This document shows positions 1-64,000 of a DNA stretch of 64,000 nt, piece by piece. The translations under genes were made by a program, and so were the position numbers. How positions within the stretch are numbered: the first letter of the stretch is position 1; the number at the start of each line of letters is the position of its first letter. The stretch comes from a virus (lineage: Duplodnaviria > Caudoviricetes). The notes beneath the pieces are model-generated. The model was not told where the DNA came from, did not search any database, and saw nothing but the letters and a program-made list of their open reading frames with translations. The stretch lies in the IMG/VR virus record IMGVR_UViG_3300046786_000304, positions 64,001 to 128,000 of that record, one strand, 5' to 3'.

Positions 1-965
1 TCTTTGTTCATTTTATACCAGCGAAGCGTGTTCTTCAATGCTTCACGTAGTTCATATTTAGGTTTCCAGCCTAGAGCATTAATCTTTTCAGAACTTAATA
101 ATCTAACTGAAATCATAAATGCTTTGTTGTTAACGTACTCAATTGGATTGTCATTGTTGTCTAACTCTTTAAGCATGGCCAACACTTCATTGACTGTATA
201 ACCTTTGCCATAACTTACATTGTATACGTCGTGTTTGTCAACATTTTCTGCTACGAATACAATGCCTTCGGCCATGTCTTCAACGTGTAACAAGTCGCGA
301 ACGTCATTGCCATCTCCCCATACAGGAATAGGATTTAATCCGTCTGCTACTTTGCGAATACTTGCTGGCGTAACGTGGCATTTTTCATAGTCAAACTTAT
401 CATTAGGGCCAAACGCATTACTTGGACGAATAATAATACATTGCATTGGATTATGAATTTGATTACTGAAAAAGTCACATAAATTTTCACTGTAACGTTT
501 CATTCCGCCTACAGCTTTGTATACTGGAATTAAAGGTGTACCATTAGTGTCAATGCCTTCATGGCAAAATTCAGTGCCCATGTCTGGATATACAGTATTT
601 GAACTAATAAACACAAATTTCTTAACGCCATTGCGCCAGCTGTGTTCCATTAAGTTTGTATTCATTTCAATGTTAGGCGTTACGTGTAGCAATGGATTAA
701 ACTTAGTGTCTAAAGCATTACTAGTATTAGCCGCACAGTGAATAACAACATCAATGTCTTTGCTTACCTTTTCGCAGAATTCTGCTGTACGCAAATCACC
801 ATGGTGATTCTCTACTGTTTCCCATCCGTAAAAGTCTTTACGTAATGTTCTGCTATAAGTTGTACTGCGTACATTCTTATAACCTTTTTCAAATAATGTT
901 CTTAATATGTGGCTACCAATAAATCCCGATGCGCCTGTAACTAAAATTCTGTCTGTTTTTTGCAT
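1..965 (-). CDS. NAD-dependent epimerase/dehydratase, GDP-L-fucose synthase-like (truncated at window edge)
   Basis: Manually translated: MQKTDRILVTGASGFIGSH (Rossmann GxxGxxG), FVFISSNTVYP, IIRPSNAFGPND, VWGDGNDVRDLLHV. No stop before base 1, so it is absent from the ORF track. Confidence 0.85.
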   Translation of the reverse strand, partial: MQKTDRILVTGASGFIGSHILRTLFEKGYKNVRSTTYSRTLRKDFYGWETVENHHGDLRTAEFCEKVSKDIDVVIHCAANTSNALDTKFNPLLHVTPNIEMNTNLMEHSWRNGVKKFVFISSNTVYPDMGTEFCHEGIDTNGTPLIPVYKAVGGMKRYSENLCDFFSNQIHNPMQCIIIRPSNAFGPNDKFDYEKCHVTPASIRKVADGLNPIPVWGDGNDVRDLLHVEDMAEGIVFVAENVDKHDVYNVSYGKGYTVNEVLAMLKELDNNDNPIEYVNNKAFMISVRLLSSEKINALGWKPKYELREALKNTLRWYKMNK

Positions 966-966
966 T

Positions 967-1944
967 TTATTTTCCGATATAAGTTTCGATGGTCTTCTTG
1001 ATACCATCTCTTAGTGTAGTTCTTGGTAACATGTCATATTTACGTTGCTTATCCGCACTTAGACAGCGAACCGGGTCACCATTCATTTTTGTTTCATCCC
1101 AAACAATTTTCTTTTCTTCGCCACTGATTTCTTTATACACATCAATGATTGTTTCAATTGTTTCTTTAATACTAACTGCTGTGCCGCAACCAAAGTTAAC
1201 AATATCTTTGACTTCTTTAGTAACTGCGTCAATGCTGGCCTGTGCAACATCATCACCAAACACAAAGTCTCTGCGAGCACTGCCATTGCCCCAACATGTA
1301 ATGCTATCTCCGGGAACGTTCTTTAGTTTCCAAATGTTTGAACTAATAACTGTAGCATCTTCAGCAAAGTTATCATTGATACCATAAATGTTACTTGGAC
1401 GAATAACTGTCCAATTATCCCAGCCGTATTGTACTGTTAGAGATTCTAAAGTTGCTTCGCCCATGCGCTTGGTCCAACCTGGATACCAGTCATTCTTACT
1501 AGGTGTTGTTTTCCAAACATCATCTTCGTTCATTAGTTCAGCTGGCTGATAAACGCCCACGCTACTCAAGTATACAAACCAATCTACCTTGGCGTCAAAT
1601 GCTGCCTTAATCATGTTAGTGTTAAACATTAACATAGGGAACAAATAATCGCAGGGCTGTTTACTGCTACGTGCTGGACTGCCTTTGACTCCGGCAATGT
1701 GTAATACATAATTAATGTTCTTGCTTTTGAACAATTCTTCACAATTATGCAGATAAGTTAAATCACAGTTAACAAATTCTACGACGCTAGGATACTTGTC
1801 ACAGACTTCTTTAAGCTTGGGACTTTGTCTAATATCCACAGCATAAACTTTGCTGGCGCCTTGTTGTACGCTTTTTTCAACTGCTGGTACACCCACTAAT
1901 CCACTTGCACCTGTTATTAATACTACTTTGTTTTCAAATTTCAT
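967..1944 (-). CDS. NAD-dependent epimerase/dehydratase (extended SDR, GDP-fucose synthase-like)
   Basis: VLITGASGLVG, YLSSVGVY, YPGWTKRMGE, RPSNIYG, WGNGSARRDFVF. Start placed at the ATG overlapping the upstream TGA (ATGA). Confidence 0.85.
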   Translation of the reverse strand: MKFENKVVLITGASGLVGVPAVEKSVQQGASKVYAVDIRQSPKLKEVCDKYPSVVEFVNCDLTYLHNCEELFKSKNINYVLHIAGVKGSPARSSKQPCDYLFPMLMFNTNMIKAAFDAKVDWFVYLSSVGVYQPAELMNEDDVWKTTPSKNDWYPGWTKRMGEATLESLTVQYGWDNWTVIRPSNIYGINDNFAEDATVISSNIWKLKNVPGDSITCWGNGSARRDFVFGDDVAQASIDAVTKEVKDIVNFGCGTAVSIKETIETIIDVYKEISGEEKKIVWDETKMNGDPVRCLSADKQRKYDMLPRTTLRDGIKKTIETYIGK

Positions 1945-3386
1945 TTTAAATACCACTTTCTTATATCGTTAAATGTTTTATTAAATGGGTTATACTTACC
2001 AAAAGTCTTTGCATGATTTTGATTGTGTATTAACACATCCGTTAGCTGATAATATATATCATGTATTTCACTTAGTGGTAATACTGATAATCTATAAATC
2101 TCTGAGTTGATTAATTCAAATCTATTTCTATAATCTGTACATTCGTCATATGATTCGTCGATTAAAGGGCTAAATGTTTTAAATCCCAAATCCCGTAATG
2201 TTTTTAATGTAAACGGATTCCCTATCACTATAAATGGCTGTAAATTAATTATAGGGTGATGAAACGTTTTTTCGCTGATAAACGGAAAAGCCCCTCCGCC
2301 ATGTTCGAATGAAGTTTCACTTACAATATTAATATACGATTCAGCGAACAATGCTTTATTGTTGTTATTAAGATTAAAGCTGTGTTTCTGGTCCACAGGT
2401 AAATGCGCTGTATCAATTTCCATTGGAATATTTTCGACAATAGAATCAACAATCGATTCTAAATCATCGGGTTCTCCGGTAAAATGCGAGATTGTATTAT
2501 AGATTCTATGCTTATTAGTGTAATCATGTAATGCTACAAAACTAAAAATGCTGTCATTTAATAGTTTATATTTGAACGCCATGTACGCACTTAGCCAACG
2601 ATGTGGTCTGTGCATATTCCTATTCATACAAATAAACCTTTTACTGCGAATGTGATCGATATCTAAATCTTCTGGTTTAACATAATCAGACTTGTATCCC
2701 AATGATCCTACCCTGGGGTATTCGTGGAACTTGTCAGCTAATTGATTTAAAACAATGTATCCATTTGTTATTTTTATTTTACTGTCGGAATACATATCAT
2801 AATGACTGTCGAATGTATTGCCTCCGATTATAATAATATTTTCCCCAGAAATGCCGTGTTTGTTAAAATATTTTTCTATTTCTAGCAAGTTTTCAGAATG
2901 TTCCACTGGATCATGTATTACATTTAATACTAATTTGATATTGCCAGTTTGTAAACCCAATAATACTCTAGGATCTAATGTGTCAATGAATTCATAATTA
3001 TAATCAATTCCGTTCAATTTAATTGAATAATTACCGTAAATTAAATTTAAAGTAAAACAAATCTCAACAGGATAAAGGTATATGTCACCGTTATATACTA
3101 TTTCGTCAACTGTTACTATATTGTCAATGCCATAGTGAAGTTTGTAATAATTATAAAAGTTTTTATGAGAAATATGTGCCCGCCACGTAGACGATTCGTT
3201 CTGCGATTGTAATTCATCGACAATATTGCTTTGAAACGCAAACTCATTATCCTTAAGCTTGTCTAAGATATACTCATTTACCTGTGGCAATGAACCGTTT
3301 AAAAGAAACTCCTTGCCTTGATAATTGACATAGGAGTTACTGTAAACTAATTTTATATTGCGATTATAATTGTTGAATAAACTCAT
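1941..3386 (-). CDS. GT10 (fucosyltransferase)-like putative glycosyltransferase, paralog 1
   Basis: RFICMNR..HR and YINIVSET..FISEKT..PIINLQPFIVIG..GFKTF..IDESYD. This resembles the GT10 FENS..YITEK..VPIVLG nucleotide-sugar binding motif. Confidence 0.5.
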   Translation of the reverse strand: MSLFNNYNRNIKLVYSNSYVNYQGKEFLLNGSLPQVNEYILDKLKDNEFAFQSNIVDELQSQNESSTWRAHISHKNFYNYYKLHYGIDNIVTVDEIVYNGDIYLYPVEICFTLNLIYGNYSIKLNGIDYNYEFIDTLDPRVLLGLQTGNIKLVLNVIHDPVEHSENLLEIEKYFNKHGISGENIIIIGGNTFDSHYDMYSDSKIKITNGYIVLNQLADKFHEYPRVGSLGYKSDYVKPEDLDIDHIRSKRFICMNRNMHRPHRWLSAYMAFKYKLLNDSIFSFVALHDYTNKHRIYNTISHFTGEPDDLESIVDSIVENIPMEIDTAHLPVDQKHSFNLNNNNKALFAESYINIVSETSFEHGGGAFPFISEKTFHHPIINLQPFIVIGNPFTLKTLRDLGFKTFSPLIDESYDECTDYRNRFELINSEIYRLSVLPLSEIHDIYYQLTDVLIHNQNHAKTFGKYNPFNKTFNDIRKWYLK

Positions 3387-4773
3387 AAGATATCTTGTAT
3401 GGGTTAGTATCTTTAAAAGACGCAAAATGATTTCTATTATAGATTAAAATATCTTTCATCGAATAGTATAACTCATGCAATTCATTATGACTTAATGCGT
3501 TTAATTTTAATATTTCTTTTTGAATCATTTGCATTCTTGTCAAATAATCGGGTTCTAAATCATAACTCTCATCTATAAATGGACTAAATGTTTTAAAGCC
3601 CAAATTCTTTAATTGCTGTAGAGAACCAAAATCCCCGATCATTATAAATGGCTGTAAGTTAATAATAGGCCTGTATGTTTTTTCAGAGAAAAACGGACTA
3701 TTATCTATAGGGCCAAAGAAACTTGTTTCTGATATAATGTGAAAATATGTATCAGTGTACCATTCTTTTTTATTGTTGTCAGTTACAAAGCCTCTTTTTT
3801 CGTCAACTGTTAAATGATTGGTATCTATTTCATAGGGCATTATAGACATTAAGTCATTGAGCTCTTCATCGGTGATACGCGAACCCAACAATGATGTTAT
3901 GCTATCCCTGATATTATCAGGGCTGTCAGGAATATTAACAAAACTAAAGATGCTATTGTTTAATAGTCCATTCTTCAATGCCATATATGCTATATAATAT
4001 CTATGCGAACGCATGGATCTATTAAAGCAAAGAAACTTTTTTGGCCGCATTTTAGTAATGTCTAAATCACTGTCACGTACAATATCTGAAGTATATCCCA
4101 TTGATGTAGGTCTAGGGAAATCATCCATACAACGAGCTTGCTGTTGTAACGCTAGATTACCATAAGTGAATTTAGTTAGACTATCAGGAAAGTCTTTGGT
4201 ATGATTTAAAAACTTATTGCCAAATATAAACACTAAATTAGATTCACTGACTCCAAGTTTCCGCAATCGCAATTCTAATTCTCGTATACTAGGTGCGTAA
4301 TGGCAAGGATCTTGTATGTTACAAATAACTATTTTAATTCTATCTGCTTTTAAATGTTCAATGATTGGTTCTATTAAATCTTCAATGGAATACTCAACAG
4401 TATTGCCGTCTAAATCAATTGTTGTTTTGTCATTTAATGCGTTGATAGAAGTGGCTATTTCAATTGGAAATATATAAGTTGTATCTTTATCATTGACGTC
4501 TATGTCATATATAGGTATTATATTCTTTTCACCTATATTGTTCATAAAGTAATAATGAAAATTACCTAAGTTAAATGTTAAATTCCATCCAACTGAAGAA
4601 CTATTGCGTACTTCTTCGATACAACTATGCGGGTTTAATTCATTGATGTCAACGATATATTTTTTGTCAATGTGATTCATTACAACCTGCGGAATGCCGT
4701 TGCTAAAATAAATCTTTTCGCCATTACTCTTAGAATAAATGTGCGAGTATACTGCTTTTAAAATACGACCCAT
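3364..4773 (-). CDS. GT10-like putative glycosyltransferase, paralog 2
   Basis: KKFLCFNRSMRSHR; YFHIISET..FFSEKTYRPIINLQPFIMIG..GFKTFSPFIDESYD. Confidence 0.5.
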   Translation of the reverse strand: MGRILKAVYSHIYSKSNGEKIYFSNGIPQVVMNHIDKKYIVDINELNPHSCIEEVRNSSSVGWNLTFNLGNFHYYFMNNIGEKNIIPIYDIDVNDKDTTYIFPIEIATSINALNDKTTIDLDGNTVEYSIEDLIEPIIEHLKADRIKIVICNIQDPCHYAPSIRELELRLRKLGVSESNLVFIFGNKFLNHTKDFPDSLTKFTYGNLALQQQARCMDDFPRPTSMGYTSDIVRDSDLDITKMRPKKFLCFNRSMRSHRYYIAYMALKNGLLNNSIFSFVNIPDSPDNIRDSITSLLGSRITDEELNDLMSIMPYEIDTNHLTVDEKRGFVTDNNKKEWYTDTYFHIISETSFFGPIDNSPFFSEKTYRPIINLQPFIMIGDFGSLQQLKNLGFKTFSPFIDESYDLEPDYLTRMQMIQKEILKLNALSHNELHELYYSMKDILIYNRNHFASFKDTNPYKISYEFIQQL

Positions 4774-5387
4774 TTGCCTGTTCCATAATGTGGGAATTTA
4801 GATTTGTATTCATACCAGATAACATCTTCGGGAATATCACGCTTGTGATTCCATGTTGCTACTGTGGGAGTATTAGTTGATACTGCGTTATCTTCTACAA
4901 TGAAATATAAAGGCAAATTAAAGTTTCTAGCGTACTTGTGTACTTCATAAAAGATGCCGCTTTCAAAACTCATGTCCCCAATAAAACACCAAACTTTTTC
5001 ATCGCTGCCGCTGTCTTTAATTGATTGTGCAACACCTAAAGCAATAGATAAAGTTCCGCCAACAATAGCACTGGCGTAAAATTTATTGTCTAAATTACAT
5101 ATAGTAATGCTCTTACCAGCTAGGATATCTTGTTCAATAATTGCGGGATCAATGCCTTTGAGCAGTGCATGATAATGACTACGCCAAGTAGAAAATACCC
5201 AGTCTGTTGTTTTAATTCTTTTGAAGATTTCAATTAGCTGTTCTTCATTATTGTTTGACAAGTGTACAGGGCCGCGGATTTTAGCATTTTCCCAGTGGTT
5301 TACAATTTTATCTTCGAATGCTATTAAATCTTCTTTGGTCAAGCTAATTGGCCTTACAACTTCATATTTGTCAATATTTTTAATCAT
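4758..5387 (-). CDS. Thiamine-diphosphate enzyme, pyruvate dehydrogenase E1 alpha-like (short)
   Basis: RGPVHLS, WVFSTWRSHYHAL, ASAIVGG, and the ThDP motif FIGDMSFESG...IVEDN. Confidence 0.85.
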   Translation of the reverse strand: MIKNIDKYEVVRPISLTKEDLIAFEDKIVNHWENAKIRGPVHLSNNNEEQLIEIFKRIKTTDWVFSTWRSHYHALLKGIDPAIIEQDILAGKSITICNLDNKFYASAIVGGTLSIALGVAQSIKDSGSDEKVWCFIGDMSFESGIFYEVHKYARNFNLPLYFIVEDNAVSTNTPTVATWNHKRDIPEDVIWYEYKSKFPHYGTGKWVVF

Positions 5388-5395
5388 TTTTTTCC

Positions 5396-5956
5396 TTAGG
5401 GTTTAACAAGATACCAAAGTGTACCTGTAATTTTTGCTTTCTGATTGAACATTTCTTCCAATCTATGTACATTCTGATTTACGTCAGGAAATTCTATAGG
5501 GAGACCAGTGGTGTACGGAGTGTAATCGTGGCCTGCTACAATTCCTCCTGATTTAACAAAAGGAAGGAAATGTTCTATAATAGACCAGTCGCTGGGATTA
5601 TAATGTCCTGCATCAATGAAGAATACGTCTATTGGTCTTGGATCAGTGTAGCCAGCGTGTTCAGGAGTTAGTCCTCTAATTGGTATTATGTTTTTATATT
5701 CTGCTGTGTTCTTTTGAAACTCTTCCCATGTATTACACGGGTTTCCTTCGTGATCTGTTAATTCTTCGTAAAAAATATCAAAACAATATATAGTAACAGA
5801 AGGGTCTGCGCTCATTGCCCATGCTACAGAACTTTTGCCACAAAAACTTCCTACTTCCACTATAACGCCGACTTCAGGCACTGTTTTAGCCAATGATTCG
5901 ATTACTTGAAGTTCGTTTTCAAACATCCATCCTTTAATATCTAGTTTATATGGCAT
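5396..5956 (-). CDS. Class I SAM-dependent methyltransferase (Methyltransf_24-like)
   Basis: VEVGSFCGKS, DVFFIDAGH, VKSGGIVAGHDY. Confidence 0.85.
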   Translation of the reverse strand: MPYKLDIKGWMFENELQVIESLAKTVPEVGVIVEVGSFCGKSSVAWAMSADPSVTIYCFDIFYEELTDHEGNPCNTWEEFQKNTAEYKNIIPIRGLTPEHAGYTDPRPIDVFFIDAGHYNPSDWSIIEHFLPFVKSGGIVAGHDYTPYTTGLPIEFPDVNQNVHRLEEMFNQKAKITGTLWYLVKP

Positions 5957-5966
5957 ATTATTTTTC

Positions 5967-6512
5967 TCATCTATCTCTTGCTTGTAACACTGGCTTATCT
6001 GTAGGCCATTCTATGTTGAATTTACTGTCATTCCATTTGATTACGCCCTGTGCTTTTTCATCAACATAGTCGCCTTGATAAAACAGATTATAATGGAATA
6101 CACAATCTGTTAAGGCAAAGTGTCCGTTGGCGAAGCCAGGAGGAACAAGTACTTGGTCTCTAGTCTTTTCACTGATAATATAACTTTCCCACTTACCGTA
6201 TGTAGTACTGTTTTCTCTTACATCCATTACTACAAGATATATATCTCCAACTAAAGCCTGTACTAATTTCCAAGTCTTGTCGTCATAGTGTAATCCACGT
6301 AGCACGCCTTGATATGACTTGCTGAATCTGCCATGGATATTAACATCCTTGGGCAGTAATTTCATAACTGGATGTGTTTCGCTGTGAAACGTTGTGAAAA
6401 TTTCACCGCGATATTCTCTATAGACACTGGGGCTGTATACAGGAACATCTGTACCAAACTTAGCTAAGTATGATACATCAACATTATCCCATTGGGGCAA
6501 TTTATAATTCAT
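5967..6512 (-). CDS. rfbC: dTDP-4-dehydrorhamnose 3,5-epimerase
   Basis: YREYRG, SKSYQGVLRGLHY, VPPGFANGH, IKWND..IEWP: RmlC cupin signature. The ATG at 6512 was preferred over the GTG at 6536. Confidence 0.9.
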   Translation of the reverse strand: MNYKLPQWDNVDVSYLAKFGTDVPVYSPSVYREYRGEIFTTFHSETHPVMKLLPKDVNIHGRFSKSYQGVLRGLHYDDKTWKLVQALVGDIYLVVMDVRENSTTYGKWESYIISEKTRDQVLVPPGFANGHFALTDCVFHYNLFYQGDYVDEKAQGVIKWNDSKFNIEWPTDKPVLQARDR

Positions 6513-7938
6513 TATTTGTACCCCAAATTCTTTCACCCAAATAACTTATAAAATTTTCAGTTGTCTTATCTGTTTTGTATAATGTCAACAAATGTTCTCT
6601 ATTGTGTATAAGAATATCTTCCATGCCCCAATACCAACTATGTAATTGTTTTTTATTCATTTTACATAGTCTTTTAATTTCTGCGTGAACCATTGCTACT
6701 CGTTTTGAAGTGTCTTGTTCTAAGTCGTAGCTTTCGTCAATGAATCCCGTGAATGTTTTAAAGCCCATATCCCGCAATAGTTGTAATGCGCCTGGAAAAG
6801 ATATAAACAAGAAAGGCAAATAATTTCCTATAGGCTTGCATATCTTTTCAGTTACTGACTTGTAAGGACCTTCTGTATATGTTTCTGTACAGATATAAAA
6901 ATAAGCATTATTATATGAATCAACTTGAGTGTCTGTCCAGGAACTAACACTATTGAATGTATCATTGGGTTCGTCTTTTAACGACTTTGGCAACCGATTA
7001 AATAATCTTTTTACTTTTGCTTCAGTTAATTTAAATCCGTATTTTTCATTATACTCGTCTACTAGAGTATCATAATATTTGAAATCTGATAGCCAACTCC
7101 AATCTCCTTGGTCTAACAAGTTATCTTCATTTAATGCCAAGGCTAATGCTACTCTGTGCTCGCGAGAACGTCTTATTTTAAATAAGAAAGAATTTGGTCG
7201 TATCCTTTTAATTGATGATTGAAAGCGATCGAATTCTGTTCTGCCTTCCCGTGTCTGCATATAGAAGTAACTAGTATTGCTGATAACAAATGGCCAGCTT
7301 TTAACTATCAACATTCGTTCTTCTTCGGGGAACCATGACTTGTAAACTTCTTCGGCATTGAATGTATTGAACGCTAGTACAACTTGACTTTTTGGAATGC
7401 CGCTGTATTCTAATGCTGTATGTAAATTTTCATAGCTAGATTTCACAACAAAATTTTCCTGTCCGTAGTCAAGCACTATCAATGCTCGCCCTGAACGTGC
7501 ATCTTCTAATGCTTCCGTGGACATGAATTTCCAAAAGAAGTTACCTGCAATTTTTGTGTTGTTAAAGGCGGCTCCGTTAAAAGCATCAATGTGAGGACTA
7601 ATTTTTATAGGATATATGTATTTGTTATAACGCCTTTTTCCAAGATATAAACTTTCTTCTCTTGCGTCTACCAATTCCATACAAGGGCCTTGATTTAAAT
7701 GTGTACCAGGTGATGTATTAGGCCATGTACCAAAGCTTTTTCCAAACATAAAAGACAATACTGTATCAGTGTCTGATCCCATGGGAGATTGTTGTTCAAA
7801 TATACCCGAGTCTCTAACTGTAGTGGTATGCATGCTATGCATATAATTAATTATTCCTAGTTCAGGTTGTAGCGCATTTGCTAGCACTGAATTAGGAAAT
7901 ACATAATCGTATAATAAGGGTAGTGTTACTTTATCCAT
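6502..7938 (-). CDS. GT10-like putative glycosyltransferase, paralog 3
   Basis: FLFKIRR..HR; YFYICTET..VTEKICKPIGNYLPFLFIS..GFKTF..IDESYD. Confidence 0.5.
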   Translation of the reverse strand: MDKVTLPLLYDYVFPNSVLANALQPELGIINYMHSMHTTTVRDSGIFEQQSPMGSDTDTVLSFMFGKSFGTWPNTSPGTHLNQGPCMELVDAREESLYLGKRRYNKYIYPIKISPHIDAFNGAAFNNTKIAGNFFWKFMSTEALEDARSGRALIVLDYGQENFVVKSSYENLHTALEYSGIPKSQVVLAFNTFNAEEVYKSWFPEEERMLIVKSWPFVISNTSYFYMQTREGRTEFDRFQSSIKRIRPNSFLFKIRRSREHRVALALALNEDNLLDQGDWSWLSDFKYYDTLVDEYNEKYGFKLTEAKVKRLFNRLPKSLKDEPNDTFNSVSSWTDTQVDSYNNAYFYICTETYTEGPYKSVTEKICKPIGNYLPFLFISFPGALQLLRDMGFKTFTGFIDESYDLEQDTSKRVAMVHAEIKRLCKMNKKQLHSWYWGMEDILIHNREHLLTLYKTDKTTENFISYLGERIWGTNNEL

Positions 7939-8713
7939 TTAATAAACTGTTTATAAAAGCTTGATCATGTTTTTTTCTAAATTCATTGTTAAATTTTTGA
8001 CCCATTTGATTTTGGCTAGTGTGATCAAAATTTTTGTTACACTGGTCTACAAATGTTTTTGTTTTTGTAGTATTAAATCTAGGAAAAAACTCTGTAATGT
8101 ATTTAAGATAAACATTCGTACTTGGATGCCCGTCTGTGCGTTTTACATCTTCCCAGTACGGGCTATCAGTATACTGATTCTTTTCTTTCCATTTATCTAG
8201 CGTGATATTAACATCTAGCATTGAATAAATTTCATTAGCTAATGGTTTTATGCTGTCGTTTAATTTTGCGGTGCCGTCTATGTAAGCAGAATTATCTATG
8301 CCCATGACCATAACGTGCGGTATATCTTTTAACACTTTCTTAATCACTTTGGCAGCAATCCACGATTGGTAAACTGCCCAATTATCACTCCACATGTTTT
8401 TTACAAACTCTACTGTAACAGGGTTGTTAGTATTATAATTATAGCTGTGTAAATCGCCATATGTTTGCCAATTATTATCTTCGGGCAAGTAACTAAATCT
8501 ACCAAAGCCAGTTAACATTACTAGTACATAATCAGTTTTTGAATCGAACTTATATACTTCATCGGCTTCAACTATTTTGTTCATTATGAATGTATTTGAA
8601 CAGCCCGATCGACCATAGTTATAATACTCTTTAAAATTTACACCAATTAAATCTGCCCATGTGGCATACGAATAACTTGTATAACTACATCCAAACGCAA
8701 AACATCTTTTCAT
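7931..8713 (-). CDS. SGNH/GDSL-hydrolase-like protein 1
   Basis: FAFGCSYT (block I Ser), GRSGCSN (block II), C-terminal DGHPS. Confidence 0.6.
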   Translation of the reverse strand: MKRCFAFGCSYTSYSYATWADLIGVNFKEYYNYGRSGCSNTFIMNKIVEADEVYKFDSKTDYVLVMLTGFGRFSYLPEDNNWQTYGDLHSYNYNTNNPVTVEFVKNMWSDNWAVYQSWIAAKVIKKVLKDIPHVMVMGIDNSAYIDGTAKLNDSIKPLANEIYSMLDVNITLDKWKEKNQYTDSPYWEDVKRTDGHPSTNVYLKYITEFFPRFNTTKTKTFVDQCNKNFDHTSQNQMGQKFNNEFRKKHDQAFINSLLNG

Positions 8714-9597
8714 ATTATTTTCTTTACCAATGGAATTAACATATTATCACACCATACTCGATGTCCTTGCTGACTAGGGTGAAACCCATCCTGTGCAAAG
8801 TATTCCAGATTGTATTTATTTTGTAGATTTTTTCTTTCATCGTGTGATAACAAAATGGCATCATCTTCCATGACATTAATAAACTTATGCAAGTATTCGA
8901 ACATCCCTTGTTCAATTGTATTGGTTTTATCTAATTGTTTGAAGAGATAATTGACTATTTCATGATCTTTGTGGCGTTCAATGTCAGTATAAACATGTTT
9001 CATAAAAAATTGATTAATCAACTTAATGCTGTGTAACTTACAAAAGTTTTGAAGCATTACTATATTTTCCAAGCTTGAATGTGTTTTACCTACACCATTA
9101 ACTTCTTTGTCTAACATGTAATGTTGCTGTACAAATTCCAATTGGCTGTCGCTGCCATTAACAGTTAAATACCAACCGCCGTCTTTGTTATATTTGAATT
9201 CAGATCCGTTCTTAGTATAAAATACGCCATCGCCATTGATATCGTCGTTGGTAAGATTTAAAAACTGATGTGTCATTCCGCCATGAAAGTTTGGCCAATC
9301 ATTGACCATACGTTCTATTATTGTGGGATTATCAATGAACCAAGATTTGCGACTGGTGCCACTCCACATTACTGCTACTAATATCTCGCTGGCATTTAGT
9401 CCAGAATCTAATGCTGATATTATTGACGCACTAACACGCTTTTGTATAAGTTCTTGGCCACTGCTATTTCTACCAGTATGACTAGTTGTTAGACTAGGAT
9501 TTTGTTTACGTAAGAATTGAGTAAGACAGCCTACCCATCCGTTGTCGTCATCACCGGTACTAAAACTACATCCGCCGGTGATAAGATGTTTGATCAT
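8710..9597 (-). CDS. SGNH/GDSL-hydrolase-like protein 2
   Basis: ITGGCSFS, GRNSSGQ, C-terminal DGFHPS (DxxH). Confidence 0.6.
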   Translation of the reverse strand: MIKHLITGGCSFSTGDDDNGWVGCLTQFLRKQNPSLTTSHTGRNSSGQELIQKRVSASIISALDSGLNASEILVAVMWSGTSRKSWFIDNPTIIERMVNDWPNFHGGMTHQFLNLTNDDINGDGVFYTKNGSEFKYNKDGGWYLTVNGSDSQLEFVQQHYMLDKEVNGVGKTHSSLENIVMLQNFCKLHSIKLINQFFMKHVYTDIERHKDHEIVNYLFKQLDKTNTIEQGMFEYLHKFINVMEDDAILLSHDERKNLQNKYNLEYFAQDGFHPSQQGHRVWCDNMLIPLVKKII

Positions 9598-10256
9598 GGT
9601 ATTTGTATATTCTTAAGAAATGTTTTTACTTTCTTAGCCAAAGCAGAATGTGCTTTTTCATTGGGATGATACCCGTCACTACATTTCATTCCTTTGTTTA
9701 CACAATATACTTCATATACAGAAGTATTGTAGCCTAAGACAAATTTATTTGTTGGCAATAACTTAACCATGTTTTTATATTGCTCTTCGAATGGTTCTTT
9801 GTTTATTTCTTCTAAAAAAGAATTAATAAAAGCGTAGGGTATTTTCTTTGCTTCTAAAAAGGATGCTACGAATATTTGTTGTGTGTAATATTCCATCAAG
9901 CCTTCGTAGTCATTGTATACATGTTCGTACCAATGATCTTTCTTCTTTTTAAGATATGGATCTTCGGGCTCATAACCTAATAACACATTTTCCCATTTTT
10001 TAAATTCTGGGTGATATATTGCTGTACGGGAAAGTCCAGTCCAAGAAAACAGCACCAATACTTGTTCTGGATTTTCTATATCAGCAAAATCGTTGAGTAA
10101 ATTAATTATGCTGAGTTTGTTTGAGCCACCTGGAATACCTTTGTTAACAACTGGCAGTTTCATTGACTTGCCCAATTTAGCAGGCCACGCATCCTCAGAT
10201 GCTACACCGTCGCCAGATGTAAAGCTATCTCCGTATGCGTAAATCTTGTCAATCAT
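9594..10256 (-). CDS. SGNH/GDSL-hydrolase-like protein 3
   Basis: YAYGDSFT, NKGIPGGSN, DGYHPNEKAH. Confidence 0.7.
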   Translation of the reverse strand: MIDKIYAYGDSFTSGDGVASEDAWPAKLGKSMKLPVVNKGIPGGSNKLSIINLLNDFADIENPEQVLVLFSWTGLSRTAIYHPEFKKWENVLLGYEPEDPYLKKKKDHWYEHVYNDYEGLMEYYTQQIFVASFLEAKKIPYAFINSFLEEINKEPFEEQYKNMVKLLPTNKFVLGYNTSVYEVYCVNKGMKCSDGYHPNEKAHSALAKKVKTFLKNIQIP

Positions 10257-11694
10257 TTTCCTTATATACCCCGGTCTCAGCAAAAGTAATTCCAGACTGT
10301 TCTACTAACTTGACAACTTCATATTTTTTATTAAGTTCTATGCTTTCATACCAGTCGGCAATTTCTGGAAATGTATTAACTATGTTTTTGTTTCTTCTAG
10401 CATCATACTGTGAATAGAAACTTTTGAAGTCATGGAATAATGCTGTCTTATCATGTGTTGTAGATACGTGTCCAGTTTGTACAACTTCAAGATAATCAAT
10501 TAATCGTTTAATGCTGGCTTTTTCTCCAGCTTCTAAATACTGACTATGCTCGTGTTTGTTATACCAAGCAGATAGTTTTGCGTGTACTTCGTCTTTGAGA
10601 TCGTTGGGTAGCGTAACTGGACTCATGTATGCGGGCCAGCGTAGAATATTTAAATCCAAATAAGGTCTATTGTTGCCATATTTTTGTTTAAGTTCCAACA
10701 TATCGTCCATGAACTCTGTGATACTAAACAGGCACAGGTTAGATATAGTCATCATGATTGTGACATTTCTAAACTTAGCATTTTCGATAAAGTTAACTAG
10801 ATTACTGCGCCATACTTTATAGTCCATACCGTCACGTAAATACTCTGCGTGTAAGCCAAAGCTTTCGTTGCTAGTAAACAAATCAAACTCTTTAACTGGC
10901 AATGTCTTAGTTACTTCAATTAATCGTTCCAATGCTCGTGGACTTGAGCCTAGGTTACTGTTAACTGCAAAGCGCATATCCAAGTATTCATTCTTTTCTG
11001 TGATGATATCAATAAAGCGCCAAAAGTTTTGACTAACTGTACACTCACCGCCAGTGATGCGTAGTTCTTGCAAGCTCTTAGACAAGTCGGGCCACCATTC
11101 AAAGAAAGCCTCTACATAAGGATTGTCGTCTAAATGACGTCCATATGCTGTACTCCAAGCACCATCAGTTTGATATGCGCCACCTCCGCCGCCTTCGGCA
11201 ACAAAGTTTTGATAAGGACCATTCTTGGCAATATCATAACTCCATGTTGTACTGTAACCTGCGTTACAGTAACTACAAGCAAAGTTACATTGTCTATCAA
11301 AGCTAATTTCTAATGTTTTAAGATTAACATCATCAGCCCAGTTCATTGACTGAATCTTTTTAATATCTTCTGCGCTGTATATAATACTTTTATTAATGCG
11401 ATCGCTGATGTTGTTTCTACCAATGCCTTCTACTTTCCAGCAATAACCGCACTCTGCCGGCTTTTTACCTTCCAGCATCATTTTACGCATACGCTTTTTA
11501 TGATCAGTGTTATGCAAACCGCTGGGGTTGTAACTGATTTCACTAACGTCAATTGGATGAGGCAAAGGTAAGTGACAGCTACCGGTATAACCAGACCCTA
11601 AAAAGATACTGGCATTATACCACTTAGCCGCACAAAAGCTGGGACTAATTGAATTGAGATTTTCATCTCTCCATTTAATTAAGTCATCAGACAT
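10249..11694 (-). CDS. Radical SAM protein with N-terminal twitch-like Cys cluster
   Basis: CNFACSYC triad, RITGGEC, N-terminal FCAAKW..SCH..ECGYCW. Confidence 0.9.
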   Translation of the reverse strand: MSDDLIKWRDENLNSISPSFCAAKWYNASIFLGSGYTGSCHLPLPHPIDVSEISYNPSGLHNTDHKKRMRKMMLEGKKPAECGYCWKVEGIGRNNISDRINKSIIYSAEDIKKIQSMNWADDVNLKTLEISFDRQCNFACSYCNAGYSTTWSYDIAKNGPYQNFVAEGGGGGAYQTDGAWSTAYGRHLDDNPYVEAFFEWWPDLSKSLQELRITGGECTVSQNFWRFIDIITEKNEYLDMRFAVNSNLGSSPRALERLIEVTKTLPVKEFDLFTSNESFGLHAEYLRDGMDYKVWRSNLVNFIENAKFRNVTIMMTISNLCLFSITEFMDDMLELKQKYGNNRPYLDLNILRWPAYMSPVTLPNDLKDEVHAKLSAWYNKHEHSQYLEAGEKASIKRLIDYLEVVQTGHVSTTHDKTALFHDFKSFYSQYDARRNKNIVNTFPEIADWYESIELNKKYEVVKLVEQSGITFAETGVYKEND

Positions 11695-13264
11695 CTTTGT
11701 TAACTACCTTTTGTTTCATTGCTTTACAAATGTTATAAAATTCTGTGTACTCTGGATATACTTCTAAAAAGTTTGTACCATAGCGACGATCCAAGTCATT
11801 GACAAAGTCATAGAACTTAGCACGATTTAATGTAAAGTCTTTGTTACCTTCAAAATCATTCTTTGAGTTGTAAGCAATGTTCAAACATACACGTTTGAAT
11901 TTTTCAAGCTCAAACTCTTCAAACGCATGATGCATCTTCCAAGTCTTAGTCTGTGTTGTATGATCCGCCATATAGTTAATACTTGGCAACAAATACTCTT
12001 GGATAAGATCTTTACTGGCCCACTGTGCGTCCAAGAATGTTGGATTACGCAAGTAAGGCAAGTCAATGCCATTGATACTAGGATGACTTGTAGTCTTTTT
12101 ACTTCTATCTGTATATGACTCTCCGGGATAGGCAAAGTTAAAGCCTGTGTCCTTTTCCCACATGTCAGCAACAACTGGGTTAGGATTATATTTCTTTCTA
12201 AGTTCTAGTTGCCATTCAAACAATTTTTGTATACTGGAAATACTTAGAATGTTAAATGTAACCATCGTAGTAATTCTAATATTACCCATGGCCATAATCT
12301 GTTCGTAACGCTTACAGAACTTTTCAAAGTCCAAGCCTGGACGCAGATATTCGGCACGTTCGCCCCAACCATCTACACTGGTAAAGATAGTTAACTTCTT
12401 AATGTAATTGCCGCGGCTTAGGATCTCAGCACGTTCAATGAACTTGTCCCATAACTTGTCAGGTACACCCATGTTCGTATTGATACTAAGTTCAAGTTCA
12501 GGATTTGGATTTTCAATGAACCAATCCATACTTCTATAAGTTTCTTTACTAAGCAAAGGCTCGCCGCCTGTGATACGGAATACATGTAAGTGTTTGTAAG
12601 CTTCTGGCCACCACTTCCAAAATGCGTCAATGTAAGGATTGAATTCGTTGTTCTTATAACTTAGACTGTCTAAGTCCTTTTGCCAACCTTGTGCCCATAG
12701 AGTATGGTCTGTATTTTCTAATAGCTTAACAGGACCGTTTTGTTTTAGTTCCTCAACCCATTTACTGCTATACTCAGGACCGCAGTAAACGCATTTAAAG
12801 TTACATACGTTGCTAAAGTCTACTTCCAAATAACTTGGGTAAAAGTCTTGACTAGGATCACTGGCTTGAATCTCGTCATGCTTTTCCAATGCCCATGGCT
12901 CTAAACTCTTGTAAAATCTATCACTGGGACTTTTGTTATCTTCTACACGCCAGCAGTAGTCGCATTCTTTGGGACGCTGGCCCTCCATCATTTCTCTTCT
13001 TGCTTTTCTTAATATGCCGGTGTTAAACAATGCGCCAGGATTACGTTGAATTTCCTCTAATGGAATCTTATGTGGCACCGGGTGGTGACAACTGTGTGTC
13101 ATACCAGTACCCAAATGCATGGTAACTTGTGTAAATTTAGCAAGGCAAAATCCAGGACCTGTACTATCTAATAATTCTTTTGTTTTATCGATATTCGGTC
13201 CAGTACGGGCTACTTTTTTATCGTAGCCGATATCCCAGTTAATATCGCTGAGTTTCTTTTTCAT
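11687..13264 (-). CDS. Radical SAM protein with N-terminal twitch-like Cys cluster (paralog)
   Basis: CNFKCVYC, RITGGEPLL, FCLAKF..SCHHP..ECDYCW. Confidence 0.9.
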   Translation of the reverse strand: MKKKLSDINWDIGYDKKVARTGPNIDKTKELLDSTGPGFCLAKFTQVTMHLGTGMTHSCHHPVPHKIPLEEIQRNPGALFNTGILRKARREMMEGQRPKECDYCWRVEDNKSPSDRFYKSLEPWALEKHDEIQASDPSQDFYPSYLEVDFSNVCNFKCVYCGPEYSSKWVEELKQNGPVKLLENTDHTLWAQGWQKDLDSLSYKNNEFNPYIDAFWKWWPEAYKHLHVFRITGGEPLLSKETYRSMDWFIENPNPELELSINTNMGVPDKLWDKFIERAEILSRGNYIKKLTIFTSVDGWGERAEYLRPGLDFEKFCKRYEQIMAMGNIRITTMVTFNILSISSIQKLFEWQLELRKKYNPNPVVADMWEKDTGFNFAYPGESYTDRSKKTTSHPSINGIDLPYLRNPTFLDAQWASKDLIQEYLLPSINYMADHTTQTKTWKMHHAFEEFELEKFKRVCLNIAYNSKNDFEGNKDFTLNRAKFYDFVNDLDRRYGTNFLEVYPEYTEFYNICKAMKQKVVNKDV

Positions 13265-13273
13265 TTTTTGCCT

Positions 13274-14245
13274 TTAATTTATGCTGTTATCTACTTGGCT
13301 CTCTTTAACTAGAGCGCCTAACCTGGGAGGGTTAATAAAACTTTCTTTAAACATGCGACTGCCATTAAAATCTAATTCTGCAATCTCTAAATTTAAATTT
13401 GTGCGTAGTTCTTGACCAAACTTGTAAATTTCTTTTTTCAATTTCTCTGGATCATAGTTCCATCCAGTGGCATTACATCTTCCGCCTTCTCCCTCGAACT
13501 GCGGTTTAACACTATTTTCCCAGAACTGATCATGCCAGTCAAAATCTCTACAAGCTGTAAAATCAAAACTATCTTTAGCCAAGTTAGTTAGATATGCGCC
13601 TAGTCTAGTTCCAAACATTGCCCAATGTCCGTTCTCTACATCAGCACCTACACTTGACCATACCAAGAAACGTTTATAGTTACGCTCATGAACTTGTTCT
13701 TTAAGACGACGCGGATCCACTGTTACACCGCCACTGAGTAACAGTTTAACGCCTTCGCGGAATCCAGCTCTGTATGCTTGGTAAGCACTGGCATTATTGT
13801 GTACATCACAGTAGATATTATTCATTTGGAAGTAATAGATATCCCAACAGAAATCAACTTTGGCTTTTGGATCATCTGCGTTTTCATGTGTACGCATTTG
13901 TTCGACTACATGCTTGGGCCACATCTTAATACCGCCATTGCCGTAGACTAATCCATTGATAACATTCTTGCCGGCCCAACTAACAATATCATGTTTGCCT
14001 ATCTTGCTCATGTCTAATTCTAAACTAAAGAATTCATCACGAACAATGTTGTCGGCATCGATGGTAATAAAGCGATCTGTTTCTGCTACTCTGGCTGCTT
14101 CTTTGTGTGCGTTATCGAAACCTTTAACGCCATGAACACGTTTAGCCCATGGTGCTTTTTCTAATAGGTTTGCATAATTCTTATCTGCGTTTGGTTCGTC
14201 GTAGCTTAAAAATACGATATCAAAACTTGTAATAGGTACTGACAT
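13274..14245 (-). CDS. Putative GT-A fold glycosyltransferase
   Basis: DIVFLSYDE N-terminus, RVHGVKG..AHKEAA, FITIDADN (DxD). Confidence 0.6.
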   Translation of the reverse strand: MSVPITSFDIVFLSYDEPNADKNYANLLEKAPWAKRVHGVKGFDNAHKEAARVAETDRFITIDADNIVRDEFFSLELDMSKIGKHDIVSWAGKNVINGLVYGNGGIKMWPKHVVEQMRTHENADDPKAKVDFCWDIYYFQMNNIYCDVHNNASAYQAYRAGFREGVKLLLSGGVTVDPRRLKEQVHERNYKRFLVWSSVGADVENGHWAMFGTRLGAYLTNLAKDSFDFTACRDFDWHDQFWENSVKPQFEGEGGRCNATGWNYDPEKLKKEIYKFGQELRTNLNLEIAELDFNGSRMFKESFINPPRLGALVKESQVDNSIN

Positions 14246-15185
14246 TTGCGTCCTCAATATGTAAATGGTGATAATTCGAAATTATCTTAACTGGTGTAGC
14301 GGCTTTTAATTTTAACTCTACTAAATTAAAATTATCTAATTCATTGGTATTTAAAGTGACTGTGTCTAAAATCTGGCTAGGATCGTTGCTGTTATACATA
14401 TAAAAGGTTATCTTGTTGTCCAGATTAAAATTTTTAGTTTCAGACATTACGCTTTGAATTTGTAGTTTACTTCCAATTTGTTTATATACCAACGTTGGTT
14501 TAAATTTTGTAGATGCCACTGGAATAAAATACGGATCTTTATCCACACTGATTTTAAAATTATGATTATAGTGTAAAAAACGTAAGTTGTCAAATGAATT
14601 TGGATCATTGGGCAACCATTTACAAGAAAAAACTTGGTCCTGGTTGTAAAATAAATCTTTGACGTTTAACCTTAGTGTATCGTAAAGTCTGCTTGGTTCT
14701 TGTTTATCTATACAATAAATTTCCATGCTTTCAGGCATCATTGATAAATGATACTCAGTGGTCTTTTCTTTAGTGTATTCTTGTTTGAAATTTTCATATA
14801 TGAAATTGGCATTGATTTTCTTTGTTACAAAATCGCAATGTAAATGAATAAAATTCTTGTCATCGCTTTCGCCGTAGACATAATCAAATTCCCATCGTTT
14901 ATGATCTCTATGCTTGTACAGAACTCTAGTGTCTGTATCAGCATCGTATCTTATTTTTAACTTATGTAATGGAAGTTTATTATAAAAGATTTCACGAAGT
15001 AAATCATTTTCATCTAATTCTAAATTTGCCCGACGAGGGTTTGTTAGTTCGACTTCGTAGGGTGCAATGCCTAATACTTGATAAGTTAATTTGTCATACT
15101 CAACATAAAATTTTCTATTCTTACTTTCTTTCTTTTTAAGAATAGTTTTTTGTATGTCAAATTCGCTATCATCGATGTTAAGCAT
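14220..15185 (-). CDS. Hypothetical protein in glycan operon
   Basis: 321-aa ORF coupled to neighbours; no motif recognised. Confidence 0.6.
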   Translation of the reverse strand: MLNIDDSEFDIQKTILKKKESKNRKFYVEYDKLTYQVLGIAPYEVELTNPRRANLELDENDLLREIFYNKLPLHKLKIRYDADTDTRVLYKHRDHKRWEFDYVYGESDDKNFIHLHCDFVTKKINANFIYENFKQEYTKEKTTEYHLSMMPESMEIYCIDKQEPSRLYDTLRLNVKDLFYNQDQVFSCKWLPNDPNSFDNLRFLHYNHNFKISVDKDPYFIPVASTKFKPTLVYKQIGSKLQIQSVMSETKNFNLDNKITFYMYNSNDPSQILDTVTLNTNELDNFNLVELKLKAATPVKIISNYHHLHIEDANVSTYYKF

Positions 15186-16025
15186 TTAAATGAATTTTTT
15201 TCTTAGATTAGTTAAAGTGTCGTCAGTTAACCAAGCACTTGTGTTATATTTAACTAAGCCTAATTGAATATAATTTTCAATTTTTATATCGCCTTGGTCG
15301 TTTACCCAATAAGATAAAAACTCAGTCCATGGTTTTTTTGACCATTGATCATTAACAAAGCTATTTTCTCTAATACTTAAATCAATTAAATTTACAAAGT
15401 CAAATTTAGTTATTTTAAGTCCTAATATTTTGTACATCAATGACATTAACCACTGTGGCCATAGGTATTTAGGAAATGGCGGCATTGAATTGTTTTCTTT
15501 ATCAGCAAAGAAATCAATAATTTGATTTTGATTGTATGTAGAAGCAATCAGTACTGCCATGCCGAATACATAATCACAGCCCTTGTCTTTGTTGAAATAT
15601 ATTGCGTCTAATATAGATCCTTCGCCAAAACTTTTTTGCTCAACTGAACCTTCAGTGTATAAAGAATAATCTAGCAATTCTCCATTGAAACTGGATCTAG
15701 TTTTGGGTATAACTATACTATTCATACCTCTAAGATTTTCCCAAACATCAACGTTAAAATTAGTTAAAATTTGATCAGGATTAAATGCAATAGTTTTTGT
15801 ATAAGGGCTGGCCAATAAAGAATGGAAATATCTTGCTGATAAAATCTCATCGGGTTCCATATAAATTTCTTGATCAATATACAGCAAATATTTTTTTAAG
15901 TTTTTTTCATGGGCAATAATACTGATTGGTCTTTCCTTGTCAAACAGTCGTATACTCTTAACCAGAAGTTCAACTCTGGTTAAGTTTTTCATATTACAAT
16001 TAACTATTAAGTAACCTTCAGTCAT
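15186..16025 (-). CDS. Putative degenerate GT-A (GT8-like) protein
   Basis: TEGYLIV..LVKSIRL..PISII, SPYTKTIAFNPD. Paralogous in layout to the 16018-16914 product; DxD replaced by NPD. Confidence 0.4.
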   Translation of the reverse strand: MTEGYLIVNCNMKNLTRVELLVKSIRLFDKERPISIIAHEKNLKKYLLYIDQEIYMEPDEILSARYFHSLLASPYTKTIAFNPDQILTNFNVDVWENLRGMNSIVIPKTRSSFNGELLDYSLYTEGSVEQKSFGEGSILDAIYFNKDKGCDYVFGMAVLIASTYNQNQIIDFFADKENNSMPPFPKYLWPQWLMSLMYKILGLKITKFDFVNLIDLSIRENSFVNDQWSKKPWTEFLSYWVNDQGDIKIENYIQLGLVKYNTSAWLTDDTLTNLRKKFI

Positions 16026-16914
16026 ATATCATTGTTTTAATTTTATCATAATGTCTCAGAATGGCCATTTTATTCATGACGTGGACATTTTCATTTTTAA
16101 CTCTACTAGCAATACTTTTCCACAATTCTTTTGGATCAGGACAAACTAAGACCATGTCATTGATTTCTTTGAACTCAGCAATGTCGTCGATTTGTTCGCT
16201 GAATCGCATAACTTTACCAGGTAGTTCATGTATTAAATTTCCCTGTCTATGACCATTTAAAATGTGTACAGCTATACTTACAGCATAGTCCGTTCTAAAC
16301 AATACTCCAGGAAACTTATACAACCATTTATAGTAGTTATAGTTTTCCTTGACATGTTCCCATACTCCAAAGAATAACTTAGCAAGTTCGCTGTCGCTTC
16401 TCCAGTATACAGCAGTCGACCACCACATGTCAATACCATCTGGATGAAGTTTTTGTTCCCATATACGTGGTTTATAATTTCGAACACTTAATGCCTGTTT
16501 GTACATAGCAACTTCACTGTCTGTATCAAAAATAGCATCTAATGTATCATTGCCAATCAAATAGTCAACGTCGATCATCAATGTTTTGTTGTAAGGGCTT
16601 TTGTTGAAAATACTGTGCTTGTTTTTATTATTAAATTGCGTAGTAAATTCATTCCATGGACTATCTCGATGTGTTCGAGTATTTCGTTCGTGTGTCACAT
16701 TATCAATGATAATATGATCAAAAGTTTCTGCTGCCAGTGCAGGAGTTAGTTCTGCTGTTAACGCATCGAACGTTGGCTGATCTGTTAATAACGTTACATG
16801 ATTGTTAGTCATGTGTAACTTAACACATCTGGCCGCTACCAATGCTAATTTTTCGTAATCGATTTTGCCATTGTTATAAGCAATCAGCAATATACCAGAA
16901 TCAAACTTACTCAT
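16018..16914 (-). CDS. Putative GT-A (GT8-like) nucleotide-diphospho-sugar transferase
   Basis: GILLIAYNN..YEKLAL, SPYNKTLMIDVDY (DxD), RTDYAVSIA, VHVMNK. Confidence 0.55.
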   Translation of the reverse strand: MSKFDSGILLIAYNNGKIDYEKLALVAARCVKLHMTNNHVTLLTDQPTFDALTAELTPALAAETFDHIIIDNVTHERNTRTHRDSPWNEFTTQFNNKNKHSIFNKSPYNKTLMIDVDYLIGNDTLDAIFDTDSEVAMYKQALSVRNYKPRIWEQKLHPDGIDMWWSTAVYWRSDSELAKLFFGVWEHVKENYNYYKWLYKFPGVLFRTDYAVSIAVHILNGHRQGNLIHELPGKVMRFSEQIDDIAEFKEINDMVLVCPDPKELWKSIASRVKNENVHVMNKMAILRHYDKIKTMIYD

Positions 16915-17260
16915 TTAGACCAACCAACCCTTTAGTGTCACGTTGTTTTTTGAGTTTTTCGTTTTCCACATAATATTCATTTAATGCTTCTGTATAAGCA
17001 CTGAAAAGCTTTTCGTGGAATTCTTTAATGTTAGTAACTAGTACCGGGTTTTCGTTGTCGTCTAAAAATATATAACGTTCAACATTCATGTCTATTAATT
17101 GTTTAACAAAATTAATTAATTCTAAGTTTGTTGTAAAAAGAGAACTCATGTAACCAATAGTTAACATGGTATTCATGCGTTGTTTGAGATTTAGCTTTTG
17201 GTTGTTCAGCGTTAACCGATAGTTACTGAACTCCAAAGCAGCCTTGAGTTTATCGTCCAT
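16907..17260 (-). CDS. Hypothetical protein, possible tail fibre assembly factor
   Basis: Conserved-looking small ORF (LDDNENPVL..EF). The ATG at 17260 has a GGAG upstream. Confidence 0.45.
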   Translation of the reverse strand: MDDKLKAALEFSNYRLTLNNQKLNLKQRMNTMLTIGYMSSLFTTNLELINFVKQLIDMNVERYIFLDDNENPVLVTNIKEFHEKLFSAYTEALNEYYVENEKLKKQRDTKGLVGLNE

Positions 17261-17289
17261 CCAGAGCTCCATTATGTGCTATTTTAATT

Positions 17290-17297
17290 TATTTATA
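17290..17297 (-). promoter_or_regulatory. T4-type late promoter TATAAATA heading the glycan operon
   Basis: Exact TATAAATA in the intergenic gap, and a gp55-like sigma factor is encoded in this window. Confidence 0.75.
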
Positions 17298-17311
17298 TCA
17301 CAAAACAGCAA

Positions 17312-18409
17312 TTATGAAGCAGTAGAGTTACTTGAATTTATATATGATGGACCTGTAATGTCGAAAGAAGCATTGCCTATAGTTTTTGGTGTTGCTTTAT
17401 TGCTTTCTACATACAATGTATGTGTACCAGTTACTTGAGAAGTATTACCGCAACTCAAACGAACTGTTAATACTAATTGTACCGGACCGCTTACATAATC
17501 GGCTCCTGTGGATACAATTCTGCCGTAGATTCGAATTTTTTGGCTGCCGCTTCCGCCATTGCCATAACCATATGATCCATAACCATATCCATACGATCCT
17601 GCACCATATCCATAGCCATAACCATAACCATAACCATCATAGCAATTACCATAACCATAACCGTACCCATAGCCATAACCATAACCGTACCCATAACCGT
17701 ATCCATAGCCGCCGCCACTGCCGCTTCGGCAATTAACAGTTAACAATAATTGATCAACTTCGTTTAAATCTTCAAAGCCTTTGCCTTCGCTGATAATGTT
17801 AGCAGTAGTAGACAATGTATTATCTAAACTAAGGCTAACTGTACCTAATCTATTATAAACATGTGCCCAACTAGCCGCTAAATTATTTCCGCCCAATGAG
17901 GACAAATTTAATCTAATAGAACTTCCACTATTGAAGTAGTAACGTGCTTTTTCGTAATTAGTAAAGCTCAATCTAACTGTATAAGTTAATGCACCACCAA
18001 AACCAGTTGTGTGTGCAATATTTCCCAAACTACTAATAGCTGTTTGCCCCATGGCCGCTATATTTTTCTTAGGGTCAATATCGTCTAATACAGTTTGCAA
18101 ATCATGCCAAATGCTGGCTGTAATTTTCTGGCCAGAAATAACTCTATCTAATTCATATTGTCCACCTACATGCTCTGAACCAATGTTAAGTCTATCAACA
18201 ACTTGATTTACTAGCGCGGCGGAAATTTTAGTTCCTACGTTTACACTAGATGCTTCTGCGTTTCCCCAGCCATATGCCTGCAATGCTCTTCTAACTAAGT
18301 TTGCAGTCGGCGAGCTTGTTGGATAATTATCGGCAAATATTTTGTTGGTATGCGAAACCAACACGTTGTAATCATTTGCCGTGATTTTTTTACCGACTGC
18401 TACTGTCAT
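17312..18409 (-). CDS. Virion structural/tail protein with poly-(Gly-Tyr) tract
   Basis: N-terminal VGKKITANDYN and VGTKISAA repeats typical of phage structural proteins; internal GYGYGY tract. Confidence 0.6.
   Translation of the reverse strand: MTVAVGKKITANDYNVLVSHTNKIFADNYPTSSPTANLVRRALQAYGWGNAEASSVNVGTKISAALVNQVVDRLNIGSEHVGGQYELDRVISGQKITASIWHDLQTVLDDIDPKKNIAAMGQTAISSLGNIAHTTGFGGALTYTVRLSFTNYEKARYYFNSGSSIRLNLSSLGGNNLAASWAHVYNRLGTVSLSLDNTLSTTANIISEGKGFEDLNEVDQLLLTVNCRSGSGGGYGYGYGYGYGYGYGYGYGYGNCYDGYGYGYGYGYGAGSYGYGYGSYGYGNGGSGSQKIRIYGRIVSTGADYVSGPVQLVLTVRLSCGNTSQVTGTHTLYVESNKATPKTIGNASFDITGPSYINSSNSTAS
17545..17725 (-). repeat. (Gly-Tyr)n coding repeat
   Basis: GGY-TAY hexamer repeats using all four Gly codons and both Tyr codons. 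Confidence 0.95.
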
Positions 18410-19368
18410 TATTTAATTCCTACTGCGGCTTCTACTAGGCCAACCCCATCTGTGTCTTTAGAGCCAATTGCTCGACCAATTATTGCCACCGGATCATAAT
18501 GATCAGCCGCCATGCCAACGCCATTAATTTCACTAGGAACAATACGCTGACCTGCTCGAATAGGACCTTTAATTAAACAAGGTACACGACCTTTAAGTGC
18601 CACAGGATAAGCATGTTCTTGCATTTTCATTTTACTGTTTAACAAGAAGCCTGGCGCAGTACTGATAACGCCAAATACTTCATCATCCCATGCTTTAATT
18701 GTTTTTGTAATTTCTTGTTCGCCACCTAATCGAACTAAGTTGCCAGGAATAAGTGGAGTATCCGCACGATAAATTTCAGCCATATCCGCAAATTCTGCTT
18801 CAACTGTTCTGCCACGTAACTTAAAGTTACCCCATGTTTCTTCGCCAACGTCTGCTACGCCGCTTTGGTTTAAGTTAATACCTTGTCCAATTTCTGGAAA
18901 CGCTGTTGCTAATGCAGCATCAACACCGCCCGGTGTATATGTTCCAGCATCACTGCTCATGATGGCTACAACTACTTTGTTTACAACAAACTGCATAGCT
19001 GGATGTAAGCCTCCAGTAGTATCTGTTATGTTACCAATTTTAATACCAGTTTTCTTACCACCAATTAAATCTCTGCCGCCTAATGGGCTCCAGCCACCTG
19101 CTGTATAAATGTTGATGACTTCATTGACGCTGTCATACCATAATTGTCCAATAATAGGATTTACTAACTTAGTATCTTCTGGTTGATATGTAGTAAGGCT
19201 TCCTGGGCTAGAAAAATTTTCTAACATTTGAACTAGATTTTCAGCCATAATCTCGCCATAGCCAGCGTAATTTTTACCTATAAGTTTTATAGGTGTTGTT
19301 ATATCAACTGTCCTATCTGCTAGAATAGTTAATCTAGTGCCGTCTGTTTTAGTTACATCGTATGCCAT
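18409..19368 (-). CDS. Tail/baseplate protein with C-terminal autocleaving chaperone (peptidase G2-like) domain
   Basis: N-terminal LIGKNYAGYGEIMAENLVQMLENFS; C-terminal ADMAEIY..GVISTAPG..PVALKGRVP. Confidence 0.65.
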   Translation of the reverse strand: MAYDVTKTDGTRLTILADRTVDITTPIKLIGKNYAGYGEIMAENLVQMLENFSSPGSLTTYQPEDTKLVNPIIGQLWYDSVNEVINIYTAGGWSPLGGRDLIGGKKTGIKIGNITDTTGGLHPAMQFVVNKVVVAIMSSDAGTYTPGGVDAALATAFPEIGQGINLNQSGVADVGEETWGNFKLRGRTVEAEFADMAEIYRADTPLIPGNLVRLGGEQEITKTIKAWDDEVFGVISTAPGFLLNSKMKMQEHAYPVALKGRVPCLIKGPIRAGQRIVPSEINGVGMAADHYDPVAIIGRAIGSKDTDGVGLVEAAVGIK

Positions 19369-19391
19369 GTATCGAAATTCCTTTAATATAA

Positions 19392-19399
19392 TATTTATC
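19392..19399 (-). promoter_or_regulatory. Late promoter-like GATAAATA
   Basis: Intergenic, upstream of a ribosome-binding site-like AAAGGA and the ATG at 19368. Confidence 0.55.
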
Positions 19400-19402
19400 T
19401 AA

Positions 19403-19975
19403 TTACATTCTGATGCGTAAAGTATAGATTATTTGAATAACACGATTCGCGGACTTTGTCACTGGGCTAAATGCCACGTGACTTAATAGTAAACCAGTGT
19501 TTAAACCACTTGTGCCTCTACTTTTCAAACCAATTTCATTGAAAAACAATTCTCCAGAGTTAAACGCAGGCTGATTTTCTTCTAACGTACAAGTCACTAC
19601 TAAGTCAGTGTAAGTTAAACCTTCGTTGTGTTCAATTGATATATTGTTTCTTGTTACATCATTGTTATTTGTTTCGTCTAAGTTGTCTATAACTTTGTAA
19701 TACACTGGATTATATAGATCAGCTAATAAGCCTAATTCTAAGTTTTGTTCAACATCTTTAGGTGTTGTATTACCAGTTTCATCGTGGATAACACCGCCGT
19801 TACCCATATGTAACTCATATATGTATTGACTGTTATTTCCCTGTAACATTCTAGCCACAATCAAACTCATTGTTTCAGAATTTATAGCATTGTGAGCATC
19901 TACGAGTAATTCTCCCGTAGTGAGATCTACTATCTTAACAAATCCTTCAATGTTTAATTTTATTTGGCTCAGCAT
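19403..19975 (-). CDS. Tail/baseplate structural protein (tail-collar-like)
   Basis: G-x-V-x-I..HNAI; FNEIGL..LLSHVAFSPVTKSANRVIQIIYTLRI pattern; structural gene context. Confidence 0.5.
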   Translation of the reverse strand: MLSQIKLNIEGFVKIVDLTTGELLVDAHNAINSETMSLIVARMLQGNNSQYIYELHMGNGGVIHDETGNTTPKDVEQNLELGLLADLYNPVYYKVIDNLDETNNNDVTRNNISIEHNEGLTYTDLVVTCTLEENQPAFNSGELFFNEIGLKSRGTSGLNTGLLLSHVAFSPVTKSANRVIQIIYTLRIRM

Positions 19976-20018
19976 GTTTTTTCCTTACATTTATTTACTC
20001 TTATATTTAACTACGCAT

Positions 20019-23000
20019 TTAATATATTTGCACACCGTTATCAATGATAATAAGCTCTTCTCCGATTTCCATTTGTACAGTTTCAGTTACTGTTCTATCA
20101 ACTGTGCCGCCTCGGATTTTATCTCGATATGACTTTACTGTATTATAGAAGTTAGCTAAAACTGTGATTTGATCTCGCTGCAACGAATCATCGACTTCTA
20201 ACGTAGAACTAATTAAATTCACTGGCTCAACTGTGCTAGACTTTGCTAACCAATCTACACCAACTTGTTCGCTCATTACGTATCTAAACATAGTACACAT
20301 AATTTTGCTGTAATACTTAGAGTATTGTCCAATGAATATTTCATATCGCAATGAATCTAATATAGCATTGTAAACGCTGTTTAGGTCATAATCCCATGGC
20401 ACTTTGTCCCACCCAATAGTATCCCAGGAGCTTAGACTCCATGGAGCATATAAGTCGCTGGAGAATTTAATTGCGCCTTTTGTTTTGTATACTGGACTGA
20501 AACTTCCGTCAACATTTTTTTCAAATATAGTGTAATCTCTTATGCCAGTATTGATTTTAATATATGAACCTGTTGTAACGGTGGTTGCATAAATGTCAGC
20601 AACCGATTCTAGTACTAAAGAAATTTCTTTAGTTGAATCATATGTTTCACTTCGATAGTCAGCATAAGTCCAGAATGCTGTAACATCAATGATTTCATCA
20701 CCAACTACATAATACTGATTATTAAGTCGAGTATTACCCCACGCATCAATATTAGAAATATTAACATTGACCATTATGTCGTTTAATTTTTTAATAAACG
20801 TTCTTCTGGCTTCTAAAGCATCGTCGAACCAACTTTGAATGTATGGACGAACTAAATTTCCAAGTCTGCCGTATGGGTGTAAGTTGAATATGTCAGGAAC
20901 ATTTTTTGTTATATTAAAATCTAACGTATTGTGAGTTGGATCAATATCACGTACACTTAAACTGCCAGCTGGCAGTACTTGCCATTTTGTTGTATCCCAT
21001 GCTCCTGATGCTGTGCTCTTGCATACATATATGTTATCATTGAATAATACCACATCAAGTTTATTATATGTCTTGGTAGTAGAATAATATTGTATAGGAA
21101 GTGCTTGCCACGCATCGGATTGGAATGCGCCTCTAGTTGTATATCTACATACATAGAAGTATCCGTTATACTTGACAAGGTCATCTTGTGTATATGTTTT
21201 TGTGCTATCAAATTGTTCGTATACCGCACGTTTTCTATAGAAAATATGTGCGCTTAAACTGTCGCGCAAACGAACATGCAACCATTCTGGAATAGTTTCA
21301 ACTGTATTATCTTCAGATATGAAAATCCATTGCTGATGTTTTTCATTACCTTTTGTCTTTTTCTTAATCTGAACAACTGTGCTGGTATTATTTAGGTAAG
21401 GCTGAACACCTTTAAGCATGATAGCGTTGTTGCTGATAGGTGCCCACCATGGAATGCCTGCGGCACTTGGATTTAATAATACTTTGCTCAACTGTTCTGT
21501 TGTGTATACTCTAGATTGTTTACTTTGTTCGGCAATAACATTTTTGTTTTTAACCCAGAAATAATAAACAGTAAATGTTTCGCCATTGATGTAATCTTCT
21601 TCTTCTACCCAATGGTAGTTATCAGTATTCATTGCTCGGTCAACGTAAACTTCACCGCTGGCCAATTGACCGAATACTGTGCCACCTTTTTCAACTAATT
21701 TATCCCATTGGCTTGGGTGTACTGGGCTCTTAGTCCATTCGTATACATCAGGTAAACTGTTGTTAACTGTTGTTCCCCAATATTTTTCTTTGGTTAATTC
21801 GTCGCCACTTTCGTAGTCACTGAACTTTGTTGTACTAGTGTCCCACCATCTTCTACCAATATATTCTTCATGCCATCCCATGCTAGAATATACAGCCTTG
21901 TATGTATCTGTGGATCTATTATACTTGGCTGGATCTACACGATTTATAACGTCGATGTCATTTTTAAAAACTTCCGGTATGTATAATTTCTTAGGATCAA
22001 ACAGATCTAATTTTATTACAGTTTTGTTATCTGCATAATCATAGATAATCAAATGATCTATATCACTAGGATCAACTGGATTGCTTTCTTCTTTTAAAGG
22101 AACATTCCAGTTTCTGCTATCATAAACCGCATAATTACCATCGTCGAACGTAGCTTCTACGTTGTCAGTATTAAGTCCATCATCTACTATGGCAATAGGC
22201 CATGTAGGATTATAACCACTAGGCGTATCTGTTTTTGTCAGTGTTGTTTGGCTAATGGCGTTTGTAAATGGATTGTATTTTTTCTTCCAAGCATAACCAT
22301 ATGCGTTAGCGTCAGTGCCAGTGGCAAGTCGATAATCTGTGTAATTTTTAAATCTAATAGGTTTAAATGTAAAGATTTTACCAGAATAACTAGTTCCACT
22401 TACTTTTGTATTCACATAAAAGAAATATGTAGTAGTCGTAACACTATTTTTTGTTTCTGTTAGTTGTTCAAGTTTTTCAACTTTCCAAATACCATCTAGA
22501 CTTGAATTAGTTGTTTCGGAATTAACGATAAGAACATAATCGCCAACTTTCAATCCGTAATCAACAGTACCAGTTGAAATTCTTGCTTTACTAAAATCAT
22601 CGGGGCCCGGACAAATTTCTACAACATTTGCATTTCTGTCAACTGTTTGTAATACTTGCCATGTACCTGGTTTAAATTCAGTTAAACCAATATTTGCTAA
22701 ATCAGGGTTAGTTTTGTAATAATTTCTTACATATATATTAGGCAAGTATGGTTCATCAATTTGACTAAATTTATCGTTGTTCGCTGACCATGTCCCTGGA
22801 CTTACTGTAGTTTTTGCGTAATAAAGTTTACCATTGATTCTAACCTGGTCGTATTGCTTGTAACTGGCTGTTTCGTCATAGTGTTTGATACTCCACAACT
22901 CAGCAAAGTTATCATATAAACCAGATAATCCTTCTAGTGTATCTACTACTAAATCAGTGTCTCCTTCAAAAAGCGGACCACCTGTAGCTAAATCATGATA

Positions 23001-26000
23001 CGTTCTGTCAAACGTTTTAAATGTTAAATCTTTGTTAAATGGACGATGTACCCATCTCTTACTGTTATTTTTAAAATATAAAATATTATCATTTGTTGCA
23101 GGTTCTGTTTTGTCAATAAATTTAACAACTTGAGAAGTCTTAGATGGATGACGAATGTCGCTGGATAACATTTCGAATTCATAATATTCTATGTTTTTTG
23201 TATTACCCAGCTCACCAAGTCTAACCATATATTCTTCGTATGGCTTGGCCTGTGATTCGTCTTTGTGTGTTAACGGCGCTAACTTATTAAAAACTTCAAC
23301 TGTGCCTTTATTGTATGTAATTGCATTTTTAAATAAGATTTCATTTTCTTCTTGTAAGAAGAGTTGTCTTAGTTCTTGATTTCTATTCAAGCCAAATTGT
23401 GCTCTACTTGCTTCAAGTACTGTTTGATCTAATACAACACTTTCGACGTCTAATAGATTTCTTCCTCGTTCGGCCATTGAATCATAATTAGGTATAATTC
23501 CGCCGTCAGTAATAACATACCCAGGAGCAAAGTATGCGCCTGTCCAATCCTGGCTCTTTTTACCGCCGATAACAAAACTACGTTTTGTTGTACTTTGTTC
23601 TGGTAAGAAATATACGTCATTGAATACGCTGGTAGAATTTAAATGTATAACTGTTTCAAAAGAACTAAATGTTAATTTAATTCCATATATAGATCTGTTA
23701 GCATCTTTTGTTTTAATTGTTATTCTGTTGTCATTGAATCGGTTTACTAATAAATCTTTACTGAACAACGGTTTGTTAAATCTGTCAACACATTGACCTA
23801 CATTCTCGTTGGTACCTTCTAAATTATCTAGATGCCCAGTGATTGCTTTAATTACTAATTCATCGGCAGCTGGATTTAAGTCAATATAACTGCCTGCAGC
23901 CAACGGTGAATTGCTCCAGAATACAAATTGTTTTGCACTTAATTGCCAGTCGCGAAGATCACCGCCTTCTGGTTCTTCGAATACAAAACCCAGACTTTCT
24001 AAATATTTTCCGTAGCCTATTAACATATCAAATACGTCTTGTCTGTTTTTATATCTTACACCGTAATTTTGATAATATAATTCATTGGAGTAGGTATTTT
24101 TTTGTTTAAATGTACTGTCACCAACTGTCACAGCCGTGACACTACTATTCGAATCTGGTATAAAGTAAGACAAATACCCGTCTTCAGTTGCAAAGCCAGT
24201 TACAATATAATATTCACCGTCCCAAATAATTCTAACACCGCTGTAAAAAATTTCTTTGTCAGGATAGTGGTTAACAGTTCTGACAGCATAACTTTCTTCT
24301 GGTACAAACAAAGTTATTTGTTGAGAATTAATGCTAGTGCTTTGAATTCTAATATTTTCTTTATTAGTAAAGCCGTTTAGTAAAAATTCCTTGTTAACTT
24401 TGATATTGCCGAACTTATCAATAACTTCCGTTACAAAATCTTTGTTGTTTAATATACAAAATTCAGAGAACAAGCTTTCAATTCCACTAGTGTAGACTGT
24501 TTCTCCGTCTACTACTTGTCTATGATAATTGTGCGCTATATTGCCTTGTTGCCAAAAATTAGTTGTGCGGTCAAGTTTATTACCCCATGAGTTTAATATT
24601 GTTTGACCTGGTAGCCAGTTTGTATTAACATATTGAACAGGATTACGAAGATACCACATTTTCGATCTTGCGGCTATACCCCATTGTGTATTATAAAATA
24701 CTTGTTCGTAAGGGCTGCCTTCGCCGGGCAACCATGCTGATTCAGGATTCAAAGTTGTTAGCCATAACCAACTTAACTGATTTGGTGGTAATAAATTCCC
24801 ATCGCTGTCAACAGGGAAATTTTGTAAGGAAATGCCATCTTCGTCTAACATAGACAGTTCATTACATCTTGCAAATTTAGGATTAATTGTTATAGCAGGA
24901 GGCGCATCGATGTTACCTGTACGCAATGCTTTTTCTAATTCCACACGTTTAACAGGATCTGTCCAAGAATAATGTGTGTCCCACCATGTTGGTTTTAGTG
25001 TGTATCCTAGCATCTCCCATGGATGTGTATGGGGACGATCTGTATCAAATAAGAATTGATATATTAGTCTCCATGATCCTGACATACTGTAAATATCTTC
25101 GCCTGTGCCTAATTGGTATATCTGAGTAAATCCATTATTCGCATCATAGTCGCTGTTTGGCATCATGAATAGATTATTTTGATTTAACCATTGCTTGGTT
25201 TCATTCAACATTACTTGGTTAACAGCAGGTAAGCCTTTGTCCAATGGTCTAAAATAGCCAGGTATAGTTTCAACATAAGATCTAAAATTATTAGTCTTAA
25301 TATCACGTGTTATACTACTCCATACTGCTAGTTCATATTCATATAATAATTGTTCTACTAAGTTGTTAGGATAAAAATCAGTAACGCCATCTTCTAAATA
25401 ATATCTAGTACCATCATGACGATACATAAAGAATTTACCAGGAGTTGTAGTGTCTTCAATTATTTCTGGCATGTACACAGGCGCCAGACCTATCTTGGCC
25501 AAACTAGCAGGTATTTGAGATTTGTATCTTCCATACCATTGTTTAATATTGACATTTTTACCTATAAAGTCGCTGGAGAATTGGATTTGCGTATATTCAT
25601 CTGTGCCGTTGACCAACGTATAGTCAACATCTCGTTTTAAGTAACGCTTTGGCATTCCTTGTTCATTTAAGATTAAGTGTAAAACATATTCTTTACCAGC
25701 GCGATGAGAAATATATTCAAAATCTCCAGTCAAGTCAAATAATAAATTGTTGTTTACAACAAAATTTACTTCTCTATAGTTGTCAAGTTTCTCGCCCCAG
25801 CCCATCATATTACTATGTGTCCAGAACGTGTTATCATTTGCTGTTGTTACATAGATCTTAGAAATAGCCATTGTCAACAAATCATGACTAGAGTATGCTG
25901 TTTCATCAACTGAGTTAATTACTGATTCTATTTCTGTTTTAAGTTTGCCAAGAAAACTATCATAGTGCTTGCCCTGACGAATCAATAAATCTCCTAAGTC

Positions 26001-28751
26001 AAATGGCATATTTGTCGACATTATACCAAATTTGCTCAACGGTTCATTGTGCTTTAATAATGTACCGCCACCTAAGATTGTTGTTTGTAATAATGCGTCA
26101 CTGTCAATCGATTCCCTAATGTTTGTAGAATGAGATTTAATATTAGTAGCATGTTGATACAAACTGTAATAATTAATATCAGACAATTTCTTGTTTAAAG
26201 GATTAATTTTCAACGACATAGGCGCTGTTCTGGTCGTTGGCCAAGTAACTATACTGTTAACCGCAAGTTTGTCGCCTGATTTAGCTTTCTTATCTAAGCT
26301 ACTTGTTGAAACAATTTTTTGATTAGAATCTAAAGATCCATCGGCACGTGTGACATCGGATATCGTATAATCGTATCCGTTGAATACTGGATTGGTCTGA
26401 TCTTTGATATAAACGTCTTGTAAGAATCTCCATTTATTAACAGGTTTAACTGTTGCCGGCTTATAAGTCGCTGTTGCAAATTTCCAAAGCAATCTTGTAT
26501 TTTCAACGAACAATTCATTATCTATATAAGATGAATCAACTAGTATACTGTCGGATAAGTCTAATTCTATCGCACCATTTCTTATTCCATTATTAACACA
26601 ATAAGGTGCTGTCAATGCCACTGGTGTTGTAACATTATTAATTACCGGAGCTTTAAATATCGTCAGTATTTCAGGCAAGTCATGGCAGACTATTTTAAAT
26701 TTGCCGCCAGATACTAATGGAATAAAAGATTCATATGCATTAAAACCTTTTTTACTTGAAAATTCAATTAATCCATAACCTGTTACTTCGAAATAAAATC
26801 TAAGAACTTTTTTAGTATCGTAGTATACATGTATAGTATCAAATCCAGTGGCAATTGGACTAACCGATGCAGACCATGGTTCTTCTGTTAAACTTTCATA
26901 TTGAAGATCTTGAATCTGTTTTGTAAAATTTAAGCCTTTTCTATTTTGATAGAAAGGAACAATCCTATTAAGATATTGATATCCGTATGGTCCTGATAAG
27001 ACTACGTTTTCGCCAGTGGTTGCGTCACTATAAGAATAAGATGAATCAACGTCTGTTATAAATTTTAATTGATTTGGGCTTACCGCGCTAGAATTATTTT
27101 CATCAATTAAGTCAAAGTCAATGCTACTTACTTCTATATGCTTATCAAGTACAGCATCATACGTGTTACCATCCTTGAAGCCTAAAATAATGCCGCCAGC
27201 GAACTGTGTCTCATTTAAATTTTCTAAATTAACGCCATCGCTTTTAAAGAATTGAAACAATAAGTTTTGATTCTTGGTTGTTTTGTTTTGTGCTAGTTGC
27301 CATTTATTATTTTTGTATATGACTCTATGATAACGTAGATCTGTTTTAGCAACAATAAGGGCGCCGTCTAATGAAACACTTGTATAAACCTTTTCAAAAG
27401 TAATACCAGTACCTACACCGGATACTTTATAAATTCCGTTAGTACCTTCAAAAACTACAAGATCGTTGTTTTGTACAGAATAACCATAGCTATCTTTTAA
27501 AGTTAGTCGTTGTGGACTTGTATATACCCCAATAGTATATGGGAACAAGCATTTAATTTCTGCTTTAGTTGTTGCAGGCCAATTATATACTTTCATGTCT
27601 TTGATGAAAGTAATAATAGGACGCTTGGCTTTATTTTGTACTGTTGCGAATTCTTCTATGCTTACATTTAAAAATTTTGCAACTGCTCTAATAGTATTGA
27701 TATGATACCAATGGTCTATAATTTGCCAGTGATTAGGATTAGCTGATTTCTCTTGCGTGATATATTCAGGTTCGCTGGTAACAATCATGCTACCGTCCCA
27801 CACTTCGCTGGCCCACTTAATTGCCGGTGGATCATCGAATGGACTAGTTTTATCCCATGGTCGTTTTTTAAGCCAACTATTAGGTATTCTTTTATCTATA
27901 GCACTAGCCGGTAATAATCCAATACCGTCGCCTATACCATGAACATAAAAAAGTTTAACTTCTTCGTCAATTGCCTTACCAGTGCCAGTACCCGGGCCAG
28001 TGGCAATAAACGATGTACCAATGATTGGATCTACTGCTCCAATGGCAGTAAAATCCGTAGTACCAAATTCTGTAATTTCATAACTTTTGCCTACAACAAA
28101 ATTTCCAGCGTTTATTTCATTGAAACTTCTATAGGCTCTATCAACATTACCAGTAAAATACAAAGTCATTCCATTTTGTAATTCTAATGTCTGGCCAGTT
28201 AGATCGTCTTTGATTTGAGCAAATGGGCGGCCGAGAACATCATTGGTAATACTGTATTTGTTACTACCACCAGGACCTGGATCTGCATGGATTTGACATG
28301 CTGGCAAATCATTAGCTATCCAATAATACAAATTGTAATCTGTAATTTTAATAGGATTGATTGGCAACTCTAGTACATTGATATCTTTATCTAACATTAC
28401 ACCGTCTTTTAATGGTGCGCCTTTAATAGTTAAATAATTTTCAATGTCTATGTATGAACTCTTGCCAAGATAATTGTCATCCGAATCGGAAATCACTAGC
28501 ATGTTGTTTGCTTGACTTTCGCGACGAATTTCATTACTTTCAACTTTAAAGAATTCTTCGGGTCTATTACTAGCTGTTCTTAATCCATATGTTTCTTTAA
28601 ATGGTAGCAGTTGTCCTTTGCTAGTCATTACATCTAGCGTAGAATCTAACATTTTTTTGTTAGGTTCCGTAGTAAAGACATTAGGTAGTAACTTATAGTT
28701 ACTAACCTTTTGTGCTATTTGTTGATTTGGTTTTTTAGTTTGTCTGCTCAT
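20019..28751 (-). CDS. Very large virion/baseplate structural protein (2910 aa)
   Basis: Uninterrupted ORF coupled to gp6-like gene; beta-rich, with CBM5/12-like repeats. Confidence 0.7.
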   Translation of the reverse strand: MSRQTKKPNQQIAQKVSNYKLLPNVFTTEPNKKMLDSTLDVMTSKGQLLPFKETYGLRTASNRPEEFFKVESNEIRRESQANNMLVISDSDDNYLGKSSYIDIENYLTIKGAPLKDGVMLDKDINVLELPINPIKITDYNLYYWIANDLPACQIHADPGPGGSNKYSITNDVLGRPFAQIKDDLTGQTLELQNGMTLYFTGNVDRAYRSFNEINAGNFVVGKSYEITEFGTTDFTAIGAVDPIIGTSFIATGPGTGTGKAIDEEVKLFYVHGIGDGIGLLPASAIDKRIPNSWLKKRPWDKTSPFDDPPAIKWASEVWDGSMIVTSEPEYITQEKSANPNHWQIIDHWYHINTIRAVAKFLNVSIEEFATVQNKAKRPIITFIKDMKVYNWPATTKAEIKCLFPYTIGVYTSPQRLTLKDSYGYSVQNNDLVVFEGTNGIYKVSGVGTGITFEKVYTSVSLDGALIVAKTDLRYHRVIYKNNKWQLAQNKTTKNQNLLFQFFKSDGVNLENLNETQFAGGIILGFKDGNTYDAVLDKHIEVSSIDFDLIDENNSSAVSPNQLKFITDVDSSYSYSDATTGENVVLSGPYGYQYLNRIVPFYQNRKGLNFTKQIQDLQYESLTEEPWSASVSPIATGFDTIHVYYDTKKVLRFYFEVTGYGLIEFSSKKGFNAYESFIPLVSGGKFKIVCHDLPEILTIFKAPVINNVTTPVALTAPYCVNNGIRNGAIELDLSDSILVDSSYIDNELFVENTRLLWKFATATYKPATVKPVNKWRFLQDVYIKDQTNPVFNGYDYTISDVTRADGSLDSNQKIVSTSSLDKKAKSGDKLAVNSIVTWPTTRTAPMSLKINPLNKKLSDINYYSLYQHATNIKSHSTNIRESIDSDALLQTTILGGGTLLKHNEPLSKFGIMSTNMPFDLGDLLIRQGKHYDSFLGKLKTEIESVINSVDETAYSSHDLLTMAISKIYVTTANDNTFWTHSNMMGWGEKLDNYREVNFVVNNNLLFDLTGDFEYISHRAGKEYVLHLILNEQGMPKRYLKRDVDYTLVNGTDEYTQIQFSSDFIGKNVNIKQWYGRYKSQIPASLAKIGLAPVYMPEIIEDTTTPGKFFMYRHDGTRYYLEDGVTDFYPNNLVEQLLYEYELAVWSSITRDIKTNNFRSYVETIPGYFRPLDKGLPAVNQVMLNETKQWLNQNNLFMMPNSDYDANNGFTQIYQLGTGEDIYSMSGSWRLIYQFLFDTDRPHTHPWEMLGYTLKPTWWDTHYSWTDPVKRVELEKALRTGNIDAPPAITINPKFARCNELSMLDEDGISLQNFPVDSDGNLLPPNQLSWLWLTTLNPESAWLPGEGSPYEQVFYNTQWGIAARSKMWYLRNPVQYVNTNWLPGQTILNSWGNKLDRTTNFWQQGNIAHNYHRQVVDGETVYTSGIESLFSEFCILNNKDFVTEVIDKFGNIKVNKEFLLNGFTNKENIRIQSTSINSQQITLFVPEESYAVRTVNHYPDKEIFYSGVRIIWDGEYYIVTGFATEDGYLSYFIPDSNSSVTAVTVGDSTFKQKNTYSNELYYQNYGVRYKNRQDVFDMLIGYGKYLESLGFVFEEPEGGDLRDWQLSAKQFVFWSNSPLAAGSYIDLNPAADELVIKAITGHLDNLEGTNENVGQCVDRFNKPLFSKDLLVNRFNDNRITIKTKDANRSIYGIKLTFSSFETVIHLNSTSVFNDVYFLPEQSTTKRSFVIGGKKSQDWTGAYFAPGYVITDGGIIPNYDSMAERGRNLLDVESVVLDQTVLEASRAQFGLNRNQELRQLFLQEENEILFKNAITYNKGTVEVFNKLAPLTHKDESQAKPYEEYMVRLGELGNTKNIEYYEFEMLSSDIRHPSKTSQVVKFIDKTEPATNDNILYFKNNSKRWVHRPFNKDLTFKTFDRTYHDLATGGPLFEGDTDLVVDTLEGLSGLYDNFAELWSIKHYDETASYKQYDQVRINGKLYYAKTTVSPGTWSANNDKFSQIDEPYLPNIYVRNYYKTNPDLANIGLTEFKPGTWQVLQTVDRNANVVEICPGPDDFSKARISTGTVDYGLKVGDYVLIVNSETTNSSLDGIWKVEKLEQLTETKNSVTTTTYFFYVNTKVSGTSYSGKIFTFKPIRFKNYTDYRLATGTDANAYGYAWKKKYNPFTNAISQTTLTKTDTPSGYNPTWPIAIVDDGLNTDNVEATFDDGNYAVYDSRNWNVPLKEESNPVDPSDIDHLIIYDYADNKTVIKLDLFDPKKLYIPEVFKNDIDVINRVDPAKYNRSTDTYKAVYSSMGWHEEYIGRRWWDTSTTKFSDYESGDELTKEKYWGTTVNNSLPDVYEWTKSPVHPSQWDKLVEKGGTVFGQLASGEVYVDRAMNTDNYHWVEEEDYINGETFTVYYFWVKNKNVIAEQSKQSRVYTTEQLSKVLLNPSAAGIPWWAPISNNAIMLKGVQPYLNNTSTVVQIKKKTKGNEKHQQWIFISEDNTVETIPEWLHVRLRDSLSAHIFYRKRAVYEQFDSTKTYTQDDLVKYNGYFYVCRYTTRGAFQSDAWQALPIQYYSTTKTYNKLDVVLFNDNIYVCKSTASGAWDTTKWQVLPAGSLSVRDIDPTHNTLDFNITKNVPDIFNLHPYGRLGNLVRPYIQSWFDDALEARRTFIKKLNDIMVNVNISNIDAWGNTRLNNQYYVVGDEIIDVTAFWTYADYRSETYDSTKEISLVLESVADIYATTVTTGSYIKINTGIRDYTIFEKNVDGSFSPVYKTKGAIKFSSDLYAPWSLSSWDTIGWDKVPWDYDLNSVYNAILDSLRYEIFIGQYSKYYSKIMCTMFRYVMSEQVGVDWLAKSSTVEPVNLISSTLEVDDSLQRDQITVLANFYNTVKSYRDKIRGGTVDRTVTETVQMEIGEELIIIDNGVQIY

Positions 28752-31700
28752 CGACCGATCCTAATGTTGCTGTCAGTAATTTCTGAAATAACTATGATAT
28801 CATTTACCGTTGCTACGCTGGTAACAACTTCATTTCTGTCTGGTTGAATTTGGAATAAAGTACCAAATTTGCTGTCTTGACTTAATGGAACAATAACCAC
28901 ACTACTTAAATCTGTGCTTAAACTTGTGTGTATGTATGCTGCCAATTCAGTGAAGTAAAAAATTTCGCCGAAGTTAAAATTACCTGGTGTAAAAAATTTA
29001 TCGACAGCGGCAATTACTTTGCTTTTTATTTCGCTGTCTGTTAATTTACTTTTTACATTCTTAACTACTTTGAATTGTGCTTGGAATTCTTTGTCTGCTA
29101 AGTTACCAAACAATGGTTTAAATTTAACAGGATGGAATATTAATTCATCTGTCATCATTTTATAACTTAGTAATCCAGCAAAACTACTTCTTAGTTCTTC
29201 TGTTGTTTGTGGCAAAGGTGCAGTAATGCTGGTATTTCCGCTTTTCTTCCAACTAGTGTAATCATCGTTGTAGCTTTTCGTTAAAACATACGCATCGATA
29301 ATATTAGTCAAGCTTGGATTCAATGATTGATCTATGTCAACTACGTGTTCCCACTTAAAGGATAATGTATTTGTCCCTGGTACTGTTTTAACACCGTCTG
29401 CTACGTCGCCTGAAAGAGGAACCAAGTATGTGAAATCACCTTCGTCGTATTCAACTAAAGTTAAACTATCATTGCCTACAGTAGAAATAAAATGTTCAGG
29501 ATCGTCTGGCAAGAAATCATTGTCCAAGTCTAATGGTGTAACTTTAACTTTACTATTGTCAGTATATCCATCGTCATAGACATAATATCCGCTGATCTTA
29601 TAAGCCTTAGACTCTTGTATTTTATTGTTTGTACCTAAGGTTAATAAACTGATAGTATCTTTGCTCATTGAAGAGAAGCTTGGATTAAATGTAGGACTCC
29701 AATTGATGTTATAGAATCTAATAAGTTCGTCACTGCCAAAGATATAATCAAGTTGACGAATAGTAATCTTCCAGCCAGCGCCATCTCTTATACAGGCTAT
29801 TAACCATTCATTGTTATCGCCGGTTCTGTTCCATGTTGATTCGATATTAACTAAGTTATTAATTATAGTCCATCGTGGTGTTAAGTTATCAAATTTTAAT
29901 GCAAAGCTTTCTTTGGCATTTAACTTGGCAATAATTGCCGCTCTTGTTAAATCATCAAACACGCGAGTAAATGGAGGTAAAATTTCCTTAATTAAATCAG
30001 TCGATGTAATAGACTTACTAAGTTCAACAGTACCCATACCATTAACTAGCAAACCTGTATAAACATAATCAATGTCTTCAATGCCTAATCCATCGCCTTT
30101 AACGTCATACACGTTGGCCCAACGTGAAGTGCCTTCCGGTGTTTGTAATCTTAATATTGATCCAGGACGCAAAGAACGCAGTTCTCCGCCTGTTGTAAAT
30201 CCTAATTTTACTGGAGCTTTGTTGCCATTGGATTCGGAAATATAACCATTGCTACTATTGGCATCATTGTATGCCAGTCTCCAACGATAGTCTAAAACTT
30301 TATAAACTCTAGATCCAGCAGTATGACTTGCGGATGCAGTCCCTTGTGTGGCACGTTGAACTCCAATAAATGTTGTGCTATTCTGCATGCCAGTGTACGT
30401 AAACAATTCATCGCCGATCATTAACATGCCACCGTCGATGTCAAAATTATCATAAGGATCATCTGTGTTTGTATGATCAACTACTAATGAATTAAAAACA
30501 TCATTGACACCAATCGCATTGGTTAACGTAGTGTAATAAATTGTTTTTCCTAGTGTAACTGTTGGAAAATAATTTAACGCATTATTTCCAGTGACTCCTT
30601 GTAGATTTAATTTACCATAGTAAAAGTTTAACAAGCCAACATTACTTAATTTGCTTTCAATGTATTCGTCTAATAAGTCCACAGTTCGGCGAGTGCTGTC
30701 ATCTGGAACAAATGCATTTTTAACAGATTCTTCTTTGTATAGATAGCCGTCATCGGCAAATTCCATCAATGGGCGATTCTTGCCTGTTGGATCTTTCAAG
30801 TCAACATATCTGCTATGTCCACTGAATGTTCTATTTTCCGCTTTAAGCACTAATACGTCGTTGTTTAATGTAGGTAAAAATCCGTTGTAGTCATCGGCAG
30901 TAACCATTCTATTTTTACTATAGAATGCTTCTGGTGCGTTGCGTTTAATTTCATCTATAGATTCTGCAGGCAAGCCTGTAACCATGTTGTCCTGCAACTC
31001 CATTGTCAGTGACAATGTCTGTGTTTGGTTGTCTGCGTTACGATAGCTAATATCAAAAGTAACACCAGCGATTTCTCCTGACTTGACTCTGATGAAATTA
31101 TTTTCTGCTGTTCTATACCATACACGAATATTACCAGTAGGAACATTAGTAAACGTACCGTCACCAAATTTAATACTTGTTACGTCATTGTCTGTGTATA
31201 ATACTTCATATATGTCTTTGTTCGCTGAACCATATTCGTTGACAACAATGTTACTAAAGTCCAAGTTACTAACTCGTGTCCATGTTTTAATTACAGATCC
31301 GTTGTCGTCAATTGTTTGTACATAAAAATCTTCTTCACTGATATTATTAGTCAAAGGAATATCAATAACAGCGTTGGCAACTGGACTTGTTATAGGCTCT
31401 ATGGTATTAGAAATATAGCCTTGTTTGGCTAAAAAGAAGAAACCAGTTTTTGTACTGCCAACACCTTTGCCATCATTACGATACATTACACTAAATGAAT
31501 TGTTATAATCTGGTTCGACTTGAGAAATAATACCCGCTGTGTTAATATCAACTGGCACTAAATCAAAGTTTAAATTATAACCATCAACTGTAGCACGAAT
31601 AGGCAAATTAACAATAGCGTTTGTATTATTAAAATTATATATTTCGTATAATGTATTGTTTGTGCTGTTGGTTGTTCGTTTAACTGGATTACCAAATTTA

Positions 31701-32203
31701 TTGTTGTCATTGAAAGCGGCGTTCATGACTCTAATGAAACGTTCATATTCTAATTCGCTGGGATCACTGCCCCACTGTATAGTTTTATTAGATAAGTTTA
31801 CACCTGTGCTGTCAATGATTTGGTCGCTACTAACTGCACTTACTACTTTTAAAAATCCTTGGGCAGGGCGAACACGCTTAGGTTTATAAGACAGCATACG
31901 TGCGATGCGTAATACGCTTTCACGCTTTTCTGCTGTGTCCAGAATGTTTTCTCTGGCATTCAAATCCATACGGAACGCTAGATTTTGTCCTACATAAGCT
32001 ACTAAGTCTAATAAGGCAATGAATTCACTGTTTTGAATATAGTCATTGTATTCTTCAGGATAGTTAGTCTGCATGTAAATAACCATGCTTTGACGCAATG
32101 TGTCAAAATCATAGCTAATAAATTCAGCGTTTTTAAAACTAGAGTAAACTATACTCCAATCTTCCGCTCCATATAAGTTTTCTTGTCTGATTGCTTTTGG
32201 CAT
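28748..32203 (-). CDS. gp6: Baseplate wedge subunit, T4 gp6-like
   Basis: DFDTLR..LDLVAYV..ARENILDTAEKRESVLRIARMLSYKPK; ESIDEIKRNAP..RMVTADDY. Confidence 0.85.
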   Translation of the reverse strand: MPKAIRQENLYGAEDWSIVYSSFKNAEFISYDFDTLRQSMVIYMQTNYPEEYNDYIQNSEFIALLDLVAYVGQNLAFRMDLNARENILDTAEKRESVLRIARMLSYKPKRVRPAQGFLKVVSAVSSDQIIDSTGVNLSNKTIQWGSDPSELEYERFIRVMNAAFNDNNKFGNPVKRTTNSTNNTLYEIYNFNNTNAIVNLPIRATVDGYNLNFDLVPVDINTAGIISQVEPDYNNSFSVMYRNDGKGVGSTKTGFFFLAKQGYISNTIEPITSPVANAVIDIPLTNNISEEDFYVQTIDDNGSVIKTWTRVSNLDFSNIVVNEYGSANKDIYEVLYTDNDVTSIKFGDGTFTNVPTGNIRVWYRTAENNFIRVKSGEIAGVTFDISYRNADNQTQTLSLTMELQDNMVTGLPAESIDEIKRNAPEAFYSKNRMVTADDYNGFLPTLNNDVLVLKAENRTFSGHSRYVDLKDPTGKNRPLMEFADDGYLYKEESVKNAFVPDDSTRRTVDLLDEYIESKLSNVGLLNFYYGKLNLQGVTGNNALNYFPTVTLGKTIYYTTLTNAIGVNDVFNSLVVDHTNTDDPYDNFDIDGGMLMIGDELFTYTGMQNSTTFIGVQRATQGTASASHTAGSRVYKVLDYRWRLAYNDANSSNGYISESNGNKAPVKLGFTTGGELRSLRPGSILRLQTPEGTSRWANVYDVKGDGLGIEDIDYVYTGLLVNGMGTVELSKSITSTDLIKEILPPFTRVFDDLTRAAIIAKLNAKESFALKFDNLTPRWTIINNLVNIESTWNRTGDNNEWLIACIRDGAGWKITIRQLDYIFGSDELIRFYNINWSPTFNPSFSSMSKDTISLLTLGTNNKIQESKAYKISGYYVYDDGYTDNSKVKVTPLDLDNDFLPDDPEHFISTVGNDSLTLVEYDEGDFTYLVPLSGDVADGVKTVPGTNTLSFKWEHVVDIDQSLNPSLTNIIDAYVLTKSYNDDYTSWKKSGNTSITAPLPQTTEELRSSFAGLLSYKMMTDELIFHPVKFKPLFGNLADKEFQAQFKVVKNVKSKLTDSEIKSKVIAAVDKFFTPGNFNFGEIFYFTELAAYIHTSLSTDLSSVVIVPLSQDSKFGTLFQIQPDRNEVVTSVATVNDIIVISEITDSNIRIGR

Positions 32204-32208
32204 CGCTG

Positions 32209-32595
32209 TTATCCTTGTGTTCTGCTTAATGCTGTGTCTCGACTAAATGTAGCAATAAGCTCAGTCAATGTTGCTGTGGGCACATAGTTTAATACAATCG
32301 CTACTGTGATAATCTGGGAATCGATGTCTTCTCTAACATCTAATTGTCTTAATTCTAGTCTAGGATCTTTAGTCAATATTCTTTCCATGTCTTCGGTAAT
32401 CAATTCAATCATTTGTTCTGATATAGGATCAAACAACAAATCCCATACTATACTACCAAAATCTGGACTCATGATTCGTTCACCTTTGCGAGTGTATAAC
32501 TCGTTCAAAAGGTCCTGTTTGGCAAGTTCAATGTCATATAACTTGAAGTTGCCCCACTGTTTGTTTACTGTACTAAAGCCTTTAAATTTACGCAT
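32209..32595 (-). CDS. gp25: Baseplate wedge protein, gp25/GPW-like
   Basis: FKGFST..YDIELAKQDLLNEL.TRKGERIMSPDFGS..LLFDP..DPR. Confidence 0.85.
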   Translation of the reverse strand: MRKFKGFSTVNKQWGNFKLYDIELAKQDLLNELYTRKGERIMSPDFGSIVWDLLFDPISEQMIELITEDMERILTKDPRLELRQLDVREDIDSQIITVAIVLNYVPTATLTELIATFSRDTALSRTQG

Positions 32596-32600
32596 ACTCA

Positions 32601-32608
32601 TATTTATT
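32601..32608 (-). promoter_or_regulatory. Late promoter-like AATAAATA, 5 nt before ATG (leaderless geometry)
   Basis: Box followed by N5 and the ATG at 32595. Confidence 0.6.
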
Positions 32609-32644
32609 ATAAAATAATATAAGTAGTTAACGATAGGACACACT

Positions 32645-32863
32645 ATGAACAAAAATGATTGGCAAGCAAAAAATATTCCAGATACTGTTAATATCATCTG
32701 CGAAAACAACAACAAAGCAATGACTGCCAATGTCATTGACATGAATGATAGACTGTTAATCGCGGCTATACAAGGCGTTAAGATTACATTGATTAGTCAG
32801 CACGAAAACGGCATATATGCCGGTAAAATGGGCGGCTTAGATTTAATTTACAAGTCAAAATAA
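32645..32863 (+). CDS. Hypothetical protein
   Basis: 72-aa ORF with AGGA upstream, ending at a terminator. Confidence 0.6.
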   Translation: MNKNDWQAKNIPDTVNIICENNNKAMTANVIDMNDRLLIAAIQGVKITLISQHENGIYAGKMGGLDLIYKSK

Positions 32864-32884
32864 AAGGGGCAAGGCCCCTTTTAT
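32860..32884. terminator. Bidirectional intrinsic terminator
   Basis: ATAAAAGGGGC-AAG-GCCCCTTTTAT perfect inverted repeat between convergent genes. Confidence 0.85.
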
Positions 32885-33426
32885 TCGTTTACTGCCCTAG
32901 GCTTATCGTCATCGTAGCCTAAATACTCTCCCCATGCTGGATCTCTCATTGAATAAGGAATAATATTTTTGGCAGCTTTGACCATCTGCCAATAGTTAGG
33001 TTCTTTTGGCACAGTCAGTGGTTCAATTACTTTAGCACCTTTCAGCCAGTTACATGTACCACAGCAAGTAACTAAGTTACTCCAACTACTGCCGCCGCCA
33101 CGACTTTTTGGTTTTACGTGATCCAGTGTCAAGTCTTTGGCTTGGAACTGTTCTCCGCAGTATTGGCAAGTATAGTTGTCGCGCAGATAAACCATTTTAC
33201 GGTTAAACAATACTTTTTGTCGTGGGCGAACATAGCGTTTAGTCATAACGATGCTGGGAACTTTTAATTCCATTCGTTGACTTCGTACTGTCCAATCGTC
33301 ATATTCTTTAATCACCATAACTTTGTTCAAGTAAAGTAATTTGACTGCCAATTGCCAATCAATCACACTGGGAGGTAGCATACTCAGCGGCATACCGTCG
33401 TGGTTTAAAACTAATGTATCACTCAT
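32881..33426 (-). CDS. HNH endonuclease
   Basis: RDNYTCQYCG..LTLDHVKPKSRGG..WSNLVTCCGTCNWLKG. Confidence 0.92.
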   Translation of the reverse strand: MSDTLVLNHDGMPLSMLPPSVIDWQLAVKLLYLNKVMVIKEYDDWTVRSQRMELKVPSIVMTKRYVRPRQKVLFNRKMVYLRDNYTCQYCGEQFQAKDLTLDHVKPKSRGGGSSWSNLVTCCGTCNWLKGAKVIEPLTVPKEPNYWQMVKAAKNIIPYSMRDPAWGEYLGYDDDKPRAVNE

Positions 33427-33460
33427 AACTAAAATGGTATTTATTTTGGGTACAGCGGCA

Positions 33461-33488
33461 TTGACGCCATTGAAAATAATTATACAAT
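33461..33488 (+). promoter_or_regulatory. Sigma70-like promoter
   Basis: TTGACG-N16-TACAAT upstream of AAGGAG and the ATG at 33536. Confidence 0.5.
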
Positions 33489-33535
33489 ATTAAATACATT
33501 GTGTCAACACACATTCTGTAAGAAAGGAGCTAAAA

Positions 33536-33745
33536 ATGGATATAGATTCTATCGAGCACCATATACGCACTCTGGATAACCAACATACTAACATAGCAAG
33601 AAAATTGGATGCTATGCTTGCCCAAAAAAGTTGGAACGAATACGAAGTAGAAGACCTTAAAAAGCAGAAACTTAAACTAAAAGACGAACTATCAATTATG
33701 TATCGAAAACGATACGACTTAATGCATGAACATGATTACGACTAA
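33536..33745 (+). CDS. Small coiled-coil protein, DUF465/YdcH-like
   Basis: L..H..LD..L..LKKQKLKLKDEL; strong AAGGAG ribosome-binding site. Confidence 0.65.
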   Translation: MDIDSIEHHIRTLDNQHTNIARKLDAMLAQKSWNEYEVEDLKKQKLKLKDELSIMYRKRYDLMHEHDYD

Positions 33746-34175
33746 CACTACACTAGCAAACTTAGATTATATTATTGAAACTTTAGAAAAACTATCCGCC
33801 GACTTACATAAAAATTCGGTGGATAGTTACCCTTACGATGTTTATAAAGAATATGATGCAAAAAATTTACAATGTTTAAAAGCTATAAATTATTTTTCTA
33901 ATTTAAGGGTTTTAAAAGAAATAGAAATTGGTTATACTGGACACGACTTTAATGTCGAGTATCAAACACGTAGATACAATCAATTAGAAAAATTTCATTT
34001 TATCAGCAATGACGATGATCGCAGTGATATCCATCGAGCCATGACTAGTTTACAAACTGAGTTGATTCAACACAAATATCGAAGAGAAACCAGTAAGCTA
34101 ATAATGTTTGATATCGACTTACCAGAGTCGATAGCAGATATAACTAAAAGTCTTGGTTTAATTAATAATCGTTAA
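33726..34175 (+). CDS. Hypothetical protein
   Basis: 149-aa ORF overlapping the previous gene. Confidence 0.55.
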   Translation: MNMITTNTTLANLDYIIETLEKLSADLHKNSVDSYPYDVYKEYDAKNLQCLKAINYFSNLRVLKEIEIGYTGHDFNVEYQTRRYNQLEKFHFISNDDDRSDIHRAMTSLQTELIQHKYRRETSKLIMFDIDLPESIADITKSLGLINNR

Positions 34176-34513
34176 ACTATTCGATGAGAACTTAAAACTT
34201 TACCTGAAGTATAATCAGAAACTTCTAATTCCAATGTATGATTGGCATTTTTAAAATAAGCTGATCTTTCATGTGACATGTTAGGTAATTTTTTTGAAAT
34301 ATTCTCTTCCATTGAAAACCATTGATCTACATCATTGAGAACAAAGGACATTGTATATGAATCGCCGTTATACTGATACTCTGGCATAATTCCCAATGAT
34401 TCACATATTCCTAGTACAATCCTTTTATATTCTATTAGCTTTGGGTCCGAGGATTCCCACCATAGCTCGACGTCACGATTGGGGCGGCTTCCTTTAAAAC
34501 TAAATTTTATCAT
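34172..34513 (-). CDS. Hypothetical protein
   Basis: 113-aa ORF with GGAG ribosome-binding site. Confidence 0.55.
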   Translation of the reverse strand: MIKFSFKGSRPNRDVELWWESSDPKLIEYKRIVLGICESLGIMPEYQYNGDSYTMSFVLNDVDQWFSMEENISKKLPNMSHERSAYFKNANHTLELEVSDYTSGKVLSSHRIV

Positions 34514-34568
34514 TGTAATCTCCGGTATGTGGTACTAAATATTTTGAATATTTATTAAGGTACATCAA

Positions 34569-35192
34569 ATGTATACAACAAAATTAATCTCTGTGGAAGA
34601 TTTGCATTTAGTAGAAGCTGTAATGCGTAGTAATCCACGTGGACCCGAAAGGGCCAATGGAGATTTAATGTCGGACGCTGAAATAAAAGGTACCGTCGCT
34701 CATTATGAACAAAAAATAAAAGAAGGCGTTATCAAAATTGTATTGCTTCTTGAAGATGATAAGCCAATGGCATTTTATAGTGCTTACATCTTACAGTCAG
34801 TGGGCGGATGGGTTATTCATGGCCCCAGAGTAGCCGAGGTAAATAACTCGTATATTACTACTGCTAAAATGTGTGCTCCGGCATTAGATGCGCTATTAGA
34901 GCACATGGAAAGTTTAATGTACTTTAAATTTTGGCAGGTTGATGCAAGGAATAGACACATCCATCGACGAAACTTAATGGAAAAATATTCCAAGAATCAG
35001 GGTCGTTATGACTACTATAACGAAATTCTTATTCCAGGCGGCAACAAAACCGGTATTGTTGTATTTGATAATTTTGCGGCACAATATGTTGGTACATCAG
35101 ATAGGATGATACGAATGTTTGTGTTAAAACAAGAATATCGCGATCCGTTGATAGAAAATTACTACGAAAGAAACAAAAATGAAACTATTTAA
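34569..35192 (+). CDS. Hypothetical protein, possible GNAT-fold acyltransferase
   Basis: Alternating alpha/beta pattern (IVLLLEDDKPMAFYSAY). Fold guess only; coupled to the desaturase gene. Confidence 0.35.
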   Translation: MYTTKLISVEDLHLVEAVMRSNPRGPERANGDLMSDAEIKGTVAHYEQKIKEGVIKIVLLLEDDKPMAFYSAYILQSVGGWVIHGPRVAEVNNSYITTAKMCAPALDALLEHMESLMYFKFWQVDARNRHIHRRNLMEKYSKNQGRYDYYNEILIPGGNKTGIVVFDNFAAQYVGTSDRMIRMFVLKQEYRDPLIENYYERNKNETI

Positions 35193-35976
35193 ATTTTGGG
35201 AAGGTATTGGCGAGAATATTAAACGAGTTTATATTCCTGCCCATATACTTACTATCATAGGTATAATAACATTGTTCAATGGATCAACAGAATTAAGCTG
35301 GCTTTGGCTAGTTTATCCGGCTTGGTTCTTATTTGGACACATTGGATTTGGTATTTTTATTCACAAATACTATTGCCACAGAAGCTTTGAGACATATCCA
35401 TGGATCGCAAGAATCGGTTGCTTTTTAGGAATGATGGTTGGTACTGGTAGTCCTATTATGTTGCGTGTCATGCACATCGGTTATCATCATCCAAACAGCG
35501 ACACTGATTTAGATCCACATTCTCCTAACAGAGGCTTTTGGTGGAGTTATTTCTTGTGGTTGAATCACAAATGGAATTTTAAGAAGATGTGGCTGGCCAA
35601 AGATTTAGTACAAGATCCATGGATGAGAGTATTCCACAGACATTATTATAAAATATACTGGGGCGTGTTCTTGTTGCTTTGTTTAGTTGATTGGAGACTA
35701 GCTGTGTTTACTATCAGTACCGCAACTGTTATTGAATTTCACTTGTCTGGAATTGTTAACTCTGTGGGACATACAAAACATTGGGGTAGCTATCAAAATT
35801 ATCCGGATGTAGACAGAAGTCAAAACATGCCATTGTTTAATTTATTAACATTGGGATTGGGCTTACATAATAACCATCATGGCCGACCAGGCGAATGGGA
35901 TTATGCACATAAACCAGGTGAGATTGATTTTGCAAAATGGTTTGTACCGCTAATTATGAAAAAGGAAACAAAATGA
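35179..35976 (+). CDS. Membrane-bound fatty acid desaturase (delta-9-like)
   Basis: Three His boxes HKYYCH, HIGYHH, HNNHH; DPHSP; hydrophobic segments. Confidence 0.92.
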
Positions 35977-36215
35977 GCGTTGACGAGAGTAAAGTTAAAA
36001 AAATTATTGCTAGACAGTTTGGCATTGCTGTAGAAGCCGTGAAGAATGAAAGTTCATTCGTTAACGATCTAGGCGGAGATAGTTTAGATACTGTTGAGCT
36101 TCTACTAGAAATCGAAGATATTTTTGATATCGAGATTCCAGAAGATGTAGCAGAAAACCTAAGCACAGTTCAAGAAGCAATCGATTATTTGAACTCTGTA
36201 GTAGTAACCAATTAA
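35973..36215 (+). CDS. acpP: Acyl carrier protein
   Basis: [12 protein letters not shown] phosphopantetheine motif, [14 protein letters not shown]; ATGA overlap with the desaturase stop. Confidence 0.95.
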
Positions 36216-36216
36216 C

Positions 36217-36951
36217 TTATAACAAGTTAGCGTTTGCTAATGTTAAAGGATCTCCGGCGATTTTTAGATTAATGTTAATCGTCAATCTATCGTCGGGGCC
36301 TTCATTCCAAGCACTATGATACTTTCCAGTATCAAAGAAATACCAATTACCATCCGCAGGTATTTGGAATTTATCCCCATTTACTTCATACCACGCATTT
36401 TCGCCGCCTTTGACCGTGGCATGTAATCTTATTGTTCTATAATAAGGAAAATCTACGTGACTGCTAAGATAGCCTTTTCTTCTTAATTCTAATAGACTGG
36501 CTTTGGATACTTCTGATTTAAAAACTGAAAACACGTTCTTAAAGTAGTCATTGTATATACTTGTCGGAGAATTAAAATCATTTTCGTAGAGTTCTGGTAA
36601 TTGATTAGGCAAGTACAAATCATCAGAATATACTAGACCTACATTGACATCTCTTCTTACAAAGTGGTCGCTTAATGGATTTGTTGCGTTTTCTCTTGCG
36701 AAAAAACCTAAACCTCTATACCTATTGTACTTTTTACCTTCAGCGTTTCTATCAATGCTCTGTGCTTCATTGTTATCCAATAACAACTCAACTTGTTTTT
36801 GCATTTCGTTGATGTCAAAGCTATAGTACGACGGTAATTTAAAATAATTGTAATTTAATTTAGGTTGAACATTGTACCATTCATCCAATGGTTTACTATG
36901 CTTTATAGTGTCTATAGAATCGCCCCAGGGCGTATCAAAATTCGTTTTCAT
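36217..36951 (-). CDS. 2OG-Fe(II) oxygenase, aspartyl/asparaginyl beta-hydroxylase family
   Basis: LSSHVD (HxD), IRLH, FFDTGKYHSAWN..DRL. Confidence 0.8.
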   Translation of the reverse strand: MKTNFDTPWGDSIDTIKHSKPLDEWYNVQPKLNYNYFKLPSYYSFDINEMQKQVELLLDNNEAQSIDRNAEGKKYNRYRGLGFFARENATNPLSDHFVRRDVNVGLVYSDDLYLPNQLPELYENDFNSPTSIYNDYFKNVFSVFKSEVSKASLLELRRKGYLSSHVDFPYYRTIRLHATVKGGENAWYEVNGDKFQIPADGNWYFFDTGKYHSAWNEGPDDRLTININLKIAGDPLTLANANLL

Positions 36952-37834
36952 ATTTTTTAAGATGAATAAACCAAGGAGCTAATTTAAAGTCTTGTGTTAC
37001 TCGTCCACGTCTGGTATTTCCTTCTTCAGGAAGCACACTTCCGGGAGGACTCCAGTCTGTTATCTTAACCCAAGAAGAAGTATATTTTTTATTTTCTTCT
37101 ATAGGGAAAAATACTACATTTTTTTCTGTATAGCCATTAATAGTATTTTGTGTGCGGGCCCAGTTAGGGTCTACACCAACTTGTTCGCAGACTAAATCAA
37201 TCATTTCTTCTACTGTCCAGTTATCGGATTTTTCTAAAGAATAACGACCTATTTGTCCTACATTACGGAATCGCAATATTGCTTTGCCACCAAAACCATT
37301 TACTAACTCTAGTAAACGTTTAGGTACATTATCGTTTACGCCTTTTTGTAAAATTGCGCCGACGTTAACATTCATCTTAACACTTAAACATTCTTCCAGT
37401 GCTTTAACTTTACGTTCGGCCCAACTACCGCCGCCATCCATTATTTTATAAATTTCATTGTCGTCGGCGCCGTTCATGCTTAGATAAATGCTACGCATTC
37501 CAGCATCAACTAATTCTCTGGCATAACCAGGTCTTGCTAACATAAGACCATTGGTCATCATAGTAGGACGATGTCCTCGAATTTTGATGTTATGTACAAT
37601 GTCTACTAAGTCTGCGCGAACTGTGGGCTCACCACCAATTAATCTAACTTCCACTTTGTTAGGCAATTGATCAAGTAACTCATAAAATTTATTTGCGTCA
37701 GCATCAGGAGTTGTCCTTAATGGTGTATAACAATTGGCACATTCCATATTACACTTATGCGTGATATCAATGCCTATGCTATAAAAATGGTTGTCTTTGG
37801 GCTCTAGCTCGTAGTAGTTGTTTAAGTTTAACAT
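36935..37834 (-). CDS. Radical SAM protein (MoaA-like fold)
   Basis: DITHKCNMECANCY, LIGGEPT, TNG. Confidence 0.9.
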   Translation of the reverse strand: MLNLNNYYELEPKDNHFYSIGIDITHKCNMECANCYTPLRTTPDADANKFYELLDQLPNKVEVRLIGGEPTVRADLVDIVHNIKIRGHRPTMMTNGLMLARPGYARELVDAGMRSIYLSMNGADDNEIYKIMDGGGSWAERKVKALEECLSVKMNVNVGAILQKGVNDNVPKRLLELVNGFGGKAILRFRNVGQIGRYSLEKSDNWTVEEMIDLVCEQVGVDPNWARTQNTINGYTEKNVVFFPIEENKKYTSSWVKITDWSPPGSVLPEEGNTRRGRVTQDFKLAPWFIHLKKYENEF

Positions 37835-37839
37835 ATAAT

Positions 37840-37847
37840 TATTTATT
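37840..37847 (-). promoter_or_regulatory. Late promoter-like AATAAATA, 5 nt before ATG
   Basis: Box followed by N5 and the ATG at 37834. Confidence 0.6.
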
Positions 37848-37861
37848 GGCCTGCTTCTATA

Positions 37862-37890
37862 TAGACACAAATTGTATATTTTAGTATAAT
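37862..37890 (+). promoter_or_regulatory. Sigma70-like early promoter
   Basis: TAGACA-N17-TATAAT; AGGAG before the ATG at 37920. Confidence 0.7.
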
Positions 37891-37919
37891 ATTAACTTGT
37901 TCAACTAACAGGAGTTATT

Positions 37920-38213
37920 ATGAATGTAGCAAATTACATACGTAAGTACGCAAAAACGGGTTCCGGTAAATTAGTTATACTTAAAAAAGACAATATTAAT
38001 AGCACACACAAATGGGTAGAGTATGCGTTAGATATTGTAGATATGTCTTCTATGTTAATGCAAACTAGAGACTTAAAAGAAAAGTATGCGTTAATGGATG
38101 CCTTAGATGTAGCACAACGCAAAAAAGATTGGCATTATAAACAAAAAAACTTTCGTTTACAAGATGCTATGCGTATTTTTGAAGCGGCAAAGTTATTGCC
38201 AAAAAATAATTGA
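37920..38213 (+). CDS. Hypothetical protein
   Basis: 97-aa ORF with promoter and ribosome-binding site. Confidence 0.65.
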   Translation: MNVANYIRKYAKTGSGKLVILKKDNINSTHKWVEYALDIVDMSSMLMQTRDLKEKYALMDALDVAQRKKDWHYKQKNFRLQDAMRIFEAAKLLPKNN

Positions 38214-38238
38214 CACAAATTCTCTATGCTGTTATAAT
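38210..38238 (+). promoter_or_regulatory. Consensus sigma70 promoter with extended -10
   Basis: TTGACA-N17-TATAAT with TGn. Confidence 0.85.
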
Positions 38239-38269
38239 GATAGTATAGAGAATTTTTTATGGGACCACT

Positions 38270-39583
38270 ATGGACAAACCTTGGCAAGTTATCAGCGATT
38301 TGGAAAACCATCCTAGTCGACTGAACAAAGAAGCTATTATTCAAGTTCAAGCCGAAGCAGGCAACAGCGAGTTTTTCGAAGGATGTAGATTGGCTCTAGA
38401 TCCAATGATTACTTTTGGACTTAAACAAATTCCAGAAAAAACTGAAGCAGATGGGCCTGGGTTGGCCTGGGATAGCTTCACTCTTATTACCACAGGTTTT
38501 GTTAATCGTGGTCTCACAGGCAACCTTGCTCGTGACACAGTTAATCAATTAATGAATACTGCCACAAAGGCTGAATGGAATGGTTGGTATCGTCGTATTC
38601 TTATTAAAGACTTGCGATGTGGTACCAGTGAAAAAACAATTAACAAAGTTGTGGAGAAGAAATATGCTAGCTATAGTATCCCTATTTTTGGTTGTCAGCT
38701 TGCTCATGATAGTGCTAATCATGAAAGTAAAGTTACAGGCCAAAAGCTTATCGAAGTCAAACTTGACGGGGTTCGTATTATTACTATTGTCTATCCCGAC
38801 GGCCGTGTTGATCAATTTAGCCGCAATGGCAAGGAACTTGTAAACTTTCCTCATATTAAAAAGCAGTTTGCCAGTATTGCCAGCAATTTGCTTGAGCCAT
38901 GGGTTTTCGATGGCGAGATTATGTCTAGCAGTTTCCAGGATTTAATGAAGCAAGTACATCGTAAAAGCGACGTCAATGCCAACGATGCTGTACTGCATTT
39001 ATTTGATTGTATTCCACTTGTTCATTTTGAACAAGGGCTATGGAATGCTACACAAGAATTCCGTAGCAGTCATTTGAAAACTTTTATAGAAACACACCAA
39101 GCCTCGTTGCCTAATGTAACAATGGTTGGACAGGAACTTGTTGATCTTGACACCATTAAAGGTCAAGCCCGTTTTAAAATGATCAACGCACAGGCTGTAG
39201 CCGGTGGTTATGAAGGCATTATGATTAAAGACCCCAATGCTACTTACGAATGTAAACGTAGTGTAGCATGGTTAAAACTAAAGCCATTTATCGAAGTATC
39301 ATTGGAGGTTACAGATGTTGAAGAAGGCACTGGCAAAAATGAAGGACGCCTTGGGGCTCTTGTTTGCTCCGGCGACGACGATGACCGACGAATTACAGTC
39401 AATGTTGGTAGTGGCTTTAGCGATGATCTTCGAACTAGCGTTTGGGATAGTCGTAATAGTGTCATTGGTCAAATTGTTGAAGTAAGAGCAGATGCTATTA
39501 CACAGAATCAAGACGGAACTTATAGTCTTAGATTCCCTCGCTTTTTGCGATTCCGTGGATTTGTTCCCGGAGAAAAACTATAA
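38270..39583 (+). CDS. lig: ATP-dependent DNA ligase
   Basis: EVKLDGVR (KxDG), FDGEI, EGIMIK, WLKLKP, VGSGFSD, SLRFPRF. Confidence 0.95.
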   Translation: MDKPWQVISDLENHPSRLNKEAIIQVQAEAGNSEFFEGCRLALDPMITFGLKQIPEKTEADGPGLAWDSFTLITTGFVNRGLTGNLARDTVNQLMNTATKAEWNGWYRRILIKDLRCGTSEKTINKVVEKKYASYSIPIFGCQLAHDSANHESKVTGQKLIEVKLDGVRIITIVYPDGRVDQFSRNGKELVNFPHIKKQFASIASNLLEPWVFDGEIMSSSFQDLMKQVHRKSDVNANDAVLHLFDCIPLVHFEQGLWNATQEFRSSHLKTFIETHQASLPNVTMVGQELVDLDTIKGQARFKMINAQAVAGGYEGIMIKDPNATYECKRSVAWLKLKPFIEVSLEVTDVEEGTGKNEGRLGALVCSGDDDDRRITVNVGSGFSDDLRTSVWDSRNSVIGQIVEVRADAITQNQDGTYSLRFPRFLRFRGFVPGEKL

Positions 39584-39591
39584 GGATTTAT

Positions 39592-39900
39592 ATGAAAAAT
39601 TGGCTACGAAATAAATTACATAACTTTATCTTTGCTCCTGATCGAGGAGAGCTTGTAGCAAGCAAACACCACAATGTTACAATTGGTGGTCGAGGTCATC
39701 ATAGTCAAACATTAGGCAGTGATGCCGAACCTTTGAGATTTACAGTATATAATGCTTCAGGAGGCAAAATTGTTGAAATTAGTCACTACGATTCGAAACG
39801 TGATCGCCACGAAACGAGCTTACATATTATTGGCAGTGATGAGGACTTTGGAGACAGTCTTGGAAAGATTGCGTTCCTCGAAATCCTTAAAAAAGGGTAA
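39592..39900 (+). CDS. Hypothetical protein
   Basis: 102-aa ORF with AAGGA ribosome-binding site. Confidence 0.6.
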   Translation: MKNWLRNKLHNFIFAPDRGELVASKHHNVTIGGRGHHSQTLGSDAEPLRFTVYNASGGKIVEISHYDSKRDRHETSLHIIGSDEDFGDSLGKIAFLEILKKG

Positions 39901-39904
39901 TGCC

Positions 39905-40141
39905 GTGCTTACTGAAAAAGAAATTGGTTCTATACTTGCCGCGCAGTTAATGGCTACTATTAGAAACCGAGAACAATCTTATGTCAGTAGTATCAGTGCT
40001 CAATACTCACATTTAGAAGAGCCAGGTAAAAAGATCATGGCAGAGCTTACAGAAATGATGTTTGTCAAAGCTGTTGAGCTTGATAAGAAACGCAGACAAG
40101 ATGACGCTGAACAACTTGTTATGGAGAATCTTAAAAAATGA
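39905..40141 (+). CDS. Hypothetical protein
   Basis: Probable GTG start just after the previous stop, within the 39752-40141 ORF. Confidence 0.5.
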   Translation: MLTEKEIGSILAAQLMATIRNREQSYVSSISAQYSHLEEPGKKIMAELTEMMFVKAVELDKKRRQDDAEQLVMENLKK

Positions 40142-40293
40142 AATGCTCTACATGTAGACAAGAATATTCAACACGCTGTGATTGGAATCAAGGACGATGT
40201 CCGCATCGAGAACCAATGATTAATCCGCACTCGTTTAGATTCTATAACCTTATACTAAGTATTAAAGATGTTTTTAAACGTATCAAAAAGTAA
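40138..40293 (+). CDS. Small Cys-rich protein (below ORF-track cutoff)
   Basis: MKCSTCRQEYSTRCDWNQGRCPH..., 51 aa. ATGA overlap with the upstream stop; fills the gap. Confidence 0.5.
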   Translation: MKCSTCRQEYSTRCDWNQGRCPHREPMINPHSFRFYNLILSIKDVFKRIKK

Positions 40294-40495
40294 TATCAAA
40301 ACTATTCGTCCTGGTGATCCTGATTGGATTATCATTGATGGTCTTACTATATCACACAGAGCAGGCTTTGAGATTGACATTAAATGTCCTAGCAATGTAG
40401 AACAATACATTCTTATGGCTATCGAAAATAAATGGTTGAAGCCGATTGCTTATCAACCAGTACACGAAGAATTTATGGAAAAACTAACAAAATGA
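40268..40495 (+). CDS. Hypothetical protein
   Basis: 75-aa ORF, ATGA-coupled to the next gene. Confidence 0.55.
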   Translation: MFLNVSKSNIKTIRPGDPDWIIIDGLTISHRAGFEIDIKCPSNVEQYILMAIENKWLKPIAYQPVHEEFMEKLTK

Positions 40496-40854
40496 CAAAC
40501 CCTTTTAAAGACCAAGAAAAATTTATGCGAGCCTGTGACCAAAGTGTCGAAGGCTTTAATCAAGATCAATTCAGACTATATGTTAATCTAATCAAAGAAG
40601 AATATACAGAACTCGGCGAAGCAATCAATAACAGCGATCAAGTTGAAACACTAGACGCACTAATTGATATTTTAGTTGTTACCATTGGTGCCATCCACAG
40701 CATGGGTGCGGATGCTGAAGGTGCTTGGAAAGAAGTTATGAGTACAAACTTTACTAAGATTGACAAAGAAACTGGCAAAGTTCGTAAACGTGAAGACGGT
40801 AAAGTTCTAAAGCCCATTGGTTGGGTTGCCCCTGAACTTAGACCCTTTGTTTAA
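40492..40854 (+). CDS. MazG-like / PRA-PH family NTP pyrophosphohydrolase
   Basis: LIKEEYTEL..DALIDILVV..EVMSTN..K..RKREDGKVLKP. Confidence 0.85.
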   Translation: MTNPFKDQEKFMRACDQSVEGFNQDQFRLYVNLIKEEYTELGEAINNSDQVETLDALIDILVVTIGAIHSMGADAEGAWKEVMSTNFTKIDKETGKVRKREDGKVLKPIGWVAPELRPFV

Positions 40855-43103
40855 TACGGCCACGGGCCAGTAAATCCTTGTTTGGCAATCGTTGCTAAAT
40901 TGCCATCGGTTGCGTTTTGACTTACTTGATTATTAAACTCAAAGGTTGACCCAATAACTGGTTCTCCTGTTTGATTAAAATAATTAGTTGCGGCAGCAAG
41001 TGTTTGCTGATTAGTTGCAGCCGAAGCAGTTTGTTGATTCAATCTGCCTTTGGCAATTAATTCATTTACTCTGGCCATACCTTTGTCAATAACTTGTTGT
41101 TCATTGACTTCTGGACCGTAGTTATTGTTGGCAATAATACTGGCTTCTAAAATTCTTCTATTTCTATCTCGTTCGTCGGCAGCAATAAAACTAGCGGCTT
41201 GATCCCATGCTTCTTCTTTGTACAATGTAGTTAAATCTACTTTTTGTCCTTTTACAAAAGCCATACTAGCATCACCTGTTTGATTTTGTAAACTAACTAG
41301 GCCATCAAATACATTCTGTGGTATATTTTTTACACCTGCAGAAGATAGCATATTTTTAACGCTACGTTGATTTCTAGCTAAATCATTGTATAACATATCC
41401 TGTGCCTTGTCAGGACTAATACCTTGACTTAGCATCTTAGATACGTCAGCGGCAGAACCAGATCCAACTGAAACTCCTCCAGCAACTGTAGTACCGGATG
41501 GAGATATCTTATCTGTTACACTATTCAATCCATTGGCTATTGTATCGCCGGCTGCTTTTAGTTTAGCACCAAAGTCTTTGAATATATTTTTACCTAATAA
41601 TACTGCTCCGTTACCTGGCGGTAAATTTAAATCAAAACCTTTTGCGCCAGTATAAGGAGGTGTAGGTTTTTGTGGAACTATCACGCTTCCATATCCACCA
41701 CTTTCTCCTTTGGCATCTGCTGTATTTACAGGAGTGTATCCGTTTTGTTGTTTAATAACACTTACCATCTTATCGCTGACTGTAGCAGATTCAACTGCAA
41801 CTGGTTCGTCTTTATTAGGCGTTGGTACTACAGGTGCTGGTGTTTCATTTGTTTTTGGTTTTCTAGGTTGTTCTTGACTTGGCGCAGGATCTTTTTGCAT
41901 CTGCATGTTGCCAGTACCGATTGGATTAATCATGCCACTGTGGCCAGCCCACGGTTCATGTTCTGGTACAATACTACAAATACTTTCTTTAACACCTTGA
42001 TTCACTGCCAAATTGTACATTGGAATTTCATTGGCAGCATCAGCAGTTGGGCCGTTCATGTGTATAACACCAGCTGTTTCATAATGGCCTACGCCACTTA
42101 ATATGCTACTTGTTTCACCGCTGGTAATTTTAGTATTGCTGCCAGCTAACGTTGAAATTTCATTGCCCGCAGATAATTGAACATTTCCGTTATTAGCTTT
42201 CATATTAATATTAAGTCCTGCTTGCATATTAATATTGTTGTCTGCGTATAAGTTAATATTTTCTTGACTTCTAATGCTTATATCTTTACTACCATACAAA
42301 TGAATTCTTCCGTCAGCACTTAACTCTACCCAGCTTTCTCCATTTTTACTAATAAGATAAATGTGCCCAGCAACGTCGTCTAACAATAGTTGTGTGCCAT
42401 TTGTTGTTCTTAATCTAATTAATTTGTTGTTACCGTCTTTGTCACCATCGTCCAGGACTAACTGGTGTTGGCCAGGAGTTAATAGTCCAATAACTTTACT
42501 AGGAGCTTCGCGCATTGCTCCGCTGGTTGTAGTTCCTCTCAGCGGATCATTTTCTAATCCCTGAGTTTTTAATGCTTTATATGCGGGCTCATGAGCAACA
42601 TATTTTGTTAAATCTGCGTCTAAATCTTTTTTATTTTTAGGCGCAACTGGTATGTTATCACCTTTGTGTGTTTTACCTGAAGGTATACCAGGTACACTAA
42701 CTTGTGTGCCTCTTTGGAACATACAAGCAAACCAATAACATTTATCAGTTTTACCATCAGCAAATGTAACTAATACTTGAGCATCGATGTCAGGAGGTAC
42801 AGCCCAAAAGCCATAGCTTTTCATTGTATCGCTGTATTCTTCTACATTAGTGCCTTGGTCAAATATACTCGTTGATCCTGCGAATGGACTAGCATAACTA
42901 GCAACATACCAGCTAGAGTCTACTTCGGGGTCACCGCCTAACTCAGGAATGTATACCTGTAGTCTTCCCATGTTTTGGCTATCGTCATTCTTTTTTACAA
43001 TACCAACATATACGCCATATAATCTAGGTACGCCGGCACCTCGGTTGTCTGTATAACTTGCTGGGGCTTTTCTATTACCATTTGGATTTGCAACTCTTGC
43101 CAT
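40851..43103 (-). CDS. gp5: Baseplate hub/spike protein, gp5/VgrG-like, with degenerate lysozyme domain
   Basis: OB-fold N-terminus (GIVKKNDD..GRLQVYIP..GFWAVPPDIDAQVLVTF), beta-helix region, HEPW, C-terminal GH24-like domain. Confidence 0.8.
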   Translation of the reverse strand: MARVANPNGNRKAPASYTDNRGAGVPRLYGVYVGIVKKNDDSQNMGRLQVYIPELGGDPEVDSSWYVASYASPFAGSTSIFDQGTNVEEYSDTMKSYGFWAVPPDIDAQVLVTFADGKTDKCYWFACMFQRGTQVSVPGIPSGKTHKGDNIPVAPKNKKDLDADLTKYVAHEPAYKALKTQGLENDPLRGTTTSGAMREAPSKVIGLLTPGQHQLVLDDGDKDGNNKLIRLRTTNGTQLLLDDVAGHIYLISKNGESWVELSADGRIHLYGSKDISIRSQENINLYADNNINMQAGLNINMKANNGNVQLSAGNEISTLAGSNTKITSGETSSILSGVGHYETAGVIHMNGPTADAANEIPMYNLAVNQGVKESICSIVPEHEPWAGHSGMINPIGTGNMQMQKDPAPSQEQPRKPKTNETPAPVVPTPNKDEPVAVESATVSDKMVSVIKQQNGYTPVNTADAKGESGGYGSVIVPQKPTPPYTGAKGFDLNLPPGNGAVLLGKNIFKDFGAKLKAAGDTIANGLNSVTDKISPSGTTVAGGVSVGSGSAADVSKMLSQGISPDKAQDMLYNDLARNQRSVKNMLSSAGVKNIPQNVFDGLVSLQNQTGDASMAFVKGQKVDLTTLYKEEAWDQAASFIAADERDRNRRILEASIIANNNYGPEVNEQQVIDKGMARVNELIAKGRLNQQTASAATNQQTLAAATNYFNQTGEPVIGSTFEFNNQVSQNATDGNLATIAKQGFTGPWPY

Positions 43104-46087
43104 TATCCTTTACCTCCCAATGACGCTTTTCTAATATATTCTGCTTCCGATCCCTTGACATCTGATGGTAACAAATATCTATTCGGACCGTTTCTGCCAG
43201 AAGGTATTACGCCTACACCATAATTGTAATATTCATTGCCGGCCTTTAGTCCTTCTTCCCATGTGTTATATCCGTTGTATTTGTTTCTCTCTGCTATGTA
43301 ACCAACACCTAATGGATTATTAACTTCTGCAGGCCCTGGTCTAGCTGTATTATTACTCTTCCAATCATCTAAGCCACCGGCGCCACTCTTGGTCATAGCA
43401 AGTCCGGCTAGTGTTTCGGACGAGTATGGTTTATGATTTGGTACACCTGCTTCAGCATACGCTTTCTTGTCTGCCTCTTCGAGATGTTGATAATATGCTT
43501 TAGTTTCTTCGCTGTATTGTCGCTTGGCAGCTTCGTAGGCTTCGTTTCTAGACTTGCCAGAATCTACCATAGCCTGTGCGTTTGTTACAGGATCAGCAAC
43601 TGCTGGCGGAGGATTATCTCGTAATATTGCTCGTTGTTTGTTTAACGCATCCGAAACGCCTGGTGTGCTTGCAACTGTAGTCGGTGCTGTAACACCTCCA
43701 GCACCCATACCTTGGTCTCCGGATAATGCTTCTTGTTTTAATTCCGCATCTCGTTGCTCTGCACCTTGTTGGCGTAGATCATTGATACGATCTCTTGCTC
43801 TATCTTCTGACGCTAATACTCCGTCTGCCCAATCTTCAAACGATACATCACCGCCTTTCGTTAGATTGGCTCTAGGTAAGATATGACTTGGTATTGTTAC
43901 ATCTCTGATTGTTTTTAGTTTTTGTGTCCACTTACCTTCTTTGAATATGTTTTCAACTTCAACTACTTTATAAATTCCAACAATTTGATCATTATAATTA
44001 AAGGTTAATAAATCATCTTCGCCGGCGCCTCCGTCTGGCATCATAGTACAGAAATAAAATAACTGTCCACCCTTATACCATTGCGCTACTCCGTAATCAC
44101 TCCATACCGGTTCTTTTGAATCCCATCCTTTTTCAATGTTTGGCATTCGACTATTAATCATAGCCCTTATTTCTTTTTCACTGGAACTCGGCAATTCAAT
44201 TTTATCTAATCCTATTTTGCCATTTAATAATAAATTAGGAACTCCTAGCCAATACGGGTCTCCTATGATTTCCATGTCTAAATTAACTAAATCCCGCGGA
44301 GCTAACTGTACCGCAAATATTTTTTCCATTAGTTTTTCGTTTTCGGACTTGACAATGTCAACTTGTTCGCCAATAACGTCTGGTTCCATTCTAGGAATTA
44401 AGTTAGGATAATCTAACTCAATAGCTTTTTTATATATTGTTTCCCAAACATTTCCGTTCTGGCCAACGTCTTCTGCGTAAACCAACGTATCAAATAAATC
44501 TTTTCTATTTTTAATTGTACTACCAGTTACTGCTTGCTGTTGAGTATTAAATTCTGATTCTCGTTTTGCGATTTCACTATTCAAGAATGTTATATAATCT
44601 TGTAGATCTTTATAATCTTTTTGTGCTTGTTTGCCTTTTCTAGTAACATAACGTTGATATGCTTCTGGATCACCTTTGGCATATTTTTGCATATCAGCTT
44701 TTAATTTCATTGTAAGCTCTTGCGCTTTTCGTTGCATTTGTTCAATGTCAATTCTAGCAGAACCAGCATCATCGCCGTGAACATAGGGACTAACTCTTCT
44801 ATTATAGTTTTCTATGTTCATTGCGCCAGAACCAGCCTGGCCTCTGTCTGCCCATATGACAGGGAAACTAGGTAAACTATATGCTTGATTATATTGTAAG
44901 TCTGTGCGAATTACTTCGGTATTCATACCAGTGTAATTGAAATAATATAATTTACGCAAAAGACCTTCTTGTAAATAATATCTTAACTTGTTATATACTT
45001 TGTCCTTGTTACTAAGTTTGTTTAATAAGGCAATCTCGTCTGGATACTGATACATGTTAGGCTGATCGGCCAAATAAATTAAGAAAACATGTTTGGTAGC
45101 ATATCGCTGTCTTATATAATCATAGGATTTATAAACACTATACGTTTCAACTCTAAAGAATTGATAAACGCTGCCAAGCATACTTTCTAAATTTGCTTTA
45201 CTTTGTTCACTACTACCCGATGCGTCAGAACTAGCAGGCTTAGGTCGACCTGGTAGTAAATCTGATATATCTTTTGTGCTTTGTAATATTTTTGTTATTT
45301 GTTGAGTTAATGGTGTTCCGGGACGTACACTAATATTAAATCTACCAGTTCCAAATAAAGTATTCCCCCAAGTTCCTTGTATTGCTGGGTCTGCTTTACC
45401 TTTTGTTGTAAATCCATATTTTTCAATTCGAGGTTCTATCAAGAAATGATATTCATCGTGAAACACGTCTGCGGCCGCAGGATTGTCTCCACCGCCGGCA
45501 GCGCCTCCGCCTGCCTTTTGTCTAGCGGCAGCATATTTAAATTCTTTGGTTTCTAATTCTATTTGTAATTTTTTAAAATATTCACCTACAGTGCCAGCTT
45601 CAATCTTAGTTGTTTCTTTTATAGGTTGAACCAAGTCAGTTTGCCCATGATGGCCAGTGTGTACAAATGTTACATTATACTCCGTGCCTTTTTCTGTAAC
45701 CGTTGCTTTTACATCAGTGGATATAAACATAATAGGCCAGATATACTTGTATGGCGTTCCTGATTCAGGCACGTTTTCACCAAACACTTCCACTTCTAAT
45801 AGATATCTACAATCAAGGTAATTCATTGTGCCTACTTGGAAGGCGGCAGCCTTGATATAATCCAGCATGGCCATACCTGTGGGTTCGTGTATCCGCAGTT
45901 CTCCTCTATGATTCATTGCTATAGATGTAATTGCGTTGGCATTAATAACGCTTTGCCAACTAACATCAGTTACGATGAATCTGCCAGTGGTAGCAGTTTC
46001 CGCGATTACTATTCCTAATCGAGGATCTAATTTGTTTACATCTTTTGGATGAACTAATGTTAATCGTGTATAATAGGTGTGTGCCAT
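43103..46087 (-). CDS. Baseplate hub/tail protein (gp27-like position)
   Basis: LDMEIIGDPYWL and GIYKVVEVENIFKEGKWTQKL typical of hub proteins; adjacent to gp5-like gene. Confidence 0.55.
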   Translation of the reverse strand: MAHTYYTRLTLVHPKDVNKLDPRLGIVIAETATTGRFIVTDVSWQSVINANAITSIAMNHRGELRIHEPTGMAMLDYIKAAAFQVGTMNYLDCRYLLEVEVFGENVPESGTPYKYIWPIMFISTDVKATVTEKGTEYNVTFVHTGHHGQTDLVQPIKETTKIEAGTVGEYFKKLQIELETKEFKYAAARQKAGGGAAGGGDNPAAADVFHDEYHFLIEPRIEKYGFTTKGKADPAIQGTWGNTLFGTGRFNISVRPGTPLTQQITKILQSTKDISDLLPGRPKPASSDASGSSEQSKANLESMLGSVYQFFRVETYSVYKSYDYIRQRYATKHVFLIYLADQPNMYQYPDEIALLNKLSNKDKVYNKLRYYLQEGLLRKLYYFNYTGMNTEVIRTDLQYNQAYSLPSFPVIWADRGQAGSGAMNIENYNRRVSPYVHGDDAGSARIDIEQMQRKAQELTMKLKADMQKYAKGDPEAYQRYVTRKGKQAQKDYKDLQDYITFLNSEIAKRESEFNTQQQAVTGSTIKNRKDLFDTLVYAEDVGQNGNVWETIYKKAIELDYPNLIPRMEPDVIGEQVDIVKSENEKLMEKIFAVQLAPRDLVNLDMEIIGDPYWLGVPNLLLNGKIGLDKIELPSSSEKEIRAMINSRMPNIEKGWDSKEPVWSDYGVAQWYKGGQLFYFCTMMPDGGAGEDDLLTFNYNDQIVGIYKVVEVENIFKEGKWTQKLKTIRDVTIPSHILPRANLTKGGDVSFEDWADGVLASEDRARDRINDLRQQGAEQRDAELKQEALSGDQGMGAGGVTAPTTVASTPGVSDALNKQRAILRDNPPPAVADPVTNAQAMVDSGKSRNEAYEAAKRQYSEETKAYYQHLEEADKKAYAEAGVPNHKPYSSETLAGLAMTKSGAGGLDDWKSNNTARPGPAEVNNPLGVGYIAERNKYNGYNTWEEGLKAGNEYYNYGVGVIPSGRNGPNRYLLPSDVKGSEAEYIRKASLGGKG

Positions 46088-46089
46088 TT

Positions 46090-46803
46090 TTATCCGCCGT
46101 CGTGCATTTTATGAACGTCGTTTGTGTTTAATAATCCACGTTGTTTAATAAACCCGCCTAATTTATCATCTGGTTGATTAGGTTTATTGGGTTTAGGAGT
46201 AGTTGCAGGAGGCTTTTTAAACAATCCTTCACTTTTTTTCTTCTTATCACTATTTAAATCAGGAGTTTGATTTTTGCCGGGTTCAGGAAGCGGTTTTCCT
46301 GGTCTAAATTTATTTGGTATAGCGTCACCTGATCTTAGGTTATTAACAGGATTACCATTGCTGTCTAGATTATAGGTAGTAGTATTAAAATATGGCTTTC
46401 CTGTATTCGGGTCAATGCTTTCAGGATCAGCTGACTTTCCATCTGGTTTTTTACCGCCTGGCCAAGCTTCAAAATGTAAATGTATATCTTGTGGTCTGCC
46501 ATTTGATTGAAGTCCGGAATTACCTGTGTTACCTAAATATGTGCCAGGCTCTAAAGACATGCCAGGTTTTAAATGTGTAGGCGGAGTATCCAAGTGACCA
46601 TAATAATATTCTGTACCGTATTGGTCTCTGACTATAAGTCCATTACCTCCGGGTTTAGTTGGAGTATCGAGAACATGCATAACTTTCACAGGAACAGTAT
46701 TATATAATGGTGTGCCTACTGGAGTACTAAAATCACAACCATCGTGCGGTCTGCCACCTCTGTCTGCGCCATAATGGCCATGCACATGTGTTGCTGTAGG
46801 CAT
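46090..46803 (-). CDS. M23 family metallopeptidase
   Basis: HDGCDF (HxxxD), YYGHL, GNTGNSG..HLHFE (HxH). Confidence 0.9.
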   Translation of the reverse strand: MPTATHVHGHYGADRGGRPHDGCDFSTPVGTPLYNTVPVKVMHVLDTPTKPGGNGLIVRDQYGTEYYYGHLDTPPTHLKPGMSLEPGTYLGNTGNSGLQSNGRPQDIHLHFEAWPGGKKPDGKSADPESIDPNTGKPYFNTTTYNLDSNGNPVNNLRSGDAIPNKFRPGKPLPEPGKNQTPDLNSDKKKKSEGLFKKPPATTPKPNKPNQPDDKLGGFIKQRGLLNTNDVHKMHDGG

Positions 46804-47126
46804 TATCTAACCTCTGCTAACTTTTCCAACAGAGACGAATCGCTGGGGATAAAAACTTCCATGCCGGATTTAAAATCCCAAATTGGATCTCTAATTACAT
46901 CGGCATTTGCTAGTGCTATCACCCACCATAATCTACTAGTGCCAAATTGCTGATAACTGAATAAGTCTATTCTGTTTTCGCATTCAGGAGGAACAATAAC
47001 GTAATCTCCTTTTGTATAACTAATCGTAGGCAACTTAGCTACGTCTAAGTAAAAGTTTTTAATAGGCACTTGACGAAGGAAACTTCGTTCGCCGTACATA
47101 TTTGTTGGAATTATAGTAGATGCCAT
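46803..47126 (-). CDS. Baseplate wedge gp53-like / LysM-type tail protein X
   Basis: RIDLFSYQQFGTSRLWWVIALAN..IP. Confidence 0.75.
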   Translation of the reverse strand: MASTIIPTNMYGERSFLRQVPIKNFYLDVAKLPTISYTKGDYVIVPPECENRIDLFSYQQFGTSRLWWVIALANADVIRDPIWDFKSGMEVFIPSDSSLLEKLAEVR

Positions 47127-47788
47127 TAAATGTATCCTTTCGAACTTAATGCACCTTTAGAAAAATCTTCTAAGTTAAATTCAGTGACAGCCTTGTATAT
47201 GTTAGGTTGCATTATCAAACTTATGTTAATAGTAAAAAATACTGGCAAATAAAATTCTTTTGTTTTTTGTCCTGTGACAACAATTTCAGGAACTCCGTCT
47301 GCGCCTGCCTTAGGAACTTCTGTACTTGATTTTTTTACATCTTTAGTAGCGTCAATTGATTTATTATCAGGACTAAATGTACCTTTAACATAGTCAATGT
47401 CGTCAGGGAATGTCATCGAAAACTTACTAATTACAACTGGCACTTTATTAAATATCGGACTACCATGTGCAAAGAATCTTAGAATCCTTGGACTTTGCCC
47501 TCGTTGTGCGTCTGTCCTGCCATAATTCATTTTAGTATAAGTACGCAAAAATCGAATAGCATATTCGCAGTGATCAAAATGCTGTTTGGTATGAGCACTA
47601 AACTTACATGTCAAACCGATTGTTGGATTTTCTGTTCTGGTATATGCGTATGGTTGATAATTAGTATGTGTGAGACTGTATGCGTCATATTTGACGTCAT
47701 TACTATACTCGATTTGGGGAGTATATTGGAATTTCAATTCTCCCAAAGATTCATTCACTGGATTTTTTGCTATTAAATATACGCTCAT
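47126..47788 (-). CDS. Tail tube initiator/baseplate protein
   Basis: FQYTP.I..Y..THTNY..Y; PRILRF..FNKVPVVISKFSMTFPDDIDY; position before the gp53-like gene. Confidence 0.55.
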   Translation of the reverse strand: MSVYLIAKNPVNESLGELKFQYTPQIEYSNDVKYDAYSLTHTNYQPYAYTRTENPTIGLTCKFSAHTKQHFDHCEYAIRFLRTYTKMNYGRTDAQRGQSPRILRFFAHGSPIFNKVPVVISKFSMTFPDDIDYVKGTFSPDNKSIDATKDVKKSSTEVPKAGADGVPEIVVTGQKTKEFYLPVFFTINISLIMQPNIYKAVTEFNLEDFSKGALSSKGYI

Positions 47789-47793
47789 ACTAG

Positions 47794-47800
47794 TATTTAG
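47794..47800 (-). promoter_or_regulatory. Late promoter-like CTAAATA, 5 nt before ATG
   Basis: TAAATA followed by N5 and the ATG at 47788. Confidence 0.6.
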
Positions 47801-47835
47801 CGTATAATAATCTATAGTTTTAATTCCAAAAAGAC

Positions 47836-47865
47836 TTGACTTTGTTAATAAGAAAATGTTAAAAT
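47836..47865 (+). promoter_or_regulatory. Sigma70-like promoter of gp55
   Basis: TTGACT-N18-TAAAAT with TGn; ATG 7 nt after the -10 box. Confidence 0.65.
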
Positions 47866-47872
47866 AACTACT

Positions 47873-56129: not shown

Positions 56130-57857
56130 ATGAGTTGGCGCAAACACTTTCAAATACCACAAACAGCAAATGAAATAGCTGCCTCCCGAGGCAAAGAAGC
56201 TCATCACATGGGCAGTTCTAGCAAGTTCAGTAGCTGGCTTAAAGATGTATACACTGGAACACCAAATCGTATTGACAGATACATGCAATACGAAATAATG
56301 GACAACGACAGTGAAGTCAACAGCGCACTAGATACTATTTCTGAATTCTGTACACAATTTGATTTTGAAAGCAATTTGCCATTTACCATTGAACACTTTC
56401 AAGACCCTACAGAAGCAGAAGTTAAAGTTTTAAATGCCAGCTTACGTCAATGGTGTTTGCTTAATGATTGGAACAAACGTGTATGGCGCATGGTGCGTAA
56501 TACATTAAAGTATGGTGATCAGTTCTTTATTCGTGATCCAGAAACGTATGTATTATACTATGTCAATGCCGCAGACTTGTCTAAAGTTATTATCAACGAA
56601 GCTAAAGGCAAGGAAATTGAACAGTATTTGATTAAGAATATTAGCTTGGATATTAACGATAAAGTAGCAACTAGCCCTTTAATTACAGATCAAAACTATG
56701 GTCCAACACAGTTTAACAAGCAGGCTTTTACACAGTTCGCTACACCAAATGCGGGCACTAATACCAATTCAAATCAAGTAGAAACACCAGTTAGTGCCAG
56801 TCACGTAGTACATTTGAGTCTAAGTGAAGGCATGGACGTAAACTATCCATTTGGTACAAGTATCCTTGAAGCGGCATATAAAGTATACCAACAAAAGAGT
56901 TTATTAGAAGACAGTATCATTATCTATCGTGTACAACGTGCTCCAGAGCGTCGTGTATTTTACATTGATGTGGGTAACATGCCTGCTAACATGGCTATGA
57001 GCTTTGTGGATAGAGTTAAAAATGAGATTCATCAAAGACGTATTCCGAGCCGTACAGGTGGTGGTACTAGCATTATGGATGCTAGCTATAACCCATTAAG
57101 CATGTTAGAAGACTACTTCTTTGCTCAAACAGCAGAAGGTCGTGGTAGTAAAGTTGAAGTATTGCCAGGCGGCGATAACTTGGGTCAAATCGATGACTTA
57201 AAATACTTCACTAACAAACTAATGCGAGCATTGCGTATTCCTAGCAGTTATATGCCAACTGGTCCTGATGATGGTACAGCTACATACAATGATGGCAGAG
57301 TAGGTACAGCGTTTATTCAAGAGTATCGCTTTAACAAGTATTGCCAACGTTTACAGAATCTAATGATGACTCCATTAGACAAAGAATTTAAAATGTTCTT
57401 GAAAAAGAAAGGCATTGAGCTTGATTCAAGTACATTTACACTATCATTCTTACCACCACAGAGCTTTAGTGAGTATCGTGAAATTGAAGTTAACAATGCC
57501 AGAGCCGCAGTATTTGGCCAGTTAAGTGAAGTTGCTTATCTAAGTAGACGCTTTGTATTGAAGAAGTATCTAGGCTTAACAGACGAAGAACTTGTCGAGA
57601 ACGAAGAAATGTGGCGTGAAGAGAATCCAGAAGACGATACGAGTCAAACGCCATCTGATGATGCTAGCCTAGCCGGCAGTGATTTGAATACATTAGGCGT
57701 ACAACGTCCAACTGACGCAGACATGGAAGAATTAGGACAAGTAGATCAACAAGGACAAGCGCAAGCCCAAGGCGCAGAACCAGGTGCTGTTAGCCCATTA
57801 GGCGGAGCACCAGCTACCGGCGGAGCACCAACCTCAACACCAGGAGCACCAGCATGA
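56130..57857 (+). CDS. gp20: Portal protein (T4 gp20-like)
   Basis: LLEDSIIIYRVQRAPERRVFYIDVGNMP, EDYFF..EGRGSKVEVLPGG, DDLKYF..LRIP. Confidence 0.97.
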   Translation: MSWRKHFQIPQTANEIAASRGKEAHHMGSSSKFSSWLKDVYTGTPNRIDRYMQYEIMDNDSEVNSALDTISEFCTQFDFESNLPFTIEHFQDPTEAEVKVLNASLRQWCLLNDWNKRVWRMVRNTLKYGDQFFIRDPETYVLYYVNAADLSKVIINEAKGKEIEQYLIKNISLDINDKVATSPLITDQNYGPTQFNKQAFTQFATPNAGTNTNSNQVETPVSASHVVHLSLSEGMDVNYPFGTSILEAAYKVYQQKSLLEDSIIIYRVQRAPERRVFYIDVGNMPANMAMSFVDRVKNEIHQRRIPSRTGGGTSIMDASYNPLSMLEDYFFAQTAEGRGSKVEVLPGGDNLGQIDDLKYFTNKLMRALRIPSSYMPTGPDDGTATYNDGRVGTAFIQEYRFNKYCQRLQNLMMTPLDKEFKMFLKKKGIELDSSTFTLSFLPPQSFSEYREIEVNNARAAVFGQLSEVAYLSRRFVLKKYLGLTDEELVENEEMWREENPEDDTSQTPSDDASLAGSDLNTLGVQRPTDADMEELGQVDQQGQAQAQGAEPGAVSPLGGAPATGGAPTSTPGAPA

Positions 57858-58060
57858 AATTAATGGAAGTCAAACCAGGATTCAATGACCCTGCTGAAAA
57901 TGAATTAGAACAAGCAAAGAAAATGGATACAAGACGTCCTAGACTAACACTTGAACATTTGAGTAAGCTTAGAAAAATGCGCGAAATTCGAAAGCTAGAA
58001 ATTGACCAGCGCAAAGAACTTTATAAGAAGATTTATCAGCGGCCTGTAGCGCCAATGTAA
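57854..58060 (+). CDS. Small basic prohead-associated protein
   Basis: DTRRPRLTLEHLSKLRKMRE; lies between portal and core genes. Confidence 0.6.
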   Translation: MKLMEVKPGFNDPAENELEQAKKMDTRRPRLTLEHLSKLRKMREIRKLEIDQRKELYKKIYQRPVAPM

Positions 58061-58073
58061 ATTTTGTATACTT

Positions 58074-58105
58074 AACCTGGTTTTCTTTTAGAAAACTGGG
58101 TTTTT
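58074..58105 (+). terminator. Intrinsic terminator candidate
   Basis: AACCTGGTTTTCT-TTT-AGAAAACTGGGTT followed by a T-run. Confidence 0.5.
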
Positions 58106-58190
58106 AACTCTATTTCTCCCATACTTTTGTAATATGACTGTAAATAACTTACAGACAACCAACTTTTGGCCAAAAGGAGAGAAATACATT

Positions 58191-59039
58191 ATGTCTAAAC
58201 ATACATTAGAACAAGTTTTAGAAGCCCTTATTAACAAAGAAGATGATCGTGCAAGCGACTTGCTACATCAGTACTTTGTTCAAAAAGGCAAATCAATTTA
58301 TGAAGAGCTAAGTCAATTCGACGAAGCTGCTGAACAAGAATTAGAAGAAGAACTCGAAGAAGACTTAGAAGAAGGCTTTGGTGATTCTGCTAGCCGTGAT
58401 TTCGAAGATGAAGTTATTGCTAACGAAGAAGATCTAGAAGACGAAAGTTTATTCGGCGAAGCTGAAGGTGATGAAGATCCAATGGCAGCAACTAACGAAC
58501 CTACAGACGACGAAGCGACAGCTGACTTGGCTATGGGCGATGCTGAAGGTAATGAAGGTGCCCCAGATGATGCAGAAGATGCAGCCAAAAAGATTGATGT
58601 TGCTTCAGACGCATTAGAAGATTTAAGAGCGTTTTTTGCTGAACTAAGCGGTGATGCTCCTGTAGGCGGCGATGAGCCAGCTATGGACGACATCGGTACT
58701 GAACCTGCTCCAGGTGGTGATGAGCCAACTGAAGAAGGTTATCGCGCTTTCGGCGAAGCAACAACTTTAAAAGCTGTTAGCAAGCCAACTCCAGGCGACA
58801 ACGGTGCTAACACAAAGAGCCCAACAGCAACTGGTAAGCGTATCGACAGCAATGGTGCTAAAGCAGTTAACTTCACAGGCGAAGCTGGTTCAGGTCAATC
58901 TACTCCAAGTAGTAAGACTGATGACATGGGCAACGTAAACAAAGTTGGCAATGCTAAGGCTCCAGCACAGAAAAGCGTAAGCGTTCCTAAGAACAGTGAT
59001 GCCGCTAGCAACAAGACTAGCCCAGTAGCAAAGAGTTAA
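58191..59039 (+). CDS. Acidic prohead core/scaffold-like protein
   Basis: Very Asp/Glu-rich; AAGGAG ribosome-binding site; GTAAATA box at about 58140; occupies the T4 gp67/68 position. Confidence 0.6.
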   Translation: MSKHTLEQVLEALINKEDDRASDLLHQYFVQKGKSIYEELSQFDEAAEQELEEELEEDLEEGFGDSASRDFEDEVIANEEDLEDESLFGEAEGDEDPMAATNEPTDDEATADLAMGDAEGNEGAPDDAEDAAKKIDVASDALEDLRAFFAELSGDAPVGGDEPAMDDIGTEPAPGGDEPTEEGYRAFGEATTLKAVSKPTPGDNGANTKSPTATGKRIDSNGAKAVNFTGEAGSGQSTPSSKTDDMGNVNKVGNAKAPAQKSVSVPKNSDAASNKTSPVAKS

Positions 59040-59043
59040 TCAA

Positions 59044-59682
59044 ATGGCATACTTACCATTAGTAGAATCTTTAACATACGATCAGGCGAAGATGAAAACT
59101 CACCTGGTAGAAAACGCCACTGGTGGCAAGGATCTCTACATGGAAGGCATTTTCCTTGAAGGCGGTGTACGCAATCACAATCAGCGTGTATACGAAGTCA
59201 GAGACATTGCCAAAGCATGTTCTGCCATTTCAGAAAAAATTAAAAACGGTTTCAGTGTGCTCGGCGAAGCTGATCACCCTGATGACTTACAAGTTAACTT
59301 AGACCGTGTTTCACACATGATTACTAATATGTACATGAATGAAAACACTGGTATAGGTAAATTAAAAATCCTACCAACACCAATGGGTAAAATCGTTGAA
59401 ACATTGTTAACAAGCGGTGTTAAGCTTGGTGTTTCAAGTAGGGGTTCAGGAAACGTCAATGAATCTGGTGGCGTTTCTGATTTTGAGATAGTCACGGTAG
59501 ACATCGTGGCCCAACCAAGTGCTCCAAACGCATATCCAAAAGCTATCTATGAACGTGTTATGCATGATCGTAGACGCGGCGCCCTATGGGACGTTGCGGC
59601 AGCTTCCAAGTATGACAATAAAGCACAAAAATACCTCAAGGAAGAGGTTCTCAGGTTCATCAATAACCTAAATAAAAATTAA
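59044..59682 (+). CDS. gp21: Prohead core protease (T4 gp21-like)
   Basis: LYMEGIF..RNHNQRVY, LGEADHP, GVSSRGSG, DIVAQPSAPNA. Confidence 0.95.
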   Translation: MAYLPLVESLTYDQAKMKTHLVENATGGKDLYMEGIFLEGGVRNHNQRVYEVRDIAKACSAISEKIKNGFSVLGEADHPDDLQVNLDRVSHMITNMYMNENTGIGKLKILPTPMGKIVETLLTSGVKLGVSSRGSGNVNESGGVSDFEIVTVDIVAQPSAPNAYPKAIYERVMHDRRRGALWDVAAASKYDNKAQKYLKEEVLRFINNLNKN

Positions 59683-59693
59683 GGGGAATAAAG

Positions 59694-60800
59694 ATGAGCG
59701 GAATTAAAGAACTATTTGGCACTGAGGTTTTATCTGAGGAAGTTCAAAGTCAACTACAAGAGGCGTGGGATAACCAAGCTAAAGTATTGCGTGAAGAAGT
59801 GGAAGCTAATTTACGTGAAGAATTTAGTCAACGTTATGAACACGACAAAGGACTTATTGTAGAGGCAGCGGACAAAATGATTTCCGAAGCTATTCGTAAA
59901 GAACTTGAAGAGTTAGCTATTGACAAGCGTGAACTTGTAGAAACGAAAGTTGCCTACAAGAAGCAAGTTAAAGAACATGCTAAACTTTTAAACAAGTTTG
60001 TTTTAGAAGCACTGGCTAAGGAAGTTAAAGAACTAAGAGAAGACCGCACTGCACAGAAAGCAAACTTCGAGAAACTTGAAGAATTTGCTCTTAAGAAACT
60101 AAGCAACGAACTACGTGAGTTGAAAGAAGACGAAGACAAATTAGTTAAGGCTCGTGTCGACCTAGTAACCGAAGGTCGCAAAGTAATCGCTGAAGCAAAA
60201 GCAAAGTTCATTAAAGAAGCAGCCGTTAAAGCTGAAAAACTTCTAGGTGAATCATTGCGTAATGAAATCACACAACTACGTGAAGACATTCAAGTAAGTC
60301 GTGAAAATGCATTTGGTCGTAAGATCATGGAAGCATTTGCTGGTGAATTTATGGCAAGTGGTTTTGCAGATGGCACACAAATTAAGAAGCTTGGTGACAA
60401 GTTGACAGTTTTAGAATCTAAATTAGCCGAAGCTACTCAAGTAGTTACAGCTAAAGATGCTGAAATTGCCAAAGCGCAATCCAAGATTCGCATTGCTGAA
60501 GATGCTGTAAAGCGTCAAAGCATTATGCAAGAGTTGGTAGCTCCGCTAGGTAAAGAAAAGCGTGAGATCATGGAAGATTTGTTAAAGACAACGAAGACTG
60601 AAAGTCTACGTGAATCATATAACAAGTACCTACCAGCTGTTTTAAATGAAACAGCGGCTAAGCCAACAGGCAAAGCTGTAATTTCCGAAAGCGCAACATC
60701 GCAGACGACTGCGGTTACAGGCAATAAAGCTTCTAGTGAAGACACTGCTCCGGCAGACATTATTTCACTAAGAAAATTAGCCGGTATTGGAAAAATCTAA
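59694..60800 (+). CDS. gp22: Prohead scaffolding protein (T4 gp22-like)
   Basis: Coiled-coil Glu/Lys-rich protein between protease and major capsid genes. Confidence 0.8.
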   Translation: MSGIKELFGTEVLSEEVQSQLQEAWDNQAKVLREEVEANLREEFSQRYEHDKGLIVEAADKMISEAIRKELEELAIDKRELVETKVAYKKQVKEHAKLLNKFVLEALAKEVKELREDRTAQKANFEKLEEFALKKLSNELRELKEDEDKLVKARVDLVTEGRKVIAEAKAKFIKEAAVKAEKLLGESLRNEITQLREDIQVSRENAFGRKIMEAFAGEFMASGFADGTQIKKLGDKLTVLESKLAEATQVVTAKDAEIAKAQSKIRIAEDAVKRQSIMQELVAPLGKEKREIMEDLLKTTKTESLRESYNKYLPAVLNETAAKPTGKAVISESATSQTTAVTGNKASSEDTAPADIISLRKLAGIGKI

Positions 60801-60810
60801 GGAGACAATT

Positions 60811-61995
60811 ATGTCTGAAAAACTTTTCGAAGCCCAGAACTGGACTGCAACTAAAGACGTTCTACTAGAAGGCTTGAATGGCAACCGTAAGGCTGTTATG
60901 GAATCTGTGTTAGAAAACACAAAGAAAAACATTATGGAATCTGCTTCCGCAGGTGCCACACAGAGTGGTAACATCGCTGTTCTTAACAAGGTAATTTTGC
61001 CTGTTATCCGTCGTGTTATGCCTACTGTTATTGCTAACGAGATCATCGGTGTTCAACCAATGACTGGTCCAGTTGGTCAAATCCACACATTACGTGTACG
61101 TTATGCTGAAACTGCCGCTGGCGTTACAGCAGGTAGCGAGGCATTGAGCCCATTCAACATTGCTAAAGCATATTCCGGTAACGGCGATGCTGGTAATCCA
61201 GGTCCAGATGCAACAGCTACAATGGAAGGTGCTATTGGTAAGAAGTTAAGCATCCAGATCTTGAAACAGACTGTTGAAGCTAAAACTCGTAAAATGTCTG
61301 CTCGTTGGACATTCGAAGCTGCACAAGACGCACAAGCTATGCACGGTTTGGACGTTGAGGCAGAAATCATGGCTGCTTTGGCACAAGAAATTACTGCTGA
61401 AATCGACCAAGAGTTGCTAGGTAAACTACGTACTCTAAGCGGTGCTGCAGTTCACACATTTGACCAAGCCGCTTCTGGTGGTACAGCATTCACTGGCGCT
61501 CCAACATTCGTTGGTGACCAACACGCTGCCTTGGCCATCATGATCAATGATGTTGCTAACCGTATTGCTCAACGCACACGTCGTGGCGCAGGTAACTATG
61601 TTGTTGTTTCTCCAACAGCATTGACAATCCTACAAAGTGCTACAACTTCTGCATTCGCACGTACTACAGAAGGTACATTTGAAGCTCCAACAAACACAAA
61701 GTTTGCTGGTACATTGAACAGCTCAGTTCGTGTTTATGTTGACAGCTATGCTGACGCTACAACACCGATCTTGGTTGGTTACAAAGGTCCTAACGAGATG
61801 GATGCGGCTGCTTTCTATTGCCCATACATTCCATTGATGAGTTCTGGTGTTGTTCTAGACCCAGCAACTATGGAACCAGTAGTTTCTTTCATGACACGTT
61901 ATGGTTATGTTGAACTAACAAACACAGCGTCTTCTTTAGGTAACGCTGCCGACTACCTAGGCAAAATTGCTATGGGTGAAGCTAAGTTCTTCTAA
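60811..61995 (+). CDS. gp23: Major capsid protein (T4 gp23-like)
   Basis: LPVIRRVMP..IIGVQPMTGPVGQIHTLR, VEAKTRKMSARWTFE, YCPYIPL, TRYG; TAAGGAG ribosome-binding site. Confidence 0.98.
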   Translation: MSEKLFEAQNWTATKDVLLEGLNGNRKAVMESVLENTKKNIMESASAGATQSGNIAVLNKVILPVIRRVMPTVIANEIIGVQPMTGPVGQIHTLRVRYAETAAGVTAGSEALSPFNIAKAYSGNGDAGNPGPDATATMEGAIGKKLSIQILKQTVEAKTRKMSARWTFEAAQDAQAMHGLDVEAEIMAALAQEITAEIDQELLGKLRTLSGAAVHTFDQAASGGTAFTGAPTFVGDQHAALAIMINDVANRIAQRTRRGAGNYVVVSPTALTILQSATTSAFARTTEGTFEAPTNTKFAGTLNSSVRVYVDSYADATTPILVGYKGPNEMDAAAFYCPYIPLMSSGVVLDPATMEPVVSFMTRYGYVELTNTASSLGNAADYLGKIAMGEAKFF

Positions 61996-62019
61996 ATCGA
62001 AATTCGATTTACAACTTAC

Positions 62020-62044
62020 AAAAGGGCTCTTCGGAGCCCTTTTT
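62020..62044 (+). terminator. Intrinsic terminator with C(UUCG)G loop
   Basis: AAAAGGGCTC-TTCG-GAGCCCTTTTT after the major capsid gene. Confidence 0.92.
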
Positions 62045-62048
62045 GTTC

Positions 62049-62056
62049 TATAAATA
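62049..62056 (+). promoter_or_regulatory. Late promoter TATAAATA, 5 nt before ATG
   Basis: Exact T4 late consensus followed by N5 and the ATG at 62062. Confidence 0.75.
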
Positions 62057-62061
62057 TTTGT

Positions 62062-62292
62062 ATGTTTAAAACAGTAAGCCAAGAAGTTAAATTAGAACGC
62101 ATGTCTATATGTAAACAATGCGAATCATTTCAAAGTAGTATGTCTACTTGTCGACAATGTGGGTGTTATATGCCTGCTAAAACAACATTTGCAGGTAGTG
62201 AATGCCCGGATAAAAAATGGACAACGGCACCTGCCGGTGAAAATCTAATAAATAAGATAGAGGAAATGATTCTCGAAAGCTGGAACAAATAA
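62062..62292 (+). CDS. Small Cys-rich protein (DUF6171-like)
   Basis: RMSICKQC..CRQCGCYMPAK..CPDKKW. Confidence 0.7.
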   Translation: MFKTVSQEVKLERMSICKQCESFQSSMSTCRQCGCYMPAKTTFAGSECPDKKWTTAPAGENLINKIEEMILESWNK

Positions 62293-62690
62293 TGACAGAC
62301 ATATACACTAAGCTACATGGTACAACAGCAGATAAATTCAAAATAGGTTTAAAAAACCAACGTGTAACATTGTCTGGTACTACAACAAATACAGCAAGTA
62401 CAGAGTTATTGGATAGAGATGGATTGAAATACACAGCAGAATCTACTGTATTCTTTACAGCATATATTGTTGGCAAAGGCGCGAATGTAGCCGCATATGA
62501 AATAAAAGGTTGTTATTTACAAGGTACAACTACGATATCAGGTTATGTTACAAACACTTATGTTGATACTAATAGTTTTACGGAACCAACAATAAGTTTT
62601 AATTCAGATGGTGATATCACTGTAACATGTACAGGTGTAGGTACTGATACCATAGATTGGACAGCAGTTATTGACTTCGTTTCAATATAA
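62292..62690 (+). CDS. Hypothetical structural protein
   Basis: Thr-rich beta-type ORF (KLHGTT..FKIG) in a late operon. Confidence 0.5.
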   Translation: MTDIYTKLHGTTADKFKIGLKNQRVTLSGTTTNTASTELLDRDGLKYTAESTVFFTAYIVGKGANVAAYEIKGCYLQGTTTISGYVTNTYVDTNSFTEPTISFNSDGDITVTCTGVGTDTIDWTAVIDFVSI

Positions 62691-62699
62691 GAGAGTAAC

Positions 62700-63842
62700 A
62701 TGGCAATTAAAATAAATCACGCAACAGAAACATTAACACCAGAAAACGGTGTACTGGAAATTAACTCACAAGGTGCGTTGAAATTGCCTACAGGTGATAT
62801 AGCACAACGTCCTGAAGGAGCAGAAGGACAGCTACGTTATTCTACTGAATTATTCAATCCGGAATTTTTCGATGGTACAGATTGGAGACTATTAACCAAT
62901 AAAGACTATGTCGATAGTCAAATAAATCAGACAAGCAGTGATCTTACCAATACAATTGATAATTTACAGTTAAATGATTTAACAGATGTAACAGTTACTA
63001 GTCCAGTTACTGGGGAAGTATTAGTCTATGACACTACAATTGGACAGTTTAGAAGCCAAGTAAATTCAATAACACCTATAACAAGAAATTTTACCGGCGA
63101 CGGAACAACATTAGAATTTGACATTCAAACTAGTGTAAGCAATCCAAATTTATTAGTAGTATCTATCAACGGCATTACACAAGAACCATATTACAGTTAT
63201 ACTATTGTTGATGGAACAACTCTTACATTTGATGAAGCACCAGCACTAGCTGATAGAATTCAAGTAAGAATTTTAAGAGGTAATACTACCAGTGACAGAC
63301 CTAGACCTAAAGTAACTGATATATCTTATAGTACACTAGGACAATTCACAACGATTTCAGTTGTATGTTTGGATATAACATACGGCACAGGTGCCAAGAT
63401 TGGCGGCCAAGCAATAACTAGGATAGATTATCCCGGTGAAAATATTCTTCAACTTATGGTTGAAACAAGTCAGATTACAGGCTCCTTATGGAATACGCCT
63501 CAAGACTTAACATTAGTAGATACTAGTGGCAATGAGTACGTTTATAAAAATTTAATTAACTACGGCGCAAGCAAACCTCAATTCAAAGACAGCACATCAT
63601 ATATTGGGCGTTTTAGAGGTGGAGACAGCATTAATTTTCCTATAGCGGTAAATAATGCTACGTATATAACTATTCAGCCTGCTAATGCAGGTGAATCCGC
63701 GATTAGCTGGTTATCAGTAAGCGGAACAAGTATTGTAGGAACTGCTCCTAATAACAGCAATCCTAGTCGATACGAAATTACAATAGTAATTAGTGATGGT
63801 CTTGTTAATATAACAAAGAACTACTGGTTACTAGTCATATGA
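62700..63842 (+). CDS. Virion structural/fibre protein with Ig-like domains
   Basis: LKLPTGDIAQRP..GQLRYS, LNDLTDV, FTGDGTTLEF..VSINGITQEP; C-terminal Ig-like segment. Confidence 0.6.
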   Translation: MAIKINHATETLTPENGVLEINSQGALKLPTGDIAQRPEGAEGQLRYSTELFNPEFFDGTDWRLLTNKDYVDSQINQTSSDLTNTIDNLQLNDLTDVTVTSPVTGEVLVYDTTIGQFRSQVNSITPITRNFTGDGTTLEFDIQTSVSNPNLLVVSINGITQEPYYSYTIVDGTTLTFDEAPALADRIQVRILRGNTTSDRPRPKVTDISYSTLGQFTTISVVCLDITYGTGAKIGGQAITRIDYPGENILQLMVETSQITGSLWNTPQDLTLVDTSGNEYVYKNLINYGASKPQFKDSTSYIGRFRGGDSINFPIAVNNATYITIQPANAGESAISWLSVSGTSIVGTAPNNSNPSRYEITIVISDGLVNITKNYWLLVI

Positions 63843-63895
63843 ACTTATTCTCTAGTTGGTGGCAACAAACTTAAACATGCCAAGGAGTTGATAAG

Positions 63896-64000
63896 ATGCC
63901 TTTAATAAAGTTGAAATCCAGTTCTATAACCGACAGCGTAAATCTACGTGGACAGCCAACTACATCGAGTCAATATTCCGAAATCGCTACTACCCGAATG
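63896..64000 (+). CDS. N-terminus of a tail-fibre-like protein (truncated at window edge)
   Basis: AAGGAG ribosome-binding site; NLRGQPT..EIATT resembles the fibre motif LTGTPTAPT..IATT. Confidence 0.45.
   Translation, partial: MPLIKLKSSSITDSVNLRGQPTTSSQYSEIATTRM

What the first reader, a model, noticed from the sequence alone, without database searches (positions are those of the whole stretch)
1..17297. 17 kb late-promoter-driven glycan synthesis and tailoring operon next to tail genes
Seen in the sequence: about 17 co-directional genes with overlapping or abutting starts and stops, headed by an exact TATAAATA box and lying directly downstream of tail structural genes. The genes cover sugar-nucleotide synthesis, about six glycosyltransferase-like proteins, and methyl, acyl, ThDP and radical tailoring enzymes. 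Established: TATAAATA is the gp55-dependent late promoter of T4. Inference: late timing points to decoration of the virion (or host surface) with a complex, chemically modified glycan rather than DNA hypermodification. This is an O-antigen-scale pathway in a phage.
Basis: partly seen in the sequence, partly recalled or inferred. Interest (0 to 1): 0.8.

Follow-up and report, generated by a model that had tools for sequence, protein, structure and literature searches.

The report
Phage fibre-linked glycan-building gene block
A large uncultured freshwater phage carries, directly behind its tail-fibre genes and under its own late-type promoter, a block of sugar-making, sugar-transferring and radical-chemistry enzymes with no membrane parts. 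It most likely puts an unusual sugar coat on the phage's own fibres, and hundreds of related phages share this untested system.

Summary
Window 1-17297 carries 18 coupled minus-strand genes behind an intergenic TATAAATA and just downstream of baseplate and fibre genes.

Fold and profile tests confirm six glycosyltransferase-like proteins:
- three GT-B;
- one GT-A;
- two GT8/glycogenin-like, one with a degenerate DxD.

The other genes are:
- two SDR sugar-nucleotide enzymes;
- an RmlC-like epimerase;
- half of a split ThDP enzyme;
- a methyltransferase;
- three SGNH-like proteins;
- two twitch radical SAM enzymes.

The block does not end at the window edge. It runs about 36.6 kb (about 39 genes).

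The late-promoter reading is supported by sequence. Ten of 13 genomic TATAAATA lie in the 4% non-coding DNA, several before structural genes, and a gp55 homologue is present. However, a perfect sigma70 promoter lies inside the block, and many relatives head the module with sigma70-like promoters.

In 68 of 73 related contigs the module follows the same fibre genes. No membrane assembly proteins are encoded.

Virion (fibre) glycosylation is the best reading (about 0.5) but is unproven.

Similar clusters in pelagimyophages and cyanophages are published as "LPS genes". Notes from this scan describe a similar arrangement in other genomes.

The parts
17290..17297 (-). TATAAATA box, T4-type late-promoter-like, at the head of the cluster
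   Evidence: An exact match in a 39-nt intergenic gap. Genome-wide, 10 of 13 copies are non-coding, all point at a same-strand gene and 11 lie within 33 nt of its start.
16907..17272 (-). First gene of the module (121 aa, unknown family). The true start is probably the second ATG at 17260, which follows a GGAG.
   Evidence: It is present directly before the GT8-like gene in 80 of 80 related loci and in Ralstonia phage RsoM2USA.
16018..16914 (-). GT8/glycogenin-like GT-A glycosyltransferase with an intact DxD (DVD)
   Evidence: The profile of alignment A3 matches glycogenin-1 in the PDB at E 4e-5, across the DxD region. The motif was checked.
15186..16025 (-). Paralogue of the GT8-like gene with a degenerate DxD (NPD); possibly non-catalytic
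   Evidence: hhalign gives probability 99.9 to the neighbouring gene. The motif was checked.
14220..15185 (-). 321-aa protein of a rare, unplaced family
   Evidence: Only 26 representative clusters among 1.84 billion proteins. No Pfam, PHROG, NCBIfam or PDB match.
14565..14593 (-). Perfect sigma70-type promoter (TTGACA-17-TATAAT) on the sense strand, about 310 nt before the GT-A gene
   Evidence: The genome holds 21 perfect copies, about half of them in non-coding DNA and many clustered in three plus-strand regions of short ORFs (my reading: early regions; not checked).
13274..14257 (-). GT-A fold glycosyltransferase (family B, DAD motif). Three more paralogues lie beyond the window edge.
   Evidence: AF2 model with pLDDT 88. 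All Foldseek PDB hits are GT-A enzymes. VIA Z is 9.9 to B4GALNT1 and 9.0-9.2 to SunS/ThuS. AFDB matches are named GT2-like. More than 7,645 homologues were found.
11687..13264 (-). Twitch-domain radical SAM enzyme with CxxxCxxC
   Evidence: NCBIfam NF033640 scores 303.6 bits against a cut-off of 170. The motif was found.
10249..11694 (-). Twitch-domain radical SAM enzyme, paralogue of the previous gene
   Evidence: NF033640 scores 283.7 bits. It is 34% identical to its neighbour.
9594..10283 (-). DUF6071 / SGNH (GDSL)-like protein; candidate O-acyl transferase or esterase
   Evidence: Pfam DUF6071 at 4.6e-9 and Lipase_GDSL at 6.9e-6.
8710..9597 (-). SGNH/DUF6071-like paralogue
   Evidence: hhalign probability 100 to the gene at 9594-10283.
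7931..8713 (-). SGNH/DUF6071-like paralogue
   Evidence: hhalign probability 100 to the gene at 9594-10283.
6502..7938 (-). GT-B glycosyltransferase, family A paralogue 3
   Evidence: BLASTP to its paralogues. It keeps the conserved Arg, ET, TEK and GFKTF motifs.
5967..6536 (-). RmlC-like NDP-4-keto-6-deoxyhexose 3,5-epimerase (cupin)
   Evidence: Pfam dTDP_sugar_isom at 3.3e-33. TIGR01221 scores 112 bits, below its cut-off of 155.75.
5396..5956 (-). Class I SAM methyltransferase (Methyltransf_24)
   Evidence: Pfam at 9e-14.
4758..5387 (-). ThDP enzyme, PP-binding half (PDH E1 alpha-like). Its Pyr-binding partner lies beyond the window edge at genome 61229-61771.
   Evidence: Pfam E1_dh at 1e-12 and PDH_E1 alpha models. 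The partner matches Transket_pyr. The gene is 74% conserved in 67 of 78 loci.
3364..4773 (-). GT-B glycosyltransferase, family A paralogue 2
   Evidence: 38% identical to the gene at 1941-3425. Motifs are kept.
1941..3425 (-). GT-B glycosyltransferase, family A paralogue 1, with a GT10-like C-terminal motif
   Evidence: AF2 model with pLDDT 90.6. Foldseek PDB hits are OtsA, SdgB and GtfA at E 4e-6. VIA Z is 10.4 to T4 BGT and human FUT9, and 9.7 to a bacterial alpha1,3-FucT.
967..1956 (-). Extended SDR sugar-nucleotide epimerase/reductase; its best model is GDP-L-fucose synthase-like
   Evidence: Pfam Epimerase at 1.4e-36. NF047922 scores 127 bits, below cut-off.
1..1007 (-). Extended SDR sugar-nucleotide enzyme that runs off the window (full gene at genome 63973-65007)
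   Evidence: Pfam Epimerase at 1.5e-46.
17312..19975 (-). Three fibre-like or virion genes directly upstream, of 365, 319 and 190 aa. The 365-aa protein carries a long (Tyr-Gly)n tract.
   Evidence: PHROG tail-fibre families match the 319-aa protein. The tract was seen and is kept in relatives of 84-86% identity. The positional equivalent of the 190-aa gene is a virion protein by MS in RsoM2USA (PMC8504454).
20019..32742 (-). A 2910-aa structural protein and baseplate wedge genes, at the start of the same minus-strand run
   Evidence: PHROG baseplate wedge at E 7e-266. The giant protein resembles RsoM2USA ORF361 at E 1.6e-9, which is a virion protein by MS (PMC8504454).
47873..48733 (+). Homologue of T4 gp55, the late sigma factor that reads TATAAATA
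   Evidence: A search with T4 gp55 on the phage's own genome gives E 2.1e-8 and 40% identity over residues 43-117.

Best explanation
The stretch is the promoter-proximal half of a phage-encoded glycosylation system whose proteins all appear soluble, wired to the tail-fibre genes. It has three parts.

1. A conserved head module. It comprises a 121-aa protein, two GT8/glycogenin-like proteins, a 321-aa unknown, a GT-A transferase and two twitch radical SAM enzymes. It follows the fibre genes under its own promoter.

2. A conserved sugar cassette. A 4,6-dehydratase-like SDR, an RmlC-like 3,5-epimerase, a split PDH-E1-like ThDP enzyme and two Fcl-like SDRs would turn a host NDP-hexose into a branched 6-deoxy-L-hexose. 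Three fucosyltransferase-like GT-B enzymes would then transfer it.

3. Tailoring enzymes. These are an O-methyltransferase and SGNH-type acyl enzymes. Beyond the window edge lie a NodU-like carbamoyltransferase, three more GT-A paralogues and about 12 more radical SAM enzymes.

Inferred mechanism: the glycan is built step by step in the cytoplasm, directly on virion proteins. The most likely acceptors are the fibre proteins encoded immediately upstream, modified before or during tail assembly. This would change the surface chemistry of the host-recognition apparatus.

Shown here: gene content, folds, motifs, promoter boxes and synteny. Inferred: donor sugars, the acceptor and the timing.
For: - Six GT-like proteins are confirmed by model, fold search or profile search, and their catalytic motifs are kept.
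- The sugar-modifying enzymes form a coherent set.
- No protein in the block has a membrane-spanning segment. The whole 233-kb record has only one polytopic membrane protein, elsewhere.
- The head of the block carries a TATAAATA of the same kind that precedes tail sheath, baseplate hub and a head-decoration-like gene. A gp55 homologue is present.
- Among 80 IMG/VR loci anchored on the GT8-like gene, 80 carry the 121-aa gene. Of 73 loci with enough upstream DNA, 68 have the fibre-like or giant structural genes within five genes upstream on the same strand. Of 64 with enough downstream DNA, 63 have the GT-A gene downstream.
- The cultured jumbo phage RsoM2USA has the same small module next to proteins found in its virions by MS (PMC8504454).
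- The jumbo phage XacN1, which that paper uses as a structural homologue, was reported to have at least two virion glycoproteins and its own GTs (PMC5852040).
- Phage virion glycosylation by phage-encoded GTs has been demonstrated in mycobacteriophages (Freeman et al. 2023, cited in PMC12619734).
Against: - No expression or glycoprotein data exist for this phage.
- A perfect sigma70 promoter lies inside the block, and 28 of 69 relatives head the module with a sigma70-like promoter. Late timing is therefore not universal.
- O-antigen glycosyltransferases are usually peripheral proteins without membrane segments, so the lack of membrane proteins does not exclude use of the host's lipid-linked machinery.
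- The GT-B fold scores equally well against the T4 DNA glucosyltransferases.
- A conserved small peptide gene and about 14 radical SAM enzymes could instead point to a peptide or small-molecule product.
- XacN1 itself has no detectable homologue of the GT families tested here.
Confidence: 0.5

Rival explanations
1. Host-envelope remodelling, which is the published default reading. The enzymes make unusual NDP-sugars and add them to the host's lipid-linked O-antigen or capsule intermediates, and the host's own initiation, flippase, polymerase and ligase finish the job. The altered surface would block superinfection, or stop progeny from adsorbing to debris, and would co-vary with fibre specificity.
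For: - Comparable clusters are read this way in cyanophages and pelagimyophages (PMC1079782, PMC7824862, PMC7029224).
- The cyanophage S-SM2 sugar cluster shares the ThDP enzyme.
- Sigma70-like promoters inside the block and at the module head in relatives would allow early expression.
- Bacterial O-antigen GTs also lack membrane segments (established knowledge).
Against: - No initiating phosphoglycosyl transferase, flippase, polymerase, ligase or Gtr-type protein is encoded in the block, and no other polytopic membrane protein was found in the record.
- The head of the block carries a late-type box in this phage.
- The nearly invariant placement straight after the fibre genes has no obvious reason under this model beyond co-variation.
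- A lytic jumbo phage would gain little from late surface change.
Confidence: 0.2
2. A glycosylated peptide or small-molecule product. The distal cassette and the radical SAM array would build and tailor a glycoconjugate on the conserved 32-47-aa peptide that ends in KRDPF(I/V)Y, or on a free metabolite. The logic would resemble RiPPs or mycofactocin.
For: - A 46-aa ORF follows the second TATAAATA, at genome 61073-61213.
- Its C-terminal motif is kept in small same-strand ORFs in 42 of 78 loci. Synonymous codon variation at the invariant residues shows selection at the protein level.
- Ninety-seven protein clusters of this peptide exist in metagenomes.
- There are 14 CxxxCxxC proteins, several with twitch or SPASM domains.
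- Among the best structural matches of the GT-A family, the peptide glycosyltransferases SunS and ThuS have the highest sequence identity (16-18%).
Against: - No recognisable RiPP recognition element, leader peptidase or exporter was found.
- The peptide's N-terminal part is not conserved.
- The peptide travels with the sugar cassette, not with the head module or the radical SAM array.
- Nothing links it chemically to the enzymes.
- It lies outside the finding's coordinates.
Confidence: 0.13
3. DNA hypermodification. The GT-B and GT-A enzymes would attach and extend glycans on modified bases of the phage DNA, as T4 alpha- and beta-glucosyltransferases and the recently described viral DNA glycan systems do.
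For: - T4 BGT (Z 10.4) and AGT (Z 9.6) are among the best structural matches of the GT-B family.
- Viral GTs that put several sugars on DNA are described (bioRxiv 10.1101/2023.12.21.572611; PMC13326640).
- Radical SAM enzymes occur in some base-hypermodification pathways (established knowledge).
Against: - Those Z scores are tied with fucosyltransferases and many other GT-B enzymes.
- The Pfam scans of the block show no base hydroxymethylase, TET-like oxygenase, kinase or DNA-binding enzyme.
- According to an unchecked note of this scan, the genome has a separate dpdA operon with its own sugar genes about 48 kb before the window's start.
- The block is fixed to the fibre genes and starts at a late-type box.
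Confidence: 0.07

Closest known systems
Host-recognition / 'LPS' gene clusters of T4-like aquatic myophages (pelagimyophage HRC, PMC7029224; cyanophage P-SSM2 and S-SM2 clusters, PMC1079782, PMC3037559, PMC7824862)
   Same: - Large runs of glycosyltransferase and sugar-nucleotide genes, with radical SAM cassettes, sit beside tail-fibre genes in T4-related phages.
- S-SM2 shares the ThDP enzyme (40% identity).
- The function is untested in all of them.
   Different: - This phage is a jumbo relative of Atu_ph07, PA5oct and RsoM2USA.
- The block is larger, about 36.6 kb with 14 radical SAM proteins.
- Its GT families have no Pfam match.
- The published reading is host O-chain modification, whereas the synteny, promoter and lack of membrane parts found here favour virion decoration.
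Autonomous glycosylation machinery of giant viruses (chlorovirus PBCV-1 capsid glycans; mimivirus fibril glycans)
   Same: - Virus-encoded soluble GTs, sugar-nucleotide enzymes and methyltransferases build unusual glycans on virion proteins in the cytoplasm without the host's membrane pathway (established knowledge; cited in PMC5852040).
- A PBCV-1 capsid-glycosylating GT (2p73), a putative chlorovirus NY2A GT (3oy2) and mimivirus R699 appear among the structural matches.
   Different: - Those are eukaryotic viruses with no sequence relationship to this phage.
- Here radical SAM, ThDP and carbamoyl chemistry are added.
- The genes are locked to tail-fibre genes.
Mycobacteriophage virion glycosylation (Freeman et al. 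2023, PMC10527164, as cited in PMC12619734)
   Same: Phage-encoded GTs glycosylate the phage's own structural proteins.
   Different: - Those systems have one to a few GT genes in siphophages of Actinobacteria, and they modify the C-termini of the capsid and tail-tube proteins.
- This is a pathway of more than 35 genes that makes its own sugars, in a Gram-negative-type jumbo myophage.
T4 alpha- and beta-glucosyltransferases (DNA glucosylation)
   Same: GT-B fold with similar Z scores, in a T4-related phage.
   Different: - The T4 genes are single early genes acting on hydroxymethylcytosine DNA.
- Here there are three paralogues with a fucosyltransferase-like motif inside a sugar-synthesis cassette behind the fibre genes.
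Two-carbon branched-chain deoxysugar pathways that use PDH-E1-like ThDP pairs (for example AviB1/AviB2 of avilamycin; recalled from knowledge, not tested)
   Same: Separate E1-alpha-like and E1-beta-like ThDP halves sit next to NDP-hexose 4,6-dehydratase-like, 3,5-epimerase and reductase genes.
   Different: - The halves are truncated (209 and 180 aa).
- All scores are below the curated cut-offs.
- No activity data exist.
- The context is a phage, not an antibiotic cluster.

Membership tests
T4-type late promoter (gp55-dependent TATAAATA) | An exact TATAAATA in non-coding DNA a short distance upstream of the gene start, without a -35 element | tested here: met
   The box at 17290-17297(-) lies 17 nt before the first ATG and 29 nt before the second ATG, which follows a GGAG. 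No TTGACA lies upstream.
T4-type late promoter (gp55-dependent TATAAATA) | The same box marks structural (late) genes elsewhere in the genome and is avoided in coding DNA | tested here: met
   There are 13 copies, 10 of them in the 4% non-coding DNA. Copies precede tail sheath, baseplate hub and a head-decoration-like gene. Two copies have a TTGACA at -35 and look like sigma70 promoters.
T4-type late promoter (gp55-dependent TATAAATA) | The phage encodes the gp55 late sigma factor | tested here: met
   T4 gp55 matches window 48395-48613, within the ORF at 47873-48733, at E 2.1e-8.
T4-type late promoter (gp55-dependent TATAAATA) | Transcription starts there late in infection | not testable with these tools
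   This is an uncultured phage. The only relevant attempt was the run search (see Tried and rejected).
GT-B glycosyltransferases, GT10 (alpha1,3-fucosyltransferase)-like | Two-Rossmann GT-B fold | tested here: met
   Model pLDDT is 90.6. All top Foldseek and VIA matches are GT-B enzymes, with Z 10.4 to FUT9 and T4 BGT. AFDB matches carry GT1/GT4 names.
GT-B glycosyltransferases, GT10 (alpha1,3-fucosyltransferase)-like | The C-terminal donor-binding motif of GT10 (acidic residue, then (S/T)-E-K) and a conserved Arg | tested here: inconclusive
   R276, E370 and E385-K386 are invariant in 32 sequences and kept in all three paralogues. The equivalence to the GT10 motif rests on my recollection of that motif, not on a residue-level superposition.
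GT-B glycosyltransferases, GT10 (alpha1,3-fucosyltransferase)-like | A sequence match to the family model (Pfam PF00852) | tested here: not met
   None of the 32 members matches any Pfam GT family at E up to 1. The PDB profile search was empty. A feature search gave only a weak GT10 lead at 0.78.
GT-A glycosyltransferases (GT2-like) | GT-A fold with a DxD motif after the fourth strand | tested here: met
   Model pLDDT is 88. VIA Z is 9.9, with rmsd 3.0 over 139 residues to B4GALNT1. DAD, DSD or DAD is kept in all four paralogues. No nucleotidyltransferase-type Gly-rich motif is evident in the N-terminal consensus of the family (by eye, motif recalled from knowledge).
GT-A glycosyltransferases (GT2-like) | A sequence match to Pfam GT2 models | tested here: not met
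   No member of alignment A2 matches a GT family at E up to 1.
GT8 (glycogenin / LgtC-like) | A profile match covering the nucleotide-binding N-terminal half and the DxD | tested here: met
   The A3 profile matches glycogenin-1 at E 4.1e-5, query positions 13-112, including LDxD against MDAD.
GT8 (glycogenin / LgtC-like) | DxD retained in each paralogue | tested here: inconclusive
   The gene at 16018-16914 has DVD. The gene at 15186-16025 has NPD, so it is degenerate.
Wzx/Wzy- or ABC-dependent O-antigen / capsule pathway | Own initiating phosphoglycosyl transferase, flippase or ABC exporter, polymerase and ligase (polytopic membrane proteins) | tested here: not met
   A hydropathy scan found no protein with two or more membrane-like segments between genome 34 and 84 kb. 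The whole record has one polytopic protein, at genome 9338-10528. The record is about 65% complete, so absence from the whole genome is not proven.
NCBIfam NF033640 (N_Twi_rSAM, twitch domain-containing radical SAM protein) | A score above the curated cut-off and an intact CxxxCxxC | tested here: met
   Scores are 283.7 and 303.6 bits against a cut-off of 170. The motifs start at residues 136 and 154.
Branched-chain deoxysugar pathway with a PDH-E1-like ThDP pair | Separate PP- and Pyr-domain ThDP subunits together with 4,6-dehydratase-like, 3,5-epimerase and reductase genes | tested here: inconclusive
   All the components are present and co-conserved in 64-73 of 78 loci. Every NCBIfam score is below its cut-off, and no activity can be tested.
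RiPP / mycofactocin-like peptide-derived products | A small precursor gene with a conserved core, next to radical SAM maturases | tested here: inconclusive
   A conserved small ORF under protein-level selection exists. No recognition element, peptidase or known precursor family was found, and the ORF travels with the sugar cassette.
Phage DNA glucosylation systems | A base hydroxymethylase or oxygenase that creates the acceptor, linked to the GT | tested here: not met
   The Pfam scans of the block's proteins from genome 46956 to 83368 show no such enzyme. The rest of the genome was not scanned for it.

The most novel reading that the evidence does not exclude
The conserved sugar cassette and the radical SAM array do not decorate a large protein. 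Instead they build a radical-SAM-tailored glycoconjugate on the conserved 32-47-aa peptide ending in KRDPF(I/V)Y, which is encoded inside the cassette. The near-terminal tyrosine would be the attachment or cross-link site. This would be a phage-encoded glycosylated peptide product with RiPP- or mycofactocin-like logic, shared by hundreds of aquatic phages.

A second unexcluded variant is that the glycogenin-like GT8 enzymes O-glycosylate tyrosines of the (Tyr-Gly)n tract in the fibre protein encoded just upstream.
Probability: 0.12. Interest if true: 0.9.

Novelty: new variant of a known kind. Interest (0 to 1): 0.62.

Why it matters
Phages are usually thought to leave their virions unglycosylated. 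The few proven cases use one or two transferases.

Here, one of the largest gene investments of a jumbo phage makes its own unusual sugars. It is fixed to the fibre genes in hundreds of environmental phages and in at least one cultured phage, RsoM2USA.

If the product coats the fibres, host recognition, defence evasion and particle stability in abundant aquatic phages would depend on phage-made glycans. The genes now annotated as 'LPS genes' in marine T4-like phages would need re-reading.

The block also holds sequence-orphan GT-A and GT-B families, a widespread twitch radical SAM family and a conserved small peptide. All lack a known substrate. The system is directly testable in RsoM2USA.

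Tried and rejected
- Megablast of the 17.3 kb against 50,697 deposited phage records found no match.
- PHROGs gave nothing for ten unknown proteins. NCBIfam gave nothing for the unknowns or the small peptide.
- Sequence or profile searches of the PDB were empty for the GT-B family, the 321-aa family and a twitch radical SAM. They gave only chance hits for the GT-A family and the 139-aa family.
- Pfam scans of every member of alignments A1 and A2 hit no GT family.
- hhalign among the cluster profiles did not link the 121-, 139-, 285- or 321-aa proteins to the GT or SGNH families.
- The GT-B family has no match in deposited phage records. The GT-A and GT8-like families match only RsoM2USA.
- A genome-contig scan with the ThDP half found only two short MAG contigs, probably binned phage DNA. 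No cellular pathway was available to borrow a function from.
- Expression: no RNA holder was listed for the stretch, and read laying was not used.
- Complex prediction was not used, because enzyme-substrate pairs are poor cases for it.
- One search was a mistyped reference and returned an error. One search failed on wrong coordinates and was repeated.
- I considered and dropped the idea that TATAAATA is a chance AT-rich word. It is in fact depleted overall but concentrated at gene starts.

Full report
**Context.** The window is bases 64001-128000 of a 233,464-bp IMG/VR virus record, estimated about 65% complete. By its portal protein, the phage is a distant relative of the jumbo myophages Phosso, Atu_ph07 and PA5oct (47-53% identity). 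It has T4-type baseplate, portal and SbcC-like genes. Earlier notes of this scan call it a freshwater phage.

**Observation.** Every gene of the finding lies on the minus strand.
- Eighteen ORFs run from window 17272 down to 3. Their junctions are overlaps of 4-62 nt, one exact abutment, or gaps of 8-10 nt.
- The exact TATAAATA at 17290-17297 sits in the 39-nt gap after a fibre-like gene.
- Upstream on the same strand lie three fibre-like or virion genes, a 2910-aa protein and baseplate wedge genes.
- The block is cut by the window edge. Another 19 coupled genes follow, down to genome 44645, giving about 36.6 kb and about 39 genes. Further radical SAM genes reach genome 34885.

**Inventory inside the finding**, in order of transcription:
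- a 121-aa unknown protein;
- two paralogous GT8-like proteins;
- a 321-aa protein of a rare family, with 26 representative clusters in 1.84 billion proteins;
- a GT-A protein;
- two twitch radical SAM enzymes, NF033640 at 284 and 304 bits against a cut-off of 170;
- three paralogues of a DUF6071/SGNH-like family;
- a GT-B protein;
- an RmlC-like epimerase;
- a Methyltransf_24 methyltransferase;
- the PP-binding half of a PDH-E1-like ThDP enzyme;
- two more GT-B paralogues;
- two extended SDRs.

**Beyond the window edge** lie a third SDR, a highly conserved 139-aa protein, more SGNH-like paralogues, the Pyr-binding ThDP half, a NodU-like carbamoyltransferase, three more GT-A paralogues and the radical SAM array. 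In all there are 14 CxxxCxxC proteins.

**Are they glycosyltransferases?**
- *GT-B family.* The 494-aa family (alignment A1) gave a model with pLDDT 90.6.
  - Its Foldseek PDB matches are all GT-B enzymes: OtsA, SdgB and GtfA at E 4e-6.
  - An independent search of 48,161 chains gave T4 beta-glucosyltransferase and human FUT9 at Z 10.4, then other fucosyltransferases and T4 alpha-glucosyltransferase at Z 9.6-9.7.
  - An invariant Arg and an E...(S/T)EK motif are kept in all three paralogues. From knowledge, this resembles the GT10 donor-binding motif.
- *GT-A family.* The 327-aa family (A2) gave a model with pLDDT 88.
  - It has only GT-A matches, with Z up to 9.9.
  - A DxD motif is kept in all four paralogues.
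- *GT8-like family.* The 298/279-aa family (A3) matches glycogenin-1 by profile at E 4e-5, across the DxD. The second copy has NPD instead of DxD.
- *Count.* 'About six' is therefore right: six GT-like proteins, five of them with intact motifs.
- *Sequence orphans.* Neither A1 nor A2 matches any Pfam GT family. The GT-B family is absent from 50,697 deposited phage records.

**Promoters.**
- In the window TATAAATA is rarer than chance (3 found, 10 expected).
- Of the 13 copies in the genome, 10 lie in the 4% non-coding DNA. All point at a same-strand gene, and 11 lie within 33 nt of its start.
- The genes they precede include tail sheath, baseplate hub and a head-decoration-like protein.
- Two copies have a TTGACA at -35 and look like sigma70 promoters.
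- A gp55 homologue lies at window 47873-48733.
- A second TATAAATA lies inside the block at genome 61219, before the carbamoyltransferase.
- Against a purely late programme, a perfect TTGACA-17-TATAAT lies on the sense strand at 14565-14593. It is one of 21 perfect copies in the genome. About half of these lie in non-coding DNA, and many cluster in three plus-strand regions that I take to be early.
- No terminator-like site was found on the minus strand in window 1-20000, which includes the gaps between the fibre genes and the block. Read-through from the fibre genes is therefore also likely.

**Relatives.**
- *Loci anchored on the GT-B family* (78 loci). A core cassette is co-conserved in 60-73 of them at 65-80% identity: twitch radical SAM, GT-B, RmlC-like, both ThDP halves and three SDRs. 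The 139-aa gene is found in 36.
- *Loci anchored on the GT8-like gene* (80 loci). The order is nearly fixed: giant protein, 190-aa, 319-aa and 365-aa fibre-like genes, the 121-aa gene, GT8-like, one or two further genes, GT-A, then radical SAM. After that the content varies.
  - All 80 loci have the 121-aa gene.
  - 68 of 73 have fibre-like or giant genes within five genes upstream.
  - 63 of 64 have the GT-A gene downstream, and 51 of 64 have a radical SAM gene.
- *Module head.* It keeps a gap of mostly 40-80 nt. Of 69 distinct versions, 33 carry TAAATA (shuffles give a mean of 11, maximum 24). Twenty-eight carry a sigma70-like TTGAC-N16-18-TAnnnT (shuffles give a mean of 0.3). Fifty-four carry either. 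The module therefore always has its own promoter, but the type differs between lineages.
- *Cultured relatives.*
  - Ralstonia phage RsoM2USA has the head module next to homologues of the fibre-like and giant proteins. Its ORF361 and ORF356 were found in virions by MS (PMC8504454).
  - For the jumbo phage XacN1, at least two virion glycoproteins and phage GTs were reported (PMC5852040). XacN1 lacks detectable homologues of the families tested here.

**What is missing.**
- No protein in the block has a membrane-like segment. The whole record has one polytopic protein, elsewhere.
- No sugar-1-phosphate nucleotidyltransferase and no base-modifying enzyme was found in the block.
- Close homologues of the ThDP half in cellular genomes are limited to two short MAG contigs.

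**Mechanism.** The enzymes fit one chemical story.
1. A host NDP-hexose is 4,6-dehydrated.
2. It is 3,5-epimerised.
3. The ThDP pair extends it at a keto carbon.
4. It is reduced to a branched 6-deoxy-L-sugar.
5. Fucosyltransferase-like GT-B enzymes transfer it onto a primer laid down by the GT8-like and GT-A enzymes.
6. The glycan is then methylated, acylated, carbamoylated and edited by radical SAM enzymes.

This chemistry is inferred. All NCBIfam scores are below their cut-offs.

The acceptor is the open point.
- I favour virion fibre proteins (0.5), because of the fixed synteny, the module's own promoter with a late-type box here, and the absence of membrane proteins.
- Host-surface remodelling (0.2) remains possible, because O-antigen GTs also lack membrane segments and sigma70-type promoters occur.
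- A peptide or small-molecule product (0.13) is raised by a newly noticed small gene (next section).
- DNA glycosylation (0.07) is the least likely.

**Small peptide.** A 46-aa ORF starts 5 nt after the second TATAAATA (genome 61073-61213, outside the window).
- Its C-terminal motif, ending in KRDPF(I/V)Y plus 0-3 residues, recurs in small same-strand ORFs in 42 of 78 loci. Most lie just after the Pyr-binding ThDP half.
- The invariant residues use up to five synonymous codons, so selection acts on the protein.
- There are 97 metagenomic protein clusters of this peptide.
- It is unique in this genome and matches no NCBIfam family.
- It travels with the sugar cassette, not with the head module.

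**Comparison and novelty.**
- Glycan-type genes with radical SAM cassettes next to tail fibres are described for pelagimyophages (PMC7029224). 'LPS' clusters are described for cyanophages (PMC1079782, PMC3037559, PMC7824862).
- A T4-like marine genome with 12 radical SAM genes was noted earlier (PMC5332604).
- Notes of this scan describe a similar arrangement on other genomes. Look-alikes of the GT-A protein occur in 41 windows of 27 genomes. These notes are unchecked, but my IMG/VR analysis agrees with them.
- New here:
  - fold-level proof of three orphan GT families;
  - the two-module architecture;
  - the quantified fibre synteny;
  - the promoter analysis;
  - the absence of membrane proteins from the block;
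  - the conserved peptide.
- I rate the finding a new variant of a known kind.

Noticed in passing
L005:15073-15213 (-) = genome 61073-61213, about 2.8 kb beyond the window's left edge: A conserved 46-aa ORF starts 5 nt after a second TATAAATA. Its C-terminal motif, ending in KRDPF(I/V)Y, is kept in small same-strand ORFs in 42 of 78 related loci. Synonymous codon variation shows protein-level selection. There are 97 metagenomic protein clusters and no known family.
   Followed up: partly
window 14565-14593 (-): A perfect TTGACA-17-TATAAT lies on the sense strand inside the 321-aa gene, about 310 nt before the GT-A gene. It is one of 21 perfect copies in the genome and is a possible internal early promoter for the rest of the block.
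   Followed up: partly
window 17312-18409 (-), tract at about 17561-17716: The fibre-like protein just before the cluster has a long (Tyr-Gly)n tract. The tract is kept, with varying length, in three relatives of 84-86% identity and is absent from distant homologues. It lies next to glycogenin-like GT8 genes, and glycogenin glucosylates tyrosine.
   Followed up: partly
window 47873-48733 (+): A 286-aa ORF contains a homologue of the T4 late sigma factor gp55 (E 2.1e-8).
   Followed up: yes
window 15186-16025 (-): The second GT8-like paralogue has NPD where the family has DxD. It may be a non-catalytic partner of its neighbour.
   Followed up: partly
genome 34885-56292 (L005 and L013), left of the window: Twelve further CxxxCxxC radical SAM genes in at least three paralogue groups, one with a SPASM domain, lie on both strands. 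Another radical SAM gene at genome 222140-223492 is also preceded by TATAAATA.
   Followed up: partly
L005:16625-17044 (-) = genome 62625-63044: A 139-aa protein of the sugar cassette is extremely conserved (mean column identity 74% over 17 loci) but has no family or PDB match.
   Followed up: partly
window 2001-4000 and 14001-16000: G+C falls to 0.31 over two GT-B paralogues and over the GT8-like and 321-aa genes, against 0.35-0.40 around them. This fits a variable, exchanged region.
   Followed up: no
window 32743-32880 and 33479-33507: A G+C-rich hairpin followed by a T run lies after the 181-aa gene (32881-33426), just upstream of the baseplate wedge genes. A perfect sigma70-type promoter lies on the minus strand upstream of that gene.
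   Followed up: no

What the first reader, a model, noticed from the sequence alone, without database searches (positions are those of the whole stretch)
4758..5387. Stand-alone short E1-alpha ThDP enzyme inside a sugar operon: possible branched-chain sugar synthesis
The 209-aa E1-alpha-like protein has an intact ThDP motif but sits among deoxysugar genes, with no E2 or E3 genes in the window. Precedent: ThDP enzymes add a two-carbon branch to 4-keto sugar nucleotides (YerE for yersiniose; AviB1/AviB2 for the avilamycin eurekanate unit). Inference: this is not a central-metabolism gene but makes a C-acetyl-branched sugar. A beta subunit is predicted beyond the left edge.
Basis: partly seen in the sequence, partly recalled or inferred. 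Interest (0 to 1): 0.6.

Follow-up and report, generated by a model that had tools for sequence, protein, structure and literature searches.

The report
Minimal two-part thiamine enzyme in phage
A T4-like phage carries a pared-down two-gene thiamine-dependent enzyme inside a heptose-sugar tailoring operon, probably to add a carbon branch to an activated sugar; this short form is widespread in phages, SAR11 bacteria and tiny uncultured microbes, and I found no study of it.

Summary
The ORF is real: window 4758-5387, minus strand, 209 aa. It holds only the diphosphate-binding (PP) domain of a 2-oxoacid dehydrogenase E1-alpha, with the ThDP/Mg motif intact. It is not stand-alone.

- **Pairing:** the two genes co-occur in at least 75 of 80 related phage loci. 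They are adjacent in about 50 of 58 cellular loci (SAR11, Patescibacteria, DPANN and others). They are fused in cyanophages S-SM2 and P-TIM68.
- **Not a dehydrogenase complex:** the 233-kb phage record holds no E2, lipoyl or transketolase-C domain.
- **Context:** the neighbours are not generic deoxysugar genes. They are orthologues of the Campylobacter GDP-heptose module: a Cj1427-type C4-dehydrogenase (53-55% identity), a Cj1430-type epimerase and Fcl-type reductases.

Best reading, inferred and untested: a minimal ThDP carboligase adds a 2-oxoacid-derived C2 unit to GDP-4-keto-heptose. This would be a new short variant of the AviB1/AviB2-type sugar-branching enzymes. First-stage notes of this scan flag the same module on other phage genomes.

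The parts
4758..5387 (-). alpha-short: the PP (diphosphate-binding) subunit of a minimal two-gene ThDP enzyme. Its Pyr partner (beta-short, 180 aa) lies outside the window at G000:C1:61229-61771 (-) = L005:17229-17771 (-).
   Evidence: Pfam E1_dh 8-169/300. AF2 pLDDT 95 with an E1-alpha PP fold. GD...N motif and H42/H200 invariant. Partner found; co-occurrence; fusion.
5967..6536 (-). Cupin epimerase of the Cj1430/MlghB/DdahB type (GDP-4-keto-heptose 3- or 3,5-epimerase).
   Evidence: Best PDB hits are C. jejuni GDP-D-glycero-4-keto-D-lyxo-heptose epimerases (E about 1e-38), against 1e-23 for true RmlC. PDB identities checked in PMC7949155. Present in 75 of 80 related phage loci.
5396..5956 (-). 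Class I SAM methyltransferase (Methyltransf_24), lying between the epimerase and alpha-short genes; rare among related phages.
   Evidence: Pfam 9e-14. Homologue found in only 2 of 80 related phage loci.
967..1956 (-). Fcl-like SDR (329 aa): candidate C4 or side-chain ketoreductase.
   Evidence: Best PDB and NCBIfam hits are GDP-L-fucose synthase, below the curated cut-off. Present in 70 of 80 phage loci.
3..1007 (-). Second Fcl-like SDR (335 aa). Its stop lies at the window edge. The next gene downstream, outside the window, is the Cj1427 orthologue (L005:19041-19976, -).
   Evidence: Present in 79 of 80 phage loci. Cj1427 orthology of the neighbour.
3364..4773 (-). One of three paralogous 469-494-aa proteins with no Pfam match: candidate glycosyltransferases. 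It overlaps the alpha-short stop by 16 nt.
   Evidence: ESM Atlas: nearest clusters are all viral; GT10 only at 0.76-0.77, a lead at most.
1941..3425 (-). Paralogue 2 of the candidate glycosyltransferase family (494 aa).
6502..7938 (-). Paralogue 3 of the candidate glycosyltransferase family (478 aa).
17290..17297 (-). T4-type late-promoter-like TATAAATA box at the head of the minus-strand gene array that contains alpha-short.
   Evidence: Only 3 copies in the window against 10 expected. The next minus-strand copy sits just 3' of the beta-short stop (L005 17219-17226).

Best explanation
The 209-aa protein is the PP (diphosphate-binding) subunit of a minimal two-subunit thiamine-diphosphate enzyme. 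Its partner is the 180-aa Pyr subunit encoded seven genes downstream, apparently in the same late transcription unit. Together they would form the usual PP:Pyr active site, probably as an alpha2beta2 assembly like E1. They lack the C-terminal third of E1-alpha and the E2-docking C-terminal domain of E1-beta, so the pair works as a free enzyme and not inside a dehydrogenase complex. [quoted passage not shown] The Cj1427-type dehydrogenase oxidises it at C4, and the Cj1430-type cupin may epimerise C3/C5. The ThDP enzyme decarboxylates a 2-oxo acid, most likely pyruvate, and adds the resulting C2 carbanion to the sugar carbonyl, giving a C-acetyl branched heptose nucleotide. An Fcl-like SDR could then reduce the new ketone to a 1-hydroxyethyl group. 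The product would then be methylated and transferred by the adjacent methyltransferase and glycosyltransferase-like proteins. Shown here: the domain content, the conserved cofactor and catalytic residues, the alpha-beta partnership, and the heptose-module context. Inferred: the donor, the acceptor position, the product and the final glycan target (virion or host surface).
For: Partnership. The only Transket_pyr ORF in the record lies 2.2 kb left of the window on the same strand. A beta homologue is found within 10 kb in 70 of 80 phage loci, and in 5 of 5 further records when the whole record is searched. The two genes are adjacent, with 60-100 nt gaps, in about 50 of 58 cellular loci. They are fused in S-SM2: residues 1-199 are 40% identical to alpha and residues 231-398 are 30% identical to beta. 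They are also fused in P0138, P0217 and P0241.

Catalytic competence. Alpha keeps GD...N, R69/H71 and H42/H200. Beta keeps the N1'-activating Glu (E59, aligned to the PLCEQ motif of BCKDH E1-beta) and H128. Intein-bearing homologues exist.

Not a dehydrogenase complex. The record has no E2, lipoyl or TKC domain.

Context. The neighbouring SDR is a Cj1427 orthologue (E=3e-103, 53-55% identity, TM 0.93-0.96). There is a Cj1430-type epimerase and Fcl-type reductases. The biochemistry of these Campylobacter enzymes is in PMC10680097 and PMC7949155. Cellular loci add GmhA-like, GHMP kinase and NTP-transferase genes.

Precedent. E1-alpha/beta-type (alphaKADH2) pairs add a pyruvate-derived C2 branch to keto sugars (PMC4753412, PMC12247030). 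Full-length pairs sit in the same order (keto-sugar-forming SDR, alpha, beta, DegT) in Dehalococcoidia and Bathyarchaeia glycan loci.
Against: There is no biochemical evidence for any member of the short clade, and I found no paper on it. The short forms are a separate clade (100/99 support) from the full-length glycan-locus pairs. They lack the E1-alpha C-terminal region which, from my knowledge of E1 structures, carries a catalytic His, so the chemistry may differ. If C4 becomes a tertiary alcohol, the two conserved Fcl-like C4 reductases need another role. The cyanophage fused clade has a Zn-ADH and no Cj1427 orthologue next to it. Only 23 of 58 cellular loci show a Cj1427-like gene within 7 kb. 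Kinase fusions and neighbours (APH fusion P0206; GHMP kinases) leave room for a substrate that is not yet nucleotide-activated. The record has no nucleotidyltransferase, GHMP kinase or DegT gene and is only 65% complete.
Confidence: 0.55

Rival explanations
1. The pair is a transketolase- or DXS-like enzyme that builds an unusual sugar phosphate before nucleotide activation, for example a ketol or acetyl transfer to an aldose phosphate. It would not act on the GDP-4-keto sugar.
For: The domain order PP then Pyr in the fused forms is that of the transketolase/DXS superfamily. There is a weak DXP_synthase_N match. Cellular and cyanophage loci carry GmhA-like, kinase and nucleotidyltransferase genes. 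One homologue is fused to an APH-type kinase (P0206).
Against: The phage record has no GmhA-type partner set: no GHMP kinase and no nucleotidyltransferase. Yet it keeps alpha and beta together with the GDP-heptose C4-dehydrogenase, epimerase and reductase set in 70-79 of 80 loci. Pfam's best match is E1_dh, not Transketolase_N. SAR11 loci already carry a separate split transketolase.
Confidence: 0.15
2. The pair is a ThDP carboligase on a nucleotide sugar, but with different regiochemistry or a different donor. Examples are side-chain extension (C7 aldehyde or C6 ketone), C3 branching, or transfer of a hydroxyacetyl or longer acyl unit that radical SAM methylases then elaborate.
For: Known branching enzymes use C3 or C4 and several donors (PMC12247030). 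B12-radical-SAM genes often follow beta in cellular loci, and one is fused to beta (L112:4807-6843). The phage array holds nine radical SAM genes. Retention of two C4-reductase-like SDRs fits a C4 carbonyl that is not consumed.
Against: Nothing in the sequence data distinguishes this from C4 acetylation. The phage radical SAM proteins are not close to the cellular B12-type ones.
Confidence: 0.2
3. It is a remnant or auxiliary copy of the pyruvate or acetoin dehydrogenase E1 component that acts in host central carbon metabolism.
For: Source databases name homologues 'pyruvate dehydrogenase E1 alpha' or 'acetoin oxidoreductase alpha'. The best PDB hits are PDH E1-alpha.
Against: Only 162 of 300 E1_dh profile positions are matched, and the score is far below the equivalog cut-off. 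Beta lacks the E2-binding Transketolase_C domain. The record has no E2 or lipoyl protein. The genes are invariably embedded in glycan loci. The length is conserved at about 209 aa across thousands of homologues, so this is not a truncation.
Confidence: 0.03
4. The pair cleaves rather than forms a C-C bond: a lyase or decarboxylase acting on the alpha-hydroxy-ketone of the 4-keto sugar or on a keto-acid sugar, in the manner of acetoin-cleaving AcoA/AcoB.
For: GDP-4-keto-heptose carries an acyloin motif (C3-OH next to C4=O). Acetoin-cleaving E1 enzymes belong to the same superfamily (PMC12247030).
Against: Cleavage would open the pyranose ring and destroy the glycosyl donor, in an operon otherwise full of tailoring and transfer genes. 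I know of no precedent in glycan pathways.
Confidence: 0.05

Closest known systems
alphaKADH2-type sugar-branching E1-alpha/E1-beta pairs (AviB1/AviB2 of avilamycin, Pau11/Pau12 of paulomycin, the aldgamycin pair, KbDH-alpha/beta of kibdelomycin)
   Same: Both are two-gene PP plus Pyr ThDP enzymes of the E1 lineage. Both are encoded beside the enzyme that makes a keto sugar nucleotide, without E2 or E3. For the known pairs, a pyruvate-derived C2 unit is added to the ketone (PMC4753412; PMC12247030). Uncultured Dehalococcoidia and Bathyarchaeia glycan loci show the same gene order with full-length pairs.
   Different: The known pairs are full length: alpha about 330-345 aa with the whole E1_dh domain, beta about 326 aa with Transketolase_C. 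They come from actinomycete antibiotic clusters. Here alpha is 209 aa and beta 180 aa, identity to full-length glycan-locus alphas is only 28-31%, and the short forms make a separate clade. The hosts are phages, SAR11, Patescibacteria and DPANN, and the likely acceptor is a GDP-heptose. No characterised AviB1 or KbDH sequence could be put in the tree.
YerE and YerE-like enzymes (yersiniose, erwiniose, caryophyllose)
   Same: Both are ThDP-dependent enzymes in cell-surface glycan loci, and YerE adds a 2-oxoacid-derived unit to a nucleotide-4-keto sugar.
   Different: YerE is a single chain of about 560-580 aa from the decarboxylase superfamily (Pyr-TH3-PP order, flavoprotein). The present pair belongs to the E1/transketolase lineage (PP then Pyr). 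SAR11 loci carry an ALS/YerE-like 559-aa gene in addition to the short pair.
Heterotetrameric E1 (alpha2beta2) of pyruvate and branched-chain 2-oxoacid dehydrogenase complexes (PDB 1NI4, 1W85, 1DTW, 1UM9)
   Same: The PP fold is the closest structural match (TMq 0.70). The diphosphate/Mg motif, the catalytic Glu of beta and a His in beta are shared.
   Different: The alpha C-terminal third is missing. From my knowledge of E1 structures, that region carries the regulatory loops and a catalytic His. The beta C-terminal E2-binding domain is also missing. There is no E2, E3 or lipoyl partner.
Campylobacter jejuni GDP-heptose diversification module Cj1427 (MlghA), Cj1430 (MlghB) and Cj1428 (MlghC)
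   Same: The genes around alpha-short are orthologues or close homologues: the C4-dehydrogenase at 53-55% identity, an epimerase whose best hits are the heptose epimerases, and Fcl-type reductases.
   Different: No ThDP enzyme is named among the C. jejuni heptose-pathway enzymes: 'thiamine' occurs 0 times in PMC10680097. The phage and SAR11/CPR modules add the alpha/beta pair, which implies a product class not described for Campylobacter.
Split transketolase and DXS
   Same: The order PP then Pyr is shared, and split or fused gene variants occur in both.
   Different: There is no Transketolase_C domain and no Transketolase_N match. The context is nucleotide-sugar tailoring, not pentose-phosphate or isoprenoid metabolism.

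Membership tests
2-oxoacid dehydrogenase E1 alpha subunit (PDH/BCKDH/acetoin DH) | Full-length E1_dh domain that reaches the curated family score | tested here: not met
   Pfam E1_dh covers only positions 8-169 of 300. NCBIfam TIGR03182 scores 79.8 bits against a cut-off of 393.85. Foldseek TM normalised to the target is only 0.41.
2-oxoacid dehydrogenase E1 alpha subunit (PDH/BCKDH/acetoin DH) | ThDP/Mg-binding motif GDG-x(25-30)-N(N) | tested here: met
   G137-D138-M...N167; G137, D138 and N167 are invariant in 27 diverse family members; aligned to human E1-alpha.
2-oxoacid dehydrogenase E1 alpha subunit (PDH/BCKDH/acetoin DH) | Beta partner with a Transketolase_C domain, plus an E2 (lipoyl acyltransferase) to receive the acyl group | tested here: not met
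   Beta is 180 aa with Transket_pyr only. PF02780, PF00198 and PF00364 are absent from the 233-kb record. The record is 65% complete.
alphaKADH2-type sugar-branching E1-alpha/beta pairs (AviB1/AviB2-like) | Separate PP and Pyr subunits encoded together in a nucleotide-sugar locus, next to a keto-sugar-forming SDR | tested here: met
alphaKADH2-type sugar-branching E1-alpha/beta pairs (AviB1/AviB2-like) | Full-length E1 architecture and membership of the same clade | tested here: not met
   The short forms make a 100/99-supported clade apart from the full-length glycan-locus pairs, and the architecture is truncated.
alphaKADH2-type sugar-branching E1-alpha/beta pairs (AviB1/AviB2-like) | Pyruvate-dependent C2 transfer to a keto sugar | not testable with these tools
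   Needs an enzyme assay.
YerE-like (decarboxylase superfamily) branching enzymes | Single chain with TPP_enzyme_N, TPP_enzyme_M and TPP_enzyme_C domains | tested here: not met
   Only a marginal TPP_enzyme_C hit (21.9 bits) and no N or M domain. A true example for comparison is L091:12025-13704.
Transketolase / DXS | Transketolase_N or DXP_synthase_N PP domain, a Pyr domain and a Transketolase_C domain | tested here: not met
   DXP_synthase_N gives only 27 bits over 68 residues. There is no Transketolase_N match and no TKC domain in the record.
Cj1427-type GDP-heptose C4-dehydrogenase (neighbouring gene, sets the context) | Close sequence and fold identity to Cj1427 | tested here: met
   phmmer E=3e-103 against 6VO6. 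Foldseek gives 53-55% identity and TM 0.93-0.96; the next PDB hit is at 23% identity. Activity not tested.

The most novel reading that the evidence does not exclude
The short alpha/beta pair defines an uncharacterised, very abundant class of minimal ThDP carboligases. With a Cj1427-type dehydrogenase, they would make C-branched higher-carbon sugars from GDP-heptose (a branched nonose, perhaps lengthened further by radical SAM methylases). T4-like phages would use these late in infection to decorate their own virions or re-coat the host. SAR11, Patescibacteria and DPANN cells would use them for their surface glycans.
Probability: 0.35. Interest if true: 0.75.

Novelty: new variant of a known kind. 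Interest (0 to 1): 0.62.

Why it matters
If the prediction holds, three things follow.

- **Smallest known ThDP carboligase of this lineage.** The enzyme would be the smallest known in the E1/transketolase lineage: about 390 aa in all, PP plus Pyr only. A 2025 review (PMC12247030) notes that no structure exists for ketone-accepting alphaKADH2 enzymes. It points to viruses as an unexplored source.
- **A new product class.** The well-studied Campylobacter GDP-heptose pathway would gain a new class of branched products.
- **A lead for phage and surface-glycan biology.** It would identify a specific, assayable chemical step in the large and unexplained glycan/radical-SAM islands of aquatic T4-like phages. 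The same step would apply to the hypervariable surface-glycan regions of SAR11 and of ultra-small bacteria and archaea. Such glycans are thought to govern phage recognition.

The family is large: about 7000 clusters at 90% identity matched the query at E<=0.001, a count that may include full-length E1-alphas up to 366 aa. Databases routinely name these proteins 'pyruvate dehydrogenase E1 alpha', which would mislead counts of auxiliary metabolic genes.

Tried and rejected
- **No close phage relative:** megablast of window 1-20000 against GenBank phages found nothing.
- **Alignment too diverse:** the 27-sequence alignment could not seed a genome scan. A closer 8-sequence alignment worked.
- **Phosphonopyruvate or sulfopyruvate decarboxylase (split Pyr/PP enzymes):** rejected. 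The best Pfam match is E1_dh and the fused relatives run PP then Pyr.
- **Pseudogene or truncated PDH:** rejected. Length and residues are conserved across thousands of homologues, and the fold is confident.
- **Link between phage and cellular radical SAM genes:** the phage's nine radical SAM proteins have no close match to the B12-type radical SAM genes that follow, or are fused to, beta in cells. That link is shown only for cellular loci.
- **GT10 identity of the three paralogues:** the ESM Atlas gives only 0.76-0.77, so this is a lead and not a result.
- **Literature:** searches for the PDB codes, for heptose plus thiamine, and for phage E1 genes found no paper on the short family. The Cj1427 structure paper (PMC7509852) is not held, so the identity of 6VO6 was confirmed from the PDB title through Foldseek.
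- **Host inference:** the alpha tree does not place the phage clade inside SAR11 or any other cellular group, so no host can be inferred from it.
Full report
**Observation**

The ORF at window 4758-5387 (minus strand) encodes 209 aa. It starts at an ATG preceded by AAGGA. It overlaps the next gene by 16 nt and follows the previous one after 8 nt, so it sits in a tightly packed co-directional array.

- Pfam matches E1_dh at E=1e-12, but only over profile positions 8-169 of 300.
- The NCBIfam PDH E1-alpha equivalog scores 79.8 bits against a cut-off of 393.85.
- The ThDP/Mg motif reads G137-D138-M ... E165-D-N167.
- An AlphaFold2 model built on 27 family members is confident (pLDDT 95.2, pTM 0.91).
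- Its best PDB matches are human and Geobacillus PDH E1-alpha and BCKDH E1-alpha (E 2.6e-12). TM is 0.70 normalised to the query and 0.41 normalised to the target.

The protein is therefore the PP domain of an E1-alpha and little else.

This is not a truncation artefact. A search of 5.8 billion clustered proteins gave 6987 hits, and the best 120 are nearly all 208-215 aa at 75-96% identity. An exhaustive search of 50%-identity representatives found 116 clusters at E<=1e-30, mostly 190-250 aa.

**Where it sits**

The window is bases 64001-128000 of a 233,464-bp IMG/VR virus record that CheckV estimates as 65% complete. The window also encodes a portal, a major head protein, a gp5-like baseplate hub, gp46/47-like nuclease subunits and a DNA ligase. 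It is a T4-like myovirus.

**The partner**

The only Transket_pyr match in the record is a 180-aa ORF at G000:C1:61229-61771, minus strand (= L005:17229-17771). It lies 2.2 kb left of the window edge and seven genes downstream of alpha-short. It consists of the Pyr domain alone. Transketolase_C, the E2 catalytic domain and lipoyl domains are absent from the whole record.

Against solved E1-beta chains it keeps the Glu that activates ThDP: PVMEE aligns with PLCEQ of human BCKDH E1-beta. It also keeps a His in the PGxQH motif. Both residues are invariant in 19 diverse beta-short sequences, as E59 and H128.

In alpha-short, H42, G137, D138, N167, H200 and G202 are invariant. R69, H71 and E165 are more than 90% conserved.

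**Evidence that the two genes work together**

1. *Phage loci.* Eighty related viral loci (69-96% identity) were fetched. A beta homologue lies within 10 kb in 70 of them. In five records where it seemed missing, a search of the whole record found it just beyond the fetched flank. The other five are cut contigs or a duplicate of a record already checked. The spacing ranges from 0 to about 9.5 kb, and the genes are adjacent in L073, L082, L085 and L039.
2. *Cellular loci.* In 74 loci from species-representative prokaryote genomes, the two genes are adjacent with 60-100 nt gaps in about 50 of the 58 loci with at least 38% identity. These genomes include Pelagibacter/SAR11, Patescibacteria, DPANN and other archaea, Omnitrophota, Chloroflexota and Desulfosudaceae.
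3. *Fusions.* In cyanophages S-SM2 and P-TIM68 the two are one protein, annotated 'transketolase central region-containing protein'. S-SM2 residues 1-199 match alpha-short (40% identity, 1e-53) and residues 231-398 match beta-short (30% identity, 4e-19). Further fusions of about 400 aa exist (P0138, P0217, P0241).

A maximum-likelihood tree puts all short and fused alphas in one clade (100/99 support). That clade is separate from six full-length alphas, five of them from glycan loci (L149 is an Enterococcus gene whose context was not examined). The phage sequences form their own clade (100/99). The fused forms fall in at least two places, so fusion happened more than once.

TATAAATA, the T4 late-promoter box, is depleted in the window (3 copies against 10 expected). 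One copy heads the minus-strand array at 17290-17297. The next minus-strand copy lies immediately 3' of the beta stop. Alpha and beta therefore probably belong to one late transcription unit; this is an inference.

**What the neighbours are**

They are more specific than that.

- **C4-dehydrogenase.** The SDR just left of the window (L005:19041-19976) matches PDB 6VO6/6VO8 at E=3e-103. A model of it superposes on those entries with TM 0.93-0.96 at 53-55% identity, and the next PDB hit has 23% identity. The entry title names Cj1427 of Campylobacter jejuni. [quoted passage not shown]
- **Epimerase.** The cupin at 5967-6536 hits the C. jejuni GDP-4-keto-heptose 3- and 3,5-epimerases at about 1e-38. 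These are 8DCL, 8DB5, 7M14 and 7ANG/7AN4/7ANI (the last three being DdahB/MlghB per PMC7949155). True RmlC scores only 1e-23.
- **Reductases.** The two SDRs at 967-1956 and 3-1007 are GDP-fucose-synthase-like, the family of the heptose C4 reductases.
- **Conservation.** This set is conserved with alpha and beta in the phages: 78, 75, 70 and 79 of 80 loci. A Cj1427-like gene lies within 7 kb in 23 of 58 cellular loci.
- **Cellular additions.** Cellular loci add GmhA-like SIS proteins, GHMP kinases and nucleotidyltransferases. I infer that these supply the GDP-heptose. They also add DegT aminotransferases, GT1 and GT2 transferases and Wzx flippases.
- **Missing from the phage.** The phage record has no nucleotidyltransferase, GHMP kinase or DegT gene. 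It would therefore start from a host nucleotide sugar.

**Mechanism proposed**

The module makes a nucleotide-linked 4-keto sugar and carries a complete but minimal ThDP active site with no acyl acceptor protein. ThDP enzymes of the E1 lineage are known or proposed to decarboxylate pyruvate and add the C2 unit to keto sugars. Examples are AviB1/AviB2, Pau11/Pau12 and the aldgamycin pair. For KbDH-alpha/beta this was shown in vitro with ketone analogues (PMC4753412; PMC12247030).

Full-length pairs occur in uncultured Dehalococcoidia and Bathyarchaeia glycan loci. The order there is 4,6-dehydratase-type SDR, alpha (345 aa), beta (326 aa with TKC), DegT. That parallels the order seen for the short pairs.

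I therefore read alpha-short plus beta-short as a carboligase that puts a 2-oxoacid-derived C2 unit on GDP-4-keto-heptose. One of the Fcl-like SDRs may then reduce the new ketone. Tailoring and transfer by the neighbouring genes would follow.

The partnership, the cofactor site and the context are shown. The donor, the position attacked and the product are inferred.

**Caveats**

- The short clade is distinct from the full-length pairs. It lacks the E1-alpha C-terminal region which, from my knowledge of E1 structures, carries a catalytic His. The family-specific invariant H200 may or may not replace it.
- Two conserved C4-reductase-like SDRs are hard to place if C4 becomes quaternary. They may serve a parallel unbranched heptose, reduce the branch, or indicate another point of attack.
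- The cyanophage fused clade sits beside a Zn-dependent alcohol dehydrogenase and heptose-activation genes, with no Cj1427 orthologue nearby.
- One homologue is fused to an APH-type kinase.

These points keep a transketolase/DXS-like role on a non-nucleotide substrate, or a different regiochemistry, as live rivals. A role in central metabolism is effectively excluded.

**Comparison and novelty**

The closest known kind is the alphaKADH2-type sugar-branching pair. This is a shortened variant in a different biological setting: phages and the surface-glycan islands of SAR11, Patescibacteria and DPANN. The likely substrate, a GDP-heptose, also differs.

I found no paper describing it in the held library. 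Pelagimyophage genomes are reported to carry LPS-type genes and radical SAM cassettes in the tail-fibre hypervariable region, without mention of this enzyme (PMC7029224).

First-stage notes of this scan flag the same module on this genome and on other phage genomes. Those notes are unverified, and I used them only as pointers.

Noticed in passing
L112:4807-6843 (+), archaeal MAG SI048_bin8: A natural fusion of beta-short (Transket_pyr) with a B12-binding radical SAM enzyme (678 aa). Stand-alone B12-radical-SAM genes of about 490 aa directly follow beta in many cellular loci, for example L116, L121, L129, L130 and L131. This suggests methylation is coupled to the ThDP step.
   Followed up: partly
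P0146, P0158 (homologues from the representative search): Alpha-short homologues of about 550 aa interrupted by inteins (Intein_splicing/Hint and LAGLIDADG domains). In P0158 the E1_dh match stops at residue 121 and the Hint/intein domains begin at about residue 145-155.
   Followed up: partly
P0206 (552 aa): An APH-type phosphotransferase domain is fused N-terminally to alpha-short, hinting at a phosphorylated substrate in some lineages.
   Followed up: no
L091, L094, L100, L103 (Pelagibacter/SAR11 loci): These SAR11 glycan islands carry three different ThDP enzymes side by side: the short alpha/beta pair, a full ALS/YerE-like 559-aa enzyme, and a split transketolase (about 265 plus 300 aa).
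   Followed up: partly
window 10249-13264 and L005:645-12292 (G000 44645-56292): Nine radical SAM genes, several with SPASM domains, flank the sugar module in this phage. They have no close match to the cellular B12-type radical SAM genes linked to beta.
   Followed up: partly
window 7931-10283 (-): Three tandem proteins with GCS/GDS N-terminal motifs. The third matches GDSL lipase and DUF6071; the first two have no Pfam match. They are possible sugar O-acyl transferases or esterases.
   Followed up: no
window 1941-3425, 3364-4773, 6502-7938 (-): Three paralogues of 469-494 aa share a C-terminal LGFKTF..IDESYD block and have no Pfam match. Their nearest ESM Atlas clusters are all viral. Resemblance to GT10 fucosyltransferases scores only 0.76-0.77.
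   Followed up: partly
L005:15604-17076 (-) and L005:17219-17226: A carbamoyltransferase (NodU/CmcH type, 490 aa) lies downstream of beta-short, on the far side of a TATAAATA box that sits just 3' of the beta stop.
   Followed up: no
L086 (CAIMCP010000084.1) and L087 (VHCC01000006.1): Contigs filed under Saccharibacteria and Pelagibacterales MAGs carry alpha-short at 75% identity with the phage gene order. They are probably phage DNA binned into the MAGs.
   Followed up: no
window 5396-5956 (-): The Methyltransf_24 gene between the epimerase and alpha-short has homologues in only 2 of 80 related phage loci, and at other positions there. It is rare among these phages.
   Followed up: partly
L134, L136, L138, L140, L142, L143: In a sister group of the cyanophage fused clade, a conserved gene of about 256 aa with no Pfam match is associated with the pair. 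It lies between alpha and beta in L142, upstream of the pair in L134, L136 and L143, and after alpha in L138. An rSAM-SPASM gene follows in L134, L136, L138, L140 and L142.
   Followed up: no

Follow-up and report, generated by a model that had tools for sequence, protein, structure and literature searches.

A putative acyl-tailoring module centred on an acyl carrier protein in an uncultured freshwater T4-like jumbo phage

Gene content and organization

The carrier of the gene cluster is an uncultured freshwater T4-like jumbo phage. Its record comprises 233 kb and is about 65% complete; the window is the 64,000-nt stretch of this record which was analysed. The cluster consists of five genes which code for a GNAT-fold protein, a membrane desaturase, an acyl carrier protein (ACP), an AspH-family oxygenase and a radical SAM (rSAM) enzyme. 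All five ORFs are located where the initial annotation had placed them. The features are:

34172-34513, minus strand: divergent conserved gene, 113 aa, with its own ATAAATA box at 34549-34554 (minus strand)
34536-34541, plus strand: TAAATA box with the reading CTAAATA, 27 nt before the GNAT-fold gene
34569-35192, plus strand: sequence-orphan GNAT-fold protein, putative N-acyltransferase, 207 aa (AF2 model and structure searches)
35179-35976, plus strand: SCD1/DesC-type di-iron membrane fatty-acid desaturase, 265 aa (PF00487)
35973-36215, plus strand: AcpP-like ACP, 80 aa, with its start codon in ATGA overlap with the stop codon of the desaturase gene
36217-36951, minus strand: AspH-family Fe(II)/2-oxoglutarate oxygenase, 244 aa (PF05118)
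36935-37834, minus strand: single-cluster rSAM enzyme with a GDGT-MAS/Tes-like overall fold, 299 aa (PF04055)
37840-37845, minus strand: TAAATA box with the reading AATAAATA, 5 nt before the rSAM ATG
G000:C1:220396-220689, away from the cluster: phage AcpS (E 1.2e-15)

The overlaps between the ORFs, read directly from the sequence, agree with the earlier description. The GNAT and desaturase genes share 14 nt, the desaturase/ACP junction is an ATGA (ATG 35973-35975, TGA 35974-35976), and the rSAM and AspH-like genes share 17 nt. The two arms are convergent with a single base separating the stop codons (36215 and 36217); a search for a terminator at this convergence found none. An rSAM start at TTG 37870 was rejected because the homologues place it at ATG 37834.

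The five protein families

Four of the five ORFs, i.e., all except that of the GNAT-fold protein, are supported by Pfam. The desaturase matches PF00487 (FA_desaturase) at 6e-19 with 69.2 bits against a cut-off of 29.7, and among solved structures the acyl-CoA desaturases 4zyo and 4ymk come closest to it. Nine di-iron histidine ligands in three boxes (H62, H67; H99, H103, H104; H198; H230, H233, H234) are invariant in 16 sequences. A DPH motif is also present, and hydrophobic segments extend over residues 17-35 and 159-182, approximately. The His-box desaturase proposed at the outset is, as judged from its sequence, of the SCD1/DesC type with all nine ligands intact. Among GenBank phages the sole desaturase match is in Pelagibacter phage Mosig, with 29% identity.

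The ACP was correctly recognized. It is AcpP-like, scores 90.9 bits against TIGR00517 (cut-off 70.45) and 1.4e-14 against PP-binding (Pfam), and has an invariant DSLD motif (D36, S37, L38, D39) in which Ser37 is the phosphopantetheine serine. No second PP-binding gene occurs in the 233 kb record. The AcpS gene lies elsewhere in this phage, and inside the cluster in three relatives (L004, L007 and L013; in the last E is 1.4e-14). Neither a ketosynthase nor an AMP-binding enzyme or JamA-type acyl-ACP ligase (PF00501) is present in the 233 kb record, about 65% complete.

The oxygenase exceeds the PF05118 (Asp_Arg_Hydrox) cut-off marginally (6.7e-6; 26.5 bits versus 22.6). The HxD...H triad (H165, D167, H212) and a putative 2-oxoglutarate-binding R222 are invariant, and with these the AspH-family assignment stands. 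The closest solved structure is Cpz10 (7v4f), a caprazamycin beta-hydroxylase (PMC9814697). Identity with LpxO itself was rejected (NF033391 equivalog, 16.7 bits versus a cut-off of 500).

The radical SAM assignment is equally borne out. The protein matches PF04055 (Radical_SAM) at 6.6e-19 with 69.1 bits (cut-off 29.5), and the cluster and SAM motifs CNMECANC and GGEPT are invariant, i.e., CX3CX2C with C28, C32 and C35 and the GGE motif with G67-x-E69 in 20 rSAM sequences. There are only five cysteines, and of these two lie outside the SAM-cluster motif, neither conserved family-wide; hence the enzyme has no auxiliary cluster. The AF2 model (pLDDT 86.9) is closest to GDGT-MAS by VIA (7tom_A; Z 25.7, rmsd 3.1, 291 of 299 residues). 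GDGT-MAS is also the best PDB sequence match (1.6e-14), and in Swiss-Prot MJ0619 has the top TM-score by query, 0.74. The enzyme is not GDGT-MAS itself (NF045702, 64.6 bits versus a cut-off of 450). No match to this rSAM family exists in 50,697 GenBank phage records.

Second-best by VIA is MoaA. That MoaA-type, i.e., nucleotide enzymes are the next-best structural relatives was counted against a lipid pathway. In NCBIfam and Swiss-Prot, too, MoaA families belong to the better matches, and in one distant lineage the rSAM gene is followed by an IMPDH/GMP-reductase-like and an AMP-binding-like gene. A MoaA-like enzyme operating on a nucleotide, with the cluster serving DNA, nucleoside or cofactor modification, is nevertheless very improbable: MoaA falls 5 Z units below GDGT-MAS (Z 20.5) with fewer residues aligned, the C-terminal cluster cysteines of MoaA are missing, and the rSAM gene is most often accompanied by genes for a membrane desaturase and for an ACP.

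The GNAT-fold protein has no match in Pfam, PHROG or NCBIfam. A Pfam match of any kind is absent even at E 10 in eight members of the family, and absent in 55 wider members as well. The different picture emerges at the level of structure. The AF2 model (pLDDT 86.6) matches SpeG and RimI in Foldseek searches of the PDB (E about 1e-7, probability 1.0), reaches Z 14.4 to RimI 5isv and 1ghe by VIA (153-155 residues aligned, rmsd 2.8-4.5) and TM 0.60-0.66 in the Atlas, and possesses the succession beta1-alpha1-alpha2-beta2-4-alpha3-beta5-alpha4-beta6-7. Thus the GNAT call, initially termed weak, is firm for the predicted fold. The Q/RxxGxG/A pyrophosphate loop between beta4 and alpha3 is absent; residues 89-95 contain no glycine in the window protein nor in the family consensus. 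With this loop missing and no Pfam acyltransferase match, the protein may be non-catalytic, or it may load rather than unload the ACP. The family is small, only 103 clusters among 1.8 billion representatives, with no match in 50,697 GenBank phage records, and it evolves fast: identity to relatives is only 26-33% versus 46-81% for the neighbouring proteins.

Linkage across relatives

The gene order of the window is present in all six relatives found first, and the layout was observed in about ten IMG/VR contigs altogether. Nested within the clade of the window is a subclade in which the order has changed to rSAM>desaturase>ACP>GNAT on one strand, again with overlapping genes; the AspH-like hydroxylase gene is absent from it. 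Overlap or adjacency of the desaturase and ACP genes is preserved in the relatives, and the overlap is seen in both layouts. The co-occurrence on which the initial annotation had made its proposal depend is therefore real, in the same layout as well as in a rearranged, co-directional one.

When all 1195 ORFs in the vicinity of 64 rSAM homologues were clustered blind, the desaturase (30 loci), the ACP (29) and the AspH-like protein (22) ranked at the top, with the ACP gene at a median distance of 13 bp from the rSAM gene. After near-identical loci were collapsed into 36 rSAM lineages, the AspH-like gene was a neighbour in 27, the desaturase in 16, the ACP in 15 and the GNAT gene in 11. A search of IMG/VR with the GNAT family led to 12 loci, 11 of which are on contigs also recovered with the rSAM search. 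One locus (L078) contains a natural GNAT::2OG-oxygenase fusion directly 3' of an rSAM gene of the same family. In Bdellovibrionota operons of the type AspH>desaturase>rSAM exist without an ACP; one of them (L099) has in addition a GNAT-like gene and an FA_hydroxylase (PF04116).

T4-like aquatic phages collect miscellaneous genes in plastic regions, and a published list names single genes, such as one for a stearoyl-CoA desaturase and AspH, as AMGs in their own right (PMC7029224). One might accordingly see here unrelated auxiliary genes which share a hypervariable region by chance. This we consider the least probable reading, hardly tenable when linkage outlasts changes of order and strand, the genes overlap, a GNAT-oxygenase fusion adjoins the rSAM gene, the same families recur in bacterial operons, and the neighbour ranking is unbiased.

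Late-type boxes and genomic setting

Both arms had been described as starting with late-type boxes. The two TAAATA boxes are at the places given, and the description is supported in that TAAATA belongs to a start-proximal class and is conserved in position before each arm. The full T4 late octamer TATAAATA, which has only three exact copies in the window, is at neither box, and that of the plus arm reads CTAAATA. A single TAAATA hexamer by itself says little. In the window it is depleted (58 found versus 118 expected), and 17 of the 58 (29%) lie at most 60 nt upstream of gene starts as compared to 5% for A/T hexamers overall, making TAAATA the most start-proximal of 64 A/T hexamers. In the relatives it is located 4-8 nt 5' of the GNAT ATG in 7/7 cases and at the same distance from the rSAM ATG in 8/9 (5/6 window-type, 3/3 rearranged). 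Consensus sigma-70-like sites are found upstream of the flanking ligase and HNH genes and upstream of neither arm. Probably, the module is expressed together with the late genes. Contigs of 151-261 nt from three freshwater metatranscriptome runs are 100% identical to the GNAT and desaturase genes, a weak indication of expression as DNA carry-over is possible.

The cluster occupies a plastic gap of the baseplate module, with gp6-like and gp25-like genes upstream and a gp5-like gene downstream. This setting and the late-type boxes before both arms would be in keeping with a decoration system: late in infection, the AspH-like oxygenase, the rSAM enzyme and the RimI/Nat-like GNAT would modify a structural protein of the phage (of baseplate or fibre), with the GNAT attaching to it a lipid provided by the ACP and desaturase. 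AspH-family and P4H-type oxygenases frequently act on proteins. The best structural matches of the GNAT model include protein N-terminal acetyltransferases, and a variable acceptor would fit its fast evolution. Further, the GNAT::2OG-oxygenase fusion is positioned directly behind tail-fibre-like genes, and phage Mosig (MT647606) holds AspH, FA_desaturase, MoaA-like rSAMs, TauD and GNAT genes beside its tail-fibre genes. We still regard such a decoration of the virion as improbable. A candidate acceptor protein was not identified, the Bdellovibrionota homologues are in non-phage contexts, and the nearest rSAM structure is that of a lipid enzyme, not of a peptide maturase, with SPASM or twitch domains absent from the phage enzyme.

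Comparison with known systems

In the literature we found no description of this five-gene set. One parallel for its core is the JamABC/TtuABC terminal-alkyne pathway (bioRxiv 10.1101/291195; PMC8341276), in which an SCD1-class membrane desaturase is likewise accompanied by its own small ACP gene. JamB requires its cognate ACP and was modelled on SCD1 (4ZYO/4YMK; bioRxiv 10.1101/291195), the very structures which are nearest to the phage desaturase. In contrast to JamABC, the phage record (233 kb, about 65% complete) is without a JamA-type acyl-ACP ligase, and the phage partners are a Tes-like rSAM enzyme, an AspH-like oxygenase and a GNAT-fold protein behind late-type promoters.

Membrane desaturases of the SCD family are familiar from T4-like aquatic phages. 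The cyanophage vFAD-I and vFAD-II are delta-9/SCD-family enzymes with the same histidine-box architecture (PMC5776448), and a stearoyl-CoA desaturase is listed for freshwater pelagimyophages (PMC7029224). These desaturases are described as stand-alone AMGs which act on membrane glycerolipids; the term 'acyl carrier' is absent from the paper on the DesC-like vFADs (Roitman et al. 2017; PMC5776448). The desaturase gene reported here, in contrast, shares an overlap with an ACP gene and has rSAM, AspH-like and GNAT genes linked to it. In T4-like aquatic phages, i.e., pelagimyophages and cyanomyophages, AspH-like, FA_desaturase, MoaA-like rSAM, TauD and GNAT genes are likewise in hypervariable regions (host recognition cluster, plastic regions) near tail/baseplate genes (Zaragoza-Solas et al. 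2020, PMC7029224), yet they are listed there without definition of a conserved ACP-centred operon.

GDGT-MAS/Tes (MJ0619; 7tol, 7tom), the archaeal tetraether lipid synthase, is a radical SAM enzyme with an active site that accepts a lipid alkyl tail; it has four metal sites, and its auxiliary clusters are needed for C-C coupling (PMC9433317). The phage rSAM shares the fold of core and C-terminal domain over nearly the whole length, 5 Z units above MoaA. It differs in that it is about 200 residues shorter, has no rubredoxin domain and lacks both auxiliary [4Fe-4S] clusters, so that the cluster-sulfur intermediate of GDGT-MAS is not usable by it. The SCD1-type desaturase, the structural match of the rSAM to a lipid-tail-modifying enzyme and the Bdellovibrionota locus with its GNAT-like and FA_hydroxylase genes count in favour of a lipid context.

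Ornithine lipid biosynthesis offers another analogy. OlsB is an N-acyltransferase which uses acyl-ACP, OlsC belongs to the AspH family and OlsE to the FA_hydroxylase family. The phage set resembles this ornithine/aminolipid pathway in combining an acyl-ACP-type N-acyltransferase fold, an AspH-family hydroxylase and a membrane di-iron oxygenase, and the PF04116 FA_hydroxylase of the Bdellovibrionota locus adds an OlsE-type element. It departs from it as the GNAT-fold protein matches none of the Pfam acyltransferase families in sequence, that of OlsB included, and as an OlsA-type O-acyltransferase is missing from the set. To our knowledge, an rSAM enzyme is part of no described Ols pathway.

A proposed pathway

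Is the substrate bound to the ACP or is it an intact lipid? LpxO and OlsC work on intact lipids. So do the cyanophage DesC-like vFADs (PMC5776448) and GDGT-MAS (PMC9433317). In view of the Bdellovibrionota AspH>desaturase>rSAM operons and of many distant phage rSAM loci which have AspH or desaturase genes without an ACP, these three enzymes could act directly on intact membrane lipids, be they phospholipids, aminolipids or lipid A of the host. All that the ACP and GNAT would then do is to provide or increase either an N-acyl lipid of the OlsB-like kind or the fatty-acid synthesis of the host, and no discrete ACP-bound intermediate would undergo tailoring. The Bdellovibrionota operon with additional GNAT-like and FA_hydroxylase genes, reminiscent of OlsB/OlsC/OlsE, fits such a remodelling of the host membrane. 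We deem it rather unlikely, though it is to be taken seriously: the desaturase and ACP genes overlap, indicating translational coupling, in both layouts, the ACP gene directly adjoins the rSAM gene in several distant lineages, the cluster has acquired a dedicated AcpS, and control of fluidity would be an odd use for late-type promoters.

We consider it reasonably probable that the five genes form a single functional module, a phage-encoded ACP-centred pathway where a fatty acyl chain undergoes tailoring and is then handed on. Most likely, an unusual fatty acyl group is what the set builds and passes on. A compact acyl-modifying pathway, rather than isolated metabolic genes, was the initial proposal; it is supported, and checks of both gene co-occurrence and the fold of the first ORF went in its favour. 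We count as established the families with their intact catalytic motifs, the linkage in spite of rearrangement and the AcpS gene; the product and tailoring on the ACP we infer. The argument for an ACP-bound substrate of the desaturase is purely one of gene linkage to the ACP. Weighed against the module were, besides the loci without an ACP, the missing loop of the GNAT-fold protein, the auxiliary clusters absent from the rSAM enzyme and the marginal Pfam score of the oxygenase.

The pathway might proceed as follows. The phage AcpS would activate the phage AcpP-like ACP, which most likely would be loaded by host type II fatty-acid synthesis since neither a ketosynthase nor an acyl-ACP ligase is found in the phage record. 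The SCD1/JamB-class membrane desaturase would make the chain unsaturated while the ACP carries it or just after its transfer. With its SAM cluster only, the GDGT-MAS-like rSAM enzyme would then act on the hydrocarbon chain by a radical reaction, plausibly at the new double bond or adjoining it. The AspH-family oxygenase would add a hydroxyl, a step which appears optional because its gene is missing from the nested subclade. Finally, the fast-evolving GNAT-fold protein would take over the acyl group from the ACP and place it on an amine acceptor; the product could be a small molecule, an N-acyl lipid or a macromolecule that is now acylated.

The divergent 113-aa gene next to the cluster has no family match, and the Atlas returned only weak alpha+beta look-alikes. 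It is a possible accessory member of the cluster; homologues adjoin the GNAT gene in three relatives (L003, L005 and L006).

Genomic setting of the cluster

The cluster occupies a gap within a T4-like baseplate module of a 233 kb virus record, which is about 65% complete according to CheckV and of which the window spans bases 64001-128000. Independent sequencing runs matching the cluster stem from freshwater metagenomes; 88% of the cluster's sampled words were present in a run belonging to a different study.

Genes of the cluster and its surroundings (window coordinates)
28748-32203, gp6-like gene, upstream of the cluster
32209-32742, minus strand, gp25-like gene (longest ORF), upstream of the cluster
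32881-33507, HNH endonuclease, upstream, between the gp25-like gene and the cluster
34172-34513, minus strand, 113-aa neighbour, divergent from the GNAT gene
34569-35192, plus strand, GNAT-fold protein
35179-35976, plus strand, desaturase
35973-36215, plus strand, acyl carrier protein (ACP)
36217-36951, minus strand, AspH-like protein
36935-37834, minus strand, radical SAM enzyme
38270-39583, DNA ligase, downstream of the cluster
40851-43103, gp5-like spike gene, downstream of the cluster

The five open reading frames of the cluster and their junctions, as proposed in the initial annotation, are borne out by the sequence. The GNAT gene runs 14 nt into the desaturase gene, an ATGA is common to the desaturase stop and the ACP start, and in the opposing arm the radical SAM gene extends 17 nt into the AspH-like gene. 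A single base separates the stop codons of the two arms, and a search between and after the arms did not reveal a terminator-like site or hairpin. The HNH endonuclease is likely a mobile insertion in the baseplate gap. A perfect TTGACA-17-TATAAT site (33507-33479, minus strand) accompanies its gene, as does a TAAATA box 11 nt before the start. The 113-aa neighbour has weak look-alikes in the ESM Atlas, i.e., RusA by features (0.79) and ABM/NIPSNAP-like proteins by shape (TM ~0.5).

Linkage of the genes in related phages

The contigs first found via the desaturase (6/6) all display a GNAT gene followed by the desaturase, at times an extra desaturase and an AcpS gene, and the ACP, converging on AspH-like and radical SAM genes. 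This layout in other phages supports the earlier view of a compact pathway instead of isolated metabolic genes, and the linkage is further backed by a survey which started from the radical SAM enzyme. A profile search yielded 66 IMG/VR loci. Desaturase, ACP and AspH-like proteins were the top three families in the vicinity, both with an HMM panel and when 1195 neighbouring ORFs were clustered blindly, all against all. With near-identical loci collapsed to 36 radical SAM lineages, desaturases are present in 16, ACPs in 15, GNAT-fold proteins in 11 and AspH-like proteins in 27, the latter being an upper estimate because the iterated profile has possibly widened. Eleven of 12 GNAT-family loci reside on contigs already reached by the radical SAM search.

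In a subclade of relatives (L011-L016), nested within the clade of the window in the radical SAM tree, the order is radical SAM, desaturase, ACP and GNAT on one strand with overlapping genes. These four genes therefore stayed together through rearrangement; AspH is missing, i.e., the hydroxylase is dispensable. That the genes are neighbours by chance is a weak proposition and highly improbable. A differently wired version of the same radical SAM family exists in a marine-looking lineage (L033, 7893-9627, with some ten loci of similar make-up), in which a B12-dependent radical SAM gene lies upstream, and the genes that follow are IMPDH/GMP-reductase-like and, in truncated form, AMP-binding-like.

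Megablast of the whole cluster against 50,697 GenBank phage records returned nothing. Single components are known from such phages, namely cyanophage vFADs (PMC5776448) and entries in pelagimyophage gene lists (PMC7029224), and Pelagibacter phage Mosig also has single components. A full-text literature search did not find these genes treated as one operon. Because single components are known and a description of the operon was not found, we class the cluster as an auxiliary or biosynthetic gene cluster of a phage, made of known enzyme superfamilies.

Desaturase, ACP and AcpS

The desaturase scores above the PF00487 cut-off, possesses hydrophobic hairpin segments and, among solved structures, is closest to the mammalian acyl-CoA desaturases 4zyo and 4ymk, of which all nine histidines of the di-iron site are kept. 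Its sole match among the 50,697 GenBank phage records is a protein of phage Mosig with 29% identity. The ACP exceeds the cut-off of the AcpP equivalog TIGR00517, has retained the DSLD serine and is the only ACP in the phage record. A 120-aa AcpS-type phosphopantetheinyl transferase is encoded outside the window about 120 kb from this ACP gene (220387-220749 of the full record; also L076, 1492-1854). In the relatives L004, L007 and L013 AcpS is located inside the cluster. We consider it reasonably probable that the cluster specifies an ACP-centred pathway of acyl tailoring and transfer. The closest working analogy are the JamBC desaturase-ACP pairs; the JamA ligase is missing in the phage, and neither a ketosynthase nor an adenylating enzyme was found in the 233 kb record at its approximately 65% completeness. 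Between desaturase paralogues of two distant cluster versions a class II aldolase/adducin-domain protein is present (L006, 4162-4866, assigned by Pfam PF00596 at 3e-45; L028, 10021-10737, judged alike by its first residues only).

The first open reading frame, a GNAT-fold protein

The first reading frame, tentatively called a GNAT from sequence, had no match in Pfam, PHROGs or NCBIfam even at an E-value of 10. An AlphaFold model built with eight homologues (pLDDT 86.6) displays canonical GNAT topology, and the assignment is confirmed at the fold level by Foldseek (probability 1.0, E ~1e-7), VIA-align (Z up to 14.4 over >150 residues) and an ESM Atlas shape search (TM 0.60-0.66). According to alignment and model the pyrophosphate loop motif usual in GNATs is missing, which is consistent with a donor other than CoA without proving one. 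LuxI, FeeM or OlsB-type enzymes were absent from the best 50 structural matches; as these comprise generic acetyltransferases only, the absence carries little weight against such an identity. A complex prediction with the ACP scored 0.01, which speaks neither for nor against an interaction. The family is small, 103 clusters among 1.8 billion representatives, and tblastn against the 50,697 GenBank phage records yielded nothing. Elsewhere (L078, 4275-5453) the orphan domain is naturally fused to a 2OG-FeII_Oxy_3 domain of the prolyl-hydroxylase type; this gene overlaps the end of a radical SAM gene of the same family and is preceded by tail-fibre-like genes.

Radical SAM enzyme and AspH-like protein

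The radical SAM enzyme carries CX3CX2C and GGE motifs and two further cysteines only, neither of which is kept family-wide. Of the 299 residues of its model (pLDDT 86.9), 291 align with the archaeal tetraether lipid synthase GDGT-MAS (Z 25.7, with MoaA five units lower), and by query-normalised TM-score the best Swiss-Prot match is again this enzyme, MJ0619. In GDGT-MAS a hydrophobic tunnel leads the lipid tail to the 5'-dA site (PMC9433317). GDGT-MAS requires auxiliary clusters (PMC9433317), whereas the phage enzyme is devoid of them. From this we infer that the phage enzyme would take a hydrocarbon chain but do different chemistry. A role of the cluster in nucleotide chemistry is a weak proposal which we consider very unlikely. 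tblastn of the protein against the 50,697 GenBank phage records found nothing. PADLOC reported a weak, core-only pVip match (48 bits); viperin identity was rejected (Z 17.6 versus 25.7 for GDGT-MAS).

The AspH-like protein is narrowly above the PF05118 cut-off, and its HxD...H triad and an Arg are invariant. The closest solved relative is Cpz10, a small-molecule beta-hydroxylase (PMC9814697); therefore, membership in the AspH family does not disclose a substrate. A pattern search of 185,579 prokaryote genomes based on the alignment found no relative; AspH-like genes beside bacterial radical SAM homologues were detected later with custom HMMs. A protein of 167-172 aa, not found in the window, adjoins the cluster in 6/6 close relatives (L002-L007; e.g., L004, 4829-5332). 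The iterated AspH HMM also recruited this family and so ties it to the AspH-like cupins. We take it for a short AspH-like paralogue, but the iteration may have broadened the profile.

Expression signals

TAAATA is rarer than expected in the window overall. Nevertheless, no other A/T hexamer is as strongly enriched in the stretch directly before gene starts (29% versus 5% background). In relatives it is positioned 4-8 nt before the ATG of GNAT (7/7) and radical SAM genes (8/9) within differing surroundings. Start proximity and kept position back the late-type boxes which had been noted ahead of both arms. Sigma-70-like consensus sites precede the flanking ligase and HNH genes and none precedes the cluster. 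These signals support late transcription in the manner of T4, perhaps with leaders that are very short. Because the 4-8 nt gap (L002-L007, L011-L013; GNAT and radical SAM genes) leaves no room for a Shine-Dalgarno sequence, late mRNAs of this phage group are suggested to be leaderless or near-leaderless. The longest gp25-like ORF has a hydrophobic 47-residue N-terminal extension missing in homologues, and a TAAATA box (32601-32606, minus strand) immediately precedes internal Met codons which correspond to the start of the L003 homologue. Probably the true start is at about 32595-32601, i.e., another near-leaderless late gene. In three freshwater metatranscriptome runs, short contigs are identical to parts of the GNAT and desaturase genes, a weak hint of cluster expression; they are confined to these two genes, and the uncovered rest is not a sign of silence.

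The late boxes, the baseplate location and the fast evolution of the GNAT-fold protein (26-33% identity to relatives versus 46-81% for neighbouring genes) would suit a decoration of proteins or the virion, which we regard as quite improbable as an account of the whole cluster. A further reading is speculative and unlikely: late in infection a chain bound to the phage's own ACP would be desaturated, the radical SAM enzyme would work on the olefin as a minimal, single-cluster Tes-like enzyme with C-C or C-H chemistry new to bacteria (e.g., ring closure, branching, adenosyl addition), and the orphan GNAT would hand on an undescribed acyl group, either to a baseplate or fibre protein of the virion or for release as an N-acyl signal or membrane-active lipid. 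If true, the outcome would be a tailed-phage particle that bears lipid, or a lipid effector made by the phage.

Cellular relatives

In the ESM Atlas the radical SAM family is overwhelmingly viral. A pattern scan of prokaryote genomes uncovered 15 loci, ten of them in Bdellovibrionota, several with AspH-desaturase-radical SAM operons. One also contains genes for a GNAT-like protein, another AspH, a fatty-acid hydroxylase of PF04116 and a B12-dependent radical SAM enzyme. An own ACP is missing from these loci. In the radical SAM tree bacterial sequences emerge in at least three places among phage branches.

The main rival, the same chemistry carried out on intact lipids of the membrane, draws support from the bacterial operons that lack an ACP and from what DesC, LpxO/OlsC and GDGT-MAS are known to act on. 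It is opposed by the overlap of the desaturase and ACP genes and by AcpS having been recruited, and we judge it unlikely. Phage lipid genes have so far been regarded as single auxiliary genes which adjust host membranes. On the favoured ACP-centred reading the cluster would instead be a conserved pathway of several enzymes that brings a carrier protein of its own and, in relatives, the enzyme to activate it. It extends over at least 36 radical SAM lineages of aquatic phages and is shared with Bdellovibrionota. For enzymology it offers three new targets, namely a GNAT-fold family undetected by sequence profiles, SCD-like desaturases of a phage clade linked to ACP, and a reduced form of the archaeal tetraether synthase with the SAM cluster only. 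The identity of the product would tell whether lipids, lipid signals or lipidated parts of the virion are made by tailed phages themselves; at 3.3 kb, with the AcpS gene in addition, the cluster is compact enough for expression in one piece.

Two Bdellovibrionota MAG contigs (L099, 1200-11000, and L100) hold GNAT-like, two AspH-like, FA_hydroxylase (PF04116), HTTM-like, desaturase, Tes-like radical SAM and B12-dependent radical SAM genes and give the impression of a lipid-modification locus not yet described. At 34-40% GC these contigs are near the 36% of the phage. A further contig binned as a Crocinitomicaceae MAG (L107) has phage structural-looking genes around a radical SAM-desaturase pair; it probably derives from a phage and was assigned to the bacterial MAG by a binning error.
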